Shown here one piece after another: positions 1 through 64,000 of a DNA stretch of 64,000 nucleotides (the first letter of the stretch is position 1; each line of letters opens with the position of its first letter). Position numbers and translations under genes: made by a program. Origin of the DNA: Bugula neritina (Eukaryota > Animalia > Bryozoa). Under the pieces are notes generated by a model that saw only the letters and a program-made list of their open reading frames with translations, was not told where the DNA came from and searched no databases. The stretch covers positions 2,294,001 to 2,358,000 of the forward strand of contig OZ037766.1 of assembly GCA_964035545.1 (NCBI GenBank), written 5' to 3'.

Positions 1-92
1 TTTTAAATTATAGTAACTTGAAAAACGGACGAATATATGAGAGTTAAATTTCAAAATTCGGCCCATTGTGCCCCCCCCCCCCCTGTTACCCC
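1..92. mobile_element. Right end of a non-autonomous TA-targeting (pogo/Tc1-mariner-type) DNA element, related to 50031-51283
   Basis: Ends GGCCCATTGTGCCCCC...TTACCCC followed by TA. This matches the terminal (GTTGTGCCCCCCCTTACCCC-TA) and internal (GGCCCATTGTGCCCC) motifs of the element at 50031-51283. Truncated by the window edge. Confidence 0.6.
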
Positions 93-534
93 TACTACTT
101 TTTCTATAGAGCTTTGTCATAGAATTCCTATAGATATATAAATGTTGAGATATAAAGAGTAGAAGTAAATAGAGTTTCATGCATGCTTGTTATTGAAATT
201 TATAAGAAACATACTTTATTTGATGCGGGTTGAAAGCTTTTTATTCAAACATAGACTTTACTTTATATGTATGCATGTATTGAAAAATTGTACAACTAGT
301 GGTAAAAACTGATATTAGAATCCATTTCAAAATTTAATTTTACAAACTTATTTAATTTCAAAACAACAGGAAGCATAAACATTAGCTAAATAATTATTGG
401 TAAAATGAGTATAATTTTTTTTGTTTTTTTTTAGTTATAATATATGTATTAAGACAAAAGAGGTGCTGTGTAATCAGTGTTGTATTTAATATACAATCAA
501 GCCAGTTGCGAGGTTAGTCAAGGGTGCGAGTCAC

Positions 535-2675
535 TTATGGACTATTCTGCATTTTATCTAGGTCTTCTAGTGATGGTGCAGCCGTTCCTTCGGGATCATC
601 ATTTTCAATATCACTACCTCCACTACCTCCAGTATTTCCTCCTGTCCCTACACCATCTGATTGAGCCTGTGATGAAGATGGTCCTAGAATCACTCGACAG
701 TAAGCTCTGCACAGTCCACTTCCATAGGAGTTGTACATGTGATGCCTGTTGAGACCGATACTCATTTCGCTGCTGGTAGGAGTAAGAAGGTTGGGGTGTC
801 CCACCCGGTTGTATAGTGAATAGGAGCTAGACATGGAAAATCTGTGGTCCTGGACAGTCCAACGAATATAACTAAAACATAATATTGTAAATTAGGTGTA
901 ATTTCAAAATGTTGCAGCTGATTGACAACTAAAAGCACTAATTACCAATATTACCAATACTAATTACTCAATATAATAATTTTATTATTTATTACCAATT
1001 TTCAATTGTTATGTATTACAATTTGTCAATATCTACAACTAATATTATATAAGATCAAATTTTTTTGCCTGAAACTATTCACATTTTTGTTACTGAATTT
1101 TACCATGTGCAGTAATTTTATGCCATTACCAATATTTTCAGAAAGTTTTTGCTAAAAGGTTAATACTCTCACCTGTAGCTGTTGTCATCAGGATGAGAAT
1201 GGGCGTGTTTATAGCCTAGATAGTTGTAGGAATATTGAGAGGCACCATTATTTCTCAGTCTGACAGTAGCATCTTTCCCTCTTCCGTAGATGTGTGTCTT
1301 ATCAGAGGCTATGCAGAAAAATAATAAACTGTAAAAATCAGTATAGTTTAAATGAATCTGCTGATAAGTTTTACTTAATCTTTGAGTCAAATATCTATTT
1401 TGCTTGATAGAAATTTAATTATGTATGTCAAAAATATATACTATAAATAGCATAATATAACATTTCAAATAGTGTTTATACACATATGTTTGTGTCTGTT
1501 GATTTGAATATTTTTATCATTTATAATGCAAACTTTTAAACATGAAGCTGAAATATATAAACTGTGAACTAGAATAAATATTATGCTCATATAATTAATG
1601 AATGCAGTAAGTATTAAAATAAAATATTATTTTCAAACTTACAGTAGTTGCTATTTGATATGCTATAAACATATCTGTATTGTTCAGGGACATCCATGTA
1701 GAAGTAACAATATATGCCAGACGCTGTGTTAGGAAGAGAAGCAGTAACCCTGAAAATAAACACCAGTTATTGTTTAATTGCATGAGCACTGTACTCATTA
1801 ATTGCTGTATTTTATATGTCTTGGATATATATAGCAGTAATATTTAAAGTGTAAAAAAGTTGGTTCACATAAAATGGAAAATTTTGTATATATAATATAG
1901 TCCTTCAAAATATTGACTAGGAAAATGACAACAACTTTAGGATACTATTGTATTAAATATCTTACACGTAGTTCATGTTGCACAAGGAATTTGGAGTCGT
2001 GTATGGGTTGCTATCAGAGAAAGTGAAGTACGTAGAATTGTCACATCCTAAACCAGTTTGCAGGTTGCAATAGAAGTAAGTGGCATGGGCATATCCTGTA
2101 ATAAATATTCTTTGATGTCATCTATTGTGTGCATGGTGAAATTTTAGTAACGAATAATGTCGAGAAACATTTAGGTAATAAAAAAATTAGAAATCTGCTG
2201 AAATATCCAATTTTTTATTGTGTCTTTGACTTGTAATAAAAAGTTTCAGTAAAGAATTTAGTGATTACAAATTATTCTTTACAGAATTTTCCTTCAAAAA
2301 GCAATTTTCTGATAAAAATCAGATTGCTAACATTTAATTTTTTAATAAAATATTTGCATTTACTAACTGAAAATATATTTTTTTGAGTCATGGTATTTAA
2401 AAAAATAGAATAAGAAAATTAAGCGGGAATGTGAGTTTTATAATTATATATATGTCAGTATTTCAAAGTATTTCAATCTTGACATTAATAACTTTGCACA
2501 CCATTTACTTGCACTTGATTTTACTATATTTACTAATTAAAACTGTAGAAACAGAAAATTTAAATTTACTGTTCAATTATAGAGCAAAGCTCCCTTTTTA
2601 AATTTAATAAATGTAATAAAAGAAAAACTTACCAACTAGAATTGCGACCACCAGGAGGTTGAAAGTGAGAGCCAT
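535..2675 (-). CDS. G1: secreted 250-aa Tyr-rich, 6-Cys protein of unknown family with a Gly/acidic C-terminal tail (5 coding exons)
   Basis: Exons 2633-2675, 1966-2095, 1643-1749, 1173-1308 and 535-871 have GT-AG boundaries and phases 1,2,1,2, and join into a 753-nt stop-free frame: MALTFNLLVVAILVGYAHA|TYFYCNLQTGLGCDNST...IGLNRHHMYNSYGSGLCRAYC...DDPEGTAAPSLEDLDKMQNSP. All splice sites are conserved in paralogue G2. Confidence 0.9.
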
Positions 2676-2737
2676 GTTGAAGTTGAATGACAAGCCAACA
2701 GTTCAGCATGTGATGAATTCTAGAGTCTAACCTTCAC

Positions 2738-2745
2738 CTTTTATA
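2738..2745 (-). promoter_or_regulatory. TATA box of G1
   Basis: TATAAAAG on the minus strand about 30 nt upstream of a TTCATC Inr-like site and 70 nt from the ATG. Conserved in G2. Confidence 0.7.
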
Positions 2746-2977
2746 CCCTCAGTTTGGCAGACAAACACTCCAGATTTTATCAAACAGTTGAAGCGTGAGT
2801 TGAAGTCATCTAAAACAGATTTGATATATTGTTTGATCTGAATGAGATTATTCTATAGCGCAACATGCACTGGTAGATATTGCAGGTTTAATGGGCTACA
2901 TATAGACTTCTGAAATATTGCTCTATAAATCTTGCAACAGCTGAGTGTACGTGTTGCGTGTATATTCGAGTTTAATA

Positions 2978-3369
2978 ATTTCATTGCTGAACTGTGGGTC
3001 ATTTTACTTAATTTAGTAGACACTTGAAATCTCCAGTTTTTAGCTATTTTTTAAAATTTAGGTACTTTCAGAGAGTTATGGTTATTTCATAACACTCTGC
3101 AATCAAAAGTTGCTAAATAATTATGAAAAAACATGGGAAATCAAGCAAAATTAAGAACAACGTTAATTATATATAAATAATTAACGTTGTTCTTAATTTT
3201 GCTTGATTTCCCATGTTTTTTCATAATTATTTAGCAACTTTTGATTGCAGAGTGTTATGAAATAACCATAACTCTCCGAAAGCACCTAAATTTTAAAAAA
3301 TAGCTAAAAACTGGAGATTTCAAGTGTCTACTAAATTAAGTAAAATGACCCACAACTCAGCAATGAAAT
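2978..3369. repeat. 392-bp near-perfect palindrome (fold-back / MITE-like)
   Basis: Arms 2978-3173 and 3174-3369 are reverse complements with no indels and about 5 mismatched pairs. A partial third copy of the arm lies at about 3441-3500. Confidence 0.9.
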
Positions 3370-4817
3370 CTTGGGTGTGTCCATTCATATTTTACTAGTT
3401 TTGAGCAAAAACCCATGTTCATTAGCAGCTAAATTGTAAGAAATAGCTAAAAACTGGAGATTTCCAGTGTGTACTATATATAAATTAAGTAAAATGACCC
3501 TTGAAATAGCCTATTTTAATAGAAAATCAGAAGTTGATCAGTATATTGATCATACACAACTGTGTAGTATATGCCCATAGACTATTTGATTATCGTTTGC
3601 TTTGCAAATTATTTACCTGAAATGAAATATTTTAGTATATACTGCAAATATTTTCATAGCATAAATATGAGCATTGGCATTTACTAATTATATGTATTTT
3701 ATTATGTCTGCTCTTTTAAAATGTTGCATAGCTGGAATATATGTAATATACACATTTTTATCCATATTATTTAAATACAAGAGATTTGAAAAATTCTTGC
3801 GTAATGCTAAGCAACTACACTTTTGTAGTATAAAAGATAATATGCTAGATGTTTCCGGTTGCATACACTATAATACATTGGCAAATCCAACAATTCAAAA
3901 GATGTAAAGATAGCATCAGTGACATCAAAGCATATTGCAACAACTAATTATATATAGCTCCCATTTTATATAGCACCATTAAACTAGTGTAAACAGATTA
4001 TTTATATACTTAACTGCTCAATAGGTCATTAAACACCAAGTTGCTTCACAATTATAGTATTTATGGTTCATTAATATTAGCTTTGTTGTTTGGCTATCGT
4101 GTTGCACTGTACAAGGAAAGTAAAGGTAAATGTAGGCATATAATTGCATTCCTGGATAAATGGGCCGGGTTATATATAGCAGTTCTATAGGATGATGAGT
4201 TTTTCTATAATTTATCTTTTTTCCTGAATTGCATATACTGCAACGGCAAAACTATGCGGAACCTGAGTTTCTAAGGCCAAAGCAGAATGAACAAAGGAGT
4301 GTGCCTTTGTTATTAAAACAAAATGAAGAACTTTTGAATATACTAGTGTCTATAGCTTACATACAAAGTTTTAATGGGCATAGCTATATTTAGTAGCTTT
4401 TAATCTAATGAACAGTTGTAGTGGTCAGCATTAAATAATATTAAATAAAAATAAAAAATGTAAAGAAAGCATATAATATATAAGCCTAAATTAAAAGGTT
4501 GCAGGGTTATGTGCGTATTATTTACTATTGAACTAGCTGTCCATTGTTCAAACAGCACAAATTCATCAGAAAACATATTATTAGTAATGAGCAAGAAAAG
4601 CAAGTGAGCATGTGGATATTATTTCTGTTCTTGTTTAAAGATGAAAACTTGCTGGAGAATTTCTGCAGCACGTAATAATTGACTAGCAAAAAAGAGATTT
4701 GAGTTAGAATAGTATATTTGCTTGAAAATCTACTGTATTAAATTTTTGCTGCCCAATAACATTGACTAAATAAAATTAATGTTTTACTGAAGCTAGAGAG
4801 GATGGAGTTTGAAATAG

Positions 4818-5211
4818 TGTAGTGGCTGTGGGAAGTATACGCCACCACTATCCCCTACCTAAGTACTTGTATTATATTATGAGGCATAAAGTCCCCAAGA
4901 GACAACAACTCAGTTAGCAATGCTGCAATTCTGTGCAGCACTACTGCGGGAAGCCTATACTAACCAATCAGGACCAACCTTCCGACACCCAGCCTCAGTT
5001 GGAGGATAACTGTCAGCTGAATAAGCTAACTTTGTGTAACTGTTTCTGTAATTGTACTCTTTTGTTACTTTCTTTATGACTCTTTATGAACCTCAATAAA
5101 GTTCTTTCATTAAAGTTAACGAGTTTCGAGCTTTGCATAACATCATAGTGGACACGCAGTAATTACTCGTGCATACATAACACCCCACTTATAGTAGTGC
5201 ATAAAGCTACA
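4818..5211 (+). mobile_element. Probable solo LTR
   Basis: 394-bp insert absent from duplicate unit B. It has TGTAG...CTACA inverted termini, ATAG/ACAG flanks (4-bp TSD with 1 mismatch), an internal CCAAT and AATAAA at 5095-5100, and is more GC-rich than its flanks. Confidence 0.5.
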
Positions 5212-6378
5212 ACAGCTGCGACAGCGGTGAGATAATTGACCAAGATAAAGTGCAATCTTCAAGCCCAATCTAGTGCAAAACCTTCACAAATACCATCCAG
5301 ATGCAGCATTAAAAACATCTTTGTCAGCAATCATATAGCCTTTCTGCTGCTTAATAAAAAAAAACGCAAAGTGCATTAGATGGTCTAGTTTTTTAAGTGT
5401 TCCTGTATAATGAAGATTTAGTCATAGTTAAGAGTAGTCAAAATGAGTCTTGACAGAGTGTACACACGATTGGCTTTAATGCAACTTCATTACTGACCCT
5501 TTATTTACTCTTTATTTATACTCTATTAGAAGCTAGACGCAGTTACATATACCACAAAAGAAAAGCTATATAATAAAACCTATAATTACAGTTAAATCTG
5601 ATATAGCAACTTTAGTAAACCATTATATTATGTAAAATAATCTCTTGGGTAAAGCTATACTTACAGAAGAATAATTATTTTTTATTAACTGTGATAAACA
5701 CTAGTGATTCTTAGATGCATGTGTTATTGATTATTATGATTTTATTAAAGAAACAATTTGTTTATTTGAATTGTCTAATTGCTATAATATGAGTCATTGG
5801 GAACATATTAATACGAATGTGAAGAAAGCATGTAGGGAATGTTATAGGATTTAAATTGTTTGTGGCTACATATGCATTCCTATATTGCTGTCTACTTCAG
5901 CACAGCATTACAGTGTTGGCAATAAAGTTATAATTGAATATAAATTTTGTGAGAGAAAAACCCGTTTGCAATGTTATTTAAATAGTATAATTGCTATTTT
6001 TATGTGAAAATATCGATGTAAATGTAAAGAAAGCGTATGTAGAGAGTTTGCATTTGTATGCTTATAATTAACCTCAATCTTTATACGATTGGGATTGTTT
6101 ATAAGAATGCAGAATATACAAGTTACTATTTGCAGTTTGACAGAGTTTTATTAGGCAATTGGTTGTTAGGTTTGAAAACTTGTAGTTAGTTTTAGCAACT
6201 ATTTAGATTTAAAAGTAATAAAAAAGATGAATTAAAAAAGTAAAATGCTTGTTACAATTTAGCGTTTAGGTAAGATAAAAAGAGCCACAATGCATTATGA
6301 CATAAGATATGGTGTGTTTTGTTGTATTTAATATACAATCAAGCCAATTGTGAAGTTATAGTCAAGGGTACCAGTCAC

Positions 6379-8636
6379 TTATGGACTATTCTCAAGCTTA
6401 GCTAGATCTTCTAGTGATGGTGCAGATGTTCCTTCGGGATCGTCACCTTCAAGTTCAGTACCTCCACTACCTCCACTACCTCCAGTATTTCCCCCTGCCC
6501 CTTGACCATCAGGTACATCTGATTGAGACTGGGATGCAAAAGGGCTTTGTATTATTCGACAGAAAGCTCTGCACAGACCACTTCCATAAGAATTGTACAA
6601 GTGATGTCGGTTGAGACCGATACTCATTTCGGTGTTGGTAGGAGTGAAGAGGTTAGGGTGTCCCACACGGCTGGATGCAGGAGCAGTACTGTACATAGAA
6701 AATCTGTTGTCCTGCACAGTCCAACGAATCCAACTAAAAAAGGTATGTTGTAATTTCATTAAATTAATAAATACATCAACTAGACGTCGGGAGTTCTTTT
6801 AAATCTATTAAATAATAAGAATCATAATGTTTTTATTTTAGTTGTTCTCTCAAGTTGTTTTTTAACGCATATATAATAAAATCGCATTTTTATTTTAAAA
6901 TATCCTCATGTTGAACTAATGTTCCACAATCCCCTATAAATAAAAAACCTAAAATGTCAAAATAAAAGACAATAGAAATATCCTTCAGTAAGTACTATAT
7001 AATATAATATAATTAAAGTAAATAACTCATTATACTAATAGAAGTTGTATTTAAGTTTTTATCAGAGTGGAATGCTATAACTAAATTGAATACCAAGTTT
7101 TTGAGGCAGGTTAAAAATCTCACCTGTAGCTGTTGTCATCAGGGTGAGAATGGGCGTGTCTATAGCGAAGATAGTTAGAGAAATATTGAGAGGCACCATT
7201 ATTTCTCAGTCTGACAGTAGCATCTTTCCCATATCCATAGATGTGTGTCTTATCAGAGGCTACAGATATAAATAAAAACAATCAATTTAGTTTCATCCTT
7301 GTTGAAATTTTTAAAGTAACAAAATAAAATGTAAAGTTATTAAATCTAAAAGCCTTAAGCGTTGTTTATTGAGTTCTACCAAAACTGCATCTATGCATGG
7401 TACTACAAACATTAATAATTGTTGACATTACCTAGTTTAAATAAATTTTTCAAGGAAACTACTGTTTCATTAGATTCAAATGTGCATGGTTAGGTTACAA
7501 TAAATAGTATAAAGCAAAAAACCTAATTATTTTTTATACAATTGAGTGAACTAATTCGAAATTTTTACCAGATGTTTCGATAATTCATGAAATATTCAAA
7601 TTTTGAATATAATCCTGCAATATAAATTATATTGGTAACTAAAATAAAAAATTATGTCCATCTATATGTAGACGTAATTTATTAAAATAAAATATTACAA
7701 TAGATAACTTACAGTAGCCGCTATTTGATATGCTGTAAACATATCTGTACTGTTCAGGAACATCCATGTAGAAGTAACAGTAAAAGCCCGAGGCAGTGTT
7801 TGGGAGAGACACGGTAACCCTAAAAATAAACACAAGCTTTATATTGCAAAACAAAACAGCTAATGGTCTATGATCAAACACTATAGCTATTGATTATTGT
7901 ATTTTATGTTTTAGATATAGCAGTATAATATGAAAAGTATGAAGAAAAGTTCACATTTTAAACATTGCTTTAAATAAAATTTTTATTTCTAGTCATTTAA
8001 AATGTTGACTAGAAATATCACAATAACTTCAGGATGCTATTGTATTAAATATCTTACATGTAGTTCATGTTGCACAAGGAGTTTGGAGTCGTGTATGGGT
8101 TGCTACCTAAGAAAGTGAAGTGCGTAGAATTGTCACATCCTGCACCAGTTTGCAGATTGCAGTTGAAGAAAGTTATAGCATGGGCATATCCTGTAATAAA
8201 TATTCCTTGATTTCAACTTTTGTAAGATAAAAACATCAAAAAATTTTAGTAATACATGCATGCATGCTTGGTAAATTTTCATAAAAAACAAAAATGGATA
8301 AAGTGTGAGATTTAGTATTTTATATAATTATTATAGTTGTCTATTATTGTAAAATTTTATGATTATTTTAAAAATATTTCGGGTTTTTATAATTTTTATT
8401 TTGTCTCATCAAAACAAATTAAGTTTTTGACAAGCATTCTTGACTAAAATAATTTTTTTTTAAATTATTCAACATTTTAAAGTCATAAATTAGCTATATT
8501 CAATTTTTTGTATTTTCTTTTTGGAGATGAAAAATTTTTTTTTAGATTTAAACTTGTAAGTTAAAGTCAATAAATGTGATTGAAAAAACTTACCAACTAG
8601 AATTGCGACCACCAGGAGGTTGAGGGTGAGAGCCAT
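6379..8636 (-). CDS. G2: secreted 257-aa paralogue of G1 (5 coding exons)
   Basis: Exons 8594-8636, 8058-8190, 7713-7819, 7124-7259 and 6379-6733 have GT-AG boundaries and the same phases as G1, giving a 774-nt open frame MALTLNLLVVAILVGYAHA|ITFFNCNLQTGAGCDNST...SLEDLAKLENSP. All six Cys are conserved. Confidence 0.9.
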
Positions 8637-8698
8637 GTTGAAGTTGAATGACAAGTCAACAGTTCAGCATGTGATGAATTCTAGAGTCTAACCTTCGC

Positions 8699-8706
8699 CT
8701 TTTATA
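8699..8706 (-). promoter_or_regulatory. TATA box of G2
   Basis: TATAAAAG at the same position relative to the ATG as in G1. Confidence 0.7.
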
Positions 8707-11158
8707 CTCTCAGTTTTGTGAAGAAACACTCCAGATTTTATCAAACAGTTGAGGCGTGAGTTGAAGTCATCTAAAACAGATTTGATATATTGTTTGATCT
8801 GAATGAAATCATGAAGGCTTATTATTTATTGGCAAATGTTACAGGTTTTACATGTTCAAAATTTTTGTCCCCACTGCTATTCAAACTGGGCTTGCAGGTA
8901 AATAAGTGCACTAACCATTACGCAACAAGGCACATGGCCATAGGTACTCTCATATGCACAGAAATCCCTGCTGTTTCATGTTACAAAATGTAGTTACATG
9001 CATTTTACTGATTGTAATAGTTCAATAATTATATTTCTAGTTTATAATATTTATACTATATACATGATAAACTACATAATTTAGTTACAATAGATTATTT
9101 AATTGAAGTAAATAATAAATTTAGCGTATTAACAGCTTAAATGTATAATTAATTGCAATATATCAATTGATAATTTTGTTATTTTTACTCTTTAAAAAGC
9201 TGCAGAGCTGACATGTAGAAATCTTTTTCTTTTAACTTCCAATACGCAGGTACATGCAAGTACATGTATAGTTAAAACATTATTACATCCTAAATTTTTT
9301 TGCAATTGAAATTTGAATAGGTAGAAATCTGAAATGTTTTTACTACTAGAGAAAATTTAATTATGAAACTTATCAAAATCTGTTTTTATCATTTTAAAAC
9401 AAAAAAAAAAATATAAATTATAATTGCCTCGAAAAATGATAAAGTCATTAGTGGAAAAAGACTTTTTCTCAAAATAAATTTTAATATAATTCTAGGCAAC
9501 ATGAACTTTATCAGTTGCAATAATTAAACAGCTTTTGTTTTTTGATAAAAATGAGTAGTATTGACAAAAACATCTAAGAAATTTTAGCTTGCTCCATATG
9601 TTATCTTCTTAAAGTCAGAATTTGGTATGAAAAGTTTGCAAAAAATATTATAAATGACTGGAAGTGATTGATAAATCTACAAAAACTTTTCAAAGTTACT
9701 TCAAGATTCAAATTTACAAATTTAAAGCAACTTTAATTGCTGCCTGCAAAGCTTTTTAGGCATGCAACCCTCAAACAGCCAGTAGATTACAGCAATCAGA
9801 AATATACAAATATTTTAACTATATATTATGAAAAGCAGGATAGACAATAACAATTAAATGTTTATTTGTTTAAACAAGTACGTCAATAACATAGCTCATG
9901 TAGCCTTTGTGCAGTTTGCAGCTATATAAAGATGATGAAGCTTTAGAATATAAAATTAAGTGCCAAAAATAAAACAGCTTCTGGCATGTAATCCATAATA
10001 CAACAAATGGCTATTTCATTATAGTTGGGTAGATACCAAAACAAAGTGCAAAAGTTAATCATCTGTAATGCTGTATATTTTATGATCAGTATAAAGATAA
10101 TATATTGCCATGCAAACATTAATATAGTTAAGTGACAATTAATGACCAAAGGTCTATATCTAAATTATTAAATAATGAATACTGCAAGTTTGCACTCATA
10201 TAATGGGAGATGAGACAAGTTTCAATGTTCATTTCATGAAGTCGTTTGAGTGTGTCATCATATGGCACTCTAATGGTATCTAGTTATTAGTCTAAAGTTG
10301 ACATCTTTTGAAAACAAATTCAGAAGCACTGTTGCCTTTTCTGTTTGTACGGAAAAATACAAAACAACTATTGATACTGCTTAATATAAAATAAGAAAAA
10401 GCCAGGCATAAGTAGTCTAGTTTCTATTAAATTATTAACTATTTACTTCACACAACGTGTTCATGAGTTTTACTTCTTATTAGAGGAACTTCCAAAAATT
10501 AATCAAATAATTGCAGCACAAAACGTGCAGCAAATATAAATAAAGCTCATAAAATAAGTTAGTTCAATTATTTTTGCAAGTTCAAATATCTGTTTAGTAA
10601 TTATTGGTAATACAAATACATTTTTTATGTGTTATTTGAATTGAGTAGCAATTCAGCCATTGATTATAACTGCGTGCTGTAAGTGATTTGCATTTCTATC
10701 TTCAAAGTCCCCAAAGACTTTACCAGCTATAATATGATTGAAGAACATGTTTTTTCGATTAAACCGTTAATAACTGGCCCTTGCACTATTCTCTGTTAAT
10801 AAAATAAGTTTCAGATTAGGCGTTGGAGTATATATGCAGGAATAACCCAGCTGGTTTCATTATCCATATAATATATTAGCAATTCAAATATTTCAAAAGA
10901 TGCAAAGACATAGTATATAATATGTAATGGTATGAAGAACAATAAAGCATATTGCATTAACTTAAATATTTATGCTTCATTGATTTCACCGCAGGCATCA
11001 TTAAACTAATGTAAACAAATTATTTAACAGCTCAATAGGTCATTAAACACTAAGTTGCTTCATAATTATAGTATTTATGGTTCATTAATATTAGCTTTGT
11101 TGTTTGGCTATCGTGTTGCACTGTACAAGGAAAGTAAAGGTAAACATTGGCACGCTAA

Positions 11159-11841
11159 CCCCTCATTCACACTTACCGTATCGTACGCCGTAACAGCAAA
11201 AATAAAATGGCGACGCTGTTGCATTTTGTCAATGGGTGTTCACACATTGCCGTAAAAGTACAATGCATGACGTTGAGCTGTGACTAATCATAATAAAGCC
11301 AACTCTTGTCTGCGGTGATTTGAACGCCTTTGAATATTATTTACAAATTATTCGCAACATTCTTATCAAAAGATGTTATATAATTGCTATTTACTAAATA
11401 AAAGCAATTACATGAAAAGAATCTTTTTTTAAATAATATTCGTTTTTAAAATAATTGTGCAAACTAATTTAAATAATGAATATTTAAGCCGTCCAAATCA
11501 TTTTTAAGTTTTTGATTTGCTTGATTTTGTGATTAGGGAAAGCTAGATTTTTAAGCTGAGTTTAATTCAAACAAGCCGGATAAACATTTTTTAATCTTTT
11601 AAAACTTTTGAATTGATTAAATTAAATCAAAAATAAGCGATTAAAATAAACTAGCGAAAATGTTCTTTAAATTTTAGTACCAGATCAACTCTACCCAATA
11701 GGAGCCTGCCGTGATTTTTTGAATCAAGCACTGCTTGATCAACGCCGCAACGTATACCGGAGTACGATTTAGCCCGGATGTTAACAAAACTCGCTAAAAT
11801 TTGCTGTTACGGCGTACGGTACGGTAAGTGTGAATAGGGGG
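11159..11841. mobile_element. PIF/Harbinger-type MITE, 683 bp
   Basis: About 42-bp TIRs (CCCCTCATTCACACTTACCGTATCGTACGCCGTAACAGCAAA / TTTGCTGTTACGGCGTACGGTACGGTAAGTGTGAATAGGGGG) with TAA on both sides. The paralogous empty site near 4141 has a single TAA. A 3-bp TWA TSD is the established PIF/Harbinger signature. Confidence 0.85.
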
Positions 11842-14482
11842 TAATACATTCGTGGGTATTAATGAGACTTTATAGAAACTCTATGAAAAAATGTGTCGTA
11901 TAGTTTTACGGGTTTTGTATAATTTATAATTTTTCCTGAATTGCATATTATATCACGAATGGTAGAACTGCTAAAATGGGTCAAAGCTATGCTGACCCTC
12001 AGTTTATAAGCAGAATAAACAGGAGACCAGCTGCTTAAGGGTGGAGCTTTGTTATTAAAAATGAAGGACTTCAATTGAGTATAAGTGTCTAGCTTACATA
12101 CATGGAAGTCTCAATGAGTACAGCTAAATGTATAGCAGCTTTTAATCTAAGAAATGAAGAGTTGTAGCGACCAGCATTAAATTAAGTTAAATAAAAATAG
12201 AAAATGCAAAGAAAGCATATATAATGGTCTCAGGGTTATATGCTTATTGTTTACTATTGGACTCTGTATTGTCCAATTGACATTTATTCACCAGAAAGCA
12301 TATTATTAGTAAGAAGTAAGGAAAGCAAGTGAAAAGTTGGCTATTATTTTAAATACATTATATTAGCCATTGTAGCTATCAGCATATTATTAGCAATCAA
12401 TACGACAGTTATATTTACATTAATTATTATTGTACCAAAATGAAAAATAGGGTCTAAATGGGAAGCGTCTATAACTGGGATGAAACCATGAATATCAGTT
12501 TTGTTCTAGCTTAACAAAGGTGAAGCATGCTGAGAAATTACTGCACCACGAAATGCTTGTTTAGAGGAAAAGACTTGAGTTATAGAATGGTACATAGTTT
12601 TTTGAAAATCTACTGTGATTTGTCATAAATCAATTTACAGTAATAAACTTTTACGGTTCAATAACATTGACTGAATAAAATTAATGTTTTACTAAAACTT
12701 GAGAAGATGGATTGTGAAATAGTATTGAGAAAATTATATTTTTAATGTGGAAATATTTATGTCATGGGTGTCGTTGTGTATATGCAAATCAACATAATGT
12801 TTTATTGCAAAATTTCAATATAGAAGAGAAACTTTAATTATGATCAAATTCAATCTGAAAATACCATTTGAATGCAGCTTTTAAAAACATAATCATCAGC
12901 AATCATAGTAGCCTTTCTGTTGCGTGTAAAATAACTGAATGTAAAAGAGAAAATACAATCTACTATATAGTTCCTAATTTATGCATTCCTGTAATAATGA
13001 TTTACTTAGAGTTATGAGTAGCTGACCGGTCTGGGTCTTGACAGAGTGTATGATTGGCTCTAATGCAACTTCATCACTGTCCCTTCATTTACTCTTTATT
13101 TATACTCTATTAGAAGCTAGACGCAGCTATATATACACTGCAAAAGAAAAGCTAAAACCTCTAATTACAATTACCTGGTATATAGAAACTTTGGTAAAAC
13201 ATTATATTTTATGTAAAATAATCTCTTGGGTAAAGCTACGTATAAAAGGAAAATTACTTTTTATTAACTATCATAAACACTATTGATTTTTAGATTCGTG
13301 TGTTATTGATTGATAAATTTCAATCATAATTTTATTAGAGAAGAAATTTGTTCGCTATATTATTTGAATTGTCTAATTGCTATAATATGAGTCATTGGGA
13401 ACATATTAATACGAATATGAAGAAAGCATGTAGAGAATGTCATAGGATTTAAATTGTTTGTGGCTACATAAGCATTCCTCTATTGCTGTTTACTTCAGCA
13501 CAGTATTACAGTGTTGGCAATAAAGTTATAATTGAATATAAATTATATTCACAAAATGTATTAGTTTATGGTGCAACATATTATTGCTTTTCAAGTTGGG
13601 AAAACTTCATTATTAGCTGATGGTGCGTGATCATCTTTATATTTTAAACAGTTATATTTAAGTATTAGTCAATGACCCAAGGACATATTATTTAAACATA
13701 AAGTTATGTAAAATGCTAGATTTATTAACATACATGTTAAGTGATTTTGAAGCATTAATTAATGTTCTATCATTTCACTATATATATGTTTAGGTTATGT
13801 AAGCAAATAAATCAATGTTTTTAATAGATAATGCCATTATATAGTTCAACTTACCTAATAATGTTTATTTATGGTTCATTAATGTTTACATTAAGGTTTG
13901 GCTATTATAGTGTACGCTGCATTGCACTAAGAAGTTTTTGGCTGTATGTTTAAATCTTGCAAGCATATATAACACTGATCACCATGGTTACCAAACTTTG
14001 TCAGCGTGATCTTGTGATTGTATTATAGCCTAATTGTTAATATAATATTTAGGATGTTTTTATTTACTTGTTATAGTTTTGCAGAGTAATGAGAATGGTT
14101 TTGCTGCAATTAGAAATAACTGTAACAACATTATTTATATATACCCCCTAGAACAAGACAATGCGCAACACAAAATTGTTCTAGCAATTGCTCTGGTTCT
14201 AGCTTACTCTTTGAACATTTTTGCAAACTCAATGAAGAGTTTTCTACCCTGAGCTAAATACCATTCAGTGCTTTAAATATTTATAAAAAGTATGATGTAT
14301 TCTAATGCACAGATTGAAAAAAAGATAGTTTATATATTTTCACCGGTAAACACAAAATTTGGTAAAATCTACAGAAATGAAGAACGAATTGGCAACAGAC
14401 TGACTTAAGCCTCTCTTTCAGAGCCTTACTTTGCAGGTTTGCAGTACTGACTATATAGCCTTACTATATGGTAATGAATTAT

Positions 14483-14743
<261 letters not shown>

Positions 14744-15376
14744 TAATCACGTCAAATATGTTAGATTTGCTACCATATAACATTGTCTCAGTATATAATC
14801 TGTAAATAAAATGGTGAGACCATATTTCTCACGCCACAGTGCTAGAAAAATTAAAACGGAGTTGCATTTATAATAGGCACTGTTGCTAAAACATCAAACA
14901 TATTAAAACATTAATGTCATTGTGAACAAGCCTATTTGTGTATACATGCATTAGCCCTTTTGTCCCTTTAGTTTTTGTCCAATACGTTTATTGTTTTATG
15001 TGCTTAACTGCAATTTGTCTTTTTCCCAGGTGATCTATATAGTTCCTGTGCATACTTTTCTCTAATTTATCTCCGGTCACAAAATTTTTTGTTTTATTAG
15101 GTCTAATATATAATAAATATTGCTTAGTGTGCAGCAAGAGTTCAAACTATAATTGCCATGTTTTAATTATGAGTTTCAAATTGCAAGTCAATGACATTAT
15201 GTTAGTTAATTGAGATTTTAAATCCCTGATGGCAATAATATTAAGACTTCATTACCTAAATATTTCCGCTCTATTTCTAATGCATTTGAAACGGAATTGT
15301 ATATGAGAAAATGCAAAGGTATCTGATCGCAATATGCAATAACTTTGCATTTACCTGAAAACACGCAAATCATGCA

Positions 15377-15530
15377 ACACACACAGCACACAGCACACAA
15401 CACACACAGCACACAGCACACACAGCACACAGCACACACAGCACACAGCACACACAGCACACAGCACACACAGCACACACAGCACACACAGCACACAGCA
15501 CACAGCACACACAGCACACACAGCACACAG
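15377..15530. repeat. Compound (CACAG/CACACAG)n satellite
   Basis: Read directly from the sequence. Confidence 0.95.
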
Positions 15531-16436
15531 ATATAAGTTAATTTAAAATTAGTAGTTATAATAACTTAAAATGTCTAAAATAGTATCAATATAATATTCA
15601 AAATAAATGATTGTGCTGTAATTGTAAAACTATGAAAGAATATTATTATATATAAGTTTCACACCAAAAGTTTATCAGCCTATATACCATAATTGCTTTA
15701 AATTGCTGAGCGGTTGTAATTCATTATATGTAGAGTACTCTATTGCCAGTATTTTATCCCAATTCAATAGCATATTATTAAAGGCTGCATTATTTAGTTA
15801 TAATCAAAGCACAAACGTGAAAATGGTAATCAATATAAATAATATAAACATTTTTTAGATAGCTGTTGGTCAAAAACTTTACATTTTGTTAAATATTAAC
15901 TAGAACCATCATTTAAGTTTTAGGACAGAATTCATATTCCTATAATAATGAAACTCTAAGTTCAAATTATTTTTGCAATAATATAAAGTTGTAGAGCTTA
16001 ATTTGAATTTTTTAAATTGAGAGTCTTAAAGAAGTGTCATTGAAGTGGAAGCTACAACATGACATATATCTAAACCTAATTCATCAGTAATTAGACTCAA
16101 TCATTCCATAAGTTTGCTAACTTAAAGTTAATTTTACAGAATATCCTTTTCTACTTCCACAATATTTCTGTCAGACTTTAAGCTGGCAAAGTATTTTGAT
16201 TTTATAGTCACACTTTATCATCTGCAGCCAATAGCTTTGTGAAGTATATTCATAGAATATTTCTGCTATATATTTTTTTAGAACTAATGCTACACTTTAT
16301 ACATTTTTGTGGTGATTTGACCAATTAAAGCTGCAGACAAAAGTTAAGGAAGCAATTAATATAATTATTAAATTAATAATCAGCTGCACGGCCTATCTTA
16401 TTAGCCAATTACAAAACTTATAGAAACTTTGTAGTT

Positions 16437-16504
16437 TATAAAAGCTAAAATTAAGCAGCTGTTTTGTCAGTTTAAGCTTTTGTGCTTGTGTTGTACCCCA
16501 ATAG
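16437..16504 (+). promoter_or_regulatory. G3 core promoter and non-coding exon 1
   Basis: TATAAAAG at 16437-16444, Inr TCAGTT at 16467-16472, donor AG|GTAAGT after 16504, CCAAT at about 16405. Confidence 0.65.
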
Positions 16505-16876
16505 GTAAGTGTTTGTAATATGGTACGATAATTTAAATAATACTTTTTTTGCATAAATATTGAAAAAAAATTGATACCTAAAATAATCATATAGATATAA
16601 AGCATTGATACATAGTATACTAATTTTATCAGCACATATTAACAAATTTATTTTCAAAATGCTGCTAAGGTTTTGAAATATCACAAAATATTTTAAAAAA
16701 TAAAATTGGTAAATCTTGGCTTTAAAAAAGGTTTTGGTAAATTAAACTTTAAAATAATTTTATCGCATAAATTTAGAAGTCTGAAAATTTCTATTTTCTA
16801 GATGCATCACTTATTTTTGTTCAATGAAAATAAAATTTATTTAATGAATGCTATTTTTAGCAGACTGTTTATCACC

Positions 16877-18269
16877 ATGAAGGTAGCCGTAGCCATTTTG
16901 CTGTCGCTGACAGCGTTAGTTTGCTGGTCGGATTGCCTGCAGGGACCTGGAGCAGGATACAAATACCCTAAGGAAATTCACCATGATAAATACCACACTC
17001 TACAGGATCATAAGCAAGGTTATGGGCAAGGTCATAATCAAGGTCATAGGCAAGGTCACAGGCTTTCAAATGTTGTGCAACACAGATTGACAAAACACTA
17101 CAGCGCAGGACACAGAAAACCATTGTGAGTTGCTTCCTCTATCAGTTAGACATTTTATCACAGTGTCAGCTATTTATAGATACCATTACTTCTAAATTTT
17201 TTTAATCTCTAAAAAAATTTTGCTAGTAGGATTACATAACATATCAGATTGCACAACTAATATAAATATGCATGCAATTAGATATATGCGCATAAATTAT
17301 CTGTATTTAAGACTTTGATGCGATTTACGGCATTTTCTCGAAAATTCAAGACACATGCATCTTTCAGCTCGAATATAAAATACAAAAATCAAAAGATAAA
17401 ATTCGGTAATTTTTTGAATTATTACCAAAAAATTTGTAAAGCAGGTTTGGTGTTGGCACAACTAATAGTTGACTAAGATTTCTCATTGCTTCTATATTTT
17501 TATACTTGCTGGTTACTGCTTTTTACCAACAATACATATATATATTATGATTTTAATTAGTTTGATTGTTTGAAGCATTTTGAAAACATAAAATACTTAA
17601 TTTTGGCTAGTAATAAATAAAATTTAGGTTTCACTTTATTTTGTTTCTTTTAACAGTTGGTATGGGAAGACTAGCAGAGGCAGGCCTGTGATTGGTGTAA
17701 CCAAGGACGGTCGACCAATCACAGCAAAGACAGTAGCAGACCGCAGACGTATTGAAAGGCTTTCCCATTTCAGAAGCCAAAGGACTCAACATCTATCCCA
17801 GCAGCTCCGCAGCAACTTACAGAGAAGGAGAATTCAGAGCAGACGGCAAAGAAACCGAATCTTCCACTCAAGACGTCGGGTTCATGGCCGAGTCAGCAGA
17901 TATCACAGATTTTCCAGTTCCAGTTCTATTTCTAGTTCTAGTTCCTCCTCCTCTGATGATGATGATCTGAAACGTGGCTGGAGACAGATCTTTAGAATGG
18001 GAGGAAGGAAACTTGCTTTACTTCCTGGTTCCGGTTCATCCAGCAGCGACAGCTCATTCCACAGCAGCAGCCAATCAAATGAAAGGAACATCTTCAGATA
18101 TAGAAGAGGAGAAGTTATTCTCTTTGGTAAGAATGGTGACGCAAGAAGACAAATTTTCAACATTGGAAGAGGCAGGCTAATGTTGGGAGACTCTAGCAGC
18201 AGCGGCAGCAGCAGCAGCAGCAGCAGCCAATCATTTTCCTTGGAACAGCATCAGATTAGAAGGCACTAA
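16877..18269 (+). CDS. G3: secreted 286-aa low-complexity protein (His/Gln/Gly repeat, Arg-rich block, poly-Ser/Asp, C-terminal triple-repeat domain)
   Basis: Exons 16877-17124 (TT|gtgagt) and 17657-18269 (taacag|T), joined by a phase-2 intron into an 861-nt open frame. Signal peptide MKVAVAILLSLTALVCWSDC. The C-terminal domain is clearly homologous to G5. Confidence 0.88.
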
Positions 18270-21200
18270 TTACTTTGCTACTTTTGTCCTGCATTATTAC
18301 CCTAAAACTATGCCATTATACAGTGTTTCCTGTTGCTAAATTTCTTTTTAATTTGTTATGAATGTCTTTGACTACAGATACTTCTTCTGTAACTGTACCA
18401 AAGCTTAAAAAAGCTACTTATATCACAACTCTACTGCTGTCAGTTAATTTGACAAATTATCTTTGTTGTAGTTTTGCAATTATTATGTTAATTTAGCAGC
18501 ATAGCAAATTAATTTGCTTATATCTTTCTTTACCTTTTCAAACACCTGTGTTTAAATATAACCAATATGCAAATTTATAGGGTGATGGCTGAGAAATAAA
18601 AATATAATTCTGATAAACAAAACAAACATCTCTTATTATTTAATTTGATTTATCCAAATTATCTTTTATAGGTTAGCTCATTTTTTGCAGCAATTTATAA
18701 TTACCCAAAATAAAACATAATGCTGTCAATTGTTTGACTGATTACTGCATTATCTTTCTCATTGCAACCTAAAACTATAAGAGTGTACTCAAGCATCCAA
18801 TTGGCATAATATAATTTTATAGCAGACCTAAAAAAACAGAGCTATATTAAATAAATAGCAAATATATGTTTTTTCTAATATGTGTACGTACCTAAGAATA
18901 ATGTCATTATATTAATATTCTTGAAAAATGTAAATTACTTAAAATGGTTTTGATTTGTTGAAAATTTTATGGTAGCAGCAACGTAATATTATACGGCAAT
19001 GAAAATGATTATATATAATAGCTCGTAATTCATAATGTATAGTTTACTTACTTTGCAACTTGGCTCTAATATATATTATACTGTAATTATGTTTTTCATT
19101 TTAGCAAAAATACTGCCACAATATGCTTTAAAAATTATGGGTTTGAACACATTAGAAAAAAAAATTCATGTAATAATATAAATTGAGTGAATATTAACTA
19201 TAATGGAACCAGTTTAAATATTGATTTGGTGCCCATGCATGCACATATACCAATTGCAGAAGTTTTGAAGCATTTTCATTTAAAATAAATTGACTAACTG
19301 CAGGGTTTTAAGCAAAATATAATTCTGCTAAAATGTATTTGAGAAAGTAACAATTAATTGTCAAATTGCGCTAGATAATTCTACTGTCAGAATCGCATAC
19401 ATTTTATTAACATATATACTGGCAATTTTTGTCTTGTTTTATCAAGAAAGTATTTTATTTTTCAAAGCCTTACACTATATTTATTGTAAACTTGATATTA
19501 TATTAGATAAAGCAAAATAAGTATGTATAACCAAATATTAATTAAAGAGAGTTATTTCAAGTGCAAAGGGTAACAATTGAATTGCTATACATACGCAAAT
19601 TAAGTCAATAATTTAAATAAAACTAAATGAAAGTAGTAAGTCCAACAAATTTCTTAAAATATTTGACAATGTTTTTTTATAACAATATATTATGTTATAT
19701 GCAACAAATGTTACAGAAAAATTTCTCTTCCTGTAAAAAACCCTGATGTTAAAGTTTTGAAGCTTTCTTAACGACAGCACTTTTGAATAACACATGGAAA
19801 AATGCATGTGGCTTCTTGCCTGGCACTACCTGAATATTCCTGCAGCAGAGATCCCCATGACCTAGTAGAGACTCATCAGATTAGATGTTACGTCAGCAAC
19901 AAACCACAGCTCTCCATATAACTATTATCAATTAACAATATCCTTCATGTTTCAACAATCAACAAAAATCGGAAATATAAAATTCTGAATCTCTTTGCAA
20001 GATTATATAGCATATACGCAAAGAAAGATTTATGATTTATTCATTGTGGCTGGTTATATGAATATGATGTGTCAACTTGTGGTGTGTTGGCTCTATAGCA
20101 AGTGATTATTCATAAATAAATTATAGTTACCTCTCCTATGGCGCTATAATAAATTGATAAAAGCCAATAGGTGCCTAATATATTATTATGCATGCCTATA
20201 TTGGTATATTGTTTATATAGCAAAATATATTTGGTGTATTGCATTTAGTTTTAACCTCAATGTACTGTAAAAAATTAATAAATTAGGAACTTTAATTTTA
20301 GGCACATGGTTATACTAGATATCTACAGCTTTCTACTTTGAAAATTTATATTTAGGTTGAATATTTTTTTATAACTTATTTTTTAAATTCTGAACTAAAT
20401 CTCTCAATTTCAGCTGAAAGAAAACATGCTAGCTAGAGAGATGTTATAATAGAATTGTAAAGTTTCGGCATGTCTATAAATTAATTGACTGCAAGCAATT
20501 TTACCAACAACCTGCCAGCTCTGTGGAACTAAGCAAATTCTTTGTTATAACTGTTATGACATGTTTAGCATTATATTAGAAACAGTATGATACTAATTAA
20601 TTGTGATTGAATTAGAAAATACTGAATGAAATAAATAGCTTCTTTTATGCTATTTTTTGTCTGCACTCTACTTTATTAATTTCTAAATACCTGGAAAGAC
20701 AATATTATATTATAATTTAAATATTTCTATAAGTAATATATCAATAAATCTATATAATAATTATAAATAAATTTAGTGGCACGAAATAAGGGAAGCAATT
20801 GCAATCAATGTAAATTATGACTTTTAAACTTTTGCGCTTTGATTTAACCAGCAACTGCCACAAAAAAGTTTTATTTATATTAAATTTAAGTAATTCATTA
20901 TGTTGGCTAGACACACTTATGTCTTTAAGCTCTTCCTTTTTCCTGTCTGGAGCATTGTATGCAGTGAATAGCAAATACTCAAGTTCAGTCATATTATTCC
21001 CACTACTCTTCAGCTGGAATTTTCCCGAAGGATAGTGTGAGAAAATAAAAATTAGAATGCATTTTTGTTTGACAATTCAAATGAATTGTACGAAGCTAAT
21101 ATTAAACTAATACATGTATATTAAAATTTAGTATAACTATTGAGCATGCAACAGAATATACATGTAGTTCAATTACTAGAATTATTGCACCAAAATTTGT

Positions 21201-23109
21201 AAAAAAATGTTAACACAATATTTCAGAAAACAAAAGTAAAAAACCCTGGAATTATATTTATTTGAAAGAATATGTATTATTATAATAAAAGATCAACGGT
21301 AACCACTAGAATATTCCTACTTACTATAAACAGACAAAGATTATTTTATAAGCCTAGAATGAATATGTGTTGGTTTCAAATAAAATATATTAAAGTATAA
21401 TGAACCTGGCCATCTTTGATTATATCTATATATATTACGTTATTTTAGTTAAAAGCCTTTGAGTATTAGAAAGCCTGAAGTAGAAAGAAACCAAGCAAAT
21501 TATTGGTACAACAGCTAAAACTGACAAAATAGTTATTCATTAAATGTATAATGAACTGCACAAAACTATGAATTTTTGTCAAAATATTATTGCTGAATAT
21601 ACTGCTATATGTTAACAAATAACAGTTTGGTGTTTTAGGTAGATTTATTTTGTATTAATTATGATGTTTCTGAATACATTCATGCAGTGCTAATTTAAGT
21701 AATCTAACTGCTCTCCCAGGTAAGAGCCTTTCAACTCACAACTCTAGACTTTATATAGAGCTAAACTAACCTCTTCATAACAAAAGCAACTAAAGAATAA
21801 TTTAAGATAGTTTGCTATATTAGATATTCACCTCATTGCACTTATAGCGGCAACATACCAGTAGCTGTAATAGCATGTTGTATTTTAATTATACTCAAAT
21901 GCTCCTAATTGCTATTGTAAACAAGGCCGAAAAGAAATTTTAAAGCTATAAACACTACAGGTAAACTTTCGGTAGAATTCATTTTTTTCTATAATATATA
22001 ATATACTTGAAAACTAAATTGTATATCTTAGGTAACTTTCCGGTACTAAAAACTCAAATTAGATTCAAAGTTATATAAAAGAGAATCCTGCTTAGTAGAT
22101 GATTCAACAGTGTTATGTAATGCACTAGCCGAAGACTCATTGCAAGCTATATATGTAATAGAATTCAGGAAAATTCAGCTGCAAAACTTTAGATTAGATT
22201 CATTGTGAACAAAGTAGAACTTGTTTCAAATAAACAGTTATTTTGCAACTTTTTACTAATATTATATATAACAATTGGGAAATTATTAAGCATAGTTTTA
22301 TATTAGAATAAGCAAAAATTCTCAGTTCATTAAATATTCATAATTTAAAAGCTGCAGCAAAGACTATTGCTTAAACAGGTGAAGAGGTGAAGGTGAAGAG
22401 TTATAAAGTTTGGTTTATGTTGTTTCAATTTGGAAGCTAAATAATATGATGAATTTATAATGCACATGATAGCTCTTGTAAAATTGGTACTCTAACCATT
22501 GTTGTGTTTATAGTTTTAGTTGTTAGTTTTCAATGACTAAAAAATTACTAATTTAATTAAAAATCTCTGTTTTGTTAATTAATTTTACTAATAACACTTC
22601 CATTTCGGGTACATATAATACTAGCTATGAAGTGTTCAAAAATTATATTTATTTATATTCAGACCACACGAATGTCTATTATTATCATTTTGTAAAAATT
22701 TCTAATTTATGCTAATGCTTCAACAATAGCAGGCACTGTTCTAAATTTAGATCATGGGCATTCTACTCTAGGTGGAAATATTTTAATGCTTGTTAATCTG
22801 CAAAGAGGAACCTTAACATAATTACTGGTTTAATTAGTTTAGTGTTAAATTTTTCTCTAAAATCATGGTTTCTCATTGTCTACAATATATAAAAAATTGA
22901 AATATTTGTGCAATATTGAGCTTTTTTTGCTGTCAATTTATGTTTTTAATTAGCTAAAACAAATTCTGTGTGTAATATCTTTCATTTGATATGATCAAAC
23001 TTCCTGATGCTTCAAATTAGTGTCAATTAAATTTTTGTGGCATCTTTTACTAAGGATTCCTTTGTTCCCTAATGAGTACTATTATCTTTTTTATGAGTAG
23101 AGCTGGTAT

Positions 23110-23186
23110 TATATAAGAGAGAGAAAATTTATAATATTCAGTTACATGCAGTGCTACAGATAGGTTATACAGAAGTTATTATAGAG
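23110..23186 (+). promoter_or_regulatory. G4 core promoter and non-coding exon 1
   Basis: TATATAAG at 23110-23117, Inr TCAGTT with its A at 23140 (30 nt from the TATA start), donor AG|GTAAAT after 23186, acceptor ttttcag at 23500. Confidence 0.7.
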
Positions 23187-23519
23187 GTAAATTATCCAAC
23201 TGTATAATTAATTCAAATTAGATGGTGCATTGCAGAAAAAAATATAATGCTATAGTATAACTAAGTTTTTTTTAATCAACTGAATTATAAAATGTGATAA
23301 GTTAAAAATTTTTTCTTGTTGTAATATTGTATACATAAGACATTTTTAGGGCAACTGATTATATGGATTAGGTATGAAGAATTATTTTGAAGCGCAGCAT
23401 ATAATACTATTTATATAGTAAATTGTTATTATGTTGTTACTCCATTGTTTTATTAATATATTTCAAAGTAGCTAAAGTTGATCTTTGGCTTTATTTTCAG
23501 GTTTAGGTATTGTTTGGCG

Positions 23520-24974
23520 ATGGGCTATTTTTTAACAATGGGTTTGATTATCCTGACATCACTAATGTTGATAGTTTCTGCTTCCTACGCAAGAACCGGC
23601 TCTTACAAAAGTTGGGGCCTATCTCACTACATGCCGAGCGGCACTACTTTGAAGCCAATGAAACCTTTATATCAAAAAACATATTCAGCTGCAGCTTACC
23701 AGCCTGTGACTGCAAAACCGTCTTACAAAACACCATACTATAAACCTCGATACAAGCCCGTAAGACCATACTACAAGACTACAACTAGACGCTATCAAAC
23801 TGTAACTTATACTACACACCGCCCAACAACTACTGTAGCTTTACCACCTGTGCCTACAACCTTCCCACCACCAACCACAACTCTACCACCACCAACTACA
23901 ACTTTTCCACCACCAACTACAACCTTCCCACCACCAACTACAACTTTTCCACCACCAACTACAACCTTCCCACCACCAACAACAACTTTTCCACCACCAA
24001 CTACAACTCTACCACCACCAACTACAACTCTACCACCACCAACTACAACTTTCCCACCACCAACTACAACCTTCCCACCACCAACTACAACCTTTCCACC
24101 ACCAACCACAACTCTACCACCACCAACAACAACTTTCCCACCACCAACTACAACTCTACCACCACCAACTACAACTCTACCACCACCAACTACAACTTTA
24201 CCACCACCAACCACAACTCTACCACCACCAACAACAACTTTCCCACCACCAACTACAACCTTCCCACCACCAACTACAACCTTTCCACCACCAACTACAA
24301 CTTTCCCACCACCAACTACAACCTTCCCACCACCAACTACAACCTTTCCACCACCAACCACAACTCTACCACCACCAACAACAACTTTCCCACCACCAAC
24401 TACCACTCTACCACCACCAACTACCACTCTACCACCATTTACTACAACGAATCTGCCACCAGTTTCCCCTCCAACTCTTCATCCAGTGATATCATCAACT
24501 TTGCCTCCTCGGACAATACTCAGGATTGCACCTCCTCTCATGTAAGTGTCTACAAACTGTTCCTATAAACCTCTAATTAAACTGTAATACCGTCAGCACA
24601 GACCACAGAAACATTGTCTATATTTAATCTATTAGACTATAAAATATTTACTAACAATTGTAACTGAATATATATTAACCAGACAAATAGTTTTATTTTT
24701 TGTTGTTAAAAATTTTGCAAGCACAAAACCTTTTATATACATATAAAATACAAATACTGAAATACTACAAAACCTTTCTTAAAAAACATTATTTTTGTGA
24801 TTCACTAGAGTGGAGCAGCCATTAACACCCCCAAACTCTTTGGAAAGTAGTGAAGAAGACACCAGGCCAAGATCTGTACTCTCTCCCAAACACAGGTTGC
24901 TCAAATCTGACTCATCAGAACTTCTGACAGCTAATTCTGGCTCTACTGGAAGTGGTGCTGACAGTGGAAAGTAA
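23520..24974 (+). CDS. G4: secreted 395-aa protein with a Tyr/Lys/Pro-rich N-domain, a (PPPTTT[F/L])x27 mucin/extensin-like rod and a Ser/acidic C-tail
   Basis: Exons 23520-24541 (AT|gtaagt) and 24809-24974 (cactag|A), phase-2 intron, 1188-nt frame. Signal peptide MGYFLTMGLIILTSLMLIVSA. Tail IVEQPLTPPNSLESSEED...GADSGK*. AATAAA at 25171. Confidence 0.88.
23865..24431 (+). repeat. Coding 21-bp tandem repeat, 27 units (PPPTTTF/L)
   Basis: Unit CCACCACCAACHACAACY followed by a Phe or Leu codon, read directly. Confidence 0.97.
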
Positions 24975-26268
24975 ACTATATCTAGTGTTTACACAAGAAG
25001 CAGAAAGCTGCTGCATGCAATCTAAAAAGGTCATGGCATATTATACAGAGCTACAGTAGCTTAGGAAATTATTATAATAACAATTTTATTTTGCGCTGAC
25101 ATGACTTGGCTTATAAGGACTTGATATTTTCAACTGGCTTTTTTTTTATTTTTATTATAGTTATATCTGTAATAAATTTTGGGTAATACAAAATTTAATA
25201 TAAATTATATAGAACTTTGAAATTTTATTATTTATATTTACATTTATCATTATAAATGCATTTTTATTTTCATCTGTGACTGTTTACACAAAGAAAATTG
25301 AAATTTTTTTATTGAATTTACTTTTTACTAAAATTCTTTTATAGCATATTATGTCTACAGAGTCATGGAGTATAAATATTTTAATTCAGCTGCTTTGAAA
25401 CATATGACTAATACTTCTTTAAGCATTTCACAGCAAATGGCACTCGAATCAGCACTGGCTATAATAGAAGTTTAATTTTTCTATAATATAAGTTCCATCA
25501 AGTAATATAGCAACATATTTTATTTGTAATATATACTAATGCAGATTTTATTCCTATTATCCTCACCATATTAATAACATATATAGCCTTTTGAACATGT
25601 TATATGATAAATACAATTTTAGAATGATTAATTCGCATGTTATTACTATATTATAATTAGCCATATTGTGGCTATGCTTGTATGATTGCCTCATTCAATA
25701 TTGCTTTAATTAAAGGGATCAAGCAGTTTATGATGGAATATTTTGTTGGTGCAATTAAGATTATTTACATACTATTTCTTTTGTATATTCATATATTGTA
25801 TTATAGCTAACTTGTTGTCATAGGCATGCTTTAAGAGAGAAAGCTATGTAAAGCTTGCAGACAAAAAGCTATAGTTTTATACACATATTGTTATACTCAT
25901 TCTTTCTCTACGACTTGGTCTTATAACATGTTAAATGCTCAATAAAGCTTATTCTTATATTAGTACTACAATTTCTGCTTTTTCAGCAATTACCAAGATA
26001 ATAAGCTCGCATAATTTTTCTAGAAACAGAAATTTTTATTATTAGCAGAAAAGTATAATGTTTAAAATTTACTAATTCAAAAGCTAGCTATTTCGGTCAT
26101 TGAGAATTTTTTCTATATTATTTTTTTGTATTAATAAAATGGGAGAAAAAAAATTACTCACAAAAATGAATTAAATTAGAAAGAGATAGTGTGTAATATT
26201 ATTTCTCTTATAAACTATATTAAAAATAAAATTTGGTTATTTTAAGCCAATTATATTTCAGTTTTCAT

Positions 26269-29162
26269 TTAATCAGATAAATCTGATGAGTATAATCCAC
26301 GTCCACTAGCGGAGCCTCCTAACATCAATCTCCCTTTGCCAATGTTGTAAACTTTTTTACTCTGTCTTGAACCAGTTTCCGGAAAAAGCGTTATTTGTGC
26401 TCGACCAAACGTGAAAATATTTCTCCAACCTTCTCCTGATTGGCTACTGCTATCAAATGAGACATCACTACTTGATGACCCAACTCCAGGAACTAATGCT
26501 AGTTTATTTCCGCCCAGCTGGAAGATTTGTCTCCACTCAGGATGTTGACTGCCCAGATACCGAGTATTTCTGTTGACATATCGGGTTCCTTGTGTACGGG
26601 AGTTGTATGCCTTTGACTGGTAAATACTTGGGTTCAACCTAGCTCCTGTTGTTATTGGCCTTTGTCTATTTGTCCTTCCATTGAAACTAAAAAGTAACAG
26701 TAAAACAAAATTATTCTACAGTTTATGTCAAGGTGAAACATTGATTTATATAATTTTTGCTTGACCTGAGATTTGCTTGACCTGCAAGCATGCATTTTTA
26801 GATATTATTTAAATAATACTGCACAAAAAACTACCATTCTGAAAAGTTTTTTCCTATTGATACTAAAATATTTTTTTTTATATTATGTAAAAACATTATC
26901 TTTCTTTAAAATTCTGTTTAAACTCACCCAGGGTTAGCCAAGTTGTAGGGTAAAGAGTTTTGTCCCGGTGATAGATATTGCTGACCCTGGTTATAAATAG
27001 TCCTTTGTCCAAGAGATCCATATTGATATTGAGGAGAATACCCTAAACCTCCTCTCTGATAGGCTCCCCTGCTGCCAATCTGCCCTCTCTGATACTGAGA
27101 GTTTAGGAGTTGCAAGCTGTACAAACTGTTCTGGGAACCTCCAGGTATGAGTCGTCCGCCATTGGCTCCTCCAAACACTGATCTACCTCTACTCCTTTGT
27201 GCATAAAAATTAAACATCAGAAATCAGTTTCTAATGTAGAAGTTAAATTTTGGAATAGACAAAAACACAAATAAGTATTTTAAATTACTGATTCCCTAAT
27301 TTTATTGCTTTACAAAGTGACCAATGCTTGCAGTAATTTAAGTAGAAGCAACATTGGTAAAAAAAAATTATTACTCAATATTTTCATACCATATTATTAT
27401 AATACTGGTATATATTACTCACAACAAAAACAAATGACAATTGTGCCGCCACTCAAAGCATTAGATTATGTTTTTTTGATAAATTTAAATATTTACACAA
27501 TTTTACCAAAGCTCTGTAACCTAGTAAAAGAGTGCGTACATATTGAAAATTATAGTGACAAATTGAAATAAAGAAAATAACAAAATTATTATAATAAAAT
27601 AATTAATATGTTTGTCAATTTCAAATGGACAAAGAAGGCTTACAAAGGTGCTCCAAGGTGGGAAGTTTGTGCATAGGATGTGCGGGCACCATTATAAGGT
27701 GTGCCTGGGTTGTAGTTAACTGAATTGTATTCTATCGGTTGTAGTAGCCTACAAGTATTAGCAAAAGCGAAATGATATTATGGATGTGTCTATAAGAAGT
27801 ATAAATACACAGACTGTCTTAAATAGAATTCCAATGTATAGACAACACCGTTTAGCTTTTGATGTATAACAATGATTTAAAACATATAATATATTAATTC
27901 ATTTGTCCCTGCAATTGGTTTATGCTGCAGTTACACCATCAATATTATACAAAATTTGTTTGTTTTGCATTGTCATTAAATAATGATGATAAATGATATA
28001 AATATTAATTTTATAGAACACAATAGAAATTATAAAATTAACTTTAGCATAGCATTGCCTTACCGAGATCTTGTTGATAGGCCTGGGTTTTGGTAAGCAG
28101 AAGGTGGCTGTAATTTGTGGCTAGTTGCTGACTTTTGGCCTATTGACCCTAAAGGTCTAGAAAACATAAAAGTTATATAATAAATTTTATGAACACCATA
28201 AATTAATTTAAACTATTTTTCGTTTTCTATTATTATAATTGTTAAAATTAGGCATTATTAATGTTAGGATATTATATCTGTTTGCGGTTTTTAACTTACT
28301 GAGTAAGAGAAGGTTGGTTCAATGGTCGGTACGGTAAAGGGGCCACGTGAGGCTGGTGTGCAGTCAGGGAATTCCCCTGAGATAATGGTCTCAGTAACCT
28401 ACAAGGTGAACGTTTTCTGTTAATATAAAAGTACAAAATTTTATGCGCTATAATATATACAATCAAATAAATATTACATGCATATATGTCACAGCTAGGA
28501 AAGCTCTTAGTGATTTATCTAATGAATTTAGGCAAGTTAGGCATCATATAATATATTTTATGTTCATGTCACACAAATTTGGTTTTAATTTCTTATTTTG
28601 AATGATTCTCTAATACAGGTTACGCAAGGCCATATAAGGTTATATAGGAAATATTATTTATTATACGTAACTATAATAAGTGCTCTCAATAGTGAAAAAT
28701 ATTTAAAAAGTTTTATGGTAAAGTTAGTTATAGCTTGATAAAATTATCAACTTGAAAATTCGTACTTTAATTGAATAGTTTTGTATAAAATCCTTATGTT
28801 GCTTTTGTTAGGCAATTATTATTATTTTACTTAACATAAAACTAATCTAATTATGACATTCTAAGTAAAGACATAGTATATAATTGAGCTAATATACTCT
28901 ACCCGGTTTGCTGTTGATTTCTTCGGCCTAGTTGCTGTGGTAAGCCTAGAGTTTTTGAGTGAGAGTAAAAGTTGGGGTTGGGGTGGAGAGGTTTTGCTCC
29001 GTTAGCCTGTGCTGCAAGATACTTGTTGGAGTTTTGCTGGTGAAACGCTTTAGAGAAGTGCTTTCGGGTGGTACCCTGGCTATGATGGCTTGTTCCATTT
29101 ATGGAATAGACCAGCCCAATTCCAAAGCAGAAAACTAGCAGCGGCAGCAAAAGTTTCATCAT
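26269..29162 (-). CDS. G5: secreted ~413-aa Gln/Gly/Ser/Tyr/Pro-rich protein, paralogue of G3 at the C-terminus (6 coding exons)
   Basis: Exons 28903-29162, 28300-28398, 28064-28156, 27644-27748, 26928-27194 (alternative in-frame acceptor at 27188) and 26269-26686. All five introns are GT-AG and phase 2, and the joined 1242-nt frame is open. Signal peptide MMKLLLPLLVFCFGIGLVYS. Confidence 0.85.
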
Positions 29163-29476
29163 CTTAAAAAGTTCCAATAAGTTCTGAAAAACAAACAACT
29201 TTTAAGGCGAAGTTCTATACCAAGTAGAGATTATAAGAATATGTTGCAGTGGTAATCAGTGATTTATACTAAAAGAGAAAGATACAACTTTTGAAAAAAA
29301 ATTGTATACTCCTGTGAGCAACATGGAAAATATTAGAAAAAAATATTAATTATGGTGAAAATAAATTTTTGATCTGCTTTATACACAGACTATATAAAAC
29401 TGCCTATTTTAGTTCTATAAACTGTAATGCTATATTCATAAGTCAAATTAACAAAAACCATATGTTTGCTGCTTAC

Positions 29477-29538
29477 CGTACTCAAAGGAAGGTTTGACAA
29501 AGAGTGTGGAATATTCACAGTGTCAAACTGTTTATATA
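29477..29538 (-). promoter_or_regulatory. G5 TATA box and non-coding exon 1
   Basis: TATATAAA at 29531-29538 (minus), donor CG|GTAAGC at 29477, acceptor ttttcag before 29183 just upstream of the ATG. Confidence 0.7.
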
Positions 29539-30532
29539 CTGCATAACATGATGATATCACCAAATATTTTTCACTATAAACACAACTAAATTGGTACTGC
29601 AATACAAATTCCGCGCTAAAGTTGTCAAAAAGAGTTGTCCATTAGCCTTTAATTTCCACAAGTGATATCCTAATTACATCTGTTCTCTACTTGTTGATGA
29701 TAAATTATGACTAAGCACAATATTTGTTTGCATCTTATAATCGTATGTAATACTTTTATACTATTTACCAATTTATTGTTTTTATTTCGAAATAGCTACA
29801 AGCCTTATTTTTCCTCAGTGTCTTGCAGTGATCAAAATTCTACCTGTGTCAGGTAAAATAGGAAAGGTAAAATTACATATACATACACACTATAATGACT
29901 TCCTTATTTATTGCTTCCACTAAACCATTTACGAAAATTAATTTGACAGGTCATTCCTGCATGATTATATAAATAGATATATATCATATAGATAAACATG
30001 AGGGTCAGGTATAATTATAAACTCAGATAATCTATGCTTTTACAATTGATGAGTCAGAAAAAGATTAATTACCCAGAGTGGCTAATCAATTAAAATATGG
30101 AAGGTGGTATCATTTTACATCATCAATTGGCAATGCCAATTCCCATATAGTCACACATACATGTACATGCTAGCTATAGTCATCCATAAACACCTAATAG
30201 CTACAAACTCTGGTTCTATGGTATAATATACATCATGAAGTTAAAACAGCTCTAATGTTCAAATACTAGTAAAAATTTCTAGTGACTTTTTTCATTTCAT
30301 TATTAATATGATTATTTTTTACTAAATATTTGGAAAACAGCAATACTATAGCTTCCAATATTAGTAGGACTGGTGCTTCTGTGTGCAATGACATATAGGG
30401 GATTGCAGCGTCTATACGGCTATCGATATATTACATATCACACATTAATTAAATGCACTTAAACAAGCAATGGTAAGTATTTTAAGCAAGGATTGGGAAA
30501 ATTTAATGTAGGACAAAAACAATCATGACTTA

Positions 30533-30832
30533 CCCCCTAGACACACTTTGCCGCATTGCAAAAATGTTAAAACGTAAAATATCAGTCATTTTAATGTATC
30601 CAGATTGAAGTTTTTAAAGTTCACTATTAGGTACGATCCATGACACTTTATTGGACAATTATATAATCAAATGATCTATAATTGACACAAAAGTTTTTCT
30701 GTCCAATAGGAGCCTTGTGCAACTTATTTGAATCAAGCAGTGCTTGGTCCTAACTTACAACAACGCGGTATAACAAGAAGCTCGAACATTTGTAAAAATG
30801 GCTGATATTTGCTGTTAAGTGTGAATAGAGGG
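30533..30832. mobile_element. Degenerate, internally deleted relative of the Harbinger-type MITE at 11159-11841
   Basis: Termini CCCCCTAGACACACTT ... AAGTGTGAATAGAGGG flanked by TTA/TAA. Internal CCAATAGGAGCCT...TTGAATCAAGCA.TGCTTG is shared with 11696-11738. Confidence 0.7.
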
Positions 30833-33800
30833 TAAGTGCCATACTTGACGTCACCGCGCTGCTCCCTATAATATTAAAGTAAATAACTATTATAGACTAT
30901 CTATATCTTGTCACGTTTGGCTAGCTCTACAATCATCAGCTTTAAGTTTTTTATTGTGAGTATATTGTATAGCACTTTAAGTAAACTTTATAAAGCTATT
31001 ATACTTATTATGGCTATTGTGTTTCTTTTACATTTCACGCCTCTGCGCGATATATCCTCTATAATAAAAGTAATTTCAATGATTGCAACAACAGCTATTT
31101 AAGCAATAACTAAATAAATGCTATTTGTATATGCAAGTTGCGAAACTTGAGAATTTCTATAATATAGCGCTGTAAACTAAATTCTAGCTATAAAACAGTT
31201 AAGGCAAATTAAATATATATAATATAATTATATAGTCAATGTGGTTTATAAGCAACAATTTACCTACATTAATAAAGGCTAAACTACATCAAATACATTA
31301 TATTTTGTATATATATAGACATAGTTTTATAGATAAAGCAGACGCATTTTCTTATAATATTTTAGTTTGCACATCACCTCCAGCTATAACCATAACTTTC
31401 TATACCAATTAATTACTAAATTTAAAATAATGACGCATTAGCTTAAACACAGGTTGTTACCAGTTGCTTAAATCCATCCTTACTAAAAAATTCTTTAAAA
31501 CTACAAAAGAACTTAAAAAACCTCAGTTTGCCAAAATATATATGGCCAATATATTAGCAGTCAATTATAGATGCTAAATTAAAAAAATATATAGTGAAGT
31601 TTGTCTAAAAGTAATTTTAAGTTTAATTTACACAATTATAATTTTTATTTTGGTTTATAGGTTCATATATGAGAGTTTATTATCTTTCCAAAACTGTTTT
31701 TGTTTTCATTATTATAGGAGCTATAACCGTATATATCATATTATGCAATATGGTTACATTTTGAATAGAAATAACTTATCAAGTTTGCCATTTTTTCTCT
31801 CATTTAGTATTTCCTGTTTCATGTAATTTCCTATACAAATAATGCATGCACATGCCAATCTATTGAATAATCTTCACAATTGCTGCGTTTAGCCTATAGC
31901 TCAGATATTATACTCCATCTATAACTCAAATTAGTTCTAGAGGAAAAGAAATTTAAATAATTTTGCAGTCTAATACATGGCAGAATAGGGCCTTGAGCAC
32001 AGGTAGTGGTGGTAACTACATTATAGACAACAAATGCAACATTTATAGGATTTAATGGTAAATGAAAATGTTGCTCGTTATATATGTTAACACATGCACA
32101 AATGCAAATATAATACTAACATAGTGATTGCACAAATAGTCCATGTTCAATAAATTTTTTCTCATGAAAATTGGAAAAACTTTTTCTCAACAAAAAAATT
32201 AAAAACTCTTTTAATTATTGTGTAATAATAATTATATTGTATATGTATATATGTATAGTATGTAGCTAAATTGTTTTGTAGCGTTCCACTAACACTTTAA
32301 CTATCTTACACCTTAATGAGTGTTTATTTTAAAGATAATTGAAATAATAGTAGTATAGTTGAAATAGTTCTACTCCAAGTGTTCACAATGCTGTTAAGTA
32401 ATATATTGTTATAATAAATTTGATTTTAACTTGCAATAAAATAAGTATTCAATTTATAGTTAAGGCGGGAAGTTTTAAAATATACATTAGGCGTTAAAAT
32501 ATTACATGCAGCAATTATATTATTTTATGCAATATAAAATCTATCAGGCATGGCTTACATAACCTATTTTTTAAATTATTTCATAAAATACTATATTATT
32601 ATGGCTACATATATTTATTAATGAACTTCAAATATTCTAGTTAAATATATTTGATGGACTAAAATGAGAATAATTTTGGTCTTCTTTAATAGCTTGTATA
32701 GATTTGCTATAATATAGTAATTCATCAAACATTTCCTGATATTATTATGAGCATATAAAATAGCTATAAACTGTAAAACTTGTAGAAACAAGTTCTTTGT
32801 TGCTTATTATAGGTGCTAAAAGTGATATCAAATATCAAGATAAAAGTTTGTTCTATGTATGGAAGCGATTATATTAATTTTGGTGTATGTGCAAAAAAAA
32901 TTATTCCTTACATTTAAATGGTATTTTCAATCTTGCAACCTTAACTTGCTTAAAGAATTCCTGACACAGTTCACTTATACAGCATTAAAATATTCTTATA
33001 ATATATATATTAGTTTTAATCTACATATGTGACCTGGCACCACAAAACAAGGGATGTATATAAAATGTTGAAAACTTAGTTATTACTATGGAGTGATAGA
33101 GCAGATTTTCTCGAACATTTTGCACTTTGTTTGAAGTCTCTAGCATAAATAGAACTCGAGATATCAGTATTTAAAAACTTGAACGTTTTTAGAATTTCTA
33201 AATTACTGTTTCGAGAAAATCGCGTTTAAAGTTTGTCTTAAGGTTGGATGCCTATAAACAATTTTGTTTTATAGTGAATTTTGTGCAAGTATATTTACTG
33301 AAATGATTTGGATTTCAGATTGTTTGGAAATGACATTTCCAGTGGCTTTGAATTTACTCCTACAATAAAACTCTTACTAATTATAGCTAACTTTCATTGC
33401 ATGCTATTTATAGCTAGTGCAAGCTGCACGGCCTAATCACCGATATGGGTTGCAATTTTAAACTTTGAACTTTAAAGCCATATATCAGTGGTTTTCCTGT
33501 TCTTATTGTCTTGTCCACAAATTCCTCTCCTTCTCTTTTTTGCTTTCTTCCTAAAATACATATGTCTTCCCACAATTCTCTTGCCTTCCAGTCAACATGC
33601 AGCCACTTACTATGCGTGTTGCATTTTGCATCATAGTGTATCCATTTAACACAGGTGTCATCACGTAAATTTACTTGAGCAACTCATCAGAAGAATTGTG
33701 ATGAGCTAAGCCTAAGCTTGTGGTATTCAAATATAATAAACTTTTGTGCAGAAAAATTATATTTGTTGATTATTTAATTTGTCAGAAAAATTTGCTTTGG

Positions 33801-35293
33801 AAAATATTTTGAAATAATTTGGAGTTGCTTGCACCAAACAGGATGCGACTTATACAGATAACTCTCATATAATGTAGCATTTCTTACATGCATTATAGTT
33901 TGCATATTAAACTGGCTGAAACGAGTATAATTAAGATTAGTATTCTTATTTCGAAACTCTTTCTATTTAGTTACACTACATGTAACATGTAGTGCAGCAT
34001 CAAAACCTACTTTGTGAAGAATCTTTCACTTTTCATTAAAATTTAAATAACTTTTTAGTGAATCTGGATTTTACCAGAAACACTGAGTGAGTGTGTGAGT
34101 TTGCGTGTGTCTTCACACACTTTTTTATAGTTCTCACTGCTTCTGTATATATATATCATGGCATGATTATGGTTGAAGAACATATAAATTATTGCACCAA
34201 TCATTGCTTTGCAAAAGCAAAATAATACCATTTTCTAGATTGCTTCTTTACAAGTCATAATTATTGTTTTTGTCAAAATATTAGTGTGAAGCATATCATG
34301 AGATAAAAGAATGCTTTCAACTCAATAAATCTTACATTATAATTTTGCTATTTGCCAAATTTTTTTTCATTATTCAAATATAATTTTTTTCTGTTTTAAT
34401 TCTATAAACAAGATCATGTAATAATATGTTATGTTTAGTGCTAGATTGCACATCTTTTAATTTTTATGTTGTTTTATAATTATCAGATTGGCGGAAAATA
34501 ACCAATAACAAAATACAATATAATATACATGTATATGACGACTCATTCAATTGCAGCTTACCGACTTGCTATTTTGTTTTTATTTTTTTATATTATAGGC
34601 TCAAATAAAAAATTATTATACTATACTCAGGAGATTTATGAATTGAACATAAAATAAGTGCTTTTAAAAAAACTATTTTTAGAAAAAAAATTAAGAATCA
34701 GTACTAAGAATATATAGTCAAAAACTAAACAGAGACAAAGTCAAGCTAGATCATGCATGCATGAAATAGAATTGTCATTTATATAGGCAACATTTATTAG
34801 AACAATCAATTCCTAAAATTATTTTTTAGTTCTTAACCAAACAGAAACCTTCATTACGCTGTTATACAATATTTTATATTATATAGATGGAATTTCTACT
34901 GTATTATTACAGAAAATTCGGAATAAACAATTTCATAAAATTTCAATGTTTTATCATAATCATCATAATCATCATACATAGCAGTCTGTAATTAAGCCAC
35001 ACGTCTTATATAATAATAAATTGATTACCATAATATTTTTAGAATTATATATTATATATATATATATATACTATTTTACAACGTTATTTGTGTTATGTCT
35101 AAACAATACAACTAGACCACTATATATAGAGGTAATATATAACGTTATCATAAACTACCATATTTATAGACAGCAAAGAAATTGTGATTTCGCAGCTATA
35201 ATAGCTGTTCAAAACTTGATTGCTTTCTTCAGTTAAATGTCTTTGGCTCTCCGTCATCAAATATAGCCAGTGTGGCACTAACGCCTGGTGTCT

Positions 35294-38200
35294 TTAGTAA
35301 AATGCTAAAAATAGAAAAACATTGCATTTGATTATTCTCATTGTTATCTCATACAGATGTAGATACTTGGTGCCAAAAGCCACACTAAAACTGGCAGCAT
35401 GTACTGTAACATTTTATTAAATATGTCATGGATTAAAGTTATAAGGCATGCCAAATTCTTATATTATTTTTTATAACTATTGGCTTTAGCATATTCCACA
35501 TACTCAAGTATTTATTATCAAAAAAAAAATAGTTTATAAAAAATTACATTAATACATACATTTTAATAATTGAACAGTTTTTTGTCACAAAAATTATTAT
35601 TATCATATAGATTTTAATAATTAGGACTCAATATATATAAGCCTTATATTTAAGAATTTTGACTTTGCATTTTGATTACCAATGTGTGGGATGAAAGGTA
35701 TGCAAAGGAAAATAATAATATTCAATTAAAATATCTGTGCATATATAGACCTTTTATAGGCGACACCTATTACTCATAATATGCTCTTATATATTAGTAA
35801 TTATAGTTTTTTTTAATTTGCAATTTCATTATTAAAACTAATCCAATTTTCACTCCACCTAAAAATATTATAAAGCATTTCAAATAAGTTTGATTTTCTA
35901 ACATGTAACGAAGTGTATTATAAAAAAAAAAATCATTTTTTTATTTATACACATATATTGCTGGCTGGCATCAGAAACTACAAAATGTAATGATCAATTG
36001 AGTCAACTTTCAATTTAATCCAGTAAACAATATAAATCCTAATCTAAGTAAATTATTCAAAAAACAATGGGGTTTTATATATATAGCAATTATAGTGAGT
36101 TATACTACGTATAGCTACCAAAATAATTGCTGTAGTTTAATGATATACGAGTATAATTGGCAATTATTATTTTAGATAAGATGTGTGTGCTTTAATCTTA
36201 CTCTATTATATTTGTAATACCAAATAAAATATTTAGAACGGTACAAATAGGATGCTCTTTTTGAACAGTTTAGCAATTGGTCTAATTAAAGAGCTAAAAA
36301 GCTTTAGTCTAGCTAATAAATAAACATGTGAAAGAGTAAAGCAAAGCTCAGCAGCTGCAGCTATAATATATATACTAGTGTAATTCTCACTTTGACAGTG
36401 TTGTTATTTCTTATATCACATGCAGTGTCGTAAAGAACTCATGTGGCATCAATCAATCAATTATTGGATTGAAACTTACCTGATCCCCATCTCCTTTGTC
36501 CATATCTTTTTCTATACCTGTAAAACATATCAGCATATTTTAATGTTTATTATATACAACCAACTGGCTTTTGTTATGTCAATTAAATTGTACTGCATGC
36601 ATGAACACGTGGAGGTTAATTAAAACCGCATGCAGTTTGCTTAAATATTATTATGACTGCATGTATAATCTTCCAACTTTATTATGTAATGCAGAATCAT
36701 TAAAATGCAAAACCTTATGCTATTTTGACTGTTTACTGATTAAAGAACCACGTTAGACTAAAATAAACTAGACAAATGTGACCATTAAAAGCTCTCATGA
36801 ATACTTCTATAAGAAAGATTCCAATAACAGTATATACATTTCTCTGTCCAAACTTATAACTTGCCAAACAAAATAAGCATTGTTTGATTTATTAGGCTTT
36901 ATATGTAAATTTATGAAAAAAAACATCCATTCATCAAACTTCAACGGTTTTAAAATTAATTACAAATATTATGCTTAGCAAAGGTCAATAAAAATGCAGG
37001 TGAACGGTTTTACATCTAAATGCATATATACAATATAGCTGAGCGTTTAGATTAAATGCATTATAATAATATTATAGTTTATTTGTTATGTGGGTTTTGG
37101 AAAGTATCATCATAGCATGTTGGAAAGGTTTCATAATCACAATTAGTTAGGAAATTGACTGATGTAATAAAATAATAAATAAATAACTTAATGTTATTAT
37201 ATAATGAATACATTATTCTTGAGTTAGATTATATAGCCAAGCTAAAGCTTACTAATAATATAATGCACATAATAAAGTAGTAGTTTTATTTAAACTTGAT
37301 ATACTTTAAAGTCAATTAATTTCCCTAATGATTTTCATGTTACTAAATAAGAATTAAATAAGAATTATAGAAAAAACTTTTAAAAGGGGTTTTGTTATAA
37401 CATGCAATAACTGTATTATATATGCAGTAGAAATGCTATAGATTGACAAATGCTCCATAAATGCACTATTATTATAACATAGCGCACATATTTTGTACAG
37501 AGGATAGTTTTCCAGCCCTTTGCAGGCGTGCAGGCATGCAAATTAATTAACATAATATTTTGGTAATAATTGGTTATATATATAAGCAAGCTTTGAAGTT
37601 TGATGAATAAAGGTTTTCTTATATTTACATAAATAGCCCATTATACATAAAATGAAGTTATGTTTACAATGCACATCACTAGCTAAATGAGGTCTACCAT
37701 CCTTTTTAATTATTATGATAATTTAGTTATTAGCAGCTATATATATATACATTGTTAATTATTGCATACTTGGTTAAACAATCTATTTTAGCCTACCACC
37801 TATTATACCTAGCTATACATAAAAAATGATCTTTGTTTGAAACCCTCAAATTCTTGTGGAATCTTCTGCATGATAGGAATTATAGAAAAGTCAAAAACTG
37901 CCGCTTTTACCCAGTTTATAACACAGTATTTTTTCTTTTTGAATATTTTTGTTTGTTAAAAAGGAAATGCATTTATGACTATTATAGGTACACTGGCACT
38001 TGCATAGATAGCCATGTGACAGAGTTGATTCCACACAACCTTGAGCATCAAATGCCTAACAAAGTTGCAAGGCATCTTTTTCCTTCTATACTAGCAGTAA
38101 AATTCTAAAACCTACTATGTATGAGCACTGTTTAAGTGACTACAGCATGAACTTGATTTCACCTGTCACCACCCCAATTCTATGCAGTGTTTCCCCTCCT

Positions 38201-40874
38201 TTGCCCCCTCTCCTGCTCTCCACCTCTTTAATCCTTATAAGTGTGAGCAAACTCCTTTGTCTAATCATATTCTTAGCTTTTTCCTCAACTGATTATAACT
38301 CATTGTTTAATTATTTATGGCCAAGTACTTGCATGGCTTATATTTATTAGCTAAAAGGCTGATCGACATTTAAGTGGCTATAAAAACTGTAGCCAGACAC
38401 AAAAACCAAGACAATTTCAAAAATAATTTCGGTTGCCTTTCAGAAGTAATTGAATTTTTTCCTGCCATTGATTTAGATTTCGACTTTGTGGTGAGGAATT
38501 TTTCAGGAATGTGCAGTGAGACTTCAGACTTAATAGTCTAGCCCACAATCCTACTTCAACAAAGCTTCATTTATTTAATGAGGTTTATTATATACTCACA
38601 TTGTACCATAACCGCAATACGTGTAAAACTCTCTTTAAAATGTCATCAACACTCATTATGTGTGTTAGGTGGTGCAAGTCAAATACCACCACCCCACATA
38701 CCAATCAGATTCATGGTGGAGTTTGCAGTTGCTTGTTATTCATAGAAAAGCTTTTAGAAATTGAACATAAAATGCAAATTTTTAGGCGGTAACAGTATAG
38801 CAAGCCTCTTTCTAAAAAACAATTAAAGACTATAATATGTTAAAGCTCAATGTGCAAAAATTGGTGTACTTCTATAAGTACATATTATGAATGCTTCAGA
38901 TCAATTTCATGGACTTTTATTTAGTTACTTTAGATATATATTAAAACTAATCCACTCATTGCTCATAATAACATTATTTTAATAATCTCGGTGTAATCAA
39001 GTTTTTTGAACTCTTATAGAGTTATCCTCTCTGAATAACTAAAGCAAACTAAGTAGCACATGCAGCTGTTCAATTGCCTTAAAATGCTTATTTAAAGATT
39101 TTTTATGACATTTCTTCAAAACTAAGAAAAAGCTCAATTTATATAATACAAAATTATCAAAAGGCTACAAAGGTGAGTACATATATTATGGTCTAATGCA
39201 AAGTGATTTTAATTTGAAACTCCCAAATGTCAAATTCACAATTTTTGGAAACCTTTAGTTAAACAGTTAAACTAGATGAAATTTACCTTCGAAAAATTAT
39301 ATTAAACTTGAAAAATTATGTTTGTCAACACCTAAACTGAAAAAGTTTAGTAAAATTCAAAAAACTTATTGAGTTGTGATTCGCTTTTAATACCAAACTA
39401 TAGATGCTGGTAAATTTGACTTTCTCGCTTTTAATTCCATAGTGTTTTTTATCTTAGTTACATAATTTTAAAATAATATATAATATAATAGCTAGTCTAG
39501 CATATATGCGTACAACTTTTTGAGCACATTACTAATACAATACGTGACGTGATTTGTGAGTGGTATAAAGCAATTTATTTTTAAGGGTAAACCTTTTGAG
39601 TTATCTAAACCACTACTACACAACTCAATTTCCTCTAATTGCATGAAAAATTATTTTTATTGGTTAACTTAATATGGGGTTTAACTTTAAAACCCCATGA
39701 ATATTCCAAAAACATTTTGTTTCAACAAAGAATAATGCGTTCCACTATTCATAAAATAATACGCATAATATTATATAAATTGAAAGTGAATATAGCTTAA
39801 TAGTGATATAAACAGTAAACATATTTTTATACAGTGCTATGGCATTTTATGTGTGGTAGCATATTTGCTTCTGTTGCTATAAGTTATAACTTAAAGTTGT
39901 AATTGCAGAATATAAAATATATAAATTGTAAGGATCGAAGGTTTAATCATTTCCATGATGTCATCCTTTTGCTTAAAGCATTTATATTAATTAGTATCAT
40001 TTGCTTCATTGTTCAGCTTTAGTGGCAAAGGCTCCATGTTAACTTTGAAAATTTGATGACACATCACTTTTTCAAATCTTCTTATTTTAAATGCAAATCT
40101 CTTATACAATCAAATAGAAAACACACTATATATAGTATAGTTGTTGAAATGCTTATTTATACATATACAAGTACCTACAACTTTAAAGAGTATATCATTA
40201 TTATTATAATAGGTGGCTGTACAAGTTTGCTTTATAATTTTATACTAAACAAATTATTTGACGTGTACTGTAATAATACTTAAATGATTATATAAGTATT
40301 TTCCTGGAAGCCAGGATTTTATGCTAATATAATATAGTTTAACCAAGTAATAGAAGTGAAAACAGTATATATTGCACGAAAGTAGCCTTTCTAAACTGAA
40401 CGGACATACATGTATAGTATATTCACAATTCATAGTATTTTCTTCTCAGGCTGATTACTTCACTGAGGAGAAGTTATATGATGTTCTAAGAGTGCTTTAC
40501 GCTAATCATATTTGTGCAAATTGCTACAAAAACTACGGCCAACAAAAAGGATCATTGGTTATTATAGCTTCAGGACTAGTATCGAAAACGTGTGATACGT
40601 AGTTCAAGTAGAAGTCATTGAGGATGTCAGGAAGAGCATCCAATCCTAATTGCTTTTGGGTCACAACATCTTTTAGCCAGTTTAAAACCCCTTATCGTTG
40701 TGATTAAAGAGTGGTGGTATAAGGCTATGTTAAGGTATTGAAATAATTTTACCTGGAATAGTAATTGTTGTTTACTGGGTGACGGTTTCTAACGCTCCTA
40801 ACAATGCCATGGCTGTAGGTTTGAGATACGAAACATACTTCTATCAGAGCTAGTAGCAGCCATAGAACCTTCAT
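35294..40874 (-). CDS. G6: small secreted Tyr/Arg-rich prepropeptide (~67 aa; 3' exons tentative)
   Basis: Exon 40753-40874 encodes MKVLWLLLALIEVCFVSQTYS|HGIVRSVRNRHPVNNNYYS and ends in phase 2 (AG|gtaaaa). Micro-exons 38600-38632 (gtgagt donor) and 36480-36517 (ttttacag / gtaagt) continue in frame as REFYTYCGYGTMYRKRYGQRRWGS. Terminal exon 35294-35304 (AFY*) is uncertain. A 5'UTR exon donor CAG|GTGAGT lies at 41871. Not present in the supplied ORF track. Confidence 0.55.
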
Positions 40875-42698
40875 TCTATCTCAAGTTTACCTTTAAAATA
40901 ATAAGGAAACTCAAGCACATTAAACATATAATATTCACATTTCTACTCAAGTAGAGAGGTTAGCTAGTTTTTGACATGCGTGCTCCTGTAAACCCTTTTT
41001 GAAGTTAGGTTGATTTGGAAATTTTCTCTCTATAGCAACAATTGACTCGCCTATTTCATGCGTCATGCCCTTTGAAAAACTAACGTATCATTAAAATCGA
41101 TTACATAATTTACATAATTTAAAACTTTTACTTGCATCAATAAAGCTTTATTAAACACACCTTGAATAAGTAATTTAATTTAGAAAGTAATTACATAATA
41201 AAATTTGAACAGCTATAAACTGGATGCATTTTTGAAACGTGCCAAAAAAGGTTATAGCACAAATAGTGTTGGTTAGTTGTATTTACAATGGGAAAAGCCT
41301 CAAAAAATATTTCATGTATCTATATAAATGAATGTTTTATCTAAAATGTTGAATTTAGGGTATAAAAGTATTTTAAACATTTTGAGTGCCTTATATAATT
41401 ACACATGTCATAAATACATAATGCATATATATAATTGCAGATGTACAGTAGAAGATCATTCCTCTTATATTTGCAACAAATATTGCATTATCATGATACA
41501 GTTATATTCTGCATTCATAAAATATTAAGACGCTATAGTAACTTTCAGCTAGGGTGCATATTAAAAGATTAAGAGTTTCAAAAAAGCTTTAATGCTACAT
41601 TGTGAATGTTATAATATGCATATAAGTGTATAGCTATACATCAATAATAACTTGTATTAAACAACCTAGCTCAACGTAAATTATGTTTATTAACTTGAAA
41701 ATACTAAAAGGTTGTGAAATAATTGCTAGAATTTAAAGCTTTCATTAATTAAGCTTTTATAGCTCGCAAATTTAGATCAAAAGTTTCAGTTCAGTAATAA
41801 TGAAAATCACAAAATTATTAGTGGAAAATAATTGCCTAAGTAAATCAAATTTGTCAACAGTAAAACTCACCTGGACAGATGGTGTGGGAAAAGAAGATGT
41901 TATATTATATCAAGCTTTGAGTGCTTTTGTCGAATGTATCTATAAACATCTATTATAACCAGAAGAAGAACTGGAGAGAAAACCAATTGACTAGAATGTG
42001 GTGTTTACCAGGAGCAACTCAGCCTTATAAATTCCTTACATGAGCTCTCAGTATACCTGGGTGACCTTTTCCTTGCCTTGAATCTGTATGAAGTGGCTTA
42101 TTTACCAACTGACAAACTCACATTGGCTACACAATAGTGCCAATTACTCATCCCAATTTACATAAATTTGCATACTTTGGTAATCAGTCGTCGTATTCAA
42201 AGGTAACTCAAAGGCGACACGCCATAAACATTTTCCTACCTATGTGCTAAACTCAATCAACAACATAGAAGTCTTGCTTTACGTCACAAGTTGTATAGGA
42301 AAGTCACATTGAAGGGTGGAATTGTTGGGTGGACAGATCTCTGCAATGCTACGGAGCCAACCAAAAGGGCGATGACTAGAAAGAGTTGATAGAATTCTGA
42401 CTAAAGTAATTAATATTCAAAGAATTTACTGCAATATATTAAACCACATATGGGGAAGTAATATGTTACAAGTGCGCATCATCTATGGATAATATTACTG
42501 AATAGTAACTCAAACTCATTATACCAGTGGCTACAGTATAATACATAACATTGTTGAGGCAATGTAAGTGTAGACTAGGAAACGGCAGGCATATTTATAT
42601 TATAATTCATCATCAAACTAGTTGAAGTTGTTTGTTCTGAAGTTTTCATAAACAAAATACAATCAGATATTATATTATATTATATATACATGTATATA

Positions 42699-44456
42699 CA
42701 GTGATGTGAAAAAGTTTAAGGACGCTTGCAGAAATTTCTATGTATCTTGTTTAATAGGCATTTCTTGTAAGTTCCTAATATTTTCCTGCAAGTTCTATAT
42801 ATCAAAATGACCCTTAGAATATGCTCTACAATTTCCACCTTCTAAATTCCTGCTGTTGTGATGTTTTCTACTCATTTTTGGGCCAACTGCACAAGCAGCT
42901 AGGGAAGCGCAACTCCTATATTTTTATGTAACCAAAGTTCATCGACTTTTATAACCACAAAAGGCTAAATAGTGAAATTTGACTTTGTGCATAGCATCAT
43001 GATATCATAAAGTATGGCTTCCTTTTATAATTTGAAATATGTCATTTAGTTGTGAGCTTTTACATGGTGTCCACTTGGGCGCTGCGCATAGACTAAATGA
43101 GAGGTGTAGATCTTCCTTCAGAGGCAAAGTTTGTAATAATTTTCTTGCACAAAGAAGGTTATTCAATTAGGAAAATATCTGAAAAGGTTGGCAAAGTAAA
43201 GACAACTGTACATCAAATTATCAAGAAGTTTATGGACACTGGTAGTGTAGCAGATGGACCTGAAAATGGCCGACCAAAAATAAGCACACCTAGAGATGAC
43301 AAGGTTCTCATTGGGATCAGCAAGTAAGATTGCCATAAAAAAAGTCTTGCGTAGGCAAGGAATAGACAGAATCAACAGGAACACCAGCTTCGACATCCCT
43401 GATAAGGCAAGATTGCTGAGCCATGGTTTACATGGCCGCAAAGCAAGAGGAAGCCTCAACCAACCGAGAAGCAACAAAAAAGTCGGTTACGGTGGGCCAG
43501 GGAGCCTGGTAATTAGACAGTGAATGATTAGAAAAAAAGTATTTTTTTCAGATGAATCCATATTTAATGTGAACAATCATGCTGGAAACTGTTGTGTTAA
43601 AAGGTACCAGTATGAGAAATATAACTCTTAATGTATTCTTCGAACAATTAAGCACCCTATCGGTGTTATGTTCTGGGGTTGTATAACATCAAAAAGCGTA
43701 ATTGCTCTGGAATGATGTTAATGCTCAAAAATATATGGAGAATCTCAATGCTAAGCATCTTCCAATCATAAAAAACTTCTTTTTAAATGAAATTAACATA
43801 TTTGAAGATGACAATGCACCATGCCATTGGGCAAAAACTGTTAAAAAGTGGATGAAAAAGCAGAGGGTCTCAACGCTTAACTGGCCAGCACAAAGCCGGG
43901 ACTTGAACCCAATAAGAAATTTATGGTCAAGAATGGCTAAAATAGTCTCTTCACAGAAGCCAACAACTAAGGTGACACTCATAGAGCCTGTAATTCATGC
44001 ATGGCGTCATGTCGTGACTGAAAACGAGTTGGAGAAGCTGTACGAGTCGATGCCTCGTCGCTGCCGACTGGTGATTGAGAATAAAGGCTGGCCAACAAAA
44101 CATTGATACTAAAATTCAAAGCACTGTGTGTTGCAATGCTGCTATAATGTGTATAACAATTTACATATAATATTTTTCTATGTTTCAAGTAAAATATTCT
44201 GATGTCTTACAATACACACAAATTGTGAGAACATTAAATAATTCCCATATATGCATAGTATCTCATTGTTTTACCCAAATCTTTTGGAGGATGTAAAAAG
44301 AGAAACTTATAATCTATATGAATGAGATAAGGAGATCTTAAGGATCATTTTGATAGGCACCATGCCTATGGAAATGCATTAGTTATGTCTTAAAATTAGC
44401 TTTGAACATTGCTATTATGGAAAACAGGGAGGCGTCCTTAAACTTTTTCACAGCAC

Positions 44457-44458
<2 letters not shown>
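42699..44458 (+). mobile_element. Tc1-family DNA transposon, full length (1760 bp), inactive
   Basis: 27-bp TIRs CAGTG(A/C)TGTGAAAAAGTTTAAGGACGC with 1 mismatch, a TA TSD, and internal transposase remnants. Confidence 0.95.
43097..44106 (+). pseudogene. Tc1 (DD34E-type) transposase pseudogene
   Basis: HTH region GYSIRKISEKVG..TVHQII, GRPK linker, FSDES, FEDDNAPCH and WPAQSRDLNPIRNLW. Broken by stops and frameshifts. The position 34 residues after the second Asp reads R instead of E. Confidence 0.92.
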
Positions 44459-44508
<50 letters not shown>

Positions 44509-44529
44509 ATATATTTATTATTATTATTA

Positions 44530-44597
<68 letters not shown>
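44459..44597. repeat. (TA)n tract abutting the right TIR of the Tc1 element
   Basis: Read directly; interrupted by a short (TTA)n. Confidence 0.95.
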
Positions 44598-44601
<4 letters not shown>

Positions 44602-46679
44602 CGATGCATGTCAGAGTATTTTATTTCATATATACAACAGTTTGTCAATCTGAGCTATAGACTTGTCAGTTTTCCCTTGAATATAATATATAGCTATAAA
44701 CTCACGTGGCACAGGCACTATTTTAATATTTTTCCTCATGCATTAGGTTTCATTAAGAGTTTTCTTCTCAATTTTATAAGGAGCTTATCCAACTTTCTGC
44801 AGGTAGCTAAGTAATGATCTGTGAATTGCTAATCTGCAAAACATTCACATTAAACTTATCATAAACATAATAAAGATATATATAAATAGACATATAAGAT
44901 ATGCATTGAAATTGCTAGGAAAATTAAATAAAAGTAATTTGTAACTTGTTTTTATGAAACATAAAAAACTTCTAAATGTTTAAATTTCAACACAGCAATT
45001 GATTGAGCCTTTCACACATACATTTATATAAACATATAACTATAATCAATATAGTATATATGTTATAATAATACATTAAATACAATAATTATATTTCTAA
45101 CGTCACCAGTTTGTATATTTGGAGTAGCCTGCACTATAAACATGAGAAATTTATGTTTATGTTGTATTACTGTTATCATGGCAACCATAAACCTATAATA
45201 CTATATTATTCTATAATGTTCTATTCTACAAATTGCATAAAATTTCCCTCATGAATTTTTAGTAGTTTTTAATTTTCTTTATTTGATTAGTATTATTCAG
45301 TTGCATTGAAATTTCAGCTACTTTAAAATCTGTCACAAGCCAGTTATAGTAATATGTAAGCTACTTAGAGTCGCATTATAGCCGCAGGAGACCACAACTC
45401 CAGTTACTGCAATTTAATTTATTTAGGCCGTCAATAGTGGCTATAAATAAACTAAAATAATAACATGATTATGTTATATAATATAATTAAAAATGTATAA
45501 TAATTGAAATATGAAATTAAGTTAATATAATGCGTTAACTAATGAATGATAATATAGATAGTATTAATACCATAGTTATAACATAATAACCTAAAGGTAT
45601 GCTGTACATATACAATGCATATTCATGATGGACCGTAGTATAAATATTTTCTAAATTTACAATATTTTTATGTAGCATTTGGTAGAACAAAGAAGCAGAT
45701 ATATGGTTTTATTTCAGCGGTACTATATATATTACTGCCTGTAGAACAATATGAAAGAATACATACTTTCAACAGATTTTCGTATCATGTAAATGCATCT
45801 CGCTATATAGTATAATCTAATCTTAAATTTATAATGCAGTTTCAGTTTAAAATAACTCATAATTATTATATTAAAATTTTGCAGGGCACTTATTAGCTGG
45901 CAATAATAAATTAATATATTAGATAAATGGTTATGAATTAGCTATAATTGCCTTTTGATTCATGTGAAAATAGAATAAATTATAATGGTATTGTAAAGAT
46001 AATATAGCCGTTTCTTTGTTCACTCGGGCTACCTCAGGCTTTGTGGTTAGGGAATATTAGCTAGGTTTATAGCCTGCCTGCTGCTTGGTTTGAGTAGCTT
46101 TTGAATATAAGCTTAATTCAATGAACACTGAGAGCTTTTATTACATAACCATGCATCTGATAGATGAGTCTTAGCTTTAGTTTCAGCCTTTTTGAATAGT
46201 CAGATCTAGTTTGTCAGTAGTCACAAATTTAACAATATAATAACTATAAATAGCCCGTCAGCAGGAGACCAAAAGTCAGTAGAAACTCAGTTTTTTAACT
46301 TTATATTTTGTTGCATATATAAAGTCCTGTATTCCATATTTTGTAGTCCATAAACCGATATATGTTACACCATGCACCCACATATTTTATGGCTTTTATT
46401 TACATTTTGTTTCTGTGTTAGTATATTTTATTAAACGTACTTTACCTAGAATTCACGGTCTACCATAAGATCATCAGTAAAGAGCAGTGAAATAACTCCA
46501 TGCACCACACTGACACCTTTACTTAGCACAATTTAAATCCACTACAGCAAAACCTCTATACCAGAGTGAAATGTTCCACATGCAGATACAATATTTAGAG
46601 CTGTAGCTGGCGCGGTATTAGAATGCAGAAAGGGCAATATTATGTATGAGTAATTAGTTTTAAAATTATCTGGACTATA

Positions 46680-47355
46680 ATATAAAGCTTTAATTCAAAA
46701 GATGCTGAAATATAGCCATCCCATGCATTACTGCCTAGACTTAAGAGTCTATAGTGCTATAAAAATTTGAATTTCTCTATCCAATGCCTAAACTATACAA
46801 GCTTTAAAAACATGTTAGATAGTTTATTATAAGGAGTTGCTTTCTGCAGAGATGGGGTTTGAAAATCAGGTGTATTTTTGAAAAAAATGAAAATGGAAGA
46901 ATTGCTACTTTAACAAAACAAAAGTCAAAAAGTTCAAATAAATATAAGGTATATATAAATTATATATACCTTATATATACCTTATATATAAGGTATATAT
47001 AAGGTATATATACCTTATATATACCTTATATATAAGGTATATATAAGGTATATATACCTTATATATACCTTATATATAAGGTATATAAAGCTTTTATAAT
47101 GTATGATGCTGAAGATTATATACCCGGCACATAATTGCTTTTATAGACTTGCATTGTACAAAAACTTTGAATCTCTATCCAACGCCTAAAGTAGAACATG
47201 CTCTGATATATTAGATTATTTATAAGGAGTTGTTTTCTGCAGGGATGGGGTTTGAAAACTGCGGGTTTCTTTATGCCAGGAATAAAAATTGAAGGTTTGC
47301 TACAACGATATGTTGTTCACCAAAATCCAACTTTAATAAAACCACATTCAAAAGG
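46680..47355. repeat. Diverged ~260-bp direct duplication (about 46680-46936 and 47083-47355) separated by a palindromic 11-bp minisatellite (46943-47087)
   Basis: Shared blocks TCTCTATCCAA.GCCTAAA and TTATAAGGAGTTG.TTTCTGCAG.GATGGGGTTTGAAAA. The spacer is built from TATATAAGGTA and its reverse complement TACCTTATATA. Confidence 0.85.
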
Positions 47356-48213
47356 TCATTTGCAATTGCAGCGTAGCTGCATGCCTCACTGCTAACAAAT
47401 AAGAAATGTTATTAGGCTCAACACTATTGTTATAGCCTAAAACCAAAACTCAAATCATGAGTTCTTTTGCAAACTTTTTCAAATTTTTTAGTAAAGGCTA
47501 AAAAAGATGTTTCTATAATATATGCATGGTATCGAATAGCGTACATATAACAGTCAGTAGATACTTTAATGATAAAGAAATAAGCATTCTGAGATTTCAT
47601 TGAACTTGTTTTATATTAAAATGAAGTTTTTAAGCTTTTCTCTTATACTCTTAAACCATCGATAGAGGCTATAGTGAGCCTAAGTGTTGATTTATTTAAT
47701 AACTGTGCTTTTGATTGCTATTCAACTAGTTGCATGTGTAATTGGGGGAAATTGTTTTATACACATTTTGTCTTTTCTTTGTGATATTCTGAAAAGCTGC
47801 ACCTTAAATTATAATAATCAAATATGCAACAAAAAACATCTTTCCATAAAATGCTCATATTAATTGTTATTTTTTTTGATTAGCTCAATTTGACAAGACA
47901 TAAGTTAAAGTGAGTTATATAAACAGTTGGACATAGTTTTTGGGATATTTTATTTAACCATCAACATGAAAATGATATTGTAAACTATTGTTTTACATGA
48001 AACAATAAGTGAATGACAACAAAATGCAATAACTGGTAGTAAAGCTGTTTCTACTCCGACTATAATGTTGAACTCATTTGTTTGTATATAGCTAAACTTA
48101 GTCTGCAACAACAATTACATGTTTAGGTTAGAATTATTAATTATGCATGTTTTCAATCAATCCAGATCTGTGTCATTTTCATTGATCGGTTAATACAATC
48201 AAGGATGTAGTTT

Positions 48214-48700
48214 TTATGGGTTCAAAGATTGAGGATTTTCATTACCATGAACAATAGGGTGTTCTGTAGAAGGTTTCTTTGGCGGTGGTCTGCAACAACA
48301 AAGTAATAATACCATTATATAAGTACTTGAATAACAATTGATAAATGTTTCAATAAAAAAGACAAATTTGTGTGCCTAAATTCATTATTTAAATTTTAGC
48401 CTACAAATAACAATTGAAAACTTTCGCTATTATAAATACTCGATCATTCTTGGAATTCAAATAAATCCTACAGTGAGCTTTCTAATAAAAAAGCTATAAG
48501 AGTATTATTTCATGTTCTATATTACAATTATATAGCATTATTGAAGCAGTTAAAAATGCATTGAGTAAACTGGTATTATATAACTGGATAATATCCAGCT
48601 GGAATATGAATACATACCTTTCCTCTCCTTGCAGCGGAGCTTGCATACCAAGAGACAGTACAGCTAGACATAAGACCAGTAAAAAGGCAAAGATCTTCAT
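48214..48700 (-). CDS. G7: 52-aa secreted Pro-rich peptide precursor
   Basis: Exons 48618-48700 (AG|gtatgt, phase 2) and 48214-48289 (ttgcag|A) give MKIFAFLLVLCLAVLSLG|MQAPLQGEERPPPKKPSTEHPIVHGNENPQSLNP*. Acceptor ttttcag before 48725 upstream of the ATG. Confidence 0.75.
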
Positions 48701-49519
48701 TTTAGCTTCAACGGTTTTTCGGAGTCTGAAAATATAAAATATTATTCTATAAAATAGTTTATGTTGTGCCTGAGCTTATCTGTTTATAGTATAAAGCATT
48801 TAGTATATGCATTTCAGGTAACCAGTGGTATGTTGCAATTGGTTTCAAAATACAAAAATTTTAGACCAAAAGATTTTGGAGTATTTTTGTATTAAATATT
48901 ACAGAAATATCATAATCACAAGAATAATATTTAAATGCATTTATATTCCATTAACAATAGAAATAATATTATTCATAATATTTTGCAAATCATAACAACG
49001 AAATTAAAAAACAACATTGGCGTAAGTAAATTAGTAGTCATATTTATAGATATATAGATTGATATACAAATAATTGCTGATTTTATATATAGGTACCAGA
49101 AATTAAAATGCTGCATCATAACTAGTTTTAATAAATTTGTTGGTAAACAGTTACTCGCACCTGTACAATATCTAAACTCAGTTATTTCAATAAGCATTTA
49201 TAAAATAGAATACATTTTAACAATTTTTTGTGTACAATTTCTTTTTATTAATATACCCAATTTTGTATAAGTAAATGAGTTAAATAATAGCATAACATTT
49301 CCACTAAATGAGAAAAATTTTCAAATGCTTATGATTCTAACATATAACAATATATTATAAGATTTTTAGATTTATCATATTATTAACGTGATTTTAGAAA
49401 TTCTATAATCTTGCTGCCATCATTACGCATGTACTATTTAGAAAACATTTGCAGAAGCTAAATATAAACTCAATATTACACGCTAAGCTGAAACAAACTA
49501 AATAAAATAATTTTCTAAC

Positions 49520-49610
49520 CTTAGCTTGTGAAGTTTGTAGGATATACTTTGTATATCTGCAGCTGCTGTAGTGGATATAGTGAGTTTCATGCCACCATAG
49601 CACTTATATA
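49520..49610 (-). promoter_or_regulatory. G7 TATA box and non-coding exon 1
   Basis: TATATAAG at 49603-49610 (minus), TCACT Inr-like site about 30 nt downstream, donor AAG|GTTAGA at 49520. Confidence 0.55.
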
Positions 49611-49907
49611 CATTGTGAAAGTATTAATGGCCGACATTCTGTTCTAACTCAAGTTCTAAAAGTCCTTTGATTAACCAATCCAGCAACAGTTATTAACTGA
49701 GAGTTTATGTAACACTTCATGGCTGAGCAGCTGCAAATTTACCACATAGTGGCAAATTTATCTGACGAGTGCACATCGTTTTTGTGTACGAAACTACTAG
49801 TAATAAATGCCATTATATTAATCAAATCTCATTTTATTTCTTCTAATGTTTATGCTCTAGATTTATTTCTATAGAGCACTCTAGTAACGTTTTATAAACA
49901 CTCATTT

Positions 49908-51414
<1,507 letters not shown>

Positions 51415-52699
51415 ATCATATATTACTTCTTCATTATATATTTTTTTTATATAGTGTAATAATCATAGTTACAACACAATAACCAGCTCTCCTATAATAC
51501 CTGGCTATTCACTTAATTATGTAAAATGATAGCAACATTTGAACCTGAAATGCAATTAAATTAAAAATCTAAATTGCTTGTTTTTAGTTTTACACTCATC
51601 AATATACTTGTACTCAACCATTGAAGTGGTTAGCATAAAACTCGAAGATTTTCACAGCAATCATGTGCACCTGCGTGAAACACTTTGATGTAAAGCCACG
51701 TATTCAAGTTAAATCTGCTTCAAGATAATTTTTATCCCTCAGTGCTTAACCCCAGAAAGATATTTTCAACATTATTATTGGATTAAGTAGAAGATAATTT
51801 AAGTAAGTAATATTTTGCAACTTTTTTATTGGCTTTACTTTAAACCATATGTAATCCCTATATATAGTCTACTGGAATAACAAAAGCATAAAATAGCCCA
51901 TAAATAATATAATCTGAGCTGGGAATTTAAGTACCACATATTCTAGTTCTGATTACATTTTTAATGTAAAACATATTTTCAATAAATCAAAATCCGTCTA
52001 CATTTTTGTGCTTCTTGAAGCTTTATTTATCCTTTTTCTCAACAGTATCCGTAGCTTATGTTTTAGGCTTTTAAACACGTTTGGTGTTCATTTCTGTTGC
52101 AGCAAATCAGAATTAAGCTAGCTATTTTTCAATATCGTAGTATTAAGTTATAGACGCATAGTTAGTCAAACACTTCTGTAATACTTTTAAACTTTTCTTT
52201 TAATTAATTGAATAATAAAAATGCAATATATTATATACTACTGGAAGATATTATTTGAATTGGTAATATCATTAATAAAAATTGATACATTTTAACGTGT
52301 TTTTAACCTCAAGCAATTTGTCATTTTGAAAACTAATCTATCCAATCAAAGTTTAAGGTTTTTTTTCAATTCAATTATTTTATAATAACAAAATGCCACT
52401 TTCAACAATTTATACTTTGATTGATTATAGAATATTATTACTTTTTGCAACACATATGCACATATATACATTTATATTATATGTTTTTATATATAGTAAG
52501 TGCGAGTTTGTCAAACAGCAGATGAAAGTCTTTCAATTATTTATACATAATAATGAGCAGGTATATAAGTATATGAAATAATACTTACAGATGTTGTTTT
52601 TAAATTTATTTGGCAACTGCTAAGTATATGTGATTCTTCCAGCATTCATAAAATATATTAGTAAGTTACAATTGTTACATTGCATAAATCATAAAATTT

Positions 52700-52843
52700 A
52701 TTGCATATATTGCATATATTGCATATATTGCATATATTGCATTTATTGCATATATTGCATATATTGCATATATTGCATATATTGCATATATTGCATATAT
52801 TGCATATATTGCATATATTGCATATATTGCATATATTGCATAT
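52700..52843. repeat. (ATTGCATAT)x16 minisatellite
   Basis: 9-bp unit read directly, with one variant unit. Confidence 0.95.
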
Positions 52844-54304
52844 ATAAGAGATTATACACAATGTAGAAGCATTAAATAAATATCAAGTAATGATAGTTTT
52901 ATTACTATATGCTTTTAGGTATATGCCTATTATATATGATATATTACAGTATAAATGTTTATAATGTTTATAATATTTTAATAAAGCAGAAATTTTGGTG
53001 TTTTCCCAGATATAGACGCGTCCTAGTTAAACGATAGGCTAAATTTCCCACTAAGACAATTCCCACTTGGATGCTTCGCAGTTAGATGTTATTTATTTGT
53101 ATTGGTGCAATATATATTGTATGTGCAGCTTATTGGAATATTGTTCAAATATATATTATGTATATCTAAATAAATCACATATTGAGCATATAAATAAATC
53201 TCTTTGATCTGCATTAACATATTAATTTTACATAATTATTGTTGCTTCTTGTTTAAACGGATATTTTGTTAATGAGTATTCATTAATTAAAGATAATGTT
53301 TATTATTATTATATTACTGATTTTCTTGTCTCGCCTAGCGCACAAATCTATGAGAATTATAATATTATTCTAGATAATTATTGTTAGTTATTATATAGCT
53401 ATATTAGCATTTTAGCTATATTTGGCAATGAATGCAACAGTTATATAGGTACGCTATATACTATAAAATGGCACCAAAATAAAAAATAGTGTTTAACTGA
53501 AAAAAGTCTATCTGGGATGAAACCGAAATTTTGTTTGGTACAGGTCTGCAATAACCTGTCTCTTATTGTTTGAAGTACACATCATTGATTTGCATATACT
53601 ATATAAAACCATTCCCCAAATTGGTTTTAAATTTTGTTTAAAGTTGCTGTCAGCTAAATTTCATACATATTTGCTAAGTTTTGGTAATTTTGTTTCTGAA
53701 TGCTGTAATCAAACTTGTGGTATGGATACATTAATTTAAAAAAGTTTTCTTCACTAATTTGCCAATAAGTCAATTTGTATTAATTTGGCAGCTCCTATAC
53801 TGTAACTTAGACATTTCTCGTCAACTGGAAGTTTTTCTGCAGTTTAATTCTTTGTTTATGGTTTGGTTTTGTTGCTTCTGTTATTCCGTGATATTTTTCA
53901 TCTACTTTGCATTAGGCATGCGCAACAATATATTATTTAGCCTTTACATTACTTGCGCTTAGGATTTTATATTAAGTGAGTGTTTTTATCTATATTTAAG
54001 AAAAATGTGTTTTTGTGGTCAAATGTTTACTAAAAGAAGGTCATTGGCTTAGTATATGTCTGTAGGTATATGGGTTATTTTCAACCATTAAGTATTTTAT
54101 GCTATAAATGAATCTTCTGTTGGTAACTTATTCAAGTACAGTATAATATCTTTTTGCACTAATTATACAGGATTGCATTTTATTGTAATTAAGATAATCA
54201 GAGTCTAGAAAAACATATACATTAAGAGAAATGTTACCAGGGAGTTGTATTGCAAACTGACACTCAATAAAATGGGGCTTATTTCAAAGAGATTTAAACT
54301 AAGC

Positions 54305-54696
54305 AATTTAAACTTAACCGCCTGCTTATAATTAAAGTTGAAGTATATGAAAGCCATAAATCAAACTTCAAAACCGTGCAAAGCAAAGCTGGCTTGAACT
54401 TGGAATGAAACACTAACACCTTTCCAGTCAATATATATGACGCAGTTATAATTGCTTGTTAGTTAAACCATAGTCCTAATGCTAAGCTAAGCGTTTTTTA
54501 AATTTAAATTTAACTGCCTGCTTATAATTAAAGTTGAAGTATATGAAAGCCATAAATCAAACTTCAAAACCGTGCAAAGCAAAGCTGGCTTGAACTTGGA
54601 ATGAAACAGCAACACCTTTCCAGTCAAAATATATGACGCAGTTATAATTGCTTGTTAGTTAAACCATAGTCCAAATGCTAAGCTAAGCGTTTTTTA
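54305..54696. repeat. Tandem duplication, 2 x 196 bp
   Basis: 54305-54500 and 54501-54696 are near-identical with only a handful of substitutions. Confidence 0.93.
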
Positions 54697-55036
54697 ATTC
54701 TTTATAATTGCAGACACATTATCTGGAATAAAGACAAAACTACTTCAAGTCAACCAATATTTTGCTTTGAAATATTAAAAATGGCTGAATATTCTTTTAG
54801 CTACATAATTTTACTAAGGATTTTACTGAAAATGGTAAATACTCAAATACATTAGTTTTCTACTCTTGTGAAAATATGAACATAAAAATTCTTTTCTATA
54901 TAGTAAAAAAAATATTTAAAAGTCTTTTCTACCTCGAAAACATAAATTTAAATTCAGGATGTGTAAACATGCAAAATAAATAACTCACAATTTTACAGGC
55001 AGTTGTATTTTGATATTTACGATCTATAACATTGAT

Positions 55037-55843
<807 letters not shown>

Positions 55844-56781
55844 ATTTAAAGCAATAGAGAGAAGAGGTTTTTTATGTCAGTAATGTGCAGGTGCCAAGGC
55901 AGTTGCAGCAGAAACATGCACCAGCCGCAAATCTTTGTTTTCCTAAAACCCTACCTTTGTCACCACTACCTACTTTGTACCATGCACTTCTGCTTATATT
56001 TGCAAGACAATTTTCACCATCCATCTGCAGATAGCAATTGTTGATATATTAGAAGCAAGAAAAGGCAATATAAATATGCAACAAGCATTGCATATGCACA
56101 GTGCTCCATTCATATTATGATTTATAGTACAATAGACAGCCTAACCCCCATCATTTTTGCTCTAAGAAATTAGATGCTGAGTGGAGTTACCTTTGTAGAA
56201 AGTCAGAATAAATTAAATGCTTAAAATTATTCTTTATTTTGTGTCCTTCTTAGTGTTTAATAAGATCACAAGCAAAACATATTCTCATTATAATATTATA
56301 GTTGAAAATGAGTAACTCTATATAGTACTCTATTTCATCTGGTCTGGAAACTAGATTCCCTTTGTCTTTTTGTTCAAATTGATTTTCCTACAGATAAAAC
56401 TAATCCAAAATTAATATTATTTGCTATATAGGGGCTTTGAACATTTACCTAGATTTTTATCAGGATCATATATTTTCAAGTATTATTATTAATTGATTTA
56501 AAAACAGATAATATAACTAATCATTGCAGTTTCCCATCACTTTATGATTTGGTTGACTTAAGACTAAAGATATTGAACTCCATAATCTGCTAGAGTACAA
56601 AATAAGACGTCATCCTATCACTCTGATCTAAAGCTCTGCTATAACTTAAATTGGCTGAGTAAATTTTTAAGATGTTCCATGCAGCTTCACCTAACAAATT
56701 TGAATATTATACGTATATATAGGTGTATAATATATTTGTGTACGCATACACAGGCACAGACGAACACATATCTATACACAC

Positions 56782-57286
<505 letters not shown>

Positions 57287-58431
57287 GTTCACACAGCATG
57301 CATGCATGATTTGGCCTTTGCTATTTTTTTTTGCAACTTACCCTGGTTATTTAGCACTTTTTCTATTTTTCGAGATTAAAATGTGTTATAGGTGTGATAT
57401 GATTTAAATTTTAGCTTGTGTATATATTTACTTTTGCTTAGTAGGCTTACTTCTCTATGTGCCTTCACTTTTTGCTTAAAACTTTTATCTTTGGAAAATA
57501 TGGTGTTAATAGATTCTGGTATATTATTTTATAACATTCAAATATCTAAAAGCTAGAGAAACAACTGAACTAAGAGATATTTTATAAGATTGCACTGTTT
57601 GGTTTTGTGTATAAGGTTTAGAGATTCTTGCATTTGAAATAAAGAGTACTGTTCGGGGGAATTTGCATGTTTTTTTTCTGTTTGCATTTTGAGAATAAGT
57701 TGACATAACAGCTAGTTCCCTCAATAGCTTTATTCTCACTTTTAGCAATAATACAAGTTGATTGTTCCTAAGCCATATGATAATTTAGAGAGAGGCAGCT
57801 TTTATTAGAATTGCATATTCTGCAAAAAAGACTTAAATGCTGTTTGAAGTAATTTTCTGCAAATATATACAAGGACAAACTTTAATGATTTTGAATGCAA
57901 TAAATTCAATTACTTTAGATTTGGTGGTCCTAATATTATGATCTACATTTGAGACGATTGTCTTAATGAATATGGTCCAGGATATTCTTGTACCCATTTT
58001 GGTTTTGCGTGGGCTTATTATTCTGCCTTTTGCGGTTGTTCTAGAATGGTATAGGCGGCTTGTGATGTTCTGAAATTATATAAGTCTTGAACGTAATTAT
58101 ATATCTTTGATGTGTAAAAAACTTAAACATCTATATTAAGTATAGTTCCATGTTTATTTCAAAAGGTTTGTTATGATAGATTTTTTAATATCATATGAGT
58201 ACTTGTACGTGGTATAGCAGTTCTTTGTAGTTGTTATGATATGTGGTTTAAAATTTATTAGTTTCATCAGTTTGTAGGGTCAAACTTTATTTATTACTAT
58301 TTTTATCATCTTATTTATTCTCAGTGTAATAAGTTAAATAATAATACTTTGAAAATGATCAAAAATGAAATTTTAAATGTGCATTCGTCTTCACTTGATG
58401 AAGGACAGAAAAACTTTCATCTAAATTATTC

Positions 58432-60114
58432 TTAAAATTGCTGATAATATTGAGTAGAAGAAGCTTGGGGAAGAACGTTTAGCAAACGCTGCTCAAACTG
58501 ACTCGTTTGGGAGTTAGAAGTAGTTGGTTGCGTAGTCTGTGAAGGATTAGATAGTCCAAGAGGTGGACATACTCCCTGATCTTGACCTTGAGTTGAATAG
58601 CCAGGTAGTCCACTAGGGTATGGCTGCACTTGTTGAAAAAACGGAACTGCAGTTTGATGAGGAATCAAATAGTTTGGAGGTTGAAGAGAATGACTAGTTA
58701 CAGGGAAAGAGCTTGTCTGCTGCATTTGTTGTTGCTGAGAAGAAGCTACGTGTGAACGTGAAGTTAAATATTGACTCTGGGGCTGATTCATGAACGTTCC
58801 CGCTGAAGGATGACTTTGTGGACAGCCTAGCGCAGAGGCAGCGCCTGGTTGAGTTGCTGAGATAGCGCTGCCAGTAGATTGTTTGAAGTTAGAGTCAAAG
58901 TATTTGTGGTACAAGGTCATACAAATTATGGCAGCAAGGTCACCAGGTTCAAATAATGAGTGATGTATTCTCTGAATACGTATTTGGTCAGTTTCAGAAT
59001 CCCTACAAGCTGAAGCTACCATAGCCTTTGTAAGAGCACTACGGAATACCACGTAGCCAGGAGATGGGTCTTGAAGCTTGCTTTGACCATTGATGACTCC
59101 CACATCATTTGTATCTGAATATCTTGTGTAGTGGCTGTTACCCAGTCTGCTGAGATGGAACTGACCTAAGAGCTGATTCTGATTAACATACAACATACAA
59201 TTGTGTTGTCCTGAGGTCTCTTCAAGGCGAAACACCTCCTCTTGAGTTTTAAAACTTATAGCTCGAATAAAGAAGCCGCTGTTGGGCTCTCTGTCTTTAA
59301 CATTTATAACCAAATTCCGCCAATTGCCAATTAACAGTTCATATCTAGTGTTGAGGCCGTTTGCATCTCTGCACTTCATTGTCAAATAACAATGATATTT
59401 TTTCAAAACAGCTGAAGTTATATCTGTTAAACATTGCAATGCTGGGCTTGGAGGTACAAACAACAACTCATCAAACTTGTACACTAATCCATTTTCTTCC
59501 TTGCAATACAAATTATAAAATGTTAAGAAGAGAGCAGAAATCATGGTAATTGGGTCTTGCCTTTTCATACCCCTTCCGATGTGAGCATATTTTTTAGGTT
59601 CTTGCTTTCTAACGTTTTGTATATTCATTAACACCTCCCCGCTTGCCGCAGCTTGAATACACATAGCATTTCTCCTTGAGACGACTTTCAAAAGCTCTCT
59701 GTTTGACATATCTGTAGCACCATTCTTAGTCAGTCTGGCTTTGGCAACCTTATTTTGAGAATTGCCTCTGGTTTCAAACAGTATGAAAAGAGTGATAATG
59801 TCTGCGCAATTTGGATTTTGAACGCAACATCTTGCCAAACACACTGATGAATAGTGTTCAGTACCTGCATAAAACTTGAGCTCTGTCTTGGTAGTGTTTC
59901 CTATTTCTATACGAAAATATTTCTTGGTAGGAAAATGGCTGCCAATGAGAAATGCTTCAAAATACTGTCGGTGTTCCAAGCTGGTTCCAACTCTCTGGAA
60001 GCTTATTTTATGAGACTCTGAGAACATGTGAGAAACGACTTCTTCGGGGTTCCGGCCCCAGTTTCGTGTGTCCATCCATACGCTAGATGATGCAGGTCCA
60101 GCTGCTTGGGCCAT
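58432..60114 (-). CDS. 560-aa protein with an intronless CDS; probable tandem divergent phospholipid-scramblase/tubby-like domains plus a Q/S/P-rich C-terminal tail
   Basis: 1683-nt ORF in very AT-rich DNA, AAAATGG start context, acceptor atttag just upstream. The domain call rests on motif resemblance by eye: YFEAFLIG..TKKYFRI..FYA.TE..VCLARCC and ITMISALFLTFYNLY; PPSPALQCLTDI, TQEEVFRLE and LAAIICMTLYHKYFD. Gene confidence is high; domain confidence is about 0.5. Confidence 0.85.
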   Translation of the reverse strand: MAQAAGPASSSVWMDTRNWGRNPEEVVSHMFSESHKISFQRVGTSLEHRQYFEAFLIGSHFPTKKYFRIEIGNTTKTELKFYAGTEHYSSVCLARCCVQNPNCADIITLFILFETRGNSQNKVAKARLTKNGATDMSNRELLKVVSRRNAMCIQAAASGEVLMNIQNVRKQEPKKYAHIGRGMKRQDPITMISALFLTFYNLYCKEENGLVYKFDELLFVPPSPALQCLTDITSAVLKKYHCYLTMKCRDANGLNTRYELLIGNWRNLVINVKDREPNSGFFIRAISFKTQEEVFRLEETSGQHNCMLYVNQNQLLGQFHLSRLGNSHYTRYSDTNDVGVINGQSKLQDPSPGYVVFRSALTKAMVASACRDSETDQIRIQRIHHSLFEPGDLAAIICMTLYHKYFDSNFKQSTGSAISATQPGAASALGCPQSHPSAGTFMNQPQSQYLTSRSHVASSQQQQMQQTSSFPVTSHSLQPPNYLIPHQTAVPFFQQVQPYPSGLPGYSTQGQDQGVCPPLGLSNPSQTTQPTTSNSQTSQFEQRLLNVLPQASSTQYYQQF

Positions 60115-61595
60115 TTTTGAATTCCTAAATTAGTAGATTATGCCCGTCTTTTTTTAAAAACTATAAAATCTTAGGAATTTATTTGCAAATTGTTGAAAAA
60201 ATGCGAAAATATTTTCAAAATTTAGTTGTAAAAATTCCTTTCCAGCCTATAAGCAATAACTCTCGTCTCATGCCTCTTTTAAATTTTCTTGTAATTTTTG
60301 GTTATTACAAAATAATATCATTTTTACATAAAGGGCTCATCAAAAAATAGTATCAAGATCCTAAGTTTTTTTTACTTGATAAAAGATAGTAAAGCAAAAG
60401 GATTATAACTTGAGAAGAAGTTGTCCCCTCAGTAATTCTTGTAGTAATATTTATAGATTCTGCATGCGATTTTATATGTTTGATCACACGGTATTGTTTA
60501 ATGGTGTTCATGTGTTCATGCAAGCACTTTATTTATATAATATATATGCATCTAAAATAATGCATGGACAACTTTCAACACCCAATGTTAGATTTAGTTC
60601 AAACAAATTAGCCTGTCGGAGATAGTTTTGATATCTACAGGCTATAATTTGAAATAACTAAGAATATGCTATAATAAAGTATAAATAGCTTTTATTATGA
60701 GTTTAATAAATTGCTTTTTAAACAATGCTTAATGCAGTCATTAGCCAAAGTGCCAATAAAGTTGTTTGATGATCAATTGCAAATTCTCATGCATAGGAAT
60801 TTAAGTAAATTAAATGCCATTTTGCTTATATGAGTTATTTTCTAGTTTTTAGAAATTGTAAAACGTTATAGCCATATTTTGAAAACAGTATTTGAAATAT
60901 TTAGAAATAATATTTTTATTAGCTGCTGAACTTCTAAAACATATTTCAGTTTGAGCAATAAACTTAGCTTTTACTTTTAGCAATTAACTGTTTTTTTAAC
61001 AATAATATAAACTCCAACATATAAGATTATTTCCATAAAGCACTGGGTTTTTATATACAAGAGCCTATATAGTAACATAATATGGTAATAGAATATTGTA
61101 ACATAAGTCTGTCCTTATATTTAAGTGTGTAGAAAAAAACTACCTGGGCAGACAACTCTAGTGTAATAAGTACACTTTTAGTCATACTCTTTAGGAGTTT
61201 GTCTCTCTGATGTATATGTAAGCTCAACCAACTAATTAGGAACACAACTCTAAGAGTCTTCATAGCCTGCATCAACTAATTTATTCTTAAAGTTGTTTAA
61301 GTATGAAATGTGCCTCTAGTGTGCACTAAAGCACGCTTGCGCAAATAACACACATGCACACACCTCTATATATAGCTATATAGAAGTTATGTAGCCACCT
61401 GCCATGTACAGTAAAAGGAGCAATTTTTTTATTTTATATTGTATATAGAAATATAGTGTATAAATTTAATTTTAGTAACGATCAGCAATTTTCTAGAGCA
61501 GGCCCACTTAATGCAATAATGCAATGTAATTAAAGGTAGTGCTATCACACCACACTAAGTGGACTGCTGATACCAGATGTTATAAACAGTTCAGT

Positions 61596-63571
61596 TAGTG
61601 GGGGTGCCAACATGTAAAAATGGGCGGGTGGAGCACATCAATACTAACCTTTGTTGCTATATATCACTGCAAAGCCAACATTCTACTAATCTCAGATCTG
61701 CGAGTACCTTTTTTGTATCTGTGGGGGGTCTCTCGTGAGAGGGGTGGATATACAGGGGTTCAGCATTTTTCAAAGGGGGGACTATGGAACTCTAAATATT
61801 TAATTTTTTGGGTAGTTTAAGTTTGATATTAAAAATATTTTTAACAAAGTTGCACGCATATGAAACTTTCGCTATCAAAAGTTTTGACCCAAAATAAAAA
61901 AGTGGGCGGAGCCTATAATATGACAAACTACTTTTTCGCATATACCCGATATTCTCTAAACTGCTACTTTTCTGTTCTAGCATTTAGAATGTTTATTTTT
62001 GGTATGAAAATACTCTATTGTGTTCTAATAATGCTCTCCAGTTTTCATTACATTCTGAACTATATAGCTTCTTTCCCACCCATGACAAATAAAAAACATA
62101 AAACGGGAGTTATCTCCTCCATTATAAATTATTGCATTTCCACCCAATAATATTGTTCTTTGTTGATAGGAATAACATCAGCATGATAAAAATGTATTCT
62201 TAGTGTATTTATATTAGGTTATTGACTTATTTTGAATAATTGATTACAATCAATATACTATTAAGTATTAATATTCAATATTTACTGTATAAATTGAGTG
62301 TCAGCATTAATTAACAGACCACTAATATTCGATTTTTTATCCATAAGTATAGTAACATAAAATATGGTTCATAAAAAAGTAATATTATGATTTCATCATA
62401 ACAAACAATTACTATGCTCTTTTATATCAGATATTGGTAGACATTTTTAATTGTATTTATTTATAAATAAGATAGTATTTAAATTTTAATTTACAATAGA
62501 TCAAGCTTTATTACAAAGTTTTGTTATCTCTAGCGTTTATATACTAAATTTAATATATTATAATTCTTCATCAGAACTGTGTTTGTTGCCATCATCATCA
62601 TAATCAGGTTCTTTGTTTGAAAAAGAAGGCTGGCTACTTTTGTTGTTGCAATCGAAACATTCGCATATAAACCACAGCATTTCATCATCAGGCGCTTGCA
62701 TTTGCATGATTTACTCTTACAGCCTGCTTTTTTGAATTTACATGCTGTTAAAATCACATATCTGCGTTGCTCTCAAAATAATATATCATTGGAGTCAAGT
62801 TAGTATCCTGACCATAGTCAAAAACTGGCTGATGAAGTAAAATAGGTGTTAAAGCAAGTTGCCAAAGTTTAACTTGATAATTGGCTCATTCCACGTGGTA
62901 TTTTAGGGAATTCCTACTAGGTGGTAGCTGTGTTTCACTAGAGACATTCTTTAAAGCCAATATTTTATATCTTGCTTCAGTGATATCATCATAGGCATCG
63001 TATAGGCTGAAGACAAATCATTCACACTCTAAGTATGTTTAATCTGATAATGGGGACCAATCATCAGAACCTAAAGACAGATTATAGCTTCCCTTTTCAA
63101 GTACCTCCAAAGCACGCTTTTTAGATATTCGGAAGATAGAACTTACTGAGTCACAACCTGTAAGTGCATGAAGTGATAACAGATTCTTGAGAATTTTTTG
63201 TGGAATTTTTTGGCTGATTCAAAAAGAGATATATATCTTCTGTGACTCCCCATTCCAACAAAGTTTACTACATCTTTATTAGCCTGCTCAGTTAAAACAT
63301 TACTAAAATGATGTTAAGCGCAATAATAGCAACATCGGTATCTACTGATCTTATTACTACCAAATCGTAATCACTCAGTGCATCAGCTGCGTGAAGAATT
63401 AATCTCGTGTCTGCTTCATCATGATTGGATTTCAATTTGTTATAATTGTAATGATAATGGTTTTGCAGAACACAGACTTCTTTGGTGCTGCACACTAAAA
63501 ATGTACCAGCTGGAATTTTCTCAATATGTTTACTTCATGCACCTTCACTATGTAATCTACCAACTCATTTT
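61596..63571 (-). mobile_element. AcademX-type DNA transposon, 3' part, inactive
   Basis: A probable terminus TAGTGGGGGTG at 61596 (Academ ends start with TAG) plus XPG-like and Cys-rich coding remnants. The other end lies outside the window. Confidence 0.6.
62530..63570 (-). pseudogene. C-terminal half of an AcademX protein (XPG/FEN1-like nuclease plus Cys-rich finger), disrupted
   Basis: Minus-strand fragments KNELVDYI, LKSNHDEADTRLILHA..VIRSVDTDV, LHALTGCDSVSSIF.ISKK, QLPPSRNSLKYHVE*ANYQVKLW and ACKFKKAGCKSKSCKCK..KCC, with stops and frameshifts. Confidence 0.8.
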
Positions 63572-64000
63572 TGTTGTGAATATTGTAGTGAATTTTGCCA
63601 GTTCACTATTATTATTTGTGGGTCTACTTAATCAAAGCCACTGCGACAGGTTGTTTACGATAAGATACTTTATTATTTACACAAATACAAGAAGGTTATT
63701 TACTGCTAGCATGAATAGAAAACGATTACATAATTAGTGAGCTTTAATACACAACTGTTCTAAATGAAGTCCCAAGCTGCTCTGCCGGCTAGCTACTCAG
63801 CGCACTGCAACTACGAGTAGCTAGCTCTACCTGCTATCAATTAGTGTGACTGTCCTGATTGGCTAGCGTTAGTGGTGCCACTGTCGACTGTAAGATATTG
63901 TCGGGTAACCGTCTATGCCGAGTCGTCTCTGTCGCTACTAATTAACTCCATCACCATAAGCATAACACTAGCATTTGCTACTAAGCAGCTAACTGCCAGT
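63572..64000 (-). mobile_element. Probable LTR inserted into the Academ coding region, running off the window
   Basis: Transposase similarity stops abruptly at TGTTGTGAA (63572). Minus-strand AATAAA at about 63668-63673, and CTAGCCAATCAGGA resembling CTAACCAATCAGGA in the 4818-5211 insert. The second terminus is not visible. Confidence 0.4.

What the first reader, a model, noticed from the sequence alone, without database searches (positions are those of the whole stretch)
535..49610. Candidate undescribed secreted adhesive/cement/matrix gene cluster: seven consecutive unassignable signal-peptide genes
Seen: every host gene I could model over about 49 kb (G1-G7) starts with a signal peptide, six have a clear TATA box, and none resembles an enzyme or housekeeping gene. 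Their chemistries are complementary: Tyr/Lys-rich (G4), Arg/His-rich (G3, G6), poly-Ser with SxE motifs (G3, G4, G5), a Pro/Thr rod (G4), and disulfide-bonded domains with acidic tails (G1, G2). Established: marine glues such as mussel foot proteins and sandcastle-worm Pc proteins, and biomineral matrices, combine DOPA/cationic proteins with phosphoserine-rich ones. Inference: this is a co-expressed kit for one secretory gland or life stage, such as larval attachment cement, tube/cuticle or skeleton.
Basis: partly seen in the sequence, partly recalled or inferred. Interest (0 to 1): 0.9.

Follow-up and report, generated by a model that had tools for sequence, protein, structure and literature searches.

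The report
Bryozoan cluster of orphan secreted-protein genes
A 49-kb stretch of the bryozoan Bugula neritina genome really does hold seven neighbouring genes for secreted proteins of no known family, largely products of local gene duplication. They are plausible parts of a cuticle, skeleton matrix or glue, but nothing here shows that they work together.

Summary
The window is chromosome-scale contig C2 of a 216-Mb assembly that matches the published Bugula neritina genome. Between 535 and 49610 I could model seven signal-peptide genes and one decayed Tc1/mariner element. I found no enzyme or housekeeping gene.

- **G1/G2:** five-exon tandem duplicates. They align full-length with 'uncharacterized' Watersipora subatra proteins, so they belong to a family whose only named members are bryozoan. 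A low-confidence fold suggests a ConA/galectin-like beta-sandwich.
- **G3/G5:** these share a ~75-aa C-terminal module. G3 also shares a motif with a further gene ('G0') just outside the window. The three form one orphan family of charged, disordered proteins.
- **G4:** a Tyr/Lys-rich head, 28 PPPTTT[FL] repeats and a Ser/Glu-rich tail.
- **G6/G7:** small peptide genes. The G6 model is incomplete.

dN/dS of about 0.3 for G1/G2 and for G3 against a congener shows real coding constraint. G3 to G7 and G0 share a design: an acceptor-like site 17-33 nt before the ATG, and a first coding exon ending in phase 2.

No RNA data could be reached, so co-expression and any adhesive, cuticle or skeleton role remain untested. 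Duplication alone explains much of the clustering. The scan had already noted parts of this window (s1-472633, s1-472634) and secreted-peptide clusters on neighbouring DNA of the same contig.

The parts
535..2675 (-). G1: 5-exon gene, 250 aa. It has a signal peptide, a ~190-aa 6-Cys domain and an acidic Gly/Ser tail. A TATAAAA lies 70 nt before the ATG.
   Evidence: Paralogue alignment and GT-AG sites. Full-length collinear alignment with Watersipora proteins P0008, P0012 and P0020. dN/dS against G2 is 0.31.
6379..8636 (-). G2: tandem duplicate of G1, 257 aa, with the same five exons. The promoter block is 92.8% identical to G1's.
478..13544 (.). Tandem segmental duplication: 478-5946 corresponds to 6320-13544. 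It carries G1 and G2 plus conserved non-coding blocks.
   Evidence: Self-BLAST.
16877..18269 (+). G3: 2-exon gene, 286 aa, pI 11.8. In order: signal peptide, His/Gln/Gly/Tyr block, phase-2 intron, WYGKTSRGRPVIGVT motif, Arg-rich block, poly-Ser/Asp runs, and a C-terminal triple-repeat module.
   Evidence: An orthologue sits in a congener's genomic contig: 85% identity by BLASTP for the called protein P0001, 90% over 200 aligned exon-2 codons, dN/dS 0.32, and the ORF stays open.
17970..18200 (+). The ~75-aa module shared by G3 and G5 (WRQIF..GG.KLAL.PG / RNIF...R....LF / NIG.GRLMLG). Coordinates are approximate.
   Evidence: 60% identity over 82 aa, E=5e-20. Alignment A4. The AF2 model is poor (pLDDT 47) but places a beta-hairpin on each unit.
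23520..24974 (+). G4: 2-exon gene, 395 aa, pI 10.1. It has a signal peptide, an 84-aa Tyr/Lys/Pro/Thr-rich head that includes AKPSYK, and 28 repeats of a 7-aa PPPTTT[FL] unit. A phase-2 intron is followed by a 55-aa Ser/Glu-rich tail. An AATAAA signal lies near 25172.
   Evidence: No homologue of the head was found.
26269..29162 (-). G5: 6-exon gene, 413 aa, pI 10.8, with all five introns in phase 2. It has a signal peptide, Pro/Gln/Ser exons, a Gln/Gly/Tyr/Ser-rich exon and the C-terminal module shared with G3. A TATAAA lies 106 nt before the ATG.
   Evidence: A second haplotype in DNA run X1 shows 5 synonymous and 5 non-synonymous exon SNPs. It also has an in-frame 3-nt insertion in exon 1, while the only two 1-nt indels inside the gene lie in an intron.
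40753..40874 (-). G6 first coding exon: a signal peptide followed by HGIVRSVRNRHPVNNNYYS. It ends in phase 2 at AG|GTAAAA. If left unspliced it reads as a 41-aa ORF.
   Evidence: It is single-copy in the genome. The donor design matches the Arg/Gly/aromatic peptide genes in L012.
36480..36517 (-). Candidate G6 microexon (38 nt) encoding (R)YRKRYGQRRWGS. It has a strong acceptor and a GTAAGT donor and ends in phase 1. The 3' exon was not found.
   Evidence: The link to the G6 first exon is inferred from phase and from the design of the L012 genes.
48214..49610 (-). G7: a 52-aa prepropeptide with coding exons 48700-48618 and 48289-48214. A probable non-coding first exon follows the TATATAAG at 49603-49610 and has a donor near 49520.
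   Evidence: It is single-copy. There is no homologue and no transcript evidence.
42667..44494 (+). Decayed Tc1/mariner transposon: inverted ends plus HTH and DDE_3 fragments. It is not part of the gene set.

Best explanation
**What is shown.** This is part of a lineage-restricted 'secretome island' on a Bugula neritina chromosome. It was built mainly by tandem duplication followed by fast divergence.
- **G1 family.** There are three local copies (G1, G2 and one 6 kb before the window) and one copy 2 Mb away. Each encodes a ~250-aa secreted protein with a 6-Cys domain and a variable acidic or low-complexity tail. The only named relatives are Watersipora proteins.
- **G0/G3/G5 family.** This is an orphan family of highly charged proteins that are largely low-complexity and probably disordered. 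G0 lies just outside the window.
- **Others.** G4 is a mucin-like protein. G6 and G7 are small peptide genes.
- **Shared design.** G0 and G3-G7 all have a probable 5'UTR intron ending 17-33 nt before the ATG and a signal-peptide exon ending in phase 2. The cluster therefore resembles the vertebrate SCPP cluster in organisation: one old secreted gene, duplicated, with diverged mature regions.

**What is inferred.**
- The larger proteins (G0, G3, G4, G5) are components of an extracellular material such as the cuticle or skeletal organic matrix, a mucous coat or an adhesive.
- They are made in the ER. The Pro/Thr rod is O-glycosylated. The Ser runs and SxE sites are phosphorylated in the Golgi.
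- Polycationic Arg/His/Lys/Tyr segments then associate with polyanionic phospho-Ser/Asp/Glu segments by charge-driven condensation.
- The G1-type beta-sandwich may bind glycan (chitin or mucin-type sugars).
- Whether all these genes act in one tissue is unknown.
For: - **Species and place.** G000 has 216,009,554 bases. The Bugula neritina assembly is reported as 216.00 Mb (PMC11480708).
- **Duplication.** Self-BLAST. The G1 family has 4 genomic matches. G3 matches G5. G0 matches G3 at E=8.8e-7.
- **Family reach.** An exhaustive profile search found 14 hits. The only full-length and the only named hits were Watersipora 'uncharacterized' proteins.
- **Model check.** G1 and G2 align collinearly with those proteins and keep 6 conserved Cys.
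- **Fold.** The AF2 model of homologue P0012 is all-beta, with pLDDT 54 and pTM 0.51. Three independent structure searches all put ConA-like lectins, galectins, GH16, LamG and PL7 on top: Foldseek E about 1e-4, TM up to 0.56, VIA Z 8-9.7.
- **Constraint.** dN/dS is 0.31 for G1/G2 and 0.32 for G3 against its congener. G5 has 5 synonymous and 5 non-synonymous SNPs, and its only exon indel is in frame.
- **No known family.** Pfam found nothing, nor did PDB sequence search. Homologue searches returned only a congener for G3 and nothing for the G4 head.
- **Shared exon design.**
- **Composition.**
Against: - No expression data of any kind were reachable. The tissue, the life stage and even transcription itself are unproven for every gene here.
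- The fold assignment rests on a low-confidence model of a homologue, not of G1 itself. Z values of 8-10 are only just above the tool's stated background.
- The material function is argued from composition alone. Arg-rich, dibasic-rich G3 and the small cationic peptides would fit host defence equally well.
- The shared phase-2 design has modest statistical weight, with roughly four independent lineages.
- G6 is incomplete, and G7 rests only on sequence signals.
Confidence: 0.55

Rival explanations
1. All seven genes are one co-regulated kit made by a single gland or life stage, such as the larval internal sac, and together form an attachment cement or matrix.
For: - The charge chemistries are complementary and real.
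- The run of secreted genes is longer than the window. It includes G0, which has His-rich, PT-rich and acidic SxE-repeat blocks.
- The papers reached by my two searches on bryozoan skeletal-matrix or adhesive proteins describe none, so an undescribed kit is possible.
Against: - No shared promoter motif beyond chance.
- Duplication explains the adjacency.
- G1/G2 look lectin-like.
- G6 follows the design of neighbouring Arg/Gly/aromatic peptide genes.
- G4 has no mfp-1 repeat structure and no homology to it.
- Co-expression was not testable.
Confidence: 0.15
2. A host-defence or effector island. G1/G2 would be secreted lectin-type recognition proteins. G3, G6, G7 and the neighbouring Arg/Gly/aromatic and Cys-rich peptides would be antimicrobial or signalling peptide precursors. 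Fast divergence would be driven by microbes on a heavily colonised, symbiont-bearing animal.
For: - Lectin-like fold matches.
- G3 has 13 dibasic sites and pI 11.8.
- G6 and G7 would give mature peptides of about 20-35 aa.
- Neighbouring clusters hold cationic RFGG/GYNRGF peptides and Cys-rich peptides (scan notes s1-472160 and s1-472024).
- Orphan status and tandem expansion are typical of immune effectors (general knowledge).
Against: - G4 (mucin-like rod), G5 (413 aa, Gln/Gly/Tyr/Ser-rich) and G0 (acidic SxE repeats) do not look like antimicrobial peptides.
- dN/dS of about 0.3 shows no positive selection at whole-gene level.
- The dibasic sites in the shared G3/G5 module are not conserved.
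Confidence: 0.2
3. G6 and/or G7 are not genes. They would be chance signal-like ORFs in AT-rich DNA, so the run is five genes from three families (the G1 family, the G3/G5 family, and G4).
For: - A hydropathy scan gives 25 signal-like ORFs in 50 kb, most of them junk.
- G6 and G7 have no paralogues.
- No homologue or recorded product was found for G6.
- The G6 3' end was not found.
Against: - G7 has a TATA box and a strong donor and acceptor. It also has an open second exon ending in a stop, a downstream AATAAA, and an upstream TATATAAG with a donor that fits a non-coding exon.
- The G6 donor (AG|GTAAAA, phase 2) and its microexon (ending ..GS(G)|GTAAGT, phase 1) copy the design of two clear peptide genes in L012.
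Confidence: 0.25

Closest known systems
Vertebrate SCPP (secretory calcium-binding phosphoprotein) gene cluster: enamel, dentin, bone, milk and saliva proteins
   Same: Both are tandem clusters made by duplication. Both appear to have a non-coding first exon and then a signal-peptide exon. Intron phase is uniform, so exons can duplicate. The mature regions are disordered, low-complexity and fast-diverging, with Ser-x-Glu or poly-Ser phosphorylation-type motifs.
   Different: There is no sequence homology. Introns here are phase 2, not phase 0. The phylum differs. Phosphorylation, calcium binding and tissue are all untested here. The cluster also holds a folded-domain family (G1/G2).
Mussel foot protein 1 (mfp-1) and other DOPA-type adhesive proteins
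   Same: The G4 head is basic and rich in Tyr, Lys and Pro, and it contains AKPSYK, which recalls the AKPSYPPTYK decapeptide. The protein is secreted.
   Different: It is a single 84-aa region, not about 75 tandem decapeptides. The repeats in G4 are PPPTTT[FL], which are mucin-like. No homologue was found. DOPA and Hyp are unknown.
Sandcastle-worm cement proteins (Pc-1/2 cationic, Pc-3 polyphosphoserine)
   Same: Both pair polycationic sequences with Ser-run or acidic sequences that could form complex coacervates. G3 carries both kinds of sequence in one chain.
   Different: G3 is 18% Ser, not the >60% of Pc-3. Its net charge is strongly basic. There is no homology.
Concanavalin A-like lectin/glucanase superfamily (legume lectins, galectins, LamG, GH16, PL7)
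   Same: The predicted all-beta sandwich of the G1-family homologue matches these folds best in three separate searches. The protein is secreted.
   Different: There is no sequence-level match to any Pfam or PDB family. The model confidence is low. The 6-Cys pattern and the acidic tail are specific to the bryozoan family.
Watersipora subatra uncharacterized proteins XP_067940046.1 and XP_067938663.1
   Same: They have the same length as G1/G2 (246-248 aa). They have a signal peptide and a CNLQ.G.GC start. They share the 6 Cys, the IGLN[RK] and GLC..(Y)C motifs, and a low-complexity tail.
   Different: In the exon-level alignment to P0012, identity runs from 22% (exon 4) to 43% (exon 2). The tails are Pro-rich rather than acidic. 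The HSHPDDN insertion in Bugula is absent.

Membership tests
Bryozoan G1-type secreted protein family (unnamed; Watersipora XP_067940046 and XP_067938663) | Full-length collinear similarity including the six Cys and the IGLN[RK]...GLC..(Y)C C-terminal motif | tested here: met
   A profile of exon 5 hit P0008 and P0012 at E of 1e-5 to 1e-4 and exon-sized fragments down to 3e-31. MAFFT of the G1 and G2 models with P0008, P0012 and P0020 is collinear, with 6 invariant Cys.
Concanavalin A-like lectin/glucanase superfamily | Two-sheet jelly-roll beta-sandwich fold | tested here: inconclusive
   The AF2 model of P0012 has pLDDT 54 and pTM 0.51. The top matches are all of this fold, but TM is 0.3-0.56 and Z is 8-9.7, close to the tool's background.
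Concanavalin A-like lectin/glucanase superfamily | Sequence match to a member family (Pfam or PDB) | tested here: not met
   No Pfam hit at E<=1. No PDB sequence hit at E<=10.
Mussel foot protein 1 | Tandem AKPSYPPTYK-type decapeptide repeats across most of the protein | tested here: not met
   TRF finds only the 21-nt PPPTTT[FL] array. The Tyr/Lys head is 84 aa and non-repetitive.
Mussel foot protein 1 | Detectable sequence relatives | tested here: not met
   A search restricted to residues 20-112 of G4 gave no hit. It covered only proteins of about 190-600 aa, so mfp-1 may lie outside that range. The metagenome scan found nothing.
Mussel foot protein 1 | Tyr converted to DOPA and Pro to Hyp | not testable with these tools
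   This needs mass spectrometry or amino-acid analysis.
Secreted mucins (PTS-domain proteins) | Long tandem Pro/Thr/Ser-rich repeat domain behind a signal peptide | tested here: met
   28.3 copies of a 21-nt unit with 89% matches. Mature G4 is 29% Thr and 29% Pro.
Gel-forming mucins | VWD, C8 and Cys-knot domains | tested here: not met
   No Pfam domain and no Cys in mature G4.
Sandcastle-worm Pc-3-type polyphosphoserine proteins | Ser as the dominant residue, giving a very acidic phosphoprotein | tested here: not met
   G3 is 17.7% Ser with pI 11.8. G5 is 12.5% Ser with pI 10.8.
SCPP-like cluster organisation (analogy, not homology) | Tandem duplicates sharing exon design and uniform intron phase | tested here: met
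   All nine introns placed in G3, G4, G5, G7 and G0 are phase 2, and the first coding exon of G6 also ends in phase 2. G0, G3 and G5 are linked by sequence.
SCPP family proper | Phase-0 introns and vertebrate SPARCL1 descent | tested here: not met
   Introns here are phase 2, and no homologues were found outside bryozoan-derived sequences.

The most novel reading that the evidence does not exclude
The island is the bryozoan counterpart of the vertebrate SCPP cluster. One ancestral secreted gene (non-coding exon 1, then a signal exon ending in phase 2) was duplicated. It diversified into cationic, His-rich, phospho-Ser/acidic, mucin-like and peptide products. Together with a bryozoan-specific lectin-like family, these build the cheilostome cuticle/skeletal organic matrix and/or the larval adhesive. 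That would give the first molecular toolkit for bryozoan biomineralisation or attachment.
Probability: 0.15. Interest if true: 0.7.

Novelty: new member of a known kind. Interest (0 to 1): 0.4.

Why it matters
Bugula neritina is a major fouling organism. Bryozoans evolved calcified skeletons independently of molluscs and brachiopods. My two literature searches turned up no described bryozoan skeletal-matrix or adhesive protein.

This work gives curated exon models, two new protein families (the G1 type and G0/G3/G5) and a shared gene design. Together they form a concrete candidate list for in situ hybridisation, proteomics and antifouling work. If the genes turn out to be defence-related instead, the island would be a compact example of secretome diversification by tandem duplication.

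As it stands, this is an ordinary kind of lineage-specific secreted-gene cluster of unknown function.

Tried and rejected
- **RNA evidence.** The single run search returned only runs X1-X3. Laying them on 24450-29330 showed contigs crossing introns and intergenic DNA. X1 is therefore genomic DNA, and X2 and X3 hold almost none of the stretch. I obtained no junction or expression data.
- **Known families.** Pfam on every exon and on the Watersipora homologues found nothing. PDB sequence search with the family profile found nothing.
- **ESM Atlas.** Look-alike searches for the last exon of G5 and for P0012 gave no usable hit.
- **Homologue searches.** G3 exon 2 returned only a congener's genomic ORF. 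The G4 head returned nothing. P0012 returned only itself and one close Watersipora paralogue.
- **Metagenome scans.** Scans with the G4 head and with the G3/G5 module found nothing.
- **Exact look-up.** The unspliced 41-aa G6 ORF is not on record.
- **Shared promoter motifs.** One GC-containing 7-mer was shared, against a control mean of 0.2 and a maximum of 3. This is not convincing.
- **Missed genes.** I checked GC peaks and ORFs between the models (4.8-5.3, 11-12, 19.7, 38 and 42 kb). None looked coding.
- **G6 3' exon.** Acceptor and ORF scans over 11 kb found only the microexon.
- **Fold of the G3/G5 module.** pLDDT was 47, so it is unusable beyond a hint of three beta-hairpins.
- **Neuropeptide reading of the module.** I rejected it because the GGRK site in G3 is GGNK in G5.
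- **Published peptide lists.** The Bugula in-silico neuropeptide paper holds no match to short motifs of G6, G7 or the neighbouring genes.
- **Joined models.** I never sent spliced proteins to a search or fold tool. Exons were searched by reference. The full-length fold was done on the Watersipora homologue. Joined models were used only inside scripts, for translation, composition, dN/dS and a local alignment.

Full report
**Where we are.** The window is G000:C2:2294001-2358000, on a 33.6-Mb contig of a 216,009,554-base assembly with about 30% GC. The G1/G2 proteins match 'uncharacterized protein [Watersipora subatra]' entries. The assembly size equals the 216.00 Mb reported for the Bugula neritina genome (PMC11480708). 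I therefore take the host to be the cheilostome bryozoan Bugula neritina. Earlier scan notes say the assembly also carries ciliate mitochondrial contigs. This window lies on a chromosome-scale contig and is animal-like: GT-AG introns, TATA boxes and a Tc1/mariner relic.

**Checking the observation.** A hydropathy scan for Met-initiated signal-like ORFs gave 25 candidates in 50 kb. Most are AT-rich junk. Six of these ATGs begin a gene model; the G4 start came from the looser scan.

- **G1 and G2.**
  - They lie in a tandem duplication, 478-5946 against 6320-13544.
  - Aligning the two copies exposes five conserved blocks bounded by AG/GT, plus a promoter block that is 92.8% identical and holds GGTATAAAAGG 70 nt before the ATG.
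  - The spliced models are 250 and 257 aa. Each has a signal peptide ending AHA, six Cys and an acidic Gly/Ser/Asp/Glu tail.
- **G3.** It has one phase-2 intron, 17125-17656.
- **G4.** The 341-aa 'ORF' ends in CAT|GTAAGT, which is a donor. A second exon at 24809 adds a 55-aa Ser/Glu-rich tail.
- **G5.** It has six exons, and every intron is in phase 2.
- **G7.** It is a two-exon, 52-aa precursor.
- **G6.** It is incomplete. I found a signal exon ending AG|GTAAAA (phase 2) and a well-flanked 38-nt microexon 4.2 kb downstream that encodes RYRKRYGQRRWGS. I found no 3' exon.

Between the models I found only a decayed Tc1/mariner at 42667-44494 and non-coding GC peaks. Pfam recognises none of the exons. 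Three qualifications apply. Only four TATAAA boxes sit within about 110 nt before the ATG (G7's other candidate, TATATAAG, lies about 900 nt before the ATG, ahead of a putative non-coding exon). Ser runs are prominent only in G3. G1/G2 do have relatives.

As a rough guide from general knowledge, about one animal gene in five or six has a signal peptide. Five independent lineages in a row would then be expected with a probability of order 1e-3 to 1e-4, so the run is not chance. The run also continues outside the window (see below).

**Are they real coding genes?**
- G1 against G2 gives dN 0.10, dS 0.34 and dN/dS 0.31, or 0.26 in the Cys domain.
- The only database hit for G3 is a 194-aa ORF on a 2.6-kb Logan contig (SRR4020080). 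That contig is collinear with the window, intron included, at 87% nucleotide identity. It is therefore genomic DNA of a close relative.
- Across 200 codons of G3 the proteins are 90% identical, dN/dS is 0.32, and the congener's reading frame stays open throughout.
- DNA run X1 carries a second haplotype over G5. It has 5 synonymous and 5 non-synonymous exon SNPs and an in-frame ATT insertion in exon 1. The only two 1-nt indels inside the gene lie in an intron.
- The G1 and G2 models align end to end with annotated Watersipora proteins.
- G6 and G7 have no such support.

**What the families are.**

*(a) The G1 family.*
- There are four copies in the genome: G1, G2, one copy 6 kb before the window (L003), and one at C2:4.32 Mb (L004) with a Gly/Asn-rich linker.
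- An exhaustive profile search of 1.84 billion representatives with the exon-5 alignment found 14 proteins. Only two are full-length, and both are from Watersipora subatra. The rest are exon-sized ORFs from unannotated contigs.
- Because a spliced protein has no reference, I folded the Watersipora homologue P0012, using the family alignment with the window exons as rows. The model is all-beta but weak, with pLDDT 54 and pTM 0.51.
- Foldseek against PDB, the ESM-Atlas shape search and an independent VIA-align sweep all rank concanavalin-A-like sandwiches first: legume lectins, galectins, LamG/TSP-N, GH16, GH32-C and PL7. This agreement is suggestive but not proof.

*(b) The G0/G3/G5 family.*
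- G3 and G5 share a ~75-aa C-terminal module of three related units (60% identity, E=5e-20). This confirms scan note s1-472633.
- While checking the flanks I found a further gene 9-10 kb before the window, at L018:3646-5193, which I call G0. In order, it has a signal peptide, a His-rich block, a PT-rich block, a phase-2 intron and the motif WVGRTSRGRPVIGVT.
- Almost the same motif opens G3 exon 2 (71% over 28 aa, E=8.8e-7). After it, G0 has DSHSFE-type acidic repeats and a Pro/Gln-rich region.
- No member of this family exists elsewhere in the genome, and none beyond the congener was found in the databases.

*(c) G4.* It is an orphan. The AKPSYK noted in s1-472634 is present. It sits in a non-repetitive 84-aa head, and the repeats are mucin-like, not mfp-1-like.

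*(d) G6.* It copies the exon design of two clear Arg/Gly/aromatic peptide genes 6-16 kb beyond the window. In those genes a signal exon ends AG|GTA in phase 2, and the next exon ends ..G|GTAAGT in phase 1. This fits scan note s1-472160.

**A shared gene design.**
- In G0 and G3-G7, and in the two L012 genes, an acceptor-like T-rich site followed by AG lies 17-34 nt before the ATG.
- In all of them the first coding exon ends in phase 2.
- For G7 an upstream TATA box and donor make a non-coding first exon likely.
- The G1 family differs, with intron phases 1, 2, 1, 2.
- With about four independent lineages the phase coincidence is only modestly significant (roughly 0.02-0.04 by my estimate).
- Taken with the sequence links G0-G3-G5, it suggests descent from one ancestral secreted gene. 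That organisation recalls the vertebrate SCPP cluster, apart from the phase.

**Mechanism.**
- *Shown:* the genes are secreted-type, lineage-restricted, duplicated and under purifying selection. No known enzymatic or housekeeping domain was recognised.
- *Inferred from composition and established biochemistry:* Thr/Pro rods are O-glycosylated. Golgi kinases phosphorylate S-x-E and Ser runs. Polycations and polyanions condense. On this basis the larger proteins are most likely components of an extracellular material, and G1/G2 may act as glycan-binding partners.
- I put this at about 40-45%. The stricter 'single co-expressed cement kit' I put at about 15%, and a defence or effector island at about 20%. 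G3 has 13 dibasic sites and pI 11.8, and the peptides are cationic.
- I found no shared promoter motif.

**What could not be done.**
- No RNA run was found. The runs offered were DNA or other organisms.
- The spliced proteins were not sent to any search or fold tool. Exons were searched by reference, and the joined step was left out.

**Verdict.** Tandem duplication is a sufficient reason for much of the clustering. This is a new member of a familiar kind, a lineage-specific cluster of secreted low-complexity protein genes. Its practical value is as a candidate list for bryozoan cuticle, skeleton, adhesive or defence studies.

Noticed in passing
L018:3646-5193 (+), which is G000:C2:2283646-2285193, 9-10 kb before the window: Gene 'G0' has a signal peptide, a His-rich block (HHHHHPHHRRHSHH...) and a PT-rich block. 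A phase-2 intron is followed by WVGRTSRGRPVIGVT, the motif shared with G3. After that come DSHSFE acidic repeats, a Pro/Gln-rich region and an acidic C-terminus. It extends the cluster and links G0, G3 and G5 into one family.
   Followed up: partly
L012:761-1120 (+) and L012:8346-7960 (-), which is C2:2364-2374 kb, beyond the window: Two genes for secreted Arg/Gly/Phe/Tyr peptides (RFGG and GYNRGF motifs) have the same exon design as G6: a phase-2 signal exon and then an exon ending in phase 1.
   Followed up: partly
window 16850-16876, 23490-23519, 29163-29190, 40875-40895, 48701-48730: Every non-G1-family gene has a T-rich acceptor-like site 17-33 nt before its ATG. This is most simply a 5'UTR intron, and for G7 an upstream TATA box and donor fit that reading. 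Trans-splicing was not excluded.
   Followed up: partly
window 2978-3369: A 392-bp near-perfect palindrome (97% self-complementary) lies just upstream of the G1 promoter. It may be a foldback or MITE-type element.
   Followed up: no
window 3973-4130 = 10995-11144 (92%); 5444-5946 = 13032-13544 (85%): Non-coding blocks within the duplicated unit are conserved as well as the exons are. They have no open frame and may be regulatory or repeat-derived.
   Followed up: partly
window 42667-44494: A decayed Tc1/mariner transposon with roughly 60-bp inverted ends, an HTH fragment and a DDE_3 fragment, in broken frames.
   Followed up: partly
window 58432-60114 (-): An intronless 560-aa ORF with a Gln-rich C-terminus and no signal peptide or Pfam match. 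It is the first non-secreted candidate gene after the run.
   Followed up: no
window 55178-55681 and 56776-57286: Two ~500-bp dinucleotide microsatellites, (TG)n and (AC)n, lie in inverted orientation 1.1 kb apart. A 196-bp unit is duplicated in tandem at 54305-54697.
   Followed up: no
window 29018 and 26371-27083: DNA run X1 carries a second haplotype of G5. It has an in-frame ATT insertion in exon 1 and ten exon SNPs, 5 synonymous and 5 non-synonymous.
   Followed up: yes
L004 (G000:C2:4317496-4320768): A dispersed fourth G1-family copy has a long Gly/Asn-rich (NGN/IGN) linker in place of the Gly/Ser linker. It keeps the C-terminal DP..APxxExLDKL motif.
   Followed up: partly

Follow-up and report, generated by a model that had tools for sequence, protein, structure and literature searches.

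A candidate lineage-restricted cluster of secreted low-complexity protein genes with a phase-2 intron skeleton in the bryozoan Bugula neritina

Analysis of a 64,000-nucleotide stretch of the Bugula neritina genome (contig OZ037766.1 of assembly GCA_964035545.1, positions 2,294,001 to 2,358,000 of the forward strand; hereafter the window, in whose numbering all positions are given) points to what is probably a tandem cluster, restricted to this lineage, of genes with secreted low-complexity products and a common skeleton in which the first coding intron is in phase 2; G0, G3 and G5 are paralogues, and the others would derive from the same stock. A first-pass annotation had assigned a common architecture to five genes of the window, G3-G7. 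We rebuilt their gene models from sequence alone, so that the junctions in Table 1 are predictions; those of G6 and G7, as well as all first exons, are models only. An ORF-guided reading of this kind favours phase-2 junctions, because GTAA or GTGA donors in phase 2 halt the read-through ORF immediately. The sequencing run X1 over positions 23480-29479 represents DNA, with even depth across the introns and no splice joints.

Table 1. Predicted features of the G3-G7 genes in the window
Gene	Feature	Position	Strand	Description
G3	TATA box (16437) and putative non-coding exon 1	16437..16504 (exon 1 about 16465-16504)	+	GTAAGT donor after 16504; read from sequence
G3	Exon 2	16861..17124 (start 16861/16864)	+	ATG 16877, short leader, signal peptide, His/Gly/Gln-rich region, phase-2 GTGAGT donor
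G3	Exon 3 (last)	17657..18269	+	W-x-G-K/R-T-S-R-G-R-P motif first, then Arg-rich stretch, poly-Ser/Asp, triple R-x-I-F repeat domain
G4	TATA box and putative non-coding exon 1	23112..23186 (exon 1 about 23140-23186)	+	Read from sequence
G4	Exon 2	23501..24541	+	ATG 23520, signal peptide, Tyr/Lys/Pro-rich N-region, 21-nt Pro-Thr repeat x28, end AT/GTAAGT in phase 2
G4	Exon 3	24809..24974	+	55 codons and stop; acidic Ser/Glu-rich tail with S-x-E motifs; GC island
G5	TATA box and putative non-coding exon 1	29477..29545	-	GTAAGC donor after 29477, kept in L032
G5	Exon 2	28903..29183	-	Leader, ATG 29162, signal peptide, His/Gln/Asn-rich region, phase-2 GTAGAG donor
G5	Exon 3	28300..28398	-	99 nt, 2-2 symmetric
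G5	Exon 4	28064..28156	-	93 nt, 2-2 symmetric
G5	Exon 5	27644..27748	-	105 nt, 2-2 symmetric
G5	Exon 6	26928..27194	-	267 nt, Gln/Gly/Tyr-rich, phase-2 introns on both sides
G5	Exon 7 (last)	26269..26686	-	Diverged N-motif and R-x-I-F triple repeat domain as in G3
G6	Exon	40753..40890	-	ATG 40874, signal peptide, 20-residue Arg/Asn/Tyr-rich tail, end AG/GTAAAA
G7	TATA box (49610) and putative non-coding exon 1	49520..49610	-	Donor after 49520
G7	Exon 2	48618..48725	-	Leader, ATG 48700, signal peptide, AAG/GTATGT donor in phase 2; GC island
G7	Exon 3	48214..48289	-	25 codons and stop, Pro/Lys-rich; model only

The five genes had been described as showing little sequence similarity to one another. 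This holds for G4, G6 and G7, whose similarity to G3, G5 and G0 and to each other never rises above that of shuffled controls, but not for G3 and G5, whose last exons are identical at 46 of 77 positions (E = 7e-18). G0, located 10 kb to the left of the window, matches G3 in 18 of 27 residues starting from the first residue of the last exon, right behind the phase-2 acceptor (E = 2e-9). In all three genes the last exon opens after this acceptor with the motif W/F-x-G-R/K-T-S/N-R-x-R-P, which is absent from G4, G6 and G7 and was confined to the G0, G3 and G5 loci when the 216-Mb genome was searched. G3 and G5 additionally share a C-terminal domain with three R-x-I-F ... G-x-x-L-x-L repeats, likewise absent from G4, G6 and G7, and one weak copy of this repeat was recognized by eye in G0. 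Judged by these similarities, G3, G5 and G0 are shown to be true paralogues with an ancestral phase-2 intron just before the shared motif. The proposed descent of G3-G7 from a single secretory gene is thus borne out for G3 and G5, to which G0 is to be added, whereas no sequence link ties G4, G6 or G7 to them. DNA shared between the genes does not go beyond simple repeats, and the N-region of G4, exons 2 and 6 of G5 and the last exon of G0 each matched only themselves in the genome.

G3 and G4 have a single coding intron each, in phase 2, while G5 comprises seven exons with five coding introns, all five in phase 2. The four additional exons of G5 occupy the span of the single G3 intron, where the 2-2 class is the sole one to keep the frame, and all four belong to it. 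Similarity among G5 exons 3-6, sought as a sign of internal exon duplication, did not exceed shuffled controls. For exon 3 the acceptor at 28398 was chosen over that at 28416, because in the relative the stretch between the two candidates contains a stop codon and an indel of 1 nt.

DNA of a sibling species backs seven phase-2 coding junctions in G3, G4 and G5: its contigs L001 and L032 keep the coding-intron sites of G3 and G4 and the splice sites of G5 (12/12). The G3 exon 2 CDS of 248 nt (3n+2) ends at a donor that is kept in L001, as is the acceptor of exon 3, and the indels separating the two species measure 9, 3, 3 and 6 nt in the exon and 2, 1, 4, 2, 1, 1 and 4 nt in the intron. The acceptor, ATG and donor of G4 exon 2 are kept in L032; the array of 21-nt repeats is shorter by 402 nt (a multiple of three) in the sibling species. 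Exon 3 of G4 is 94.6% identical between the species with one 9-nt insertion only, as against 77% for the intron and 79% for the downstream region, both of which contain indels other than multiples of three; the exon 1 region of G4 carries indels of 4 and 5 nt, compatible with its being untranslated. In G5, exon 2 (94.2% identity) and exon 7 (93.8%; the orthologous ORF is P0002) are free of indels with respect to L032, and exon 6, with its splice sites kept, has a sole indel of 6 nt. Taken over the compared DNA, all 6 coding indels in 2541 nt are multiples of three, in contrast to 48 of the 220 non-coding indels in 9423 nt (Fisher p = 1.5e-4), the respective densities being 2.4 and 23.3 per kb. 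Furthermore, the substitutions in G5 are distributed as 26/20/54 over codon positions 1/2/3 (p = 5e-5), and in allelic contigs from X1 exon 2 of G5 has an ATT insertion that preserves the frame, while the intron indels are mostly of 1-2 nt (one of 3 and one of 4).

The architecture attributed to G3-G7 was recovered in the models of G3, G4, G5 and G7, with sibling-species DNA in agreement for the first three. Each of these four has a TATA box, a short putative non-coding exon 1, an ATG 13-25 nt from the start of exon 2 and a first coding intron in phase 2. The putative exon 1 measures about 35-60 nt, the intron after it lies in the 5'UTR, and exon 2 encodes the entire signal peptide together with a variable repetitive region, its CDS ranging from 83 to 1022 nt across the group. 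GC islands overlie every modelled coding exon. The acceptor lies 13-32 nt upstream of the ATG throughout the phase-2 group (G0, G3, G4, G5, G7 and the genes R1-R3 described below), and the distance from the TATA box to the exon 1 donor is 62-83 nt in G0, G3, G4, G5 and R1-R3 (68 nt in both G3 and G0) and about 90 nt in G7.

G6 is an uncertain member of this group. Its TATA-to-donor distance is 111 nt, and its ORF ends at what may be a genuine TAA stop codon just as well as a phase-2 donor, the two overlapping in frame. No credible downstream exon emerged when acceptors with open phase-2 frames were enumerated and Arg/Gly/Tyr/Asn-rich frames were scanned, nor was a homologue of the exon found in any database searched. 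The single coding intron of G7 is placed in phase 2 by the model, and no homologue of this gene was detected by exon protein search or by a metagenome contig scan with its ORF. These short ORFs, without homologues in any collection searched and in the case of G6 without a downstream exon, might be chance ORFs or decayed copies, leaving the pattern to G3-G5 alone; we consider this unlikely for G6, G7 or both, given that each has a TATA box, a plausibly spaced donor and a local GC island, and that in each a good acceptor closely precedes the ATG of an ORF whose N-terminus resembles a signal peptide.

Against the count of 10 phase-2 introns among 11 modelled in the first pass, nine phase-2 introns are reproducible in the rebuilt models; the three introns assigned to G6 in the first pass could not be reproduced. 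A binomial test on 10/11 is inflated, because the introns of G5 are not independent, G3 and G5 are paralogues and G6 is ambiguous; counted by independent lineages, p is approximately 0.01-0.1, varying with the background frequency of phase 2. In general, intron phases follow the order 0 > 1 > 2, with phase 1 prevailing in proteins with signal peptides (PMC1626468). Locally, a crude and noisy survey of 264 kb found phase 2 in 21 of 49 donors and 13 of 56 acceptors outside the family, from which it follows that phase 2 is not dominant. A signal-peptide/donor pipeline was discarded as a source of background phases, as it favours phase 2 by construction.

The phase-2 intron recurs beyond the window. 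Between 6 and 20 kb to its right lie three genes for secreted low-complexity Arg/Gly/Tyr peptides, R1-R3, each with the first coding intron in phase 2 and with an amino-acid composition that runs on unbroken over the junction. Among the secreted low-complexity genes in the 264 kb surveyed, all those that possess coding introns have the first of them in phase 2. The second coding intron of R3 is probably in phase 1, so that phase 2 throughout cannot be taken as a rule of the wider group. The neighbouring gene G2 has another layout, with intron phases 1,2,1,2. Unrelated genes for Cys-peptides nearby, and R4, also display the 5'UTR intron design, without a coding intron; since the Cys-peptide genes have both a non-coding exon 1 and an ATG just inside exon 2, these two features are not specific to the group.

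These observations bear on the possibility that the family consists of G0, G3 and G5 only, with G4, G6 and G7 being unrelated small secreted neighbours whose phase-2 match reflects coincidence and ascertainment in a genome where the 5'UTR-intron layout is common among secreted genes. The identical 5' layout of the unrelated Cys-peptide genes is in line with it, and so are the similarities of G4, G6 and G7 within the range of shuffles, their lack of paralogues, and the weak GTAAAA donor of G6 that coincides with a stop codon. Moreover, two to three further lineages would match by chance with a probability of 0.01-0.16, depending on the background. The coincidence would, however, have to extend to R1-R3, and all low-complexity secreted genes with a coding intron in 264 kb fit the pattern; G2 departs from it, secreted proteins usually prefer phase 1 (PMC1626468), and the TATA-to-donor spacing is tightly stereotyped. 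We hold this restricted family to be possible but rather unlikely.

The common 5' layout could also have arisen by cassette shuffling, in which a 5' module of promoter, exon 1 and phase-2 signal-peptide exon was copied onto unrelated 3' exons, with phase compatibility selecting the surviving fusions. R2 and R3, with their near-identical leader and signal sequences and divergent mature parts, resemble the expected products; G4 and G7 also end in exons unrelated to the last exons of G3 and G5, and the G5 site tolerates 2-2 exons. Yet no mutual similarity is detectable among G3-G7 in either the signal peptides or the 5' regions, and what G0, G3 and G5 have in common is the 3' exon and not the 5' exon, so that we regard this explanation as very improbable.

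Searches of sequence collections, for which each exon served as a separate query, gave little beyond the sibling species. None of the exons had a match in Pfam, a word-based protein search with G3 exon 3 retrieved the sibling orthologue alone, and an exhaustive search with a profile of the domain common to G3 and G5 recovered two orthologue ORFs beside two repeat proteins, which we dismissed as spurious. The cluster proteins are orphans among 15 billion sequences, their sole matches in 1.84 billion representatives being the sibling-species orthologues. Elsewhere in the window, a 560-aa ORF at 58435-60114 matched nothing in Pfam or PDB.

Under the tandem-cluster reading that we prefer, G4, G7, perhaps G6, and R1-R3 would be tandem duplicates from the stock of G3, G5 and G0, in which the exon-intron skeleton was kept while the repetitive coding sequence was turned over by slippage and substitution; the 21-nt array of G4, with its length difference between sibling species, would be an example of such turnover. 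The encoded low-complexity proteins would be secreted and are probably disordered in the extracellular space. Their composition, which includes poly-Ser/Asp tracts, S-x-E motifs, His-rich regions, Pro-Thr mucin-like repeats and Gln/Gly/Tyr-rich regions, suggests that they may serve as building blocks of cuticle, skeletal matrix or an adhesive. A bolder version, which we find doubtful, is that nine or more genes over about 100 kb, from G0 to R3, form a superfamily peculiar to bryozoans, which descended from one secretory ancestor, is linked only by the phase-2 skeleton and supplies cuticle, skeletal matrix or adhesive, as an independent invention of the principle seen in the vertebrate SCPP cluster.

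Bryozoans are a large phylum of calcifying and fouling animals, the molecules of whose cuticle, skeleton and glue are hardly known, and the locus offers candidate orphan secreted proteins for all three. It also exemplifies how a fixed intron phase might let repetitive matrix genes add exons and diverge past recognition while retaining their skeleton. Should the wider family prove real, clustering combined with intron phase could reveal hidden families in unannotated invertebrate genomes, by the logic that uncovered the SCPP genes.

The earlier description of G3-G7 as a family with a phase-2 signature is favoured by the recurrence of the phase-2 intron in R1-R3 and by the different layout of G2; its likeness to SCPP genes is fair as an analogy only. 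Like the vertebrate SCPP cluster of caseins, enamel proteins and bone and dentin matrix proteins, the genes described here are arranged in tandem and would encode secreted, disordered and fast-diverging proteins. In the models of G3-G7 and G0, as in SCPP genes, exon 1 is untranslated and exon 2 bears the signal peptide; both clusters have acidic Ser-rich parts with S-x-E motifs (here G4 exon 3 and G0), and in both a single uniform phase permits exons to be gained or lost without frameshift. SCPP introns are virtually all in phase 0 (PMC6732285), whereas all sibling-supported coding introns here are in phase 2. SCPP genes also have a fixed short signal exon in place of the variable exon 2 (83-1022 nt of CDS). 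They go back to the SPARC/SPARCL1 lineage of vertebrates, and neither sequence nor phylogeny links them to the present bryozoan genes, for which similarity is limited to the sibling species. The "simple" genes of the amniote epidermal differentiation complex are likewise recognized as a family not through their sequence but through their clustering and common layout (a non-coding exon 1 followed by a coding exon 2); they differ from the present cluster in having neither signal peptides nor coding introns. We know of no description of a shared phase-2 skeleton as a hallmark of the mollusc shell-matrix or mussel foot protein families. Such lophotrochozoan shell-matrix and adhesive secretomes are lineage-restricted and consist of orphan, repetitive, low-complexity proteins that evolve through repeat expansion and often lie in tandem (background in PMC4897951, PMC5400390). 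Although no homology connects them, the Bugula cluster resembles these proteins in its orphan, low-complexity and secreted nature.

We obtained gene models by reading the sequence and checking frames by script, starting from a signal-peptide scan that returned, within 16437-49610, the five candidate start exons of the secreted-protein genes G3 to G7. The window (C2:2294001-2358000 of a 216,009,554-base assembly) is AT-rich, with about 30% G+C and no Rfam match, and every modelled coding exon coincides with an island of at least 42% G+C. In each of the five genes a TATA box precedes the donor, by 62-77 nt in G3, G4 and G5, by ~90 nt in G7 and by 111 nt in G6, and the models place an acceptor 13-25 nt before each ATG. 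The layout described in the first-pass annotation, namely a non-coding exon 1, the signal peptide in exon 2 and a phase-2 intron thereafter, fits G3, G4, G5 and G7; all eight of their modelled coding introns are phase 2 with GT-AG ends. G6 is ambiguous: the ORF of its start exon closes at AG/GTAAAA, either a phase-2 donor or a genuine TAA stop, a search for a downstream exon gave nothing convincing, and its three previously modelled introns were not reproduced.

Features in and around the window (window coordinates)
Feature	Position	Strand	Description
G0	about -10640 to -8810		third paralogue of G3/G5, ~10 kb left of window; C2 ~2283360-2285190; last exon L018:293-1189
G1	~535-5300	-	Cys-containing; paralogue of G2
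G2	6379-8675	-	Cys-containing
G3	start exon 16877	+	modelled from sequence; 3 exons, 1 coding intron
G4	start exon 23520	+	modelled from sequence; 3 exons, 1 coding intron
G4 array	23850-24450		28 copies of 21 nt, Pro-Thr
G5	start exon 29162	-	modelled from sequence; 7 exons, 5 coding introns; internal exons 99, 93, 105, 267 nt
G6	start exon 40874	-	
Transposase remnant	43032-44147	+	Tc1/mariner type, between G6 and G7; DDE_3 domain, E = 1.9e-9
G7	start exon 48700	-	modelled from sequence; 3 exons, 1 coding intron
Long ORF	58435-60114	-	single ORF of 560 codons; C-terminus Gln/Ser/Pro-rich; no match in Pfam or PDB
R1-R3	about 70300-85600		6-20 kb right of window; C2 ~2364300-2379600
R1	ATG 70760		right of window
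R2	ATG 78345		right of window
R3	ATG 84659		right of window
R4	~144700-144900		fourth relative

Cross-species and allelic comparisons lend good support to seven of these phase-2 introns, those of G3, G4 and G5, as real. A sibling-species Logan contig of SRR4020080 (L001), which runs from the 3' portion of G3 exon 2 through the intron and exon 3, keeps both donor and acceptor, with indels of 9, 3, 3 and 6 nt in exon 3 and of 2, 1, 4, 2, 1, 1 and 4 nt in the intron. A 9.8-kb JGI metagenome contig, also from a sibling species (L032), spans G4 and G5 entirely. It preserves the acceptor, ATG, GTAAGT donor, exon-3 acceptor and stop of G4 (94.6% identity and one 9-nt insertion in exon 3; 77% identity in the intron) and 12 of 12 splice sites of G5. 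Substitutions in G5 at codon positions 1/2/3 number 26/20/54 (p = 5e-5), a bias obtainable only if the phases are right across all five introns; its exon 3 acceptor is placed at 28398 by a 1-nt indel in the relative that falls between both candidates. When pooled, the 2541 nt of coding sequence carry 6 indels, each a multiple of three in length, against 220 in 9423 nt of non-coding sequence, 48 of them multiples of three (Fisher p = 1.5e-4). Furthermore, the only sequencing run found to contain the locus, X1, is DNA (not RNA); in its allelic contigs G5 exon 2 gains an in-frame ATT and exon 3 loses a net 3 nt, with intron indels mostly of 1-2 nt plus one of 3 and one of 4. Searches for sequence orthologous to G6 and G7 found none.

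The second haplotype in X1 is up to ~8% divergent in stretches (38 differences over 444 nt at 27820-28508), suggesting that the sample is either very highly heterozygous or a mixture of colonies. Separately, three small contigs of the assembly, C101, C126 and C127 (e.g. C127:14897-16990), contain full-length myosin-head matches interrupted only by many TAA/TAG codons. Such codons inside otherwise intact coding matches are a signature of the ciliate-type genetic code, and the assembly therefore probably includes sequence from a ciliate, either an associate or a contaminant.

Of the genes G3-G7, proposed to descend from one ancestral gene despite little sequence similarity, G3 and G5 are shown to have a common origin, and this pair is clearly similar in sequence. 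Their last exons, exon 3 in G3 and exon 7 in G5, have in common a ~75-residue domain that consists of three short repeat units (46/77 identity, E = 7e-18). G0 has the same layout; its exon 2 is His-rich and then Pro/Thr/Arg-rich, a phase-2 intron follows, and the acidic, Ser-rich last exon of 299 codons contains repeated S-F-E-D units. The last exons of G0 and G3 open with a common motif (18/27 identity, E = 2e-9) that occurs nowhere else in the genome in this form, and G5 carries a diverged copy. In all three the motif begins with the first complete codon past the phase-2 acceptor, and this intron is genuinely ancestral. Neither exon 2 nor the last exon of G4, G6 or G7 matched any other member above shuffled controls, and slightly raised signal-peptide z-scores are those expected between any two signal peptides. 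We recovered no paralogues elsewhere in the genome, no DNA repeats shared among the genes, and, when 1.84 billion representatives were searched exhaustively by profile, only sibling-species orthologues; the proteins are orphans. Exons were queried one at a time, and joined translations served solely to check frames.

Could intron phase alone unite the remaining genes? The published norm is 0 > 1 > 2, with phase 1 favored in signal-peptide proteins (PMC1626468), making phase 2 here unusual. In a crude local survey outside the family, based on unique open frames that adjoin a strong splice signal and a step in G+C, the noisy counts were 21/49 donors and 13/56 acceptors in phase 2, which is clearly not dominance. 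However, the binomial test envisaged for 10 of 11 introns does not treat independent events: a single G3 intron position corresponds to the four extra exons of G5, and the two genes are paralogues. These exons, which show no sign of recent duplication, are all 2-2 symmetric, since any other insertion there breaks the gene. ORF-guided modelling is also biased to phase-2 donors, because NN/GTAA and NN/GTGA yield an in-frame stop at once; 8 of 9 donors stop read-through immediately, and the bias was seen in the first signal-peptide/donor pipeline. Counting lineages instead ({G0, G3, G5}, G4, G7 and possibly G6), the probability of the others matching the first is ~0.01-0.1, and the coincidence is suggestive, not decisive.

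A survey of the flanks recovered, besides G0, the Arg/Gly/Tyr/Phe/Asn-rich secreted peptides R1-R3. Their models have a TATA box, a non-coding exon 1, the ATG in exon 2 and a phase-2 first coding intron, past which the composition carries on in the phase-2 frame. R2 and R3 lie head-to-head, and their leader and signal sequences are nearly identical. Two of the three peptides terminate close to G-R-K, a possible site of amidation or processing. The next intron of R3 is probably phase 1, and thus uniform phase is no rule of the wider group. R4 and a Cys-peptide cluster on the left share the 5' layout with the entire CDS in one exon; an intron in the 5'UTR is therefore a general trait of local small secreted genes, and the phase-2 intron alone is distinctive. 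The Cys-containing secreted proteins G2 and G1 provide a local contrast: in the G2 model the ATG lies in exon 1, a phase-1 intron interrupts the signal peptide, and the intron phases run 1,2,1,2. The layout of G1 is assumed from paralogy, and neither gene has a Pfam match.

These findings are best explained by a tandem cluster of orphan genes for secreted, low-complexity proteins. Its core family of G0, G3 and G5 is proven; wider membership of G4, G7, R1-R3 and perhaps G6, joined by the phase-2 skeleton, is plausible but unproven. We favor tandem duplication in which the skeleton would be kept as repetitive coding sequence turned over fast, with exon gain restricted to the frame-compatible 2-2 class. 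In L032 the G4 array lacks 402 nt (134 codons), a rapid in-frame change of length. Composition (poly-Ser/Asp, His-rich, Pro-Thr repeat and Gln/Gly/Tyr-rich parts, with S-x-E motifs in both G0 and exon 3 of G4) suggests putative roles in extracellular matrix, cuticle or adhesive.

The comparison with the vertebrate SCPP cluster made in the first-pass annotation is sound as an analogy and fails as membership. Both share clustering, a non-coding exon 1, a signal peptide encoded by exon 2, a single intron phase and disordered acidic proteins, but SCPP introns are phase 0 (PMC6732285), those described here are phase 2, and no sequence link connects the two.
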